A stretch of DNA of 32,000 nucleotides from Bacillus subtilis subsp. subtilis str. 168 (GTDB taxonomy: Bacteria; Bacillota; Bacilli; Bacillales; Bacillaceae), in assembly GCF_000009045.1 (NCBI RefSeq), contig NC_000964.3, positions 540,001-572,000 of the forward strand. The letters run 5' to 3'. The translations under genes and the position numbers were made by a program. This document shows, piece by piece, positions 1-32,000 of the stretch (its first letter is position 1; every line of letters begins with the position of its first letter). The notes under the pieces were generated by a model. That model did not search any database and was not told the origin of the DNA. It saw nothing but the letters and a program-made list of their open reading frames with translations.

Positions 1-1229
1 GTTGGGTTGATCGTTTCCAAGAGCACACCGACTTAGAAAGTGCCATTATGTCCAGCCGTGATTTTGTCTTATTCCACCCTTTCTTAGCGAATCAGCAGTT
101 AAAAGGTTCAAAGACACGTTCTCCTCACTGCTTAATCACAGGAGACACAGGAAACGGCAAGTCATATCTAGCGAAATTGATCTTTAACTATATCAGCATG
201 TTAAACATCAAATCTCTGTATATAGACCCTAAAAAGGAAATGAGAAAGTGGATTCAAAGAGTCTTGAATGATGAGTACATTAGAGAGAACTTTCCCTTAT
301 ATATTGCACATTTAGAGAAATACAACTATATCACGCTAGATCATGAAAACACGCACAACTGGGGAGCGCTTGACCCTATCTCCTTCCTCCCTCCTATGAA
401 AGCAAAAGAGCTAGTTCAAGTCATTTTTGAACAAGTATATGACTTTAAAGGGAAGGACGACATAAACACAGCTTTCCTTCGTGCTACGTCAGAAGTGATT
501 GATGCGAAACAAAAAGGTGAACAGGTCGGCTCACTTGATATTATTCGGAAGATGCAGAGCCATCCCGAAGAAGCTGTACAAAAAGCTGGTGACTATTTAA
601 ATGAGGTCGTGTCAGATTCCATTTTGAAACTTTGTATTCATGATGGTTCAAATCCTGCATTGTCACTAGAAAAGCGAATTACCATTTTAGAAGTTGAAAA
701 TATGGATTTGCCGGATCATGCTGAGCGACTTGAAAACTACACGATATCACAACTAAAGTCTAGTGCGGTCATGTTTGCACTAGGTAAGTTCTGCGAGCTA
801 TTCGGCATGAATCAAGACGAACAGACTGTTGAATTTATAGATGAAGCTTGGATATTCACCACGTCACAACAAGGAAAAAAAGTAGAAAGACAAATGCGCC
901 GGATTGGTCGCTCATACAACAATGCGGAATACTTCATTTCTCAATCCACAAAAGACGCTTTAAAAGAAGAGGATTCTGGAAACTTTGGCGTTGCCTTTGC
1001 TTTTGACGAACCAAACGAGCGTGAAGAAGTGTTGAAATGGATGAACATGGAGGTCACAAAAGATAACAAAAAAATGATGGAATCCATGTTTCAAGGTCAA
1101 TGCTTATTTAAAGATTACTATGGCCGCACCTCTAAAATTTCGATTGAATGCCTATTCGAAGAATGGCAAGGTGCTCTGAAAACAGTTGAGAAAAAAGCCG
1201 TCGCATATGCGGAAGAAAAATATTTGTAA
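1..1229 (+). CDS. conE: VirB4-like conjugation ATPase ConE, C-terminal part. The frame is open from the window edge, so the gene is 5'-truncated by the window.
   Basis: The frame of the 48..1229 ORF has no stop back to position 3 (WVDRFQEHTDLESAIM...). Walker A is ITGDTGNGKSY and Walker B-like is VEFIDEAW. Confidence 0.93.
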   Translation, partial: WVDRFQEHTDLESAIMSSRDFVLFHPFLANQQLKGSKTRSPHCLITGDTGNGKSYLAKLIFNYISMLNIKSLYIDPKKEMRKWIQRVLNDEYIRENFPLYIAHLEKYNYITLDHENTHNWGALDPISFLPPMKAKELVQVIFEQVYDFKGKDDINTAFLRATSEVIDAKQKGEQVGSLDIIRKMQSHPEEAVQKAGDYLNEVVSDSILKLCIHDGSNPALSLEKRITILEVENMDLPDHAERLENYTISQLKSSAVMFALGKFCELFGMNQDEQTVEFIDEAWIFTTSQQGKKVERQMRRIGRSYNNAEYFISQSTKDALKEEDSGNFGVAFAFDEPNEREEVLKWMNMEVTKDNKKMMESMFQGQCLFKDYYGRTSKISIECLFEEWQGALKTVEKKAVAYAEEKYL

Positions 1230-1247
1230 AAAGGGGTTGAATCGTAC

Positions 1248-1574
1248 ATGGAAATAGCTTTCTTAAACTCTCTTGTTGTCACGAGTCCAGGCTTTTATAA
1301 AGCTGAGAAAATCACATTGGACGAAGTTAAACAATGGCTGAAGCATTATGATGGTCGATACAAAAGTTTTATCGGACATAAATCAACGGCACAGTTTCTG
1401 CAAAAATTATTAGGTATCAGAATTGAGCAAAATCGAAAGACTTTCAGACATATGAAATATCAAAAAGCAATCTGTTTCTCTCTGTATGAACGATATCCTG
1501 AAAACGTGTTGCTAACGCAAAGAGACTTAGAGAAAGCCAGATACCAATTTTATTTATTAACTCGGTTAGATTAG
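1248..1574 (+). CDS. yddF: Small conserved ICE protein of unknown function (108 aa).
   Basis: Tightly packed between conE and conG, with GGGG/GGTTG upstream of the ATG. Position and length match ICEBs1 yddF. I can name no catalytic motif. Confidence 0.85.
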   Translation: MEIAFLNSLVVTSPGFYKAEKITLDEVKQWLKHYDGRYKSFIGHKSTAQFLQKLLGIRIEQNRKTFRHMKYQKAICFSLYERYPENVLLTQRDLEKARYQFYLLTRLD

Positions 1575-1577
1575 GAG

Positions 1578-4025
1578 GTGGTTGTAATGAAAAAGAAAAG
1601 AATTTTGATTGTGTCGGCTATTGTGTTGCTGTTTTTAACTGTTGCTTCAGCTGTAACGGTATTTTCGGCTGATGGAGATACAACGACGCAGCCAAAAGTC
1701 GAAAAAGCTGGCGGCGTGGAATTGAAGGTGAAAAGGTTTCCAATCTCACGCTATCAAGCGAATAATGAAGCATCTGACGATTTAATCAAGGGGGCGTTTG
1801 TTGGGCTGACAAACGTCACTTTTTCTTTTGCGGGAAACATTGTCCGTGTGGTTGATACGGGGATGGATATTTTGTATAACTTGCAACCGATTGACGAGTT
1901 CGCAAATTCTATTACAAACGTCTCTAAAACAGTTTATAAAACACTGAAAAAGAATTTCGGTGAAGCTTTATTTATTTTCACGTGCGCCTATGTTGTCTAC
2001 CTATTCTGTGTGAGAGGTAGCGTAAAAGAAGCAATGCGGCGGAGTATTCTATTTATTTGTGTCATGGTGATCGGTGGGCTTTGGATGTCGAACGCTGGTT
2101 ATTACATGAAAGTATTGAATGCCTTGTCTGTAGAAGCTCAAGGAAAGCTTTTAACTGCGGGGAATGGATTGGTTGGCATTGTTCAAGATGAAGGCAATTT
2201 TGCAGACAGTTCAGCGATTGAAAAAGGAAAAGAAATGGAAGGCACAGTTGCGGTTATGCGTAATCTTTACTTTGACATTGCTTTGATGAAGCCTTTTTTA
2301 ATTGTGAATTTTGATGAAACAAGCGAAAAGAAAATCAATGAGGAAGATACAGATAAAGGCGGACTTAATCGTATAGATAAACTGCTTTCTTATAAGCTTT
2401 CAGAGGATGGAGAAAAAGATAAAAAAGATTATATAAAAGAGACTGAAATTGATGATTATAAAAATGAATCTATGACTTCTGGAAATGTGTTTAATCAGCT
2501 GGGAGAGTCTTTTATCGCTGTGGTCGCTTCTATTGTCATTGGGATACCATTTTTAGCATTAGCGTTCTTTAATTTCTTGCTTCAAGTTGTCGCTTTAGTG
2601 ATAGTTTTCTTTGTGCCATTTGCTTTCATCTTAGCGTATGTTCCTCAATTAGCTTATTCGGGATTTGTTACGCTTGGACGCTTGGGGAGTGTTTACCTAC
2701 TGAAAGCAATGTTAGGGGTTATCGTTCTGTTTGTGTACGTGACTTGTTTTATTGTTGACAAGTTAATACCGCCAAATGGTTTTGGAATGTATCTTTTAAA
2801 TGTTGCTGTCCTTGCTTCAATCTTGTGGATTGGTTTTCACAAGAGGGATGCCATTATCAAGTTTGTGACTGCTGGAAAAGTTGTTTCAGTTGATAATAAT
2901 ATGATGGAAAACATGAGACAAAACATTGTTCAGCCTGCTTGGGAACAAGCGAAGAAAATAGGTGGAGTATGGGGTAACGGAGGCGGCGTATTTACTGACT
3001 TTACAAAGCATTTTGGGGGAAGAAAAGACGGTTCGAATGCTGATGGCGTAACTGGTGCTCCAAGTGGTGGCGGTAATTCACCGAGTGGGACTGCTATGGG
3101 ATATGATAATACTCATGCTATTTCAAGAACCCCGCAAAAAGAAACAGCTAACGGAATAGCTAATCATAACAGTCGAAGCTTAAAACGCAATCCTCAAACT
3201 CTATCGAAAGAACAAGAAAAGCAAAAACAAAAAGAAGCCTTTGCAAATGCAAAAGAAAATAAACAGCAATCCCATTTAGCCAGATTGAGAAAAGACGGAA
3301 TAAACTCTCCTATGTTGAAAGATGCTTTGAATGAAGGGAATGAGGATTTATCCAAACGAGCACCTATCTTGCAGGATAAAAAAGATGAATCAGCACGAAC
3401 AGATCAAAAAGAATATGTGGAACAGCTTCTTAAACAGCCCAATAACCAGCAACAAACTGACGATGCATCATTACAGCATGAAGAAGAATCTACTTCTAAT
3501 CGTGCGCCTGTCTTACAAGAGAATGAAAAAGATACAGAACGTACTGATCAGAAAGCGTATATTTATGACGAACAAAATCAGAATCTTGAAACAGATCAGC
3601 AACAAGATTTTGAAGTCCAGAAAGATGATTCTGTTTCCAATAGTGAGCCTGTAGCACAAGAGAAAACAGCAGAAATCAAACGATCAGATCAAAAAGTCAT
3701 GATGAATCAACCTGAACCGCAGCTCGGTTTTGAAAGTCCTCAATCTACAAAAGTAGAAAATCAACCTATTGCCAATAACGAACGTAAAATCAGACCATCT
3801 GAACCCGCAAAAGTTCATTCAGATGGTATTCGTGTTGATGAAAAACAGGCTGTTGCTCCTGCTGAAAATAAGACTGTATCAAGAGAAAAACAGCCTTCAT
3901 CACAAACAATTAAACGGACTGAACAAAGCGTTAATTCATTTGACCAAGTGTCTTTGAATGAAATTGCAAGACGCTCTTCATCAAAAGTAGAAGATCGACT
4001 GAGAAGGGATGAAAGAACAAGATGA
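1578..4025 (+). CDS. conG: Polytopic VirB6-like mating-channel protein ConG (815 aa) with a long hydrophilic, repeat-containing C-terminal tail.
   Basis: SD TAGGAGGTGG lies upstream. There is an N-terminal signal/TM segment (ILIVSAIVLLFLTVASAV) and several further TM segments, e.g. ILFICVMVIGGLW, IAVVASIVIGIPFLALAFFNFLLQVVALVIVFFVPFAFILAYV and MYLLNVAVLASILWIGF. The Q/E/K-rich tail starts at about aa 480. Confidence 0.95.
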   Translation: MVVMKKKRILIVSAIVLLFLTVASAVTVFSADGDTTTQPKVEKAGGVELKVKRFPISRYQANNEASDDLIKGAFVGLTNVTFSFAGNIVRVVDTGMDILYNLQPIDEFANSITNVSKTVYKTLKKNFGEALFIFTCAYVVYLFCVRGSVKEAMRRSILFICVMVIGGLWMSNAGYYMKVLNALSVEAQGKLLTAGNGLVGIVQDEGNFADSSAIEKGKEMEGTVAVMRNLYFDIALMKPFLIVNFDETSEKKINEEDTDKGGLNRIDKLLSYKLSEDGEKDKKDYIKETEIDDYKNESMTSGNVFNQLGESFIAVVASIVIGIPFLALAFFNFLLQVVALVIVFFVPFAFILAYVPQLAYSGFVTLGRLGSVYLLKAMLGVIVLFVYVTCFIVDKLIPPNGFGMYLLNVAVLASILWIGFHKRDAIIKFVTAGKVVSVDNNMMENMRQNIVQPAWEQAKKIGGVWGNGGGVFTDFTKHFGGRKDGSNADGVTGAPSGGGNSPSGTAMGYDNTHAISRTPQKETANGIANHNSRSLKRNPQTLSKEQEKQKQKEAFANAKENKQQSHLARLRKDGINSPMLKDALNEGNEDLSKRAPILQDKKDESARTDQKEYVEQLLKQPNNQQQTDDASLQHEEESTSNRAPVLQENEKDTERTDQKAYIYDEQNQNLETDQQQDFEVQKDDSVSNSEPVAQEKTAEIKRSDQKVMMNQPEPQLGFESPQSTKVENQPIANNERKIRPSEPAKVHSDGIRVDEKQAVAPAENKTVSREKQPSSQTIKRTEQSVNSFDQVSLNEIARRSSSKVEDRLRRDERTR
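3334..3700 (+). repeat. Three imperfect tandem coding repeats (period about 141-144 nt, 47-48 aa) inside the ConG C-terminal tail.
   Basis: The repeat cores are DLSKRAPILQDKKDESARTDQKEY, STSNRAPVLQENEKDTERTDQKAY and SVSNSEPVAQEKTAEIKRSDQKVM. The Ser codons of the cores sit at 3351, 3495 and 3636. Confidence 0.8.
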
Positions 4026-5011
4026 TAAGTAAAAAGGTAGTTCTTCCTTTGGTATTCTCGGCTCCTTTTATCTTCTTTTTTGTTTTATGTATCGTAGTGG
4101 TTATGACGATTTCAAGAGAAAATCAAGTCGGGGACGATTTTATAGGCGGCGGGGATGGCGAATATGAAACAGTTGGAATTGCGCCGGAAGTGGAACGATT
4201 TAGAGCAGTATTTGAGAAATATGCCCGTCAAGAAGGCGTTTTTGACCAAGTGAATATTATTATGGCGCTCACCATGCAAGAAAGTGGTGGGCGTTCTTTA
4301 GATATCATGCAAAGTTCCGAAAGTATCGGCTTACCTCCCAACTCCATAACTGACCCAGAACGTTCAATTGAAGTCGGCATTAAACATTTTAAGAAGGTTT
4401 TTAAACAGGCTGGCGGTGATGTTCGTTTAACCTTACAGGCATACAACTTTGGTTCTGGATTTATAGACTATGTCAAAAAGAATGGCGGGAAATACACAAA
4501 GAAATTAGCACTTGATTTCAGCCGATTGCAAGCTTTTAAAATGGGCTGGAAAAGCTACGGTGACCCAAGTTATGTTGACCATGTCATGAGGTATGTGAAA
4601 GGCTCTGATAAAAATGTGAAGCCTGTGAAAGGCTCTATGGATTTCTATGAAACGGTCATGAAAGAAGCTTTGAAATATGAAGGGCAACCGTATGCCTGGG
4701 GAGGTTCAAACCCGGAAACTGGATTTGATTGTTCTGGCCTTGTTCAGTGGTCTTTTGCGAAAGCTGGAATCACTCTTCCTAGAACAGCACAAGAACAACA
4801 TGGGGCAACCAAGAAAATAAGTGAAAAAGAAGCGACTGCGGGTGACTTAGTGTTCTTTGGCGGCACATACGAAGGAAAAGCCATTACTCACGTCGGCATC
4901 TATGTAGGCAATGGCAGAATGTTTAATTCAAATGACAGTGGAATCCAATATTCTGATCTGAAATCAGGTTACTGGAGAGATCACCTTGTATCTTTTGGAC
5001 GCATTAAATAA
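4022..5011 (+). CDS. cwlT: Bifunctional cell-wall hydrolase CwlT: an N-terminal lysozyme-like muramidase domain and a C-terminal NlpC/P60 endopeptidase domain.
   Basis: The start overlaps the conG stop (ATGA at 4022-4025). There is an N-terminal TM segment. The muramidase motif is LTMQESGGRS. The NlpC/P60 Cys is in GFDCSGLVQW and the His is in ITHVGIYVG. Confidence 0.95.
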   Translation: MISKKVVLPLVFSAPFIFFFVLCIVVVMTISRENQVGDDFIGGGDGEYETVGIAPEVERFRAVFEKYARQEGVFDQVNIIMALTMQESGGRSLDIMQSSESIGLPPNSITDPERSIEVGIKHFKKVFKQAGGDVRLTLQAYNFGSGFIDYVKKNGGKYTKKLALDFSRLQAFKMGWKSYGDPSYVDHVMRYVKGSDKNVKPVKGSMDFYETVMKEALKYEGQPYAWGGSNPETGFDCSGLVQWSFAKAGITLPRTAQEQHGATKKISEKEATAGDLVFFGGTYEGKAITHVGIYVGNGRMFNSNDSGIQYSDLKSGYWRDHLVSFGRIK

Positions 5012-5025
5012 CTAGGAGTGAAAAT

Positions 5026-5532
5026 ATGAAAACACATATTGCATGGGCTTCAGCTTGTTTATTATTAGTCATGTTAACTGGATTTTTCACGATTGGACAG
5101 CAAACGTATAAGATTGAAAAGTTAAAAGATAAAAATGAAGTTTTGAGCGAAAAAATTAAGGAATTGAACCATATAGAATCAACAAGTAGCGCTTCGGAAA
5201 ATAAGGCATTTTTTGAAGCGTTTTTTAATTACTCCGACATAGATATACGATATGAAACAGTTAAGAAGCACACAACTGGAAAAGGGTTTGATTATGCATT
5301 CCCTTCTCGTTCTGATCAAAAGCACACAGTCAGCGTGCAAAGTGAATTACTATCACTAGAGAGTTATTCAAAGCCGTTAGATGAGTCTCATGAATTGTTT
5401 TTAAACATTGTTGAAGTCGCCACAACTGCAAATTCAGTCACTACGAATCAAGTGTTAATTGTACAAACGACTATGAAAAAAGAAAAGGATGGTTGGTTAG
5501 TCGATAATGTGCAGGTTAAGGGAAATGGATAA
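5026..5532 (+). CDS. yddI: ICE membrane-anchored protein of unknown function (168 aa; one N-terminal TM segment plus an extracytoplasmic domain).
   Basis: SD AGGAGTG lies 6 nt upstream of the ATG. The TM segment is AWASACLLLVMLTGFFTI. The position matches ICEBs1 yddI. Confidence 0.85.
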   Translation: MKTHIAWASACLLLVMLTGFFTIGQQTYKIEKLKDKNEVLSEKIKELNHIESTSSASENKAFFEAFFNYSDIDIRYETVKKHTTGKGFDYAFPSRSDQKHTVSVQSELLSLESYSKPLDESHELFLNIVEVATTANSVTTNQVLIVQTTMKKEKDGWLVDNVQVKGNG

Positions 5533-5585
5533 AAGGTGGAAAAGATCAATTTGTTTGTTTATACTAAATATTGAAAAAGGAGGTA

Positions 5586-5975
5586 ATGTTTATTTTGAAA
5601 AACCTTTTTATTTTCCTTAGTTTGATGATGATGTTTGTTTTAACTGCATGTGGTGGAAGCAAGTATGATGATGCGATTGATGATGTAATTAGCCAATATA
5701 AAGAGCATAAAGGAAATGACACAGAGATAAATATTAAAAGAGAGAATGCGATTGTTAGAGTCTATGAAGGGGGCAAATATATTCAGTTTGCATTTTATAT
5801 GCCGGATAACTCTTCACGTGAATTAACAACATTTAAGTATTATGAAAAATTTGGAGATAAATATGAAAAGATGACTGATATGCCGGGGAATGGGGAAAAT
5901 GATCGTCTGGGGTTATCAAAGAAAACACCAGACTATGAAGAAGTAAAAGGAGAAGAGACAGAGTTAGAGGAGTAA
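5586..5975 (+). CDS. yddJ: Lipoprotein YddJ, the ICEBs1 exclusion protein.
   Basis: The track ORF starts at TTG 5571, but AAAGGAGGT (5575-5583) sits directly before ATG 5586. The signal peptide with lipobox is MFILKNLFIFLSLMMMFVLTAC-GG. Confidence 0.9.
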   Translation: MFILKNLFIFLSLMMMFVLTACGGSKYDDAIDDVISQYKEHKGNDTEINIKRENAIVRVYEGGKYIQFAFYMPDNSSRELTTFKYYEKFGDKYEKMTDMPGNGENDRLGLSKKTPDYEEVKGEETELEE

Positions 5976-5998
5976 ACCGTGTGTTTACTCCTCTTTTA
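5969..5998 (+). terminator. Intrinsic terminator ending the conjugation operon after yddJ.
   Basis: Stem GGAGTAAAC (5969-5977) pairs with GTTTACTCC (5983-5991). The loop is 5 nt and is followed by TCTTTT. Confidence 0.75.
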
Positions 5999-6165
5999 GT
6001 TTTATTGACATTGGTAAAACAGAGATAGGGTAAGAACTTAGCTAATTAAGAATGAAAATTATAAGGTTTATAAGTTGGAAACTAAATCAAATATGTCTTC
6101 TAAGAATAGATTTATGGGTAAAAGTTGTTTTTACACTATTGGTGCTACTAGCAGTGGCATTTAAG

Positions 6166-6966
6166 TTATTTTAATTTCGTATTAAATTTAGCCTTTATCC
6201 TTTCCCATTTTTTATCTTCTAATGTGAGATCATACATACGGAGTATTTTTTCTTTTAAATTAAATAAGTCTATTGGTTCCTCCAAGGAGAATGCTTTTTT
6301 ATTTTTATCAATTACTCCTTTTATTTCGCCCTTAAAACCAGGGAGGATGAAAGTAGAGCAGTTATTGCTATTCACCCAAGTAGCCCCCATTTCATTAAGG
6401 CAGTATACGCTATCATAGTAATTATCGGATAACATATAAAAGACATATGCACCCTTAAAAAGATGTTTTTTTAGATATTCGAAAATATCTTCATCTCCAG
6501 GAATACCATGATAAGGTGAAGAAGTGTATATTATATCTTCAGAAGACACTCCTATATCCTCTAGTAATTCAACGAAAGCATTACATACAATTTTGTCTTT
6601 TGAGGAGTGGCTAATAAATATTTTTTTCTCTAATTCTCTATTTTGATCACTTGAAAAGTGAGTTATGCTGCTTTTTTCAGTCTCATCTACTACAGGCAAT
6701 TCATCTAAAAATTTTTTTATTTTATTTTCTGTTTCATGATGTTCAAACTCATTAAAAACAAATTCATTTTTATATATTTCATTGCGGTTTCGTGCATACC
6801 AAGTCTTAAGTTGTTCTAGTGAATAACGAATTAACTCAATATCATTTGATTCAAGAGATGTTCGAAATTGATCAATAATATTTGTGAGTACAGGCTCGCG
6901 AGAGTAATCTAGAAGTACTCCTATAATTCCATTAGCCTCAAATTTTAATTTTTTTAATGTGTCCAT
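6166..6966 (-). CDS. spbK: TIR-domain protein (266 aa): a helical N-terminal domain plus a C-terminal TIR domain. This is the abortive-infection anti-phage protein SpbK (YddK).
   Basis: SD GGAGGAAATCTA precedes the ATG on the minus strand. TIR hallmarks are KIFISHSSKD (aa 115-124) and SDNYYDSVYCLNEMG (aa 180-194), with Glu192 in the catalytic-Glu position. It is the only minus-strand gene in the ICE arm and is very AT-rich. Confidence 0.92.
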   Translation of the reverse strand: MDTLKKLKFEANGIIGVLLDYSREPVLTNIIDQFRTSLESNDIELIRYSLEQLKTWYARNRNEIYKNEFVFNEFEHHETENKIKKFLDELPVVDETEKSSITHFSSDQNRELEKKIFISHSSKDKIVCNAFVELLEDIGVSSEDIIYTSSPYHGIPGDEDIFEYLKKHLFKGAYVFYMLSDNYYDSVYCLNEMGATWVNSNNCSTFILPGFKGEIKGVIDKNKKAFSLEEPIDLFNLKEKILRMYDLTLEDKKWERIKAKFNTKLK

Positions 6967-7225
6967 TAGATTTCCTCCGACCTAATTTAATCCATTGTTT
7001 GTAAACATTTCATATCTAATTATATAACATAGACTCCTATTCTAACTACTTATTTTAAAGCAGTCTGGATTGTTTGGGTAATTCATAAAAAAATAAAAGA
7101 AAGAAGGAGGAATAGAGTTTTTCTTTTTTTTGTTTGCAATGTTACTGTCAAGTCGCAAAAGAATTGCTATGACCGAAAAAAAACCGCAAAGGAATAGATA
7201 TAAGGTACCTTTTTGCAATTCATCT

Positions 7226-7254
7226 TTGTAAAATAAAGGTTATTCTGACATAAT
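7226..7254 (+). promoter_or_regulatory. Candidate sigma-A promoter for rapI-phrI.
   Basis: TTGTAA (7226-7231), a 17-nt spacer, then CATAAT (7249-7254), about 50 nt upstream of the rapI start. This is sequence match only. Confidence 0.3.
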
Positions 7255-7305
7255 ACAATTAATGTAAAAATTCGCACAATTTTATGTAAGGATGGGGGAA
7301 TTTTC

Positions 7306-8481
7306 TTGCGGGGTGTTTTCTTAGATAAAGATAAAATTCCGTACGACTTAGTCACGAAAAAGTTAAATGAATGGTATACATCAATAAAAAATGATCAAGT
7401 TGAGCAAGCCGAGATTATAAAAACAGAAGTAGAGAAAGAATTGTTAAACATGGAAGAAAATCAAGATGCCCTGTTATATTATCAACTATTAGAATTTAGA
7501 CATGAGATAATGCTGAGTTATATGAAATCTAAGGAAATAGAAGATCTCAATAATGCTTATGAGACTATAAAAGAAATTGAGAAGCAAGGGCAATTAACTG
7601 GCATGTTGGAATACTATTTTTACTTTTTTAAGGGTATGTACGAGTTTAGGCGTAAAGAATTAATTTCAGCGATAAGTGCTTATCGAATAGCTGAATCAAA
7701 GTTGTCAGAAGTTGAGGATGAAATAGAGAAAGCAGAGTTTTTTTTCAAAGTGTCCTATGTATATTATTATATGAAACAAACATACTTCTCCATGAATTAT
7801 GCAAATCGTGCACTCAAAATATTTAGAGAGTATGAAGAATATGCTGTCCAGACTGTGCGTTGTCAATTTATTGTAGCAGGAAACTTGATCGATTCATTGG
7901 AATATGAAAGAGCCTTGGAACAATTTTTGAAGTCTTTGGAAATTTCCAAGGAAAGTAACATAGAGCATTTAATTGCAATGTCACATATGAATATTGGGAT
8001 TTGTTATGATGAATTGAAAGAATATAAGAAGGCTTCACAACATTTAATTTTAGCGTTAGAAATTTTTGAAAAATCAAAACATAGTTTCTTAACAAAGACT
8101 TTATTCACTCTAACCTATGTAGAAGCAAAACAACAAAATTATAATGTTGCTTTGATATACTTTAGGAAAGGGCGATTTATTGCCGATAAAAGTGATGATA
8201 AGGAATACTCAGCGAAATTCAAAATATTAGAGGGATTATTTTTTTCTGATGGTGAGACTCAATTAATAAAGAATGCATTTTCATATCTGGCTTCGAGAAA
8301 AATGTTTGCTGATGTTGAAAATTTTTCGATTGAAGTCGCTGATTATTTTCATGAACAAGGAAATTTAATGCTCTCTAATGAATATTATCGTATGAGTATT
8401 GAAGCAAGACGAAAAATTAAAAAAGGGGAGATTATTGATGAAAATCAGCCGGATTCTATTGGCAGCAGTGATTTTAAGTAG
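7306..8481 (+). CDS. rapI: Rap-family TPR regulator RapI, the activator of ICEBs1 induction (391 aa).
   Basis: TTG start preceded by GGATGGGGG. The body is TPR-rich and typical of Rap proteins, and a phr gene overlaps its 3' end. Confidence 0.95.
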   Translation: MRGVFLDKDKIPYDLVTKKLNEWYTSIKNDQVEQAEIIKTEVEKELLNMEENQDALLYYQLLEFRHEIMLSYMKSKEIEDLNNAYETIKEIEKQGQLTGMLEYYFYFFKGMYEFRRKELISAISAYRIAESKLSEVEDEIEKAEFFFKVSYVYYYMKQTYFSMNYANRALKIFREYEEYAVQTVRCQFIVAGNLIDSLEYERALEQFLKSLEISKESNIEHLIAMSHMNIGICYDELKEYKKASQHLILALEIFEKSKHSFLTKTLFTLTYVEAKQQNYNVALIYFRKGRFIADKSDDKEYSAKFKILEGLFFSDGETQLIKNAFSYLASRKMFADVENFSIEVADYFHEQGNLMLSNEYYRMSIEARRKIKKGEIIDENQPDSIGSSDFK

Positions 8482-8557
8482 TGTATTTTCAATAACTTAT
8501 TTGCAAAGTGATCATAATACTGAAATTAAAGTTGCTGCAGATCGGGTAGGGGCATAG
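8438..8557 (+). CDS. phrI: PhrI signalling-peptide precursor (39 aa). This ORF is absent from the ORF track.
   Basis: ATG 8438 overlaps the rapI 3' end in another frame, with SD AAAGGGGAG upstream. The translation is MKISRILLAAVILSSVFSITYLQSDHNTEIKVAADRVGA: a signal peptide plus the C-terminal pentapeptide DRVGA. The stop is TAG 8555-8557. Confidence 0.93.
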   Translation: MKISRILLAAVILSSVFSITYLQSDHNTEIKVAADRVGA

Positions 8558-8579
8558 CTTAGATAATTGGAAAAGAGGA

Positions 8580-8620
8580 AAAAAGCTTAATCTTTTTTCG
8601 AAGGTTAAGCTTTTTCTTTT
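8580..8620 (+). terminator. Intrinsic terminator after phrI.
   Basis: AAAAAGCTTAA (8580-8590) pairs with TTAAGCTTTTT (8605-8615), followed by CTTTTATTT. Confidence 0.7.
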
Positions 8621-8709
8621 ATTTATAAAAAGTGAACTAACTATCAGAAAGAAATTATATTAAATTTTATTTTTTTGTTTAAAAAGTAGATTATATAAAG
8701 GCAAGCTAG

Positions 8710-9651
8710 GTGGGGGAAAATATGTTTAAAAAAGAAAAAGTCACAGAATACATTTGGACTATACTAATACCAACAATCATCACTTTTATCATTAGTTGGG
8801 TTGGGTCTTATTACAATGGTACTTCGACAGTTAGTATTGGACAACCTACAAAAGTTTCCGGTCAGTATATCACGCCAATAAATATAAGTCCCTATCATGA
8901 TATTAAGGAATTAAGAATAACTTTTCCGCAAAAACTAGATGTAAAACAAATTAGTTCAAATGAGCCTATAAATGTAAAATCAGATAAGAACAATATAGGA
9001 GTTGAAAGTAATTCCACTTTTGAGATTGCGAAAATCGTTGAAAATAATAGCGTTCAGTTGCTAATTACAACACAAAAAAAGTTAAACGATAAGGAAATTA
9101 GAATTGATAAAAATGGAAATAACATTTCTGTAAATTATGAATCTCAGATTGTTAATCCTGCAAAAAAACAATTAATCAATCTTATAATTACGTCATCTAT
9201 TTATTTTATAATGCTTAATATACTAGCATTGATTATGAACAAAAGATGGGATAAGTATTATGCAAAAATGAAAAATGAAATCAAAGAATTTGAGGATAAT
9301 GCAAAAGATCTTGATAAAAAATCAAAGAAGAAAAGCGAGGAATTATCGGAGCTGCGAAAGACCTTGAACCAAGCGTTTGAGGAAACTGATAGGATAAAAT
9401 ATCATGAGAAGAAAAAACAAATCCTCCTCTTAGCTAAGTTAAACGATTATAAAAAAGAACTAACCTTTTGGAGAAATACAATAAGAAAAGTTCTTTATGA
9501 ACTTCCTGATGGAGATAAAAAAGCAGATAAACTAATAGGGACAGTTACATCATCTTTAAAAACGTACGGTACAGTCGAAAAAAACGAGCATGATTATGAA
9601 AGTTTAAAAGTAGCAGCTGCCTTACTAAATGATTCTGATAAGAGATCGTAA
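8710..9651 (+). CDS. yddM: Uncharacterised ICE cargo protein with the layout TM, extracytoplasmic domain, TM, charged cytoplasmic coiled coil.
   Basis: The track start is GTG 8710. ATG 8722 (MFKKEK...) behind AGGTGGGGG is the more likely start. TM1 is [22 protein letters not shown] and TM2 is [22 protein letters not shown]. The C-terminal ~130 aa are K/E-rich with a heptad-like pattern. It is the last gene before attR. Confidence 0.85.
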
Positions 9652-9872
9652 TGTACTGGATTTTAATAAACTATTAGAAAGAAGATTAGCTGCAAACATC
9701 AGAACGACCAAACAATGGTGGTATGTTTATAGAGTTTAGTTGTTGAAAAGGGCGAACTATGAGTTTGCTGCCCATTTACTGCCCAGAATAAATAACAAAT
9801 CATGAAAATCAGTGTAAATAAAATAACTTAATGCTATAAATAAAGGCTTTTGTAAATAAAGATATGATTTTA

Positions 9873-9932
9873 CTAGGTTGAGGGCCTAGTGGGTGAATAA
9901 CCCGTGGAGGTTCAAGTCCTCTCGGCCGCATC
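9873..9932 (+). repeat. attR: attR of ICEBs1, consisting of the 3' portion of the tRNA-Leu (trnS-leu2) gene. It is not a complete tRNA.
   Basis: CTAGGTTGAGGGCCTAGTGGGTGAATAACCCGTGGAGGTTCAAGTCCTCTCGGCCGCATC contains the variable arm, T-arm (GGAGGTTCAAGTCCTCT) and acceptor 3' strand. The exact repeat borders cannot be verified because attL is outside the window. Confidence 0.8.
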
Positions 9933-9934
9933 TC

Positions 9935-9976
9935 AATAATACCAAGGGTTTAACCACCTTTGGTATTATTTTTTTG
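9935..9976 (+). terminator. Intrinsic terminator of the tRNA operon directly after attR.
   Basis: A 14-bp stem, AATAATACCAAGGG (9935-9948) with CCTTTGGTATTATT (9957-9970), followed by TTTTTT. Confidence 0.85.
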
Positions 9977-10135
9977 TGTGGAAAATACGGCTATGGGAGA
10001 AGACTTGCTCACCAAAACTCACCAGTTACTTAAAGTAAGTCATCCAAACGGTCGGCGGTTCCTTCTGTTTATTAGGAAAAAGATATCCGTTCATTGTAAA
10101 AGAAACGAACCATGTCCTATTCGTTCAAAAAAACT

Positions 10136-10185
10136 AAAGGGTGATACATATTATACATGATTAATATGTATCACCCTTTTCTTTC
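10136..10185 (-). terminator. Strong bidirectional hairpin terminator downstream of yddN.
   Basis: AAAGGGTGATACATATT (10136-10152) pairs with AATATGTATCACCCTTT (10163-10179). It is flanked by an A-run on the left and a T-rich run on the right. Confidence 0.8.
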
Positions 10186-10239
10186 TTGTTCAACAATCGC
10201 GCTTGAGGAGAACATAAGCTAATACAACTGACTCGATTT

Positions 10240-11259
10240 CTAAAGTTGCTCCATTCTTTTTTTAAACAACTCATCCACAACCTGTTTTAAAATCTCGTAC
10301 GACTGAATTTCCTTGCTCAATTCGTAAATATTAGATAACACAATTAATTCATCTGCGTGATACATTTGTTGGAAATCAATTAGTTCGCGACGAATTGTTT
10401 CTCGATCACCCATGATTGTATACCCCAGTCGACTGTGGAGAATTTCTAATTCAAACTGTGATAACGATTCTAGGAAGTTTTCAGTGGGTGGAATAAGCTT
10501 ACTTAAATTATTTGTATAAATATCAATATACACCTGCAAATGACTTGCAGAAATAAAAGATGCCTCGTCTATAGATTCTGCTGCAATCACATTAATGCAA
10601 GCGATCACATAAGGTTCTTGTAAATAAGAAGACGGTTGGAAATTTTCTCGATAAATAGAGAGCGCTTCTTCCATCGAATGGGGTGAAAATTGAGCGCCAA
10701 ATGCATAGGGTAAACCAAGCTTTGCAGCAATTTCCGCTGAATCCGTTGAGGATCCTAACACAAAAACAGGCACATGCGTTCCAATACCCGGATAAGCGCG
10801 AACCTCACCCTGTACACTCTTATCCCCGACAAAACGCAAAATATCATTTACTTCTCTTTCAAAGAAAAACACTCCATTATGGTTGGAACGACGAATCACA
10901 TCGGCCGTTTTTTGATCCGTTCCGGGTGCGCGTCCTAATGCCAAATCTACACGATTTGGATATAATGTTTCAAGTGTTCCAAATTGCTCCGCTACGATTA
11001 ATGGGGAATGATTTGGCAACATAATACCCCCTGAACCTACGCGAATGTCTTTTGTATTTGCTAATATATGTTGTACAATTGATACGGTTGCTGCACTTGC
11101 ATAAGCGTCGTGATTATGATGCTCTGCAAACCAAATCCGTTTATAGCCCATATTATCTACAGCTTTAGCTAATGACACTGCAGAATCAATCCCTTGTTTC
11201 ATTGTTTCTCCTTGTCTTAATGGAGCAACTGATAAAACAGATATATCAAATTTTTTCAT
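10240..11259 (-). CDS. yddN: Luciferase-like (LLM-class) flavin-dependent oxidoreductase (339 aa).
   Basis: SD GAGGTGAAATT precedes the ATG. The N-terminal pattern is typical of the LLM family (SVLSVAP...WFAEHHN...GSGGIMLPNHSPL). Confidence 0.9.
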   Translation of the reverse strand: MKKFDISVLSVAPLRQGETMKQGIDSAVSLAKAVDNMGYKRIWFAEHHNHDAYASAATVSIVQHILANTKDIRVGSGGIMLPNHSPLIVAEQFGTLETLYPNRVDLALGRAPGTDQKTADVIRRSNHNGVFFFEREVNDILRFVGDKSVQGEVRAYPGIGTHVPVFVLGSSTDSAEIAAKLGLPYAFGAQFSPHSMEEALSIYRENFQPSSYLQEPYVIACINVIAAESIDEASFISASHLQVYIDIYTNNLSKLIPPTENFLESLSQFELEILHSRLGYTIMGDRETIRRELIDFQQMYHADELIVLSNIYELSKEIQSYEILKQVVDELFKKRMEQL

Positions 11260-11518
11260 AATTTCACCTCTAAAATAATGAACTTATACAAGATCAATGG
11301 AAAAAACATTTTGAAAAATTGTTTCATATTAAATGGTGTCCATTCCTCTTTGATTTGCATGCAAATAAATATATACTTTCTCAAACGATCAATACATAGG
11401 CAAAATAAAGTTATTTCACAATTTCACTTTACTTTTAAAGTTTTAAGCAAACATAAAAAAATGTTCAGTGAACAAAATATGTAAAATACATCTTATTTTT
11501 CAGAAAGGATACAAGAAA

Positions 11519-11929
11519 ATGATTGATGAAATAGATAAAAAAATACTTGATGAGCTGTCTAAAAATAGTCGCCTTACAATGAAAAAATTAGGGGAAAAAG
11601 TACATCTCACTGCACCAGCAACCGCATCAAGAGTAGTAAAGTTAATAGACAATGGCATAATAAAAGGATGTAGTATCGAAGTGAATCAAGTGAAATTAGG
11701 CTTCTCTATACATGCTTTTCTTAATATTTATATCGAAAAAATCCATCATCAACCCTATTTAGCTTTTATAGAAACACAAGATAACTATGTAATAAACAAT
11801 TATAAAGTTAGTGGAGACGGTTGCTATTTGCTTGAATGTAAATTTCCTTCAAACGAGGTATTAGATCAATTTTTAAATGACTTAAATAAACATGCAAACT
11901 ATAAAGTGTCGATTGTTATTGGTAAATAG
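11519..11929 (+). CDS. lrpA: Lrp/AsnC-family transcriptional regulator.
   Basis: The family N-terminus MIDEIDKKILDELSKNSRLTMKKLGEKVHLTAPATASRV starts at ATG 11519. The track extension from GTG 11468 lacks an SD and family similarity. Confidence 0.9.
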   Translation: MIDEIDKKILDELSKNSRLTMKKLGEKVHLTAPATASRVVKLIDNGIIKGCSIEVNQVKLGFSIHAFLNIYIEKIHHQPYLAFIETQDNYVINNYKVSGDGCYLLECKFPSNEVLDQFLNDLNKHANYKVSIVIGK

Positions 11930-11982
11930 TTAACTTTATAAAACGGAGATGTGCGGTCATATAACATGATATATATGCTCTA

Positions 11983-12029
11983 AAAAAGCCCTAGGTTGGA
12001 TATGGAATTTACCAAGCTGGGGCCTTTTT
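11983..12029. terminator. Imperfect bidirectional hairpin between convergent lrpA and lrpB.
   Basis: AAAAAGCCCTAGGTTGG pairs with CCAAGCTGGGGCCTTTTT, with one bulge and two mismatches. Confidence 0.5.
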
Positions 12030-12051
12030 ATACATTATAATAACAAGCGCA

Positions 12052-12501
12052 TTATTCATCAGACATTAATGAAGTATTATAATGCTTTTTTACTTCCTTA
12101 ATAGACAAATAAAGCTGATAGTTTCCATACTTCAATAAATCATTCAGAAGGTGATTTAAAACTTCTTGTGAATGAACCGTTACCTTCAGAAGATAACATG
12201 CATCTCCCGAAACACGATGAGCTTCGCTAATTTCATTACGAGTAGCAATAAATTTCAATAAATCATCATGCATATATGCATTCATGAAAAAGAAGACAAA
12301 GGCTGTAAAAGAAAACCCCATCTTCAATTCATCAACCACAATCGAATATGCTTTAATGATACCGTTATCCTCCATTTTTTTGATGCGATTGCCTACCGCT
12401 TGTCCTGTCATATGAATTTTTTCACCGATTTCTTTCCATTGTATCCGAGCATTTTTATTTAATAATTGGAGAATTTGAAAATCAATTGAATCAATTTGCA
12501 T
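12052..12501 (-). CDS. lrpB: Lrp/AsnC-family transcriptional regulator, paralogue of lrpA.
   Basis: ATG at 12501 (MQIDSIDFQILQLLNKNARIQWKEIGEKIHMTGQAV...) is preceded by AAAGGAG. The track start at 12516 sits inside the SD. Confidence 0.9.
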   Translation of the reverse strand: MQIDSIDFQILQLLNKNARIQWKEIGEKIHMTGQAVGNRIKKMEDNGIIKAYSIVVDELKMGFSFTAFVFFFMNAYMHDDLLKFIATRNEISEAHRVSGDACYLLKVTVHSQEVLNHLLNDLLKYGNYQLYLSIKEVKKHYNTSLMSDE

Positions 12502-12615
12502 AGTAACTCCTTTCACAGTGAAAAAGTTTTACAAAATAGTATTTCATGAGACCATCGAAAATTCAATGGAAATTATATATCCTTATACAGTATAAAAATT
12601 TTAAGAGGTGAAAAA

Positions 12616-13158
12616 ATGACAACAGCTTTATTAGTGATTGATATTCAAAATGATTACTTTCCAAATGGGAAGATGGCTTTAACAAACCCAGAGAAAGCAG
12701 CACAAAATGCGGCTAAACTACTTTCACACTTTAGAAACACAGGCGCACCTGTCTTTCATGTACAGCATATCACAGAAGGTAACATCGCTCATTTTTTCCA
12801 TCCAAATACAGAAGGTGTCGAAATTCATGAGTCAGTACGTCCATTAGAGAAAGAGACAGTCATTGTAAAACATATGCCGAATAGCTTTTTCAATACAGAT
12901 TTAAATGGAAAGCTACAAGAAGAAGGGGTTAAAGAATTAGTTGTTTGCGGTATGATGTCCCATATGTGTATTGATGCAACAGTTCGTTCTGCAGTTGAAC
13001 ATGGTTATGTATGCCAAGTGGTAGAAGATGCTTGCGCAACAACAACATTGCAAATTGAAGATAAAATCGTTCCTGCTGAGCATGTCCATTACGCATTTAT
13101 GGCCGCATTAAATGGTGTCTATGCAACAGTAAAAACCACAGAGGCATTTTTAAAATAA
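12616..13158 (+). CDS. yddQ: Isochorismatase-family cysteine hydrolase (180 aa).
   Basis: SD AAGAGGTG. Family hallmarks are LLVIDIQNDYF and the Cys motif VVCGMMSHMCIDATVRSA. Confidence 0.9.
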   Translation: MTTALLVIDIQNDYFPNGKMALTNPEKAAQNAAKLLSHFRNTGAPVFHVQHITEGNIAHFFHPNTEGVEIHESVRPLEKETVIVKHMPNSFFNTDLNGKLQEEGVKELVVCGMMSHMCIDATVRSAVEHGYVCQVVEDACATTTLQIEDKIVPAEHVHYAFMAALNGVYATVKTTEAFLK

Positions 13159-13221
13159 AAGAATTTCCTGCGCGAACATAACGTCTTTCTTTTCACAAGA
13201 AAGATGATTCAACAACTTAAA

Positions 13222-13262
13222 AAAGGATGTTCAGAAAAATACTTCTGGACATCCTTTATTCA
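13222..13262 (+). terminator. Intrinsic terminator after yddQ.
   Basis: A 15-bp stem (one G-U pair), AAAGGATGTTCAGAA (13222-13236) with TTCTGGACATCCTTT (13243-13257), followed by a T-rich tail. Confidence 0.7.
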
Positions 13263-13264
13263 TT

Positions 13265-13575
13265 ATCTTTTATTGTTTTTCAGTATCATTATTCCCATCT
13301 GATAAAAGATCAAGATGTCCTGTTTTTGATCCATAGTAAGACCATATACAGGGATTGTTTTTGCCATAAATATAGATATTGATGAAGGTTTACATAAAGC
13401 ACCTAATTGCTTGATTTACTTTAATGTTAGATCCCTCAATAACTCCATTCTCTTCTAATTTCTCTACTCTAGCTGTAGCTGCTGGGCATGTTAAATGTAC
13501 TCTCTCCCAGATCTTTCATTGAATTCGGCTATTATACATAATTTCTCTATAATTTTTTATCTGTTTGATCTATTT
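13265..13575 (-). pseudogene. Decayed third Lrp/AsnC-family gene carrying stops, a frameshift and a truncation.
   Basis: Minus-strand translation gives DQTDKKL*RNYV**PNSMKDLGE, then after a frameshift VHLTCPAATARVEKLEENGVIEGSNIKVNQAIRCFM*TFINIYIYGKNN. This is colinear with LrpA (KVHLTAPATASRVVKLIDNGIIKGCSIEVNQVKLGFSIHAFLNIYIEK). Confidence 0.65.
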
Positions 13576-13710
13576 GAACGTTAATTCCTTTCGAAAATAA
13601 AGTCAAAGAGTTAAAACACTTTTTTTTATCTATGTATTCGAACACTGCTGATATTATACACTTAACTCTGTCGATCTAAGACAAATAAAAAAAGAAAGTG
13701 AGTTGTAAAT

Positions 13711-14475
13711 ATGAATATTACACAAATTCGAAATGCAACAATTGTTGTAAAATACGCAAATAAAAAATTTTTGATAGATCCTATGTTAGCAGAGAAAGGT
13801 ACGTACGCTACTTTCCCTGAAACGATCAGACAAGATTTATTTAATCCTTTGGTGAGTTTGCCAACATCAATTGATAACATTCTGGATGGCGTAGATGCGG
13901 TAATTGTTACTCATCTACACCTAGATCACTTTGATGATGTGGCAAAAAACGTATTGCCAAAAAACATCAAAATGTTTGTTCAAAATGAAGCAGATGCAAA
14001 AGAAGTAAAAGCAAGTGGTTTCAAAAATGTAGAAGTGCTACATCAAGACACTGTTTTTGAAGGGATCCAATTAGTAAAAACAAAAGGTGAACATGGCAGA
14101 GGGGAAGAGTTATTAAACTTAATGGGTGATGTTTGTGGATTAGTATTCAAGCACCCAAGTGAAAAAGTTTTATATGTAGCTGGGGATACAGTTTGGTATG
14201 ATGCTATCGAAGACGAGATTCATACACATCAACCAGAAATCATTGTGGTTAATGGTGGAGACAATCAAAGATTAGATTTAGGTTCACTCATCATGGGAAA
14301 AGAAGACATCTATGAAGTTCACAAGGCTGCTCCTCATGCTAAGATTATATCTGTTCATATGGAAGCTGTTAACCATTGGACACTATCTAGAGAAGAATTA
14401 AAAAACTTTAGTAAAGAAAAAGGATTCTCAAGTAATATTTTAGTGCCAGAAGATGGCGAGTCTTACACATTTTAA
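13711..14475 (+). CDS. yddR: Metallo-beta-lactamase-fold hydrolase (254 aa).
   Basis: The HxHxDH motif is VTHLHLDHFDD. The SD-like sequence AAAGTGAG lies upstream. Confidence 0.9.
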   Translation: MNITQIRNATIVVKYANKKFLIDPMLAEKGTYATFPETIRQDLFNPLVSLPTSIDNILDGVDAVIVTHLHLDHFDDVAKNVLPKNIKMFVQNEADAKEVKASGFKNVEVLHQDTVFEGIQLVKTKGEHGRGEELLNLMGDVCGLVFKHPSEKVLYVAGDTVWYDAIEDEIHTHQPEIIVVNGGDNQRLDLGSLIMGKEDIYEVHKAAPHAKIISVHMEAVNHWTLSREELKNFSKEKGFSSNILVPEDGESYTF

Positions 14476-14495
14476 TATGAACACCGACAAATAAA

Positions 14496-14540
14496 TAGAA
14501 GAAGCTCATAATTATAAAAACTAATCATGAGCTTCTTCTA
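14496..14540. terminator. 14-bp hairpin after yddR, a possible terminator with no clean T-tract.
   Basis: TAGAAGAAGCTCAT (14496-14509) pairs with ATGAGCTTCTTCTA (14527-14540). Confidence 0.5.
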
Positions 14541-14668
14541 ATAATGAATATTTTAAATTTTAAATATATCGAAAATCCTAAATATACGGAATAACAAAAA
14601 TGGAATGTTCCAATGATGACAAAAAAACTTGAAAAGCAACAAAGATGTGTCGTTAGGAGGTAGAATTC

Positions 14669-15979
14669 ATGGTAATGACAAAAAAAGATACAAATATATC
14701 AACACAGCAGCCTCTTTGGTTACAAGGTTATATTGATTCACCAGAAAAACAAAACCAACTTTATAAAAAAACATTAAAAATCTTGATTTTTTCACAAATA
14801 TTTGGGGGAGCAGGACTTGGAGCTGGGATAACAGTTGGGGCGCTTCTTGCACAAGATATGATAGGATCGGAAAATGTAGCAGGAATTCCAACTGCCCTCT
14901 TTACTTTTGGATCTGCCGTAGCTGCCCTGCTTATAGGAGCATCCTCACAACGTTTTGGTCGCAGAGCTGGACTTGCAGGTGGTTTCCTTATAGGCGGATT
15001 AGGTGCTATAGGTGTGATAATCGCGGCTTTAATTAACAGCGTTGCCCTATTATTTGTTTCTCTTCTTATTTATGGAGCAGGTATGGCTTCTAATCTTCAA
15101 GTTCGGTATGCTGGGACAGACCTTGCAAATGAGAAACAACGGGCAACTGCTGCAAGTATGGCCTTAGTTTCTACTACTTTAGGAGCTGTAGTAGGTCCTA
15201 ACTTAGTTAATACAATGGGGGAATTTGCAGATTCAATTGGTGTTCCCAATTTAGCTGGTCCGTTTATTATGTCAGGAGCAGCTTTTATAATTGCTGGAAT
15301 TATTCTCTTAATTTTTCTTCGTCCAGATCCGCTGTTTGTATCAACAGCTATTGCGAATGCTGAGAAAAAAGACGATAAAGTACAAATAGGAGGAAGTCTA
15401 AAAAATCCTGCTATAGACAAAAAAGGAATAATGGTAGGAGCTGTCATTATGATTTTAGCTCAACTAATCATGACAGCTATTATGACAATGACACCGGTTC
15501 ACATGGGTCATCACGGTCATGGTTTAAGCGAAGTGGGATTAGTTATAGGACTCCATATTGCAGCGATGTATCTTCCTTCACCATTGACTGGTTTATTAGT
15601 AGATAAGTTTGGTCGCACAACTATGGCTATTGCTTCAGGTGCCACACTTCTTGCCGCTGGGTTGGTGGCAGCTATTGCACCGGCAGACTCATTATCATTG
15701 CTAATCCTAGCACTAGTATTACTAGGGGTAGGTTGGAACTTTGGTTTACTAACGGGAACTGCCCTTATTATAGATTCAACACATCCATCTCTACGTGCAA
15801 AAACACAGGGAACATTCGATGTTTTATTAGCACTATCAGGAGCAGCAGGTGGAGCCTTGTCAGGAATGGTTGTTGCACATTCTAGTTATACAATACTATC
15901 AATTTCTGGAGCCGTTTTATCATTGTTACTCATTCCAGTAGTTATTTGGTATTTTAGAAGGATTCAGGAAAAAGCATAA
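14669..15979 (+). CDS. yddS: MFS transporter (436 aa, about 12 TM segments), colinear paralogue of ydeG.
   Basis: SD AGGAGG lies 8 nt upstream. The MFS motif is GRRAGL after TM2. The protein is hydrophobic throughout. Confidence 0.92.
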   Translation: MVMTKKDTNISTQQPLWLQGYIDSPEKQNQLYKKTLKILIFSQIFGGAGLGAGITVGALLAQDMIGSENVAGIPTALFTFGSAVAALLIGASSQRFGRRAGLAGGFLIGGLGAIGVIIAALINSVALLFVSLLIYGAGMASNLQVRYAGTDLANEKQRATAASMALVSTTLGAVVGPNLVNTMGEFADSIGVPNLAGPFIMSGAAFIIAGIILLIFLRPDPLFVSTAIANAEKKDDKVQIGGSLKNPAIDKKGIMVGAVIMILAQLIMTAIMTMTPVHMGHHGHGLSEVGLVIGLHIAAMYLPSPLTGLLVDKFGRTTMAIASGATLLAAGLVAAIAPADSLSLLILALVLLGVGWNFGLLTGTALIIDSTHPSLRAKTQGTFDVLLALSGAAGGALSGMVVAHSSYTILSISGAVLSLLLIPVVIWYFRRIQEKA

Positions 15980-16561
15980 GCTTATATAACTGTCTTTGAA
16001 GAACCTAAGTAGACATTACTTTACCGGAACCTCCTTTTTCTATTTATTATAGTAAGGAGTTGACATGGCATTAGTGGCATGTGTATAACTACACAATTAT
16101 TTGGGATTCAGAGAGCATGTAATGAACGGAAGAGATAATTATTTATCACTTTTATTATTGTACGGTGTTCTTGTGGCATTAAGTTCAGTCAATTTTGGTC
16201 TAACTGTTTTCTTTTTGTTTTCATCACCTCTCCATATTATTAACAAACACGAAAAGGATTTTAATGAAAATAAAATGATTAGCGTATGTATCTCTAATTT
16301 TCAAAATGAATGAATAGTCCTTTTTAAGATTTACACACTTATTCTCCAAGGAAAAATGACTCAATTTTTCGATTTTTTATGTAAATCAAAAAAGAATCAT
16401 GTTAGAGTAGGTGTGCTGAAAATAATTCAAAAAATTATTTTGCGATATGATTAAAGTAATATTGCCAGAGAGTTTCAATTGGACAAAATTGTAAGTGTTT
16501 AATACACTGGGGCTGCAATCAAATATGCACCTGGAATCAATTGCTAAACGGGGGAGTTTAT

Positions 16562-16738
16562 ATGAACAACAAGAAAAATATCTTTGATATTGTTATGTAC
16601 ATTATTTTCGGTGTGTTAAGTCTTTTTCTAGTTGCAAAAACTGATTATGGCACTGGAGTTTTAGTGTTTGTTGCAATTTTATACCTCGCTGTTATTGCTT
16701 ATAAAATTAAGCAAGTATTTAGTAATTCAGATTCTTAA
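16562..16738 (+). CDS. Small two-TM membrane protein (58 aa), possibly ydzM of strain 168.
   Basis: GGGGGAG lies 7 nt before ATG 16562. The TM segments are IFDIVMYIIFGVLSLFLVA and GVLVFVAILYLAVIAY. The gene lies 24 nt upstream of yddT. Confidence 0.6.
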   Translation: MNNKKNIFDIVMYIIFGVLSLFLVAKTDYGTGVLVFVAILYLAVIAYKIKQVFSNSDS

Positions 16739-16762
16739 GGTGTAACACAAGGAGGATTTCAA

Positions 16763-17449
16763 TTGAGAAAGAAAAGAGTTATTACTTGTGTTATGGCTGC
16801 ATCATTGACTTTAGGCTCACTTTTACCTGCAGGTTACGCTTCTGCAAAGGAGGACTCTAAGACAACCCCTTCTTACGAAGAACTAGCTCTACATTACAAA
16901 ATGAAAAGTGAAAAGATTTCATCGAACGGGAAATTAGTTGAAATTGAGTATGTGAGTGGAAATGAAACTCACAAAGTTCAGATGAACGGAAATAATCATA
17001 CTGTAAAAGTCGATGGCATAGAACAAAAAGGTTTAAACTTTGAGTATGATGAAAATGTTGCTAAAAGAACAAATTATGAAAACAATAATTTGAAATCAAA
17101 TGAATTCACAACACAGGCTGCAAAACCTAAAAAGGGATACCATTATGTGGGGACTTTATCTGGGCATACAAAAGCAGCTAAAAATGCGTTATCAGTTACA
17201 ATGTCATTAGTCGGTATTGTCCCTGGCTTGGGATGGGGGAGTAAGGCTGCCACTATTTTATTCTCTTATTGGGCAAAAGAACAAATCCCTGATGCGTATT
17301 ATAAATATGATTTATACGAAAAAGGAGCAATGACTGATAGTTGGTATCAGTATGCTACAGTTCAATTTTTTGAAGATAAAGCTCATAAAAAGAAAATGGG
17401 CAAACCTTGGACAAGTACTCCTGCAAAAGTAGATTTACCTAATAGCTAA
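16763..17449 (+). CDS. yddT: Secreted protein of unknown function (228 aa).
   Basis: AAGGAGG lies upstream of a TTG start. The Sec signal peptide is MRKKRVITCVMAASLTLGSLLPAGYASA-KE. Confidence 0.85.
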   Translation: MRKKRVITCVMAASLTLGSLLPAGYASAKEDSKTTPSYEELALHYKMKSEKISSNGKLVEIEYVSGNETHKVQMNGNNHTVKVDGIEQKGLNFEYDENVAKRTNYENNNLKSNEFTTQAAKPKKGYHYVGTLSGHTKAAKNALSVTMSLVGIVPGLGWGSKAATILFSYWAKEQIPDAYYKYDLYEKGAMTDSWYQYATVQFFEDKAHKKKMGKPWTSTPAKVDLPNS

Positions 17450-17453
17450 TTTT

Positions 17454-17492
17454 AAAATCACTTTGTCTTTATAAAGGACAAAGTGATTTTTT
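17454..17492 (+). terminator. Intrinsic terminator after yddT.
   Basis: AAAATCACTTTGTC (17454-17467) pairs with GACAAAGTGATTTT (17477-17490), followed by TT. Confidence 0.8.
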
Positions 17493-17872
17493 GTTATACA
17501 GAAGTAAAATCCCTCGTCTGAGGAATCTTGGAAAAAACTTGGTTCAATTTTGATATAACATGTTTTTTTCTTGCTAATTTAGTTTTTCTATGTATCGCTA
17601 CACATTCTAAATAATAAGATATTAGCCGGACGGTTGATGCCAAGCTCAAAAGTTTATATGGAAGTCAAAGCATAAAAAAGGGTGTTACAACGTGTAGTCT
17701 TCTTTTTATTTTGCCAACGTAACAAGTGTGAAAGTAATGATTTGTAGGATCAGTTAAGAAAGGTTTAAGATTAGATATTGAAAAATTTTATATATTTTCA
17801 ATAAAATACTGGTACTATAATAAATGTATACAGATTGTATGGAGATGTAATTAATTAAAAAGGAGTTTTTAA

Positions 17873-18058
17873 TTGCGTTGGAGTAAATGGTTCAATGTTT
17901 TTTGTATAGTAGCATTGGGATCAATATATGGTTATAAATTATTTACTAACCAAGAAGTCAGTACTACTCGTTTAATAATAGCTTCTGTAATTGTGTTGTG
18001 GAATATTGTTGGACTTTTTAGCAAAGAATCAGTAAAACAAGCACAGCAAGCAAATTAA
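17873..18058 (+). CDS. Small two-TM membrane protein (61 aa), possibly ydzN of strain 168.
   Basis: AAAGGAG lies 9 nt before TTG 17873. The TM segments are FNVFCIVALGSIYGYKLF and LIIASVIVLWNIVGLF. A terminator follows. Confidence 0.6.
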   Translation: MRWSKWFNVFCIVALGSIYGYKLFTNQEVSTTRLIIASVIVLWNIVGLFSKESVKQAQQAN

Positions 18059-18074
18059 AAGTCATAAAGTTGGG

Positions 18075-18112
18075 AAAGAAGGATGTTACTTATGTAGTAT
18101 CCTTCTTTATTA
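18075..18112 (+). terminator. Intrinsic terminator after the 61-aa ORF.
   Basis: AAAGAAGGAT (18075-18084) pairs with ATCCTTCTTT (18099-18108), followed by ATTATT. Confidence 0.65.
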
Positions 18113-18154
18113 TTCCTTGAAAAATGAAACAAATTGGAGATTACAGCTTATATA

Positions 18155-18250
18155 ATCAATTGAAGTCGTTGATTATTTTCATGAACAGGAGATTTAATGC
18201 TTTCTGATGAAATATTATCGTATGAATGTTGCAAGAGGAAACGTTACTCA
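18155..18250 (+). pseudogene. Orphan fragment of a rap gene 3' end.
   Basis: ATCAATTGAAGTCGTTGATTATTTTCATGAACAGGAGATTTAATGCTTTCTGATGAAATATTATCGTATGAATGTTGCAAGAGG aligns base-for-base, with small indels, to rapI 8328-8415 (TCGATTGAAGTCGCTGATTATTTTCATGAACAAGGAAATTTAATGCTCTCTAATGAATATTATCGTATGAGTATTGAAGCAAGACG). There is no upstream rap body. Confidence 0.7.
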
Positions 18251-18407
18251 AAGATTACAGGGATGTGATGAACACTCCTCTTTATCGCACTCACCTGACC
18301 CCAAATTGTTGGGGAAGGGCAGGTACGGAAGATAGAGTATTTTTTCTTCGTAACAAATCGAAAAGGTTGGATAATAAAAAACTTATAATCTAAGGCGGTA
18401 TATAGTT

Positions 18408-19001
18408 GTGAAAAAGGCGTTATTTCTTATATTAGACCAGTATGCAGATTGGGAAGGTGTTTACTTAGCATCTGCATTAAATCAAAGAGAAGATTGGTCG
18501 GTTCACACTGTTTCTTTAGACCCTATTGTAAGCTCAATAGGTGGTTTTAAAACATCTGTCGATTACATAATAGGGTTAGAACCTGCAAATTTTAATTTGC
18601 TAGTTATGATTGGCGGGGATTCCTGGAGTAATGACAATAAAAAACTATTACATTTTGTAAAAACTGCATTTCAAAAAAACATTCCAATAGCAGCGATATG
18701 CGGTGCAGTGGATTTTTTGGCGAAGAATGGTTTGCTGAATAATCATAGCCATACAGGTAATTTTGTTTACTTATGGAAAGATTACAAACAATATAAACCG
18801 ATTAGCAGTTTTGTAGAGAAACAAGCAGTAAGAGATAAAAATTTGGTTACTGCTAATGGAACTGCCCCTATTGAATTTACTAATTTAATTTTAGAGATGA
18901 TTGATTTTGATACTCCTGAGAACATAGAGAAAATGATGTATATGAATCGTTATGGTTTTTATCATTTTTGTGATAAATATGGAAATCCATTTGTTGATTA
19001 A
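18408..19001 (+). CDS. ydeA: DJ-1/PfpI-family (class I glutamine amidotransferase-like) protein (197 aa).
   Basis: GTG start behind TAAGGCGG. The nucleophile-elbow motif is IAAICGAVDFLAKNG. Confidence 0.88.
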   Translation: MKKALFLILDQYADWEGVYLASALNQREDWSVHTVSLDPIVSSIGGFKTSVDYIIGLEPANFNLLVMIGGDSWSNDNKKLLHFVKTAFQKNIPIAAICGAVDFLAKNGLLNNHSHTGNFVYLWKDYKQYKPISSFVEKQAVRDKNLVTANGTAPIEFTNLILEMIDFDTPENIEKMMYMNRYGFYHFCDKYGNPFVD

Positions 19002-19263
19002 TTTGCTGGAAATGATTTTCCCGAATAGGGGGCTTTGCGATTGAGTTGAATTTCCTAATAAAGCAAAGAAAGATGATTTGAGGTCAAGTTTAACAAATAA
19101 TGCCATCAATATTAATTTGCAGTTATTTCCGATTCCTGATATAATAAAGAAGAATTATTTTTGTTCGGTGTAAAGGATAGTATGAAGATTGACTTTTCGT
19201 CTTGATGATACTTTGGGCAAGGATAGTATATACTGTGTGGTTACACACTAGGAGGCAACAAAA

Positions 19264-19464
19264 ATGGAACAAGGTACAGTTAAATGGTTTAATGCAGAAA
19301 AAGGTTTTGGCTTTATCGAACGCGAAAATGGAGACGATGTATTCGTACACTTTTCTGCAATCCAAAGTGACGGATTCAAATCTTTAGACGAAGGTCAAAA
19401 AGTATCGTTTGACGTTGAGCAAGGTGCTCGTGGAGCTCAAGCTGCTAACGTTCAAAAAGCTTAA
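19264..19464 (+). CDS. cspC: Cold-shock protein CspC (66 aa).
   Basis: [34 protein letters not shown] carries the RNP1 (KGFGFI) and RNP2 (VFVHF) motifs. SD is AGGAGG. Confidence 0.98.
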
Positions 19465-19481
19465 TCTTCAATCGTTTATAC

Positions 19482-19514
19482 AAACAGGCTCTTTATATAG
19501 GGCCTGTTTTTTTA
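19482..19514 (+). terminator. Intrinsic terminator of cspC.
   Basis: AAACAGGC (19482-19489) pairs with GCCTGTTT (19502-19509), followed by a T-run. Confidence 0.8.
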
Positions 19515-19530
19515 TGTCTATATCATACTC

Positions 19531-19563
19531 AATAAAAAACCCTACTCAACGTTCGAGTAGGGA
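19531..19563 (-). terminator. Minus-strand intrinsic terminator about 590 nt downstream of the ydeB stop.
   Basis: The minus strand reads CCCTACTC-GAACGTT-GAGTAGGG followed by TTTTTTATT. Confidence 0.6.
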
Positions 19564-20150
19564 GATGCTACAAGGTAATAGAAAAAGATTTAAAACTTCA
19601 AAGGTTTGTTTACAGTATAACATACTGGATTGACAATATGCGGAATGTATATAAATTATTTAATGTTTTGTTCAAATATAGATAACTGACTCTTTTTTTC
19701 ACTAACCTGTTCGTTCATTTAAGTAAGATTAGATGAATTATAAAAATGGTTTCATCTAAATGTTATCAACTCGCATATCTCTTTTATGAGAAGAAGATAA
19801 ACAATTATTATTCAATGTTGCAGTGGATATAAGAAATTCTTAAAAATAATGAGGAGATCGATTGTTTTTTTCTCCTGGAAATAATCACTTAGAGATACCT
19901 AAAACAATGAAAGCCCTACCTCTCTTCCATCCTTACGGCTCCTTGTCCGTGCCAGTGTGAATCAGGATACTAAAAAAAGTGACTATTTTATTGAGTTTTT
20001 TGGTAAAACTTCAATCTTCGCAGAAGAAATGTAAATAATAAAAATGGATTAGAATGTAGGAATAACAAAAGAGGTCGTTAATGTTCTAAACATAAGTTGG
20101 AGAAGATTTGCTTTTCATCATAATATTCCGAAATATCTTTTGGGATGTAT

Positions 20151-20612
20151 CTAACCAAAACTTTTTATTTGTTTTTCAGTGATTCCTTTAATTACTTCCA
20201 GTTCACTAATCAAAAATTCATATGCATTATCCAGCATTTTTTTTTCGCTTGCATTAAGTGCTTTTTCTTTCTTCATACGCATTAAATCACGTACAACTTC
20301 AGCACCTTCTTGTATTTCACCTGTTTTTATTTTGTCCGTGTTTATTTTGTACCTTTGCTTCCATGGCAGTAACCTATCGGATTCTCCATGCTGAAAAATG
20401 TGCATAATGTGTTTTAATGCAAGTATATCGGTAACTGGTCGTATATTCGAACTCAATATTTTACTCGTTGGAATCATAACTGTCATATTACTGATTGACA
20501 TTCTTATGACATAATACTGTTGTTTTTCCTCTAAGAATTCTTTTTCTTCTATGGCTTCAATTATACCTGCTCCGTGCATTGGATAAACAATGTTATCGCC
20601 AATTTGAAACAT
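20151..20612 (-). CDS. ydeB: CarD/CdnL/TRCF-RID-family RNA-polymerase-binding protein (153 aa).
   Basis: The family N-terminus MFQIGDNIVYPMHGAGIIEAIEEKE starts at ATG 20612, behind GGAGGTGG. The track start at 20654 lies inside a 5'-UTR hairpin. Confidence 0.9.
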   Translation of the reverse strand: MFQIGDNIVYPMHGAGIIEAIEEKEFLEEKQQYYVIRMSISNMTVMIPTSKILSSNIRPVTDILALKHIMHIFQHGESDRLLPWKQRYKINTDKIKTGEIQEGAEVVRDLMRMKKEKALNASEKKMLDNAYEFLISELEVIKGITEKQIKSFG

Positions 20613-20618
20613 ATCATC

Positions 20619-20665
20619 CACCTCCATATATGGTATCCTTCTTAAGATTACCATATATGGAGGTG
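20619..20665 (-). promoter_or_regulatory. Perfect 17-bp hairpin in the ydeB leader that buries the Shine-Dalgarno sequence.
   Basis: Plus strand CACCTCCATATATGGTA (20619-20635) is the exact reverse complement of TACCATATATGGAGGTG (20649-20665), with a 13-nt loop. In the mRNA the 3' arm contains GGAGGTG, 5 nt from the ATG. Confidence 0.6.
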
Positions 20666-20681
20666 TAATATCAAAATTTTA

Positions 20682-20711
20682 ATAATAACATGATCGAATT
20701 TTTGATGTCAA
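20682..20711 (-). promoter_or_regulatory. Candidate sigma-A promoter of ydeB with an extended -10 element.
   Basis: The minus strand reads TTGACA (20711-20706), an 18-nt spacer ending in TGT, then TATTAT (20687-20682). The predicted start lies about 10 nt upstream of the hairpin. Confidence 0.45.
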
Positions 20712-20819
20712 TAACTTTTTTGAAAAAACAGATCAAGCAAAAACAATAGGGAACGTGTCGGATTTCCAATCAGGAAAAGGTCAATTGATCCGTGTGAGCA
20801 GTTTTTCATTGGCTCAATG

Positions 20820-21112
20820 ACATTACAGAAATGATTTGAGTAGATAAGAAAGAACGATATTCGTGAAATGTCAGCTAAAAATATTTAAAGCACATGATTA
20901 AGTTCTAATTTCTTTACCGATTTGATATGGATAACGGCCGACTTACTTAATGATGCATTTTCACTTATCTTGCAAGCAGAAAAAGGTTTGTTGATAAACA
21001 TTTAGCCACCAAATTGGCATTATTATCAGGGAAATTGACAACCTTCAAATGGGTATTGAGGCGAGAAGAAAAATAAAGAAAGGAGAGATTATAAATGAAG
21101 ACCAGAACATAA
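20820..21112 (+). pseudogene. Decayed rap C-terminal region plus a truncated phr start.
   Basis: Translation gives ...NDIREMSAKNI*ST*LSSNFFTDLIWITADLLNDAFSLILQAEKGLLINI*PPNWHYYQGN*, colinear with RapI ...DKEYSAKFKILEGLFFSDGETQLIKNAFSYLASRKMFADVENFSIEVADYFHEQGN. The DNA TATTGAGGCGAGAAGAAAAATAAAGAAAGGAGAGATTATAAATGAAG matches rapI/phrI TATTGAAGCAAGACGAAAAATTAAAAAAGGGGAGATTATTGATGAAA. The phr-like ORF is only MKTRT*. The left border is approximate. Confidence 0.65.
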
Positions 21113-21143
21113 AGAAGTAAAGGGGAAAGAACAAGGTTAATTG

Positions 21144-21179
21144 AAAAGCAAACTATATAAAATAGTTTGCTTTTTTTTG
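21144..21179. terminator. Bidirectional terminator hairpin shared by the rap remnant (+) and ydzE (-).
   Basis: AAAAGCAAACTAT (21144-21156) pairs with ATAGTTTGCTTTT (21162-21174), followed by TTTT. Confidence 0.75.
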
Positions 21180-21480
21180 TTATGACTTCACTTCTTTTTC
21201 TTTCTCTTTAATGACTAATAAAACACCGCTCAGAATTAAAAACGAACCTATCCAAAATGTCCCGCCTATTTGTTCTCCAAGCAGAATCCATCCGAGTAAG
21301 GTTCCAACCAGAGGCTGAAAAAAGAAAAAGAGGCCTCCACTTGAGGCATTTAATAATTGTAAGCCGTGGTTCCACAATAAAAATGCACAAGCTGTTGAAA
21401 CAATTCCCAAATACAAAAGGCCACCTAGAATTTTAGGGTCAAGCAGTAGTGGCGTAAAAATCGTGCTAGGGGAGTACCAT
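21180..21480 (-). pseudogene. ydzE: C-terminal fragment of an EamA/DMT-family permease whose 5' part has been deleted.
   Basis: The 78-aa track ORF (LLWNHGLQLLNASSGGLFFFFQPLVGTLLGWILLGEQ...) corresponds to only the last ~3 TM segments of a ~300-aa family. The frame stays open upstream to a stop at about 21481 (WYSPSTIFTPLLLDPKILGGLLYLGIV) and then abuts the ydeC 3' end. Confidence 0.75.
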
Positions 21481-21513
21481 TAACAGGGACTCCATTTATT
21501 AATAGAATAAACT

Positions 21514-22389
21514 TTATGAATTCATTTTTTTGTATGATAATGGCGTCATATTCATCGCTTGTTGAAATTTACTTATGAAATAACTGGTACTGTTAAATCC
21601 AACTTGATAAGACACTTCTGTCACATTGGATTCAGGGTGTTGCAGTAATAATAAGCTTTTTTGAATTCTATAATCCATTACATAACGTAATGGCGTCTTA
21701 TTCAGCATTCGTTTAAAATAACGGCAGCATTCAGAACGGCTCAGTTGGCCAGCTTTTGCAATGTCCTCTAATGTGATTTTTTCAACATAATGGAGATGGA
21801 TCCAGTTTAACATTTGTTTCATTCGATGACTTTTTATCATTTCAGATTGATCGTACTCTAATTGAAAACCATTAACGACCAGGTTTTTCCACATTAACGT
21901 TAATTGCATCGTAATGTCAATCTCATAGAGCGATGTCTTTTGTTGAATCAATTGATTTATTTTTTTAACAGCATCTAGAATATTTTTTGCCCACTGTTGA
22001 TTTCCAGCCAAAAATAAATAGGGCAAATTGGTTGAAAACATATAGGGCTGAACATAGCTTGAATACAGTTCCTGAGATAAAACGAAATGGGGTGACACAT
22101 TCAAGCAAATATACGTACAATCCGAGCCTTCCTTTTCTTCGGCCATGTGCAGGTAGCCGCTATTGATAAATAATCCATCCCCTTCGTGAACCTCTATTTT
22201 TTCTTCATTTATTTGAAAGAGAGCTATCCCTTTTAGTATCAAAACAAATTGGATTTCATCATGCCAATGAAGCGGAATATAGCCATTTATATTTTGATTG
22301 ATCGTTGTCTTGTAGCAGGCAACTGGCAATTCTACCGTTCGGTGCTCTGTTAATTCTTTTAAATTTTGATCGATCACAAAATTCTTCAT
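21514..22389 (-). CDS. ydeC: AraC-family regulator with an N-terminal cupin domain (291 aa).
   Basis: ATG 22389 (MKNFVIDQNL) lies behind GAGGTG. The cupin-like stretch is PLHWHDEIQFVLILKG. The C-terminal double HTH includes ITLEDIAKAGQLSRSECCRYFKR...GFNSTSYFISKF. Confidence 0.9.
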   Translation of the reverse strand: MKNFVIDQNLKELTEHRTVELPVACYKTTINQNINGYIPLHWHDEIQFVLILKGIALFQINEEKIEVHEGDGLFINSGYLHMAEEKEGSDCTYICLNVSPHFVLSQELYSSYVQPYMFSTNLPYLFLAGNQQWAKNILDAVKKINQLIQQKTSLYEIDITMQLTLMWKNLVVNGFQLEYDQSEMIKSHRMKQMLNWIHLHYVEKITLEDIAKAGQLSRSECCRYFKRMLNKTPLRYVMDYRIQKSLLLLQHPESNVTEVSYQVGFNSTSYFISKFQQAMNMTPLSYKKMNS

Positions 22390-22501
22390 TCTGACTTCAC
22401 ACCTCAATATATTTATATTTTTTCATTCAATTTGAGTATTTTTTATCATGTTTTGCATTTATTATAACACTATTATTATATTTATTAGTGAGGAGTCATG
22501 T

Positions 22502-23461
22502 ATGAATACTTCCAATAGAAGAATGGGATTGTTCTATGTTATCACAGGGGCGACATGTTGGGGGATTGGAGGCACAGTAGCCAAAAAACTTTTTCAAGAA
22601 TATCAAATTGATGTCAATTGGCTTGTAACGACACGCTTGCTTACGGCTGGAATGTTACTTTTAATGCTGCAACTGTTCAGAAAGGATCGTTCCCAGGTTA
22701 TTGAGGTGTGGAAACACAAAGCGTCGGCTGGCCAGCTTCTAATTTTTGGCCTATTGGGAATGCTAGCTGTGCAGTACACATATATGGCATCCATTCAACA
22801 TGGGAATGCTGCCGTTGCTACGTTATTGCAATATTTATCCCCAGTAATCGTCATTATCTACACGCTGTTGCGAAAACAAACGGTTCTTACCAAACAAGAT
22901 ATCATAACTGTTGTACTTGCTTTAGTGGGTTGCTTTTTTTTGTTAACAAATGGTTCAATGTCTCAACTTTCAGTGCCGGCAGCTGCAGTAGTATGGGGAG
23001 TTTTATCAGGATTCGCGGCAGCTTTTTATACTTTGTATGCCGTTGGTTTATTAAATAAATTTGATTCTCTTGTCGTTGTAGGTTGGGCTATGATTATTGG
23101 CGGTTTTGCATTGGGTTTTATCCATCCGCCATGGCAACTGGATTTTCAACGATTAACTGCTGAGGCGTATGCATATATCTTATTCGTGATATTATTTGGA
23201 ACAATGATTGCGTTCTGGTTCTTCATAAAAAGCTTGGAAAGCCTCTCTCCAAAAGAAACAAGCCTACTAGGCAGTCTAGAGCCTCTATCAGCTGTTGTAA
23301 CAACTGTCGTTTGGTTAAAAGCGCCATTTGGTTCTTTTCAATGGATTGGTGCTATTTGTATTATAGGGATAACTTTAATATTGGCTTTACATAAAGAGCC
23401 TTCTATGGAGAGTGAAAAATCGATATTAAAGATTAGGAATCATGCAAATCGGGATATATAG
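22502..23461 (+). CDS. ydeD: EamA/DMT-family transporter (319 aa), divergent from ydeC.
   Basis: ATG 22502 lies behind GTGAGGAG. There are ten hydrophobic segments in two EamA repeats. The upstream part of the track ORF is AT-rich leader. Confidence 0.9.
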
Positions 23462-23480
23462 GGGCTTTTTTTGCTTACAT

Positions 23481-23534
23481 GACCGGTCCGGCAATGAAAA
23501 ACACTGGTGGAGTTTGAGCCCTCTCGGCAGTATC
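23481..23534 (+). repeat. Degenerate copy of the tRNA-Leu 3' end / att core (copy B).
   Basis: GTGGAGTTTGAGCCCTCTCGGCAGTATC compared with attR GTGGAGGTTCAAGTCCTCTCGGCCGCATC gives 23 of 29 matching positions with one gap, by my hand alignment. Weaker similarity extends upstream (GCAATGAAAAACAC versus GGGTGAATAACCC). Confidence 0.6.
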
Positions 23535-23571
23535 AAAAATACCAAGGGTTTTGACGCCCTAGGTATTTTTT
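23535..23571. terminator. Bidirectional terminator between convergent ydeD and ydeE, homologous to the hairpin after attR.
   Basis: AAAAATACCAAGGG (23535-23548) pairs with CCCTAGGTATTTTT (23557-23570), with one mismatch. It has the same AATACCAAGGG arm as 9938-9948. Confidence 0.75.
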
Positions 23572-23613
23572 CTTCAAGAACCTTCAATTTTTCTTCTCTG
23601 ATTGAAAAACGTA

Positions 23614-24486
23614 TTACTTTTTTGTGATTGGTATCCAAATTTCACTTTTAAAAGATGGTGATGTTACATCCTTATGCTCGTTCCACAATATTTCTGGACC
23701 TTCTATTTGTTCGTAATTTGACGATGGAAACCATTCGGAATAAATGCGTCCCCATACTTCTTGCAGTGTATCCGGAAATGGCCCGATTGATTCGAATACA
23801 GCCCATGTTGAGGCAGGAACTTCAAGCCGTGAGAAGTTATCTGGACACCGTTTCGTTGTGGCTGCGCCAATATAGTGATCGAGCTCTCCGTTTTCCTCTG
23901 TCCGACCTTCAGAAAAATTCGTGGATGCACTAATGAGGCCTGATGGTGCTACATTAGATAGCTCTTTTAGTTTATTTATTGCTTTTTCATCTAAACTTTC
24001 CCACATAGATGCAATTTCCGGATTAATTCCTTTGAAAATAATAGGAACTCTTTTTTTAATGCCAACGATGCGAAATGCCTCTTTTTCTTCAATACGGTAG
24101 TTCATTTCATTTCCTCCTTTAATTGTTAGCTGGAAGGTCATTCGTGGATAAGCTTTAAGGGAATGGCCATTAAATCTGGCTTTTGATGGGTTTATGCCAT
24201 GTAAATTTTGGAATGCCCGTGCAAAAGAATCTGGTGAGTTATAACCGTACTTTATTGCAATATCAATCACTTTTACATTGCTGTCTTTCAGTTCAAAAGC
24301 TGCAAGAGTAAGACGTCTGCGACGAATATATTCCGATAATGAAATACCTGCAAGGAAGGAAAACATCCTTTTAAAATGATATTCAGAGCAGAAAGCAAGC
24401 TTTGCTGCCTCTTGAAAATCAATATCATTAGTGAGGTTTTCTTCAATATACTTTAACGCCCTATTCATACTTTTAAGCAAATCCAT
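23614..24486 (-). CDS. ydeE: AraC-family regulator with a C-terminal GyrI-like effector-binding domain (290 aa).
   Basis: The N-terminal HTH pair includes [19 protein letters not shown]...[13 protein letters not shown]. The C-terminal ~150 aa match a GyrI-like/SOUL-type pattern ([11 protein letters not shown]...WIPI). Confidence 0.9.
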
Positions 24487-24712
24487 TTATTTGGCCTCCT
24501 TTAACCAAAGAATAACAGGAGTGAAATGTATTTATCCGACATTCTGTGCACAGTTTTGCAGGATGACTTATATGAAATAAAGTAAGTGATTCACTTGTAT
24601 TTGTACAGGTTTTATTGAAGCATGCTGTTCATAAAAAGGCATCAATAAAAGAAAGTTATAATTGTCTTATAAACGGCACATTCATATAATTGAGTGAAAA
24701 AGGATGCGTATC

Positions 24713-26101
24713 ATGCCTATCAATTCTTTTGAAAATTATCCGATGAGCTGGAAGCCATCGATTGATAAAGCTGAAAAGCCTATTTATAAAGCACTTGCAG
24801 GGCAATTGGAACAGGATATTTTAAACGGAGTTTTATTACCTGGAACAAAACTTCCTCCACAGCGAGAATTGGCCGATTATCTAGATTTAAATGTGAGTAC
24901 GATTTCAAAAGCATTTAAAGTGTGTGAGTTAAAAGGGCTGCTGAGTGCGACTGTAGGGAGCGGCACATTTGTATCGTATGATGCGTTGTCGAATGCGTAT
25001 TTACTTGAGGATACTAAGCCGACACATTTAATTGAAATGGGAGCAATACTTCCAGATCACGCTTCATATGAGCCCTTGTTATACCAACTGAAAAACATGG
25101 TTCATGAGGAGGATTATGAAAAATGGTTTAGCTATGGCCGGGCAGGTGAAAGCCTTTGGCAAAAAGATGCAGCTGTAAAGCTCATCCAAAGAGGCGGATT
25201 TGAAACATCCGTTGATCACATTTTATTTGCAAATGGAGGGCAAAATGCGATTGCAGCGACATTGGCGAGTCTTTGTAAGCCTGGAGATCGCATCGGAGTT
25301 GACCATCATACGTACCCTGGATTAAAAACTGTTGCATCATTGCTTAGTGTGCAAATCGTACCGATAAAATCAGAAAACGATGAAATGAGTCCGGAGTCAC
25401 TTGAATATGCGTGTAAAAACGAAAATATTAAAGGTTTGTATTTAATCCCGGATTATCATAATCCGACGACTTCCTTTATGTCTGTTGAGAATCGAAGAAT
25501 GGTTGCAGACATTGTAAAGAAATATAATCTGTTTGTTATTGAGGATGCATCGTACCATCTTCTCAACAAAAATCCGCTTCCGGCACTCGCCTCATTCGCA
25601 CCGCAACAGGTTATTCATATTGCAAGTTTATCAAAATCGTTAGCGCCAGGCCTGCGTTTGGCTTATGTAGCAGTGCCGAGACAATATAAGGAGCCAATAT
25701 CAAAGGCGCTTTATAATTTAAATATAACTGTTTCCCCGCTATTAGCTGAACTTACTGCTCGCACGATTGTATCAAATCAATTTGAAGTCTTAATTGAGAG
25801 TCATCGTGAACAAACCATTCGCAGAAATCAACTCGTAAACCGATATGTTGCGGGATATACATGTTTAGGTGTTGAAACAGGCATTTTTCGTTGGTTGTTG
25901 TTACCGGGTAAAATGTCTGGTGCCGAATTTGAAGAATTGGCTGCTCGACTTGGCGTGCAAGTGTATGCGGCTGAACGCTTTGTAGTGGGAAATAGTTGTC
26001 CTGAAAGGGCTGTAAGGGTTTCTGTCTGTGCACCAAAAACACTTGAAGAGCTTGAACAAGGATTAATGATCCTGAGACGTTTGCTAGACGATCTTACCTA
26101 A
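24713..26101 (+). CDS. ydeF: MocR/GntR-family regulator: a winged HTH fused to a PLP aminotransferase-like domain (462 aa).
   Basis: The GntR HTH is LPPQRELADYLDLNVSTISKAFKVCELKGLL. The fold-type-I-like body has the SLSK lysine motif (IASLSKSLAPGLR). ATG 24713 has better SD spacing than 24704. Confidence 0.92.
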   Translation: MPINSFENYPMSWKPSIDKAEKPIYKALAGQLEQDILNGVLLPGTKLPPQRELADYLDLNVSTISKAFKVCELKGLLSATVGSGTFVSYDALSNAYLLEDTKPTHLIEMGAILPDHASYEPLLYQLKNMVHEEDYEKWFSYGRAGESLWQKDAAVKLIQRGGFETSVDHILFANGGQNAIAATLASLCKPGDRIGVDHHTYPGLKTVASLLSVQIVPIKSENDEMSPESLEYACKNENIKGLYLIPDYHNPTTSFMSVENRRMVADIVKKYNLFVIEDASYHLLNKNPLPALASFAPQQVIHIASLSKSLAPGLRLAYVAVPRQYKEPISKALYNLNITVSPLLAELTARTIVSNQFEVLIESHREQTIRRNQLVNRYVAGYTCLGVETGIFRWLLLPGKMSGAEFEELAARLGVQVYAAERFVVGNSCPERAVRVSVCAPKTLEELEQGLMILRRLLDDLT

Positions 26102-26109
26102 TATTGTTT

Positions 26110-26141
26110 GCCATACAATTATGACATTGTATGGCTTTTTT
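26110..26141 (+). terminator. Intrinsic terminator after ydeF.
   Basis: GCCATACAAT (26110-26119) pairs with ATTGTATGGC (26126-26135), followed by TTTTTT. Confidence 0.85.
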
Positions 26142-26210
26142 GTGCGTGTTATGATGATCCACATCTAGAGGGAGGTTTATACAAAATTGGCTTTTAGAAA
26201 GGAAGGTCAG

Positions 26211-27503
26211 ATGATGTTAGACAAGGACAGCGTAAAAGCAATAGATGTTCAAACTGCTTCATTACAGAGCTACATCAGTTCACCAGAAAAACAAAAATCG
26301 TTATACAAGCGTACACTATTCGTTGTGAGTATCTCACAAATTTTTGGCGGTGCGGGGCTGGCGGCAGGAGTGACTGTCGGTGCGCTTATTGCACAGCAAA
26401 TGCTTGGCACTGATGCGTTTGCTGGTTTGCCTTCTGCTTTATTTACTTTAGGGTCAGCAGGATCTGCATTAATTGTTGGAAGACTTTCTCAACGTTATGG
26501 CCGTCGAACAGGTCTTTCAGCTGGCTTTATGATTGGCGGACTTGGAGCAATAGGCGTTATTATGGCAGCAATCATAAATAGTATTTTCTTGTTATTTATT
26601 TCGTTGCTTATTTACGGTGCAGGTACAGCCACTAATTTACAGGCCCGTTATGCAGGTACAGACTTAGCAAATCATAAGCAGCGAGCGACTGCTGTTAGTA
26701 TAACCATGGTTTTTACTACATTTGGCGCAGTGGCAGGTCCAAGCTTAGTGAATGTGATGGGGGATTTCGCTCTTTCTATTGGTGTTCCATCACTTGCTGG
26801 CCCTTTCATTTTAGCCGCAGCAGCATATATGTTAGCAGGTGTGGTCCTTTTCATTATGCTTCGTCCAGATCCATTAGTTATAGCAAGAACAATAGAAGCG
26901 GCAAATGAAGAGCCTGGTGATAAAGGACATTTGGCGGCAACTGAGCATACAGAAAACAAAAAAGGGATAATCGTTGGGGCAACGGTTATGGTTCTTACCC
27001 AAATAGTAATGGTAGCTATTATGACAATGACACCGGTTCATATGAGACATCATGGGCATGACTTGGGTGCAGTCGGTCTTGTTATTGGTTTTCATATAGG
27101 TGCTATGTATCTCCCTTCACTTGTTACAGGTGTTCTTGTAGATAGGTTGGGACGTACCGCAATGGCTATTTCCTCTGGAACAACGTTGCTTTTGGCAGGT
27201 GTAATAGCAGCATTTGCTCCGGGAGAATCTATGATTCTTCTCGTCATTGCTCTTTCTTTACTGGGATTAGGGTGGAATTTTGGTTTGATAAGCGGGACTG
27301 CCCTTATTGTAGATTCAACTGATACTGCCACACGAGCTAAAACGCAGGGGACAGTGGATGTTCTGATTGCGTTGTCAGGAGCTGCTGGCGGAGCATTATC
27401 TGGAATGATTGTGGCAGGTTCAAGTTACCTCGCATTATCACTTATTGGAGGGATTTTGTCCTTATTACTCATTCCGGTGGTGGTATGGTCTAGGGGCCGC
27501 TAA
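26211..27503 (+). CDS. ydeG: MFS transporter (430 aa), paralogue of yddS.
   Basis: ATG 26211 lies behind GAAAGGAAGG. An alternative TTG at 26187 lies behind GGGAGG. The protein is colinear with YddS along its whole length. Confidence 0.92.
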   Translation: MMLDKDSVKAIDVQTASLQSYISSPEKQKSLYKRTLFVVSISQIFGGAGLAAGVTVGALIAQQMLGTDAFAGLPSALFTLGSAGSALIVGRLSQRYGRRTGLSAGFMIGGLGAIGVIMAAIINSIFLLFISLLIYGAGTATNLQARYAGTDLANHKQRATAVSITMVFTTFGAVAGPSLVNVMGDFALSIGVPSLAGPFILAAAAYMLAGVVLFIMLRPDPLVIARTIEAANEEPGDKGHLAATEHTENKKGIIVGATVMVLTQIVMVAIMTMTPVHMRHHGHDLGAVGLVIGFHIGAMYLPSLVTGVLVDRLGRTAMAISSGTTLLLAGVIAAFAPGESMILLVIALSLLGLGWNFGLISGTALIVDSTDTATRAKTQGTVDVLIALSGAAGGALSGMIVAGSSYLALSLIGGILSLLLIPVVVWSRGR

Positions 27504-27661
27504 AGGGTAGGATTGTTTAATTTACATTAATTTGTTATATTGTTAGATAAAGTATATTGCAGCATCTAATATTCTAACGAACTATAGTTGCTCCATTAAA
27601 TCTATTATAAAGATTTGACCAGGATTCCTTATAGCTGTGTCACTCACTGCATATTCTTTAA

Positions 27662-28108
27662 TTGAATCACATAAAATGGTTATCGGATTTGAAAAAGGCA
27701 GGATTACTCGCTTTAGGTAAAGGAGTCATAACGTTGTTAAAAAGGTTTTCTCTTGTTATTGTTACACTAATGATGTCTATCGTTGTTGTTTTAGCGGCTG
27801 CTAAAGAGTCGCCTGGAGATCATGTCATCTCATTTGATGAACCTATTATCTTGATGATCTCAATTGGAATCGTTGTATTTTTATTGATCCCTCCATTAGT
27901 CATGTCCTTTTTTGGCAATTTGGTTGTAAGAATAATATCTGGTGTATACCAATGTTTTATCGTTTTCACTTTTCTGGGGCTCATTCCAATTGGATTTCTT
28001 ATTCCCAATGGCTTTTTGACAATTCTAGTTTCTATTGCAGGAACTTTAGTCAGTATAGCTAGTGTTGCCGTAACCTTATGCATTGGCAAGAATAAAAAAG
28101 ATATATAA
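27662..28108 (+). CDS. ydeH: Small polytopic membrane protein. The start is uncertain.
   Basis: The track TTG at 27662 has no SD. The in-frame TTG at 27734 lies 8 nt after AAAGGAG and gives the N-terminus (M)LKRFSLVIVTLMMSIVVVLAAA. There are four hydrophobic segments. Confidence 0.75.
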   Translation: MNHIKWLSDLKKAGLLALGKGVITLLKRFSLVIVTLMMSIVVVLAAAKESPGDHVISFDEPIILMISIGIVVFLLIPPLVMSFFGNLVVRIISGVYQCFIVFTFLGLIPIGFLIPNGFLTILVSIAGTLVSIASVAVTLCIGKNKKDI

Positions 28109-28155
28109 TCATCGAATTGTTATTTTTTCAGATTGTCAGTGAAATAATTATACAA

Positions 28156-28187
28156 AAAGAGAAGGCTTGTGGGCCTTCTTTTTTTGT
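28156..28187 (+). terminator. Intrinsic terminator after ydeH.
   Basis: AGAAGGC (28160-28166) pairs with GCCTTCT (28173-28179), followed by TTTTTTT. Confidence 0.7.
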
Positions 28188-28344
28188 TGTTGCATCATCC
28201 CCACTTTGAGCTTAATCTATTGAATAATAAGAGAAGGAACCTATAGAAGAATAAAATAAATACCGAGATGTCAAAAATAAAACTGGACTTCATTATTGTG
28301 AATTCACGTAAATGTAAAAAGATTGGAAAGAGGGGAATTCCTTC

Positions 28345-28938
28345 ATGACAAATAGCAGAACAAATCCGAAGGTTGATGAATTTTTAAGTAAAGCGAAAAA
28401 GTGGAAGGAAGAATTTGAGAAGTTGAGAACCATCATTCTTGACTGTGAGCTGACTGAAGATTTTAAGTGGATGCATCCTTGTTACACATATCATAATAAA
28501 AATATTGTTTTAATACATGGGTTTAAAGAATATTGCGCGCTTCTGTTCCACAAAGGCGTCTTATTACAGGATACAGATGGAATTCTCATTCAACAAACGG
28601 AGAATGTACAGGCGGCGCGCCAGATTCGGTTTACAAATGTTCAGGAAATAAATGAGCTAGAAAACATTTTGAAAGCCTATATTCACGAAGCCATTGAAGT
28701 TGAAAAAGCCGGTTTGAAAGTGGATGTTAACAAAAATATTGAATTGAACATTCCTGAAGAACTTCAAAATAAATTCGATGAAATCCCTGCATTGAAAATT
28801 GCTTTTGAAGCTTTGACCCCGGGACGGCAAAGAGCGTACACTCTTTATTTTTCTCAAGCCAAACAATCCAAAACCCGAGAATCGAGAGTCGAAAAATATG
28901 TGCAAAAAATTCTCGATGGAAAGGGATTAAAGGATTAG
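28345..28938 (+). CDS. ydeI: Cytoplasmic protein of the YdeI/DUF1801-type family (197 aa); function unknown.
   Basis: SD AGAGGGGA. It is a clean ORF with its own terminator. The family assignment is from memory of the 168 annotation, not from a motif. Confidence 0.8.
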   Translation: MTNSRTNPKVDEFLSKAKKWKEEFEKLRTIILDCELTEDFKWMHPCYTYHNKNIVLIHGFKEYCALLFHKGVLLQDTDGILIQQTENVQAARQIRFTNVQEINELENILKAYIHEAIEVEKAGLKVDVNKNIELNIPEELQNKFDEIPALKIAFEALTPGRQRAYTLYFSQAKQSKTRESRVEKYVQKILDGKGLKD

Positions 28939-29000
28939 GCACGCCAAGGTTCAGGCTAAAGGAATAGCATCATAGCGTAATAAGATCATTTCTATAGAAG

Positions 29001-29034
29001 AAAAACAAGCATAGTAAGATGCTTGTTTTTTCTT
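29001..29034 (+). terminator. Intrinsic terminator after ydeI.
   Basis: AAAAACAAGCAT (29001-29012) pairs with ATGCTTGTTTTT (29019-29030), followed by TCTT. Confidence 0.8.
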
Positions 29035-29289
29035 AGGACAACATTCACTTACTGCTGAAATGCTTCTAACATTGTATGCCACTAGACAGCGTTATAAAAT
29101 ATTAATGCAACACCTAGAAATCTATCCAATGAAATAGCTCAATGGTATGGCTCATTACATTTAGAATGCCTAGGAGAACTAATAGAACCGGAAGATTTTT
29201 AGCAAGTTACTACACTCCAAACTTTGTTTTTGTATTAATATACCTTATTAACCATTGTTTTTAGTCAGGTGCAGACAAACGAATACTGA

Positions 29290-29949
29290 TTAATGAATCA
29301 TCATGATATCAATGAGCCGCTTGATTTTTTCATCGTCGCCTGTATCAACGTACACTGTTTTTCTGTTTTTTATGATACTCTCAGTCACTTCCCGCATGAC
29401 GCCTTTTTCTATATCATCAGCGGAATCCCAGCGTAAAGGCACATTATATACATGAATTGTGCCATCCCCATTGCCATGATAAGTGACTGATCCATCCACT
29501 AAACGAGAACCTGCCAACTGGGTCACATTTTCTGGATAGCTGGCACTTGTATCATCATTAGGATTAATTGGCTCGCCAGCCGCAATATGTCGAACATTTA
29601 ATTCATCTATCTCTTGATTAGGTCCAAGTTGAAGCCAAACTCTGGCATATTCAATTTTTTCCGAAGAGTATGCTGCCAATACATTGTCTTCTTTGCTTTT
29701 CTCTTCTGCTGAAGAGGTATCATTTGCAGCTTTTGTTGCGGATTCTTCTGATTCTGTTATTGGCTCCGCTTCATCCTTGCGTATTTTGGTGCTCTCTTCA
29801 GGCTCAGTGTGTTTTTCGTCAGTTTGCACAGCAGAAGCTTGATTTGAAGGTTGTTGTGCTTCTCCATCCTTACTGTCCGTACATCCAGCAAGCAAAATCA
29901 TAAGCAGCAGGGCAGTATTGCAATAACATATCTTTCTGCGTTTCTTCAT
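29290..29949 (-). CDS. ydeJ: Lipoprotein with an acidic low-complexity linker (219 aa).
   Basis: The signal peptide and lipobox are MKKRRKICYCNTALLLMILLAGC-TD. This is followed by an E/S/T/K-rich linker and then a globular C-terminal domain. Confidence 0.85.
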   Translation of the reverse strand: MKKRRKICYCNTALLLMILLAGCTDSKDGEAQQPSNQASAVQTDEKHTEPEESTKIRKDEAEPITESEESATKAANDTSSAEEKSKEDNVLAAYSSEKIEYARVWLQLGPNQEIDELNVRHIAAGEPINPNDDTSASYPENVTQLAGSRLVDGSVTYHGNGDGTIHVYNVPLRWDSADDIEKGVMREVTESIIKNRKTVYVDTGDDEKIKRLIDIMMIH

Positions 29950-30261
29950 TTTTTCATTCCTCTCTATTAATTCAGGTCAGCTTCATATATAAGTTTATGT
30001 ATCTAAATATTACCATGGAATAGATAGGATGATATTGAAAACTGTTTAAGAAGAGGAAACGATCTTGAATAGCATCGCGAAAACCTAAGAATCTTAAGAA
30101 GTTTTGCCCCTTTTTCTTCAGGTATTGAATGTAAAGTGGGATATAAATGCAAACAAAAACGAAATGCCTTATCCACCTCGTGTCATGGCAGAAAAAGTGG
30201 GGGATTTATTAGAGCGGATTTGATAATGGCGGCAGGTAAATGGGTGTTGACTTATATGTCT

Positions 30262-30294
30262 AAGCGGGAGACTCAAGTCTGCTCGATCGCATAC
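30262..30294 (+). repeat. Second, more degenerate copy of the tRNA-Leu 3' end / att core (copy C).
   Basis: CGGGAGACTCAAGTCTGCTCGATCGCATA compared with attR GTGGAGGTTCAAGTCCTCTCGGCCGCATC gives 20 of 29 matching positions by hand. TGGGTG upstream (30241-30246) echoes the variable-arm TGGGTG at 9890-9895. Confidence 0.5.
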
Positions 30295-30327
30295 AAAATA
30301 CCAAGGGCCAGCAACCCTTGGTATTTT
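30295..30327. terminator. Perfect 13-bp bidirectional terminator downstream of ydeK, third member of the AATACCAAGGG hairpin family.
   Basis: AAAATACCAAGGG (30295-30307) pairs with CCCTTGGTATTTT (30315-30327). Confidence 0.8.
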
Positions 30328-30370
30328 TATACCTTCATGCATTTTTGAAGTTTATGCTTAAAGGTCTGCC

Positions 30371-31234
30371 TTACTTTGCAAATCGCCGAGCTGCTGCAAC
30401 GCACATGATAACGGCGATATTCACTGCTACGAGTGCCCAGCCCACTTTCTCGTGCAGAATCACTGAGGCAAGCAGCAGTCCAAAAAAAGGCTGGAGAAGC
30501 TGGAGCTGCCCAACCGCTGCAATTCCCCCTTGGGCAAGACCTCGATACCAGAACACGAAGCCAATCAGCATGCTGAATAAGGATACATATGCAAGACTGA
30601 GCAGTGCGGGAACGCCGATCGCCGACCATGAGTCCGGCGTAAAAAAGAACGACAATGGCAGCATAAGAGGAAGCGACAGAACGAGTGCCCATGAGATCAC
30701 CTGCCAATTCCCCAGACGCCGTGAAAGTTTGGCCCCTTCTGCATAACCAAGACCGCATACGACAATAGAAGCCAGCATGTACGCGTCGCCAAGCGGGGAT
30801 GAACCTCCCCCCTGAATGAGGGCGAAACCTGCTACTAACAAGCTGCCGGCAGCTGAGAAAATCCAGAAGACGGGGCGAGGGCGTTCACCCCCGCGCAGTA
30901 CGCCGAAGACTGCCGTTGCGAGTGGAAGAAGTCCAATGAAGACAATGGCGTGTGCGGATGTGACATGCTGAAGCGCTAAAGCTGTCAGCAACGGGAAACC
31001 AATCACTACGCCGAACGCTACCACTAACAATGAAATGAGATCTCTTTTGGCAGGATGCTGCTGCCGGAAGATGAGAAGGAGACCTCCCGCCAGTACACCA
31101 GCTATCGCAGCACGGCAAACTGTGAGAAATAACGGATCGAAGTCTGACACAGCCAAACGGGTCGCAGGCAGCGAGCCGCTGAAAATGAGTACGCCTATAA
31201 AACCATTTATCCAGCCATTTGTTGTTTTGTTCAT
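30371..31234 (-). CDS. ydeK: EamA/DMT-family transporter (287 aa), GC-rich relative to the rest of the window.
   Basis: ATG 31234 (MNKTTNGWINGFIGVLIF) lies 8 nt after GGAG. There are ten hydrophobic segments. It is divergent from ydeL. Confidence 0.9.
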   Translation of the reverse strand: MNKTTNGWINGFIGVLIFSGSLPATRLAVSDFDPLFLTVCRAAIAGVLAGGLLLIFRQQHPAKRDLISLLVVAFGVVIGFPLLTALALQHVTSAHAIVFIGLLPLATAVFGVLRGGERPRPVFWIFSAAGSLLVAGFALIQGGGSSPLGDAYMLASIVVCGLGYAEGAKLSRRLGNWQVISWALVLSLPLMLPLSFFFTPDSWSAIGVPALLSLAYVSLFSMLIGFVFWYRGLAQGGIAAVGQLQLLQPFFGLLLASVILHEKVGWALVAVNIAVIMCVAAARRFAK

Positions 31235-31388
31235 TATAATCACTCCACATATCTTTCTTGTTCATTGTCTGTATTTTCTTAACAAAACCAGCAGCTAAGG
31301 ATTACAATGACTATAAACTGGAATTGGCCTTTTATAAACAGCCAGTTTTCATAAAAAAATGCATACCAGTTAGGAGAACAACGCGCAA

Positions 31389-32000
31389 ATGGATATCACG
31401 CCTTTTTTGAATAGAACTCTGGATATTCCGCTTTATCAGCAGCTTTATCGGTATTTTAAAGAAAATATGCATCGGGGCCGTATTCAAAAAGGAATGAAGC
31501 TTCCTTCAAAAAGACTCCTGGCGAATCAGCTTTCCATCAGCCAAACGACTGTAGAACGTGCCTATGAACAGCTCGCTGCTGAAGGTTATATTGTGAGCAA
31601 GCCAAGAAGCGGGTGGTTTGCTGATTATCATGATTCTGATTTTGCTTATGATAGAATGCCAAGCACAACACCCATTCAACAAGAAGCAGAAGAAAATAAA
31701 CAATGGATTGATTTTCATTATGGGAATGTAGATTCTTCTTACTTCCCTTTTTCCGCATGGCGAAAAAGCATGGTCAATAGCTTAGACCAATATGGACACG
31801 AGCTTTATCGGCCGGGACATGTTTTAGGAGAGTTTGAGCTGAGAACACTCATTGCAGAGTACCTGTATCAATCTCGGGGGGTTCATTGCGGCCCTGAACA
31901 AGTGATTATAGGTGCCGGGAACCCTATTCTGCTGCAAATCTTGTGCCAAGTTTTTGAGCCGAATATTTCTATAGGGTATGAGGATCCTGGTTATCCAAGA
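31389..32000 (+). CDS. ydeL: MocR/GntR-family regulator, N-terminal 204 codons. It runs off the window and is therefore absent from the ORF track.
   Basis: ATG 31389 lies after AGGAG. The translation MDITPFLNRTLDIPLYQQLYRYFKENMHRGRIQKGMKLPSKRLLANQLSISQTTVERAYEQLAAEGYIVSKPRSGWF contains the GntR winged HTH and then an aminotransferase-like region. There is no stop to position 32000. Confidence 0.9.
   Translation, partial: MDITPFLNRTLDIPLYQQLYRYFKENMHRGRIQKGMKLPSKRLLANQLSISQTTVERAYEQLAAEGYIVSKPRSGWFADYHDSDFAYDRMPSTTPIQQEAEENKQWIDFHYGNVDSSYFPFSAWRKSMVNSLDQYGHELYRPGHVLGEFELRTLIAEYLYQSRGVHCGPEQVIIGAGNPILLQILCQVFEPNISIGYEDPGYPR

Follow-up and report, generated by a model that had tools for sequence, protein, structure and literature searches.

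The ICEBs1 gene spbK (yddK) in Bacillus subtilis 168, a known stand-alone TIR-domain abortive-infection gene

We analyzed a window of 32,000 nucleotides from Bacillus subtilis subsp. subtilis str. 168 (NC_000964.3, positions 540,001 to 572,000); all coordinates below are those of this whole stretch. The 266-amino-acid open reading frame (ORF) on the minus strand at 6166 to 6966 is spbK (yddK), an already-known gene of ICEBs1, and no difference from the published SpbK was detected. The best explanation of this gene is that it encodes the ICEBs1 abortive-infection TIR NADase that is triggered by YonE (probability of about 0.97), and nothing that we found contradicts this reading. Our own analysis established which gene this is, that it belongs to the TIR family, that its catalytic residue is conserved, that it lies in an ICE, and that no partner gene is linked to it. 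The NADase activity, the triggering by YonE, the filament structure, the inhibitor Nip, and the phenotypes were taken from papers on the exact protein (PMC8880864, PMC11984713, and PMC12847820). Genetic, biochemical, and cryo-EM studies of SpbK, as well as chemical inhibitors of it, were published between 2022 and 2026, so that the remark in the original prediction that the gene was "probably not undescribed" was apt, and nothing is added here as a discovery. The coding sequence, its parts, and its signals are as follows.

6166 to 6966, minus strand: spbK (yddK) coding sequence, ATG start, 266 codons plus stop (ORF list)
6974 to 6978, minus strand: ribosome-binding site GGAGG of spbK, 7 nt 5' of the ATG, read from the sequence
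6685 to 6966, minus strand: N-terminal four-helix-bundle sensor domain, amino acids 1 to 94 (limits from PMC11984713 and PMC12847820)
6622 to 6684, minus strand: flexible linker, amino acids 95 to 115 (limits from PMC11984713)
6169 to 6621, minus strand: TIR NADase domain, amino acids 116 to 266 (Pfam TIR_2 and cryo-EM model 9PHB)
6391 to 6393, minus strand: codon GAA of the catalytic Glu192, position read from the sequence
7019 to 7024, minus strand: candidate -10 box of a putative constitutive promoter of spbK itself, a perfect TATAAT read from the sequence

The translated ORF was identical to PDB chain 9PHB_G, which is named SpbK (100% identity over all 266 amino acids, E = 3.4e-177, PDB sequence search). 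An exact-sequence look-up returned the UniProt entry YDDK_BACSU, "Uncharacterized protein YddK," from Bacillus subtilis, and the same sequence was present on at least 1,000 contigs, whose source names were B. subtilis and Bacillales. These two exact matches settle the gene as yddK/spbK of the B. subtilis ICEBs1, as stated in the original prediction. The PADLOC spbK model matched amino acids 1 to 265 (E = 5.1e-99), PADLOC models of ThsB gave weak matches (E = 1e-6 to 1e-5), and none of the NCBIfam models matched SpbK. The profile search that had been proposed as a check of the TIR domain returned Pfam TIR_2 as the single Pfam match, at amino acids 116 to 210 (E = 9.4e-7), with 29.8 bits, just over the gathering score of 28 bits. 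Because this score is barely above the threshold, it is the solved structure and the alignment of the family that carry the TIR assignment. For a sequence identical to SpbK, residues 111 to 266 have been resolved by cryo-EM (9PHB) in what is described as a canonical TIR fold, and the C-terminal bacterial TIR domain is thereby upheld.

The ORF, its two TIR motifs, and Glu192 all lie where they had been placed from the letters of the DNA (ORF list and sequence). KIFISHSSKD spans amino acids 115 to 124 and SDNYYDSVYCLNEMG spans amino acids 180 to 194, with Glu192 inside the CLNEMG motif, in the alphaC region. A single-sequence AlphaFold2 model of SpbK had a mean pLDDT of 52.5 and a pTM of 0.41, with most of the TIR core below 50, too poor to inform on the TIR fold. 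This low-confidence model placed helices at amino acids 2 to 21, 25 to 40, 43 to 64, and 73 to 89, and its pLDDT was below 50 for amino acids 91 to 112. The helical N-terminal part of about 110 amino acids had been proposed as a candidate sensor. The sensor role holds, as SpbK(1-115) is sufficient for binding to YonE (PMC11984713), but the extent needs correction: the four-helix bundle covers amino acids 1 to 94, a linker follows at 95 to 115, and the TIR domain starts at 116.

The G+C content of spbK was 29.7% compared with 36% for the whole window. In a consensus scan of the minus strand, a full -35/-10 pair was absent from 6967 to 7305, and no clear terminator was found 3' of spbK, beyond 6166. 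A 40-amino-acid ORF on the plus strand (6052 to 6174) overlaps the stop codon of spbK; nothing supports it as a gene, and it was taken as spurious.

Next, relatives of SpbK were collected by a scan of one genome per species, which gave 22 loci, and 20 full ORFs from these loci were aligned with SpbK (21 sequences). Glu192, Trp197, Ser119, His120, Asp124, and Ser180 were invariant in all 21 sequences, and Asn191 was kept in 20 of them. All 13 representative TIR segments matched Pfam TIR_2, with a best E value of 3.6e-11. A profile built from these TIR segments matched 9PHB (4.8e-62) and Cat1 (9.3e-5), a TIR NADase associated with CRISPR. The core CLNEMGA.W (motif CLNEMGATWV of the SpbK-type TIR module) was kept in relatives from Clostridia, Bacilli, Bacteroidales, and some virome contigs. 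A few virome contigs and Enterococcus phage records encode such relatives: the protein of MT836075.1 aligned with SpbK over the full length (28.7% identity), and those of MT839190.1, PQ520404.1, and OR846631.1 aligned with the SpbK TIR domain alone (38 to 42% identity). These records are unannotated.

[quoted passage not shown] The other loci (L002 to L021) encode SpbK-type TIR domains that are joined to unrelated N-terminal regions, carry C-terminal extensions of about 110 to 250 amino acids, or stand alone (153 amino acids). In the Desulfosporosinus MAG (8260 to 17290 of that locus), the SpbK orthologue adjoins a Phd/YefM antitoxin gene and a DUF499-DUF3780-DUF1156 gene trio, which we take to be a predicted restriction-like defence cluster. 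The setting of this orthologue thus resembles a defence island rather than an ICE.

The surroundings of spbK in the window were then compared with ICEBs1. The neighbouring features are as follows.

4022 to 5011: cwlT, exact CwlT copy (exact-sequence look-up)
5571 to 5975, plus strand: yddJ, convergent neighbour encoding a DUF4467 lipoprotein (Pfam DUF4467, 2.3e-28), context and not a partner
7306 to 8481, plus strand: rapI, divergent neighbour, ICE activation module, context only (exact RapI match; Pfam RapH_N and TPR)
Ending at 8557, plus strand: phrI, which follows rapI
8710 to 9651, plus strand: yddM, exact YddM copy (exact-sequence look-up)
9872 to 9931, plus strand: remnant of a tRNA 3' end with approximate limits, read as attR and the right end of the ICE (T-arm GGTTCAAGTCC and acceptor strand)

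The exact CwlT, RapI, and YddM neighbours, together with the tRNA-3' remnant, show that spbK belongs to the cargo at the right end of ICEBs1, where yddJ lies on one side of it and rapI-phrI-yddM on the other. Such a remnant is expected for the attR of a tRNA-integrated element, so that the window includes the right-hand part of ICEBs1. An Rfam tRNA match at 9846 to 9930 reached 22 bits, below the gathering score of 29, and ARAGORN called no intact tRNA at the right end of the ICE. Directly after the remnant is a hairpin with a 15-bp stem and a T-run (9935 to 9970), and we interpret remnant and hairpin together as the attR of the ICE followed by the terminator of the tRNA. Another terminator-like hairpin was found at yddJ (5966 to 5994, consensus scan).

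The genes to the left of spbK encode a conjugation ATPase (AAA_10), a small STIV-B116-like protein, an 815-amino-acid protein, and the DUF4467 lipoprotein. The 815-amino-acid ORF (1578 to 4025, plus strand) occupies the position of ConG and had no Pfam match at E ≤ 0.001. The small protein is a 108-amino-acid ORF at the position of YddF (1248 to 1574, plus strand), which matched Pfam STIV_B116-like at 1.2e-36 and PADLOC Csx16 at 1.6e-10. Proteins with the STIV_B116-like fold include one from an archaeal virus and one associated with CRISPR. YddM is labelled a "helicase" in some sources; this label was unsupported in Pfam and PADLOC, and Pfam showed a sub-threshold DegS-like coiled coil (22 compared with 27.6 bits).

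The G+C content of the cargo block from 6000 to 10000, containing spbK, rapI-phrI, and yddM, was 29 to 31%, compared with 38 to 42% for the conjugation genes at 1 to 5000, which suggests separate acquisition of the block. The terminal block of ICEBs1 is reported to be variably present (bioRxiv 10.64898/2026.05.14.725270). In the same study, 20 of 53 genomes with ICEBs1 carried spbK, and the gene was linked to prophages bearing yonE.

Among the eight ORFs surrounding spbK, Pfam and PADLOC showed no SIR2, ThsA-like, or STING-type gene beside it, which bears out the expectation that spbK has no adjacent partner. YddJ and RapI had no PADLOC matches. The sole PADLOC matches among the neighbours were the Csx16-like ORF, which is 4.6 kb away among the conjugation genes (1248 to 1574), and a generic oxidoreductase outside the ICE. 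A two-gene, Thoeris-like reading was ruled out, since a ThsA-type neighbour was absent and the ThsB models matched weakly (E = 1e-6 or weaker). The published genetics agree with a stand-alone gene. Johnson, Harden, and Grossman found that spbK is necessary and sufficient for the block of SPbeta by ICEBs1 through abortive infection, that spbK alone suffices for defence, and that defence is still intact after deletion of rapI-phrI (PMC8880864). The block was observed upon infection and upon prophage induction alike, and coexpression of spbK with the phage gene yonE led to growth arrest and death (PMC8880864). Protection from SPbeta by abortive infection, which was named in the original prediction, is therefore on record for this gene.

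The trigger and the enzymatic activity have been described for the same protein. Loyo and Grossman showed that the portal protein YonE of SPbeta triggers depletion of NAD+ by SpbK and that the SpbK N-terminal domain binds the clip domain of YonE, whereupon the TIR NADase is active (PMC11984713). The trigger is thus a phage structural protein, as had been supposed (PMC8880864, PMC11984713, and PMC12847820). The clip-domain mutant YonE(A291P) showed weaker binding to SpbK and partial escape (PMC11984713). The substitution E192Q (GAA to CAA) abolished NAD+ depletion, toxicity or growth arrest, and defence, so that the proposal of the TIR domain itself as the effector, with Glu192 as the catalytic residue, is confirmed (PMC11984713). 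By cryo-EM, Mishra et al. resolved both the TIR filament of SpbK (9PHB) and the dodecamer of YonE (9PHA), and NMR and LC-MS assays identified ADPR and N1-cADPR as the products (PMC12847820). In their proposal, one portal can take as many as six SpbK dimers, and this docking forces a head-to-tail TIR assembly that forms the active site (PMC12847820). The docking of SpbK on the YonE clip is at present described only by AlphaFold 3 models and mutagenesis. Overexpression extends the response of SpbK to divergent portals, phi29 Gp10 among them, but brings autoimmunity (bioRxiv 10.1101/2023.11.30.569366).

A counter-defence in SPbeta-like phages had also been named; it corresponds to Nip (phi3T_120), which is encoded by Phi3T and not by SPbeta itself, binds the SpbK TIR domain, and inhibits its NADase (PMC11984713). 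SpbK thus has a matching phage-encoded inhibitor. Small-molecule inhibitors of SpbK lead to release of SPbeta (bioRxiv 10.64898/2026.05.14.725270).

Taken together with these reports, the locus can be described by the following model. spbK is expressed constitutively at a low level from its own promoter, and in the uninfected cell SpbK is an inactive dimer joined via its TIR domains. When a phage of the SPbeta family makes the dodecameric portal YonE, the four-helix bundle (amino acids 1 to 94) docks on the clip domains, and a composite active site with Glu192 arises in the resulting assemblies. NAD+ is then cleaved into nicotinamide plus ADPR and N1-cADPR, cellular NAD+ collapses, and the infected cell halts growth and dies, releasing no phage progeny. 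Phi3T escapes because Nip, bound to the TIR domain, blocks the NADase. According to this model, spbK is a textbook-quality example of a single-protein immune sensor-effector carried by an ICE, in which direct recognition of an assembled portal leads to TIR clustering and NAD+ collapse. The gene also serves as a positive control for the genome scan, in which raw sequence was enough to recognize it as a defence gene and to point out both the catalytic residue and the sensor domain.

We compared SpbK with known systems. The closest is SpbK/YddK of ICEBs1 itself, with the same 266 amino acids (100%), the same flanks (yddJ, rapI-phrI, and yddM), and the same position at the ICE right end; no difference was detected. 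Thoeris ThsB is likewise a bacterial TIR protein that has a conserved catalytic Glu and uses NAD+, and some ThsB proteins sense phage structural proteins, as SpbK does (PMC12847820). However, unlike SpbK, Thoeris cannot work without ThsA, an effector encoded in the same operon and activated by the product of the TIR protein. SARM1, AbTir, TIR-STING, TIR-SAVED, and Cat1 resemble SpbK in that their active site is created by TIR domains assembled head to tail in two strands, with oligomerization driven by an accessory domain (PMC12847820). The platform for SpbK differs from that of these clustering TIR NADases: it is a foreign assembly, the phage portal 12-mer, to which SpbK binds through its small four-helix bundle, and not a nucleotide-binding or SAM domain. 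Avs4, a STAND NTPase, likewise recognizes infection by way of a phage portal protein (PMC12847820). In contrast to SpbK, which is modelled on the assembled dodecamer, Avs4 uses a TPR sensor to bind portal monomers and acts through another effector.

Several other readings of the gene were weighed against NAD+ depletion in host defence. The one that survives best, although we consider it unlikely to be the main account, is that the principal selected role of spbK is competition between mobile elements, in which a resident SPbeta is kept "domesticated" and the ICE is protected, rather than defence of the host. The block of phage release from lysogens (PMC8880864) and the location of spbK in a variably present cargo block of low G+C content fit this idea. 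In addition, spbK in ICEBs1 correlates with yonE in SPbeta (P = 0.021), and both genes occurred in 16 of 18 co-resident strains (bioRxiv 10.64898/2026.05.14.725270). However, de novo infection is blocked as well (PMC8880864), and the molecular mechanism would be identical, so that the evolutionary framing alone differs.

The killing step leaves room for a second activity. NAD+ depletion alone is accepted as the way in which SpbK kills, but the proof is incomplete: N1-cADPR is a further product of the enzyme, and NARP1, a phage pathway that reconstitutes NAD+, relieves the growth defect caused by SpbK and YonE only partly (PMC12847820). A signalling role of N1-cADPR has been raised as a question (PMC12847820). 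We regard as rather doubtful, and offer only as a tentative suggestion, that the SpbK-type TIR domain is a portable cassette with swappable sensors, each for a different phage assembly, or that N1-cADPR signals to an unlinked receptor in B. subtilis. If such a receptor were used, SpbK would be both a signalling and a depleting enzyme.

Still less probable is the stronger form of this idea, that SpbK is mainly a signal generator whose N1-cADPR acts through an unlinked host receptor or effector to arrest growth, as ThsB does in Thoeris, with NAD+ loss as a secondary event. N1-cADPR is made by SpbK both in vitro and in infected cells, NARP1 suppresses the toxicity only in part (PMC12847820), and SpbK has weak matches to the ThsB models (E = 1e-6). 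However, Pfam and PADLOC showed no effector gene beside spbK, and spbK and yonE kill cells without all other ICEBs1 and SPbeta genes (PMC8880864). Moreover, the drop in NAD+ is sharp and depends on E192 (PMC11984713), and B. subtilis has no known N1-cADPR receptor. Finally, the notion that the SpbK TIR domain is only a scaffold for protein-protein interaction, like animal TLR adaptors, and not an enzyme, which would fit the marginal Pfam TIR_2 score and a passage of the 2022 paper that first described the domain in terms of protein-protein interaction (PMC8880864), can be dismissed, as all 21 aligned family members keep the catalytic Glu, purified SpbK cleaves NAD+, E192 substitution kills function in cells, and the published NADase assays and E192Q phenotype have already refuted it (PMC11984713 and PMC12847820).

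Some minor features lie beyond the ICE end, in the chromosomal part of the window. A near-perfect palindrome with an 18-bp stem (10136 to 10179), terminator-like on both strands, is located between the ICE end and a convergent luciferase-like monooxygenase gene (10240 to 11259). On the plus strand, gathering-level Rfam matches were found for a cspA thermoregulator (19183 to 19512, 80.9 bits) and for the BsrC small RNA (19894 to 19980, 99.4 bits).

Follow-up and report, generated by a model that had tools for sequence, protein, structure and literature searches.

How the gene-rich stretch downstream of ICEBs1 came to carry several copies of the end of a tRNA gene is the question raised by this locus of Bacillus subtilis subsp. 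subtilis str. 168. The window (the whole stretch of 32,000 nucleotides analysed here, positions 540,001 to 572,000 of NC_000964.3) contains three same-strand copies, designated A, B and C, of a unit formed by the 3' end of tRNA-Leu(GAG) and a AATACCAAGGG hairpin. The initial annotation, made from the sequence alone, had noticed these copies; their sequences are as described there, and their limits have been refined (Table 1). Together with a fourth unit, E, beyond the window, they are very probably attR-type scars of ICEBs1-family ICEs that serially entered trnS-leu2, the last gene of the trnS operon.

Table 1. Features of the window, with positions counted from its first nucleotide.
Feature	Coordinates	Strand	Details
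Right arm of ICEBs1 CTTTTGTAAATAAAGATATGATTTTA, element-side half of attR	9847-9872	+	Profile positions 1-25
Unit A (ICEBs1 attR)	9873-9976	+	Right arm (9847-9872) in front
17-bp att core CTAGGTTGAGGGCCTAG	9873-9889	+	Anticodon stem-loop of tRNA-Leu(GAG)
Crossover spacer TTGAGGG	9878-9884	+	Within the att core of A
Rest of the retired tRNA-Leu(GAG) 3' half	9890-9930	+	Variable arm, T arm, acceptor strand, discriminator
Hairpin A with T-run, putative retired trnS operon terminator	9935-9976	+	Hairpin 9935-9970, T-run to 9976; terminator scan
Remnant, 3' end of older ICEBs1-family integrase gene	10033-10106	-	aa 342-368 of 368, one frameshift
Lrp/AsnC pseudogene fragment	13366-13545	-	tblastn, 49% to aa 29-89 of the Lrp protein encoded at 11468-11929
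Rap C-terminal remnant	18156-18302	+	tblastn with the window's RapI, aa 341-384, E=1e-3
Rap C-terminal remnant	20960-21105	+	tblastn with RapI, aa 325-381, E=7e-7
Truncated EamA permease	21180-21416		
Unit B	23504-23572	+	Decayed T arm and acceptor 23504-23537; hairpin arms 23538-48 and 23557-67
3' stub of TetR gene	30155-30226	+	Left by a 1.7-kb deletion
Unit C	30267-30330	+	Decayed T arm and acceptor 30267-30296; hairpin 30297-30325, arms 30297-307 and 30315-25

Anatomy and significance of the units

For ICEBs1, attL and attR have been described as direct repeats of 60 bp in trnS-leu2 that share a 17-bp core (Lee et al. 2007; Menard & Grossman 2013, PMC3715440), and attB as a 7-bp crossover spacer between 5-bp inverted repeats (PMC3715440). 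The attR so described is unit A, with the same core, spacer and repeat. Its core matches the published attB, the 60-bp direct repeat spans 9873-9932, and its 3' half is identical to that of the intact trnS-leu2 in four relatives (L016, L031, L033 and L045). As an ICEBs1-type att site, A is a predicted substrate of the tyrosine recombinase Int (with Xis).

In comparison with these sites, B and C are degenerate relatives without the core; no mention of either copy was found in the literature searched. Within the window, A alone has the core with its 7-bp spacer; the sequence in front of B and C shows neither core nor ICE arm, and the profile alignments begin downstream of the core (at model position 55 for B and 59 for C). 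The hairpin of B has one A.A mismatch, and that of C has perfect 11-bp arms. Unit B is placed between the convergent genes 22448-23461(+) and 23614-24486(-), and 46 bp separate C from the stop codon of 30371-31243(-), an EamA gene.

The arm sequence AATACCAAGGG occurs seven times in the window at no more than one mismatch, against 0.55 expected, and six of these seven occurrences are arms of hairpins A, B and C. With A alone as the query, nhmmer retrieved both B (E=8.8e-7) and C (E=5.9e-4). A profile built from other species only recovered B with E=3.1e-15 (model positions 55-125) and C with E=6.4e-10, and found no further copy at E<=1 in the whole window; a --max profile scan of six candidate breakpoint sub-regions of the window likewise yielded no extra unit. 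ARAGORN found no complete tRNA in the window, and Rfam none at the gathering score. The units of the window hold tRNA 3'-half sequence only, with no cloverleaf formed by both halves.

Against shuffled controls, the tRNA-like similarity proposed initially stood for B and not for C. When the hairpin was removed and the tRNA-only profile was run over the whole window, B remained significant (E=1.1e-3; 13.9 bits, with 11.8 for the best of 100 shuffles) and the tRNA-like part of C fell within the shuffle range (E=0.6; 5.2 bits). That part of C is therefore convincing only via its fixed register beside the hairpin, in which the anchored alignment gives z=5.5, and via the orthologues at its position in B. 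spizizenii and B. rugosus, which retain nearly the whole attR (L038, E=2e-24; L035, E=1e-23). Hand counts on the alignment give an identity to the 27-nt T arm and acceptor of 21/27 for B and 19/25 for C. These values are close to the earlier counts, from which a fall in similarity with distance from attR had been proposed. Such a fall can serve only as a rough clock, since a new element can enter any scar with a good core and each retired 3' half would come from a different ICE lineage, as suggested by the recurrence of distinct spacer and loop types.

The terminator hairpin and its transport by ICEs

The hairpin appears to be the native terminator of the trnS tRNA operon, judging by its position directly 3' of an intact tRNA-Leu(GAG), the last of a seven-tRNA cluster, in five species (L013, L016, L031, L033 and L045). 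The predicted fold of A has -18.1 kcal/mol on the plus strand and -16.1 kcal/mol on the minus strand, with -16.3 kcal/mol for B and -17.5 kcal/mol for C; overall, hairpins A to C range from -16 to -18 kcal/mol (+) and from -15 to -21 kcal/mol (-), with z between -3.9 and -5.7. The terminator scan listed hairpin A, returned only the inner 5-bp stem for B, and had a range that ended before C. A stable stem-loop, an A-tract and a T-tract were found at the 3' ends of convergent genes, as in two-way intrinsic (Rho-independent) terminators, which likewise combine an A-tract, a stem of 11-15 pairs, a T-tract, stability on both strands and convergent genes. The difference is that the stem sequence is common here by descent from one att cassette, not by convergence. 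From its fold, hairpin A is predicted to terminate in both directions, and B and C presumably retain terminator activity. In Clostridia, the same AATACCAAGGG hairpin also follows tRNA genes at a distance of 2-11 nt, and two of these genes are tRNA-Leu(GAG).

An ICE-borne copy can be recognized in B. rugosus (L016), where tRNA and hairpin (5566-5595) are followed in turn by int (5658-6764, minus strand), immA and immR. The same tRNA-hairpin-int junction occurs in L045, with an Int C-terminus that is 100% identical. The hairpin thus appears, from these two junctions, to be a regular part of the left end of the ICEBs1 family (tRNA 3' half, hairpin, int). Elements that bring their own 3' half and hairpin would, with each integration, retire the previous 3' half together with its hairpin.

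Serial integration could then proceed as follows. On the circular element, the att region would run from the right arm through the 17-bp core, the remainder of the tRNA 3' half and the terminator hairpin to a convergent int. After an Int crossover within the 7-bp spacer TTGAGGG, the working tRNA would take its 3' half and hairpin from the element, and the previous 3' half and hairpin would be pushed to the far end of the element, behind the new right arm. There, the displaced half would precede the earlier downstream DNA, that is, the int of the older element. Subsequent internal deletions would strip int and the conjugation genes and leave the cargo, with the retired hairpins retained between convergent genes, where they plausibly survive because they are still two-way terminators.

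The junction at A has the order that this accretion model predicts: the right arm, the retired half with its hairpin, and then about 27 last codons of an older int (tblastn with L016 Int: 83% over 18 aa and 100% over 9 aa). Homology of A to the L016 attL region, in contrast with the 60-bp repeats known for ICEBs1, extends through the hairpin into this int stub (window 9873-10126, about 260 bp, 94% identity). L031, which has no ICE, carries this stub too, as do L027, L013, L029 and L059. In B. tequilensis (L033), tRNA and hairpin are followed immediately by an int pseudogene joined to a cwlT fragment, a decay intermediate. Against accretion, no integrase or conjugation-gene remnants were found after B or C, and the stub after A is unlike the int-proximal flank of ICEBs1. 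The single metagenome contig for the ICEBs1 left end begins just past the expected hairpin position.

The copied unit is larger than the att core, and the initial annotation therefore considered that an ancestral element had captured the tRNA end and terminator by imprecise excision. An ICE-borne hairpin needs some origin, and capture at a tRNA locus in the distant past would be a plausible one. However, the array does not require it: precise integration already duplicates the hairpin, which is standard at the left end in L016 and L045, between the convergent tRNA and int, and the junctions examined are without the irregular extra flanking DNA of recent imprecise excision. We regard this origin as very improbable.

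Conservation of the array and variability of its modules

A hairpin-based search, which biases the sample to copies with intact hairpins, was extended to 16 genomes of the B. subtilis/licheniformis group. In this sample, 26 of the 27 pattern hairpins are preceded by tRNA-Leu-like sequence, which argues against a terminator family scattered without a tRNA flank, an outcome that the initial annotation had named as adverse. Units on any one contig are all on the same strand, and they lie downstream of the tRNA on all three contigs with both. In a complete B. spizizenii genome, three pattern matches and four profile units all fall between 656 and 689 kb. In the better-preserved copies, tRNA homology begins exactly at the TTGAGGG crossover, with a conserved ICE right arm in front, and the tRNA 5' half is absent from every copy aligned. 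The attR-like copies of B. stercoris, B. spizizenii, B. atrophaeus, B. inaquosorum, B. glycinifermentans, B. swezeyi and B. paralicheniformis carry the arm motif CTTTYRTAA-N7-GATATG-NN-TTTAC in front of the crossover. Orthologues in other species also retain core or arm sequence for C (L038 and L035) and for B (L069, from model position 12). As B and C have neither in this strain, their att origin rests on these orthologues and on register, not on their own sequence.

Unit E lies about 3.6 kb past the end of the window and was located in a 168-type strain (L071, 5531-5615, E=3e-15). With A, B and C it makes up a tandem array, understood as at least three same-strand att-derived repeats at or downstream of the target gene. 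B. subtilis has at least four successive displaced tRNA ends, and relatives have more.

It is hardly credible that the units are ordinary terminators of one sequence family with chance tRNA similarity, or products of tandem tRNA gene duplication. The same hairpin does follow unrelated tRNA genes in Clostridia, and the tRNA-like part of C alone is within the shuffle range, but B is significant without the hairpin, the tRNA-like part accompanies nearly all Bacillus hairpins (26/27), the orthologues of C and E retain the ICE arm and crossover, and the hairpin was located in a single region of the complete B. spizizenii genome. Duplication is contradicted by the missing 5' half, and both variants were rejected.

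Units A, B, C and E are all presence/absence breakpoints. At A, the ICE is present or absent (absent in L031). At B, B. spizizenii L065 is without window 20796-23503, and homology ends exactly at 23572. At C, L035, L038 and L050 have different genes on the left; their homology to the window begins at 30273-30296, and all retain the ICE arm and crossover. At E, B. subtilis strains (L070, L073 and L074) differ by nested indels of 1.2 kb and 3.6 kb that are anchored to the edge of the hairpin, and E has three different right-hand neighbours among them. In other species, units occur at positions equivalent to window 16102, 19085, 20795/20933 and 27491/27650, where modules vary; the 168-type sequence has lost them. 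Furthermore, the 1.7-kb deletion near C, which also counts as a breakpoint at this unit, removed a VTT-domain gene, a unit D, HPr and most of TetR: L001 12792-11089 is missing from the window, with flanks 94-96% identical, and the full VTT-unit D-HPr-TetR arrangement is found in several B. subtilis strains.

Serial integration with older scars outward, as first proposed, thus gains support from the int stub, the ICE-borne hairpin, the right arms, the single locus and strand, and the breakpoints at B, C and E. Of the two blocks then delimited (9933-23534 and 23572-30294), the boundaries at B and C hold, but the blocks are composites of smaller modules, not single fossil elements. The two Rap remnants, the Lrp pseudogene and the truncated permease cited as decayed mobile DNA were all found. 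The Rap remnant at 20960-21105 sits at the left edge of the module absent from L065. The Lrp pseudogene is divergent from a metallo-beta-lactamase-fold gene (13711-14475), and in L038, L035 and L050 the immediate left neighbour of unit C is an intact paralogous lrp/MBL gene pair. The mosaic composition was also confirmed, with GC of 0.29-0.44 up to about 29.5 kb and 0.49 just past C. The 'prophage-like region 2' mentioned in the initial annotation, a composition-defined region roughly twice the length of ICEBs1, would be consistent with this step at C and with a published deletion series in which 'prophage1-6' is paired with a separate delta(ydeK-ydhU).

The modules themselves are small (1.2-6 kb) and carry regulators, transporters and enzymes. 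Related modules differ in order and orientation in B. glycinifermentans, and the YdeE gene shows 82-89% identity across distant genera and lies at unrelated loci in B. velezensis. Module boundaries coincide with the 3' end of the hairpin (for B, in L065; and for E), not with the crossover spacer, which is unlike the outcome of simple Int-mediated excision and counts against accretion. These features, together with the lack of conjugation remnants in the modules, favour a variant that we consider possible but unlikely: the units would be att scars, but most modules would never have been complete ICEs, being instead CIME/IME-like islands or swapped cassettes. Non-conjugative islands could have been integrated in trans by an ICE integrase, or cargo could have been swapped by homologous or homology-facilitated recombination in natural transformation, with the 60-110-bp units as anchors. 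Against this stand the int stub after A and after several copies in other species, the ICE right arms in front of many units, and the Rap remnants and half-deleted ICE (L033), which indicate that whole ICEs decay in place. The variant complements accretion rather than excluding it. Under accretion by complete elements, each module would have started out as a full ICE; this and the order of events are inferred.

Accretion at trnS-leu2 among known integration sites

In Streptococcus thermophilus, tandem accretion and cis-mobilisable elements (CIMEs) have been described where ICESt1/ICESt3 integrate (Pavlovic et al. 2004; Bellanger et al. 2011; as presented in PMC5812530). As portrayed in that account, this site resembles the present one in its several same-strand att-type repeats, its segments without integrase or conjugation genes, and its strain-variable content. 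Here, in contrast, the target is a tRNA gene whose retired 3' half, with a terminator, is found in every scar, and the array is old enough to be common to several species. The inner segments of a CIME lie between functional att sites and can be excised by a resident ICE; with the core lost from B and C in this strain, no composite excision would be expected. Segments of this kind may exist in B. stercoris, B. atrophaeus or B. spizizenii, where two or three units retain arm and core.

The tandem arrays of SXT/R391 at prfC (Hochhut et al. 2001; Burrus & Waldor 2004; as presented in PMC5812530) are alike in that related ICEs reuse one att site, followed by deletions and hybrid formation. As portrayed there, those arrays are intact, unstable and seen in the laboratory, whereas this one is a fossil record made up mostly of cargo. 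Finally, in tRNA-linked genomic islands a displaced 3' end of the tRNA forms the boundary (Williams 2002, as cited in PMC3715440). There too, as outlined in the citing paper, the displaced fragment marks the far end and the integrase targets the anticodon loop; the present locus differs in having at least four successive displaced ends, each with a terminator hairpin now between convergent genes.

Tandem accretion at a tRNA att site is a known process, of which this locus is a new example. The data support a gene-rich stretch downstream of ICEBs1 that was built by repeated insertion at one tRNA gene, followed by decay. The indels at the hairpin 3' edge, the modules reordered across species and the post-tRNA hairpins of Clostridia also suggest a bolder and rather improbable reading, in which the tRNA 3' half and hairpin would form a reusable docking or recombination site, with the hairpin recognised by a recombinase or directing breakage, and an integron-like cargo array would stand behind trnS-leu2 in the whole B. 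subtilis/licheniformis group. If this were true, the retired cassettes would be more than scars.

Three copies of the tRNA-Leu(GAG) 3´ end and its hairpin

The window is 168-type B. subtilis DNA, with 99.99% identity to several 168-lineage assemblies. Positions 1-9872 are the right half of ICEBs1, from conG to yddM in the names of the 168 map; RapI and other ICE proteins encoded in the window served as search queries. The ICEBs1 attR follows as unit A (9873-9976). According to ARAGORN, the window contains no complete tRNA and thus only 3´-half tRNA sequence.

The initial annotation described three copies of the tRNA-Leu 3´ end plus a hairpin, and this description is borne out. There are three occurrences of the hairpin, AATACCAAGGG-loop-CC(C/T)T(T/A)GGTATT, all on the + strand, and a profile built exclusively from copies of other species retrieves B (23504-23572, E=3.1e-15) and C (30267-30330, E=6.4e-10), with no fourth copy in the window at E<=1. 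With one mismatch or fewer, the 11-mer is found seven times in the window (0.55 expected), six of these being arms of the three hairpins. A single-query nhmmer search with A, covering the window and 28 related loci, gave E=8.8e-7 for B and E=5.9e-4 for C.

Locations of the attachment-site features, hairpins, units and compared genes
Feature	Location	Strand	Remark
17-bp att core CTAGGTTGAGGGCCTAG	window 9873-9889	+	from sequence; agrees with published ICEBs1 attB (PMC3715440)
60-bp repeat	window, ends 9932	+	
Hairpin copies	window 9938-9967, 23538-23567, 30297-30325	+	pattern AATACCAAGGG-loop-CC(C/T)T(T/A)GGTATT
Non-Bacillus hairpins after tRNA genes	L011 3141-3168; L032 5742-5770; L036 2303-2332; L049 2703-2730; L057 2886-2913		
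lrp/MBL pair	window 11468-11929 and 13711-14475; L038 2337-3769		compared pairs
Units D, E in B. subtilis strains	L001 12346-12412 and 5541-5619; L071 5531-5615		

The resemblance of the tRNA-like part to tRNA, judged against shuffled controls, holds for B but not for C alone. When the hairpin columns are left out and the whole window is searched without an anchor, B stays significant (13.9 bits, E=1.1e-3), above the maximum of 100 shuffles (3.2 ± 2.0 bits, maximum 11.8), while C does not (5.2 bits, E=0.6). In fixed register beside its hairpin, the tRNA-like part of C reaches z=5.5 in an anchored alignment, and the B. spizizenii and B. rugosus orthologues that occupy the position of C, upstream of the same EamA gene, keep a nearly full attR (E=2e-24 and 1e-23). 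B and C are each similar to A and not to each other, as expected if each derived independently from a working tRNA 3´ half.

Two candidate features were rejected. A 'TTACATG' remnant of the ICE arm upstream of B depended on a hand alignment that is at chance level up to the T arm, the profile alignment beginning at 23504. In strain BSP1, the T stem and acceptor of C show seemingly compensatory changes; as the T arm does not pair in the canonical register, they were read as decay.

Right after hairpin A, at 9977-10008, lies a weak reverse-strand copy of the T-arm and acceptor (GCAAGTCTTCTC..AGCCGTAT), forming an extended imperfect palindrome around terminator A; it is also present in the B. rugosus attL (L016), in B. 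tequilensis (L033) and in L020.

The hairpin scan, with one genome per species, returned 49 loci. In B. paralicheniformis, B. rugosus, Bacillus sp. N13C7, B. tequilensis and Bacillus sp. ISL-51, the hairpin stands directly 3´ of an intact tRNA-Leu(GAG), the final gene of the cluster Asn-Ser-Glu-Gln-Lys-Leu(TAG)-Leu(GAG); the trnS operon thus has this hairpin as its native terminator. The folding energy of the hairpin is -16 to -18 kcal/mol (+ strand) and -15 to -21 kcal/mol (- strand), and its flanks are an A-tract on the 5´ side and a T-tract on the 3´ side. A stronger conservation of the hairpin than of the tRNA part is unsupported given ascertainment, as the conservation is partly an artefact of hairpin-based discovery of the copies; in the B. 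stercoris orthologue of B, the hairpin is the more altered. The cassette, notably the hairpin, may have a sequence-specific role.

In distant Bacillota, 5 of the 22 non-Bacillus matches place the AATACCAAGGG...CCCTTGGTATT hairpin 2-11 nt past the CCA of a tRNA gene. The genes are tRNA-Leu(GAG), once in an Oscillospiraceae MAG and once in a Clostridium MAG, tRNA-Arg(TCT), tRNA-Val(CAC) and tRNA-Val(GAC). The ORFs just downstream of the two tRNA-Leu(GAG) hairpins include no integrase.

Probable serial integration at trnS-leu2 and the hairpin in each scar

Across 16 Bacillus genomes, tRNA-like sequence lies upstream of 26 of 27 distinct pattern hairpins, which contradicts a terminator family scattered without such a flank. 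All units on any one contig share the same strand, and in the three contigs holding both they lie 10-39 kb downstream of the tRNA. In the complete genome of B. spizizenii TU-B-10, pattern matches are confined to 656.4, 683.9 and 689.3 kb, where there are four profile units. This restriction to one locus is drawn from species other than B. subtilis, whose representative gave no scan match, probably due to masking of the window region. No viral contig matches the pattern, and nothing suggests that the cassette travels on phages.

When all copies are aligned, tRNA homology in the well-preserved ones begins at the crossover spacer TTGAGGG, directly behind a conserved arm (CTTTYRTAA-N7-GATATG-NN-TTTAC); no copy in the alignment has the tRNA 5´ half.

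The order of genes at L016 bears on why every scar carries the hairpin. There, a 368-aa integrase gene on the opposite strand has its stop codon within ~60 bp past an intact tRNA and hairpin, with immA and immR beyond, which is the arrangement of an ICEBs1-family left end. L045 has the same tRNA-hairpin-int junction, and the left-end order comes from these two loci. On this order, the att region of the element itself would comprise core, tRNA 3´ half and hairpin. A crossover in TTGAGGG would then place the element's 3´ half and hairpin at attL, pushing the previous ones to attR, behind the right arm of the element. Imprecise excision capturing flanking DNA, raised earlier as an alternative origin of the long unit, becomes unnecessary, since the L016 and L045 left ends already carry the hairpin.

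Under serial integration, a retired unit is predicted to adjoin the int of an older element. The window encodes Int residues 342-368 at 10033-10106 (-), with one frameshift, and 9873-10126 shares 94% identity with the attL region of L016. The ICE-free N13C7 locus and four other species have this int stub as well, and the 'empty' ICEBs1 attB locus is therefore itself an old ICE's left end. Neither B nor C is followed by an int remnant. An int-end primer sequence from the literature matches one metagenome contig, which starts just past the expected hairpin position, and has no match in viral contigs.

At L033 5186-6554 in B. tequilensis, an intact tRNA and hairpin precede a frameshifted int pseudogene (aa 148-368) fused to a cwlT fragment, an ICE partway through decay. 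Between the int stub of the window and a luciferase-like monooxygenase gene, a palindrome with a perfect stem of 18 bp and T-runs on either strand (10136-10179) is probably the two-way terminator of that gene.

Module boundaries, decay and composition

Presence/absence breakpoints coincide with units B and C. At C, three species match the window rightward from 30273-30296, and to the left they have a paralogous lrp/MBL gene pair in place of the ydeE-ydeJ genes. At B, the homology of L065, from a B. spizizenii strain, covers window 27491-23572 and ends exactly at the edge of B; only a partial hairpin and then window 20795-19088 follow. L065 lacks the module 20796-23503 (rap remnant, truncated EamA, AraC, EamA), whose left limit, at 20795/20933, is a unit site in B. 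stercoris. Other species have units at window-equivalent positions 16102 and 19085 and between ydeG-like and ydeH-like genes. A profile search with --max found no trace of lost units in the window at 16102, 19085, 20795-20933 or 27500-27660. The two blocks of the initial annotation (9933-23534 and 23572-30294) therefore keep their breakpoints at B and C but are composites of smaller modules, given the units and breakpoints at intermediate positions in other species. Module edges fall at the hairpin 3´ edge and not at the crossover, so later turnover may have proceeded via homologous or illegitimate recombination at units rather than Int.

Two further units were found. Unit D belongs to a 1.7-kb segment (VTT-domain gene, D, HPr, TetR) of B. 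subtilis BSP1 and several further strains; the window has lost all of this segment but a TetR 3´ stub at 30155-30226. Unit E lies ~3.6 kb past the end of the window, between ydeO-like and ydeP-like genes; its sequence begins at the anticodon loop (TTTTTGAGGC...), and it occurs in a 168-type strain (L071, E=3e-15). It is a hotspot of nested indels (1.2-kb and 3.6-kb) between B. subtilis strains, anchored at the hairpin edge.

Several observations concern the genes of the modules. Paralogous MFS transporters in different modules (14669-15979 and 26187-27503) are 64% identical, and an lrp/MBL pair ~70% identical to that of the window adjoins unit C in B. spizizenii, B. rugosus and N13C7. The AraC/GyrI-like regulator at 23614-24486 (-) has homologues with 82-89% aa identity in Paenibacillus, Brevibacillus, Peribacillus and Aneurinibacillus, and its B. 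velezensis homologue is at unrelated loci without units, which suggests wide horizontal spread of the gene. AOTY01000001.1 (L061, from 15224 onward) is identical to the window down to 17264 and then carries unrelated genes (YgxA-like nucleotidyltransferase, DUF2614), a rearrangement or deletion endpoint not at a unit. Rfam matches above gathering score are a cspA thermoregulator (19183-19512), the leader of cold-shock gene 19264-19464, and the BsrC small RNA (19894-19980).

The decayed mobile DNA reported between the copies is confirmed by two Rap C-terminal remnants, an Lrp pseudogene and an EamA permease truncated in the window but full-length in B. stercoris; the block genes are regulators, transporters and enzymes. 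GC is 0.29-0.44 up to ~29.5 kb and 0.49 just past C, which fits, indirectly, a composition-defined island in 168 that is reportedly about twice as long as ICEBs1. Literature searches gave nothing direct on the exact 'prophage 2' limits.

The proposed fall in similarity with distance from the tRNA holds as a rough proxy of age and not as a strict one, because cassettes come from different ICE lineages and intact scars are open to new elements; distinct spacer and loop types recur among the aligned copies. Core and arm are absent from B and C in the window, so these units should not be Int substrates in 168.

Probable tandem accretion at the ICEBs1 target

The int stub after A, the hairpin in the ICE left end, the TTGAGGG signature, the confinement of units to one locus and one strand, and the breakpoints together uphold successive integrations at trnS-leu2. 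Judged from these sequence comparisons, the array appears to be a case of tandem accretion at an att site. Such accretion has been described for ICESt1/ICESt3 with their CIMEs and for SXT/R391 arrays (cited in PMC5812530). The process is the same in those systems, whereas the target here is the ICEBs1 tRNA gene. No prior description of the trnS-leu2 array appears in searchable papers, and it is a new example of a process already known.

Among Gram-positive bacteria, ICEBs1 serves as the main model for integrative conjugative elements, and the B. subtilis reference genome is that of strain 168. An attB that is the left end of an older ICE, sharing ~260 bp with an ICEBs1-family attL, int stub included, bears on RecA-dependent ICE loss, att-site evolution and the design of ICE-free strains. 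In some strains the inner att sites are seemingly intact, with arm and core retained in B. stercoris D7XPN1, B. atrophaeus NRS 213 and B. spizizenii TU-B-10, making them candidates for composite excision. The low-GC yddN-ydeJ region, with ydeK-ydeO beyond, would owe its origin to cargo modules stacked via one tRNA gene and common to the species complex, with modular variation, and the array offers a natural series on the decay of ICEs into fixed chromosomal genes.
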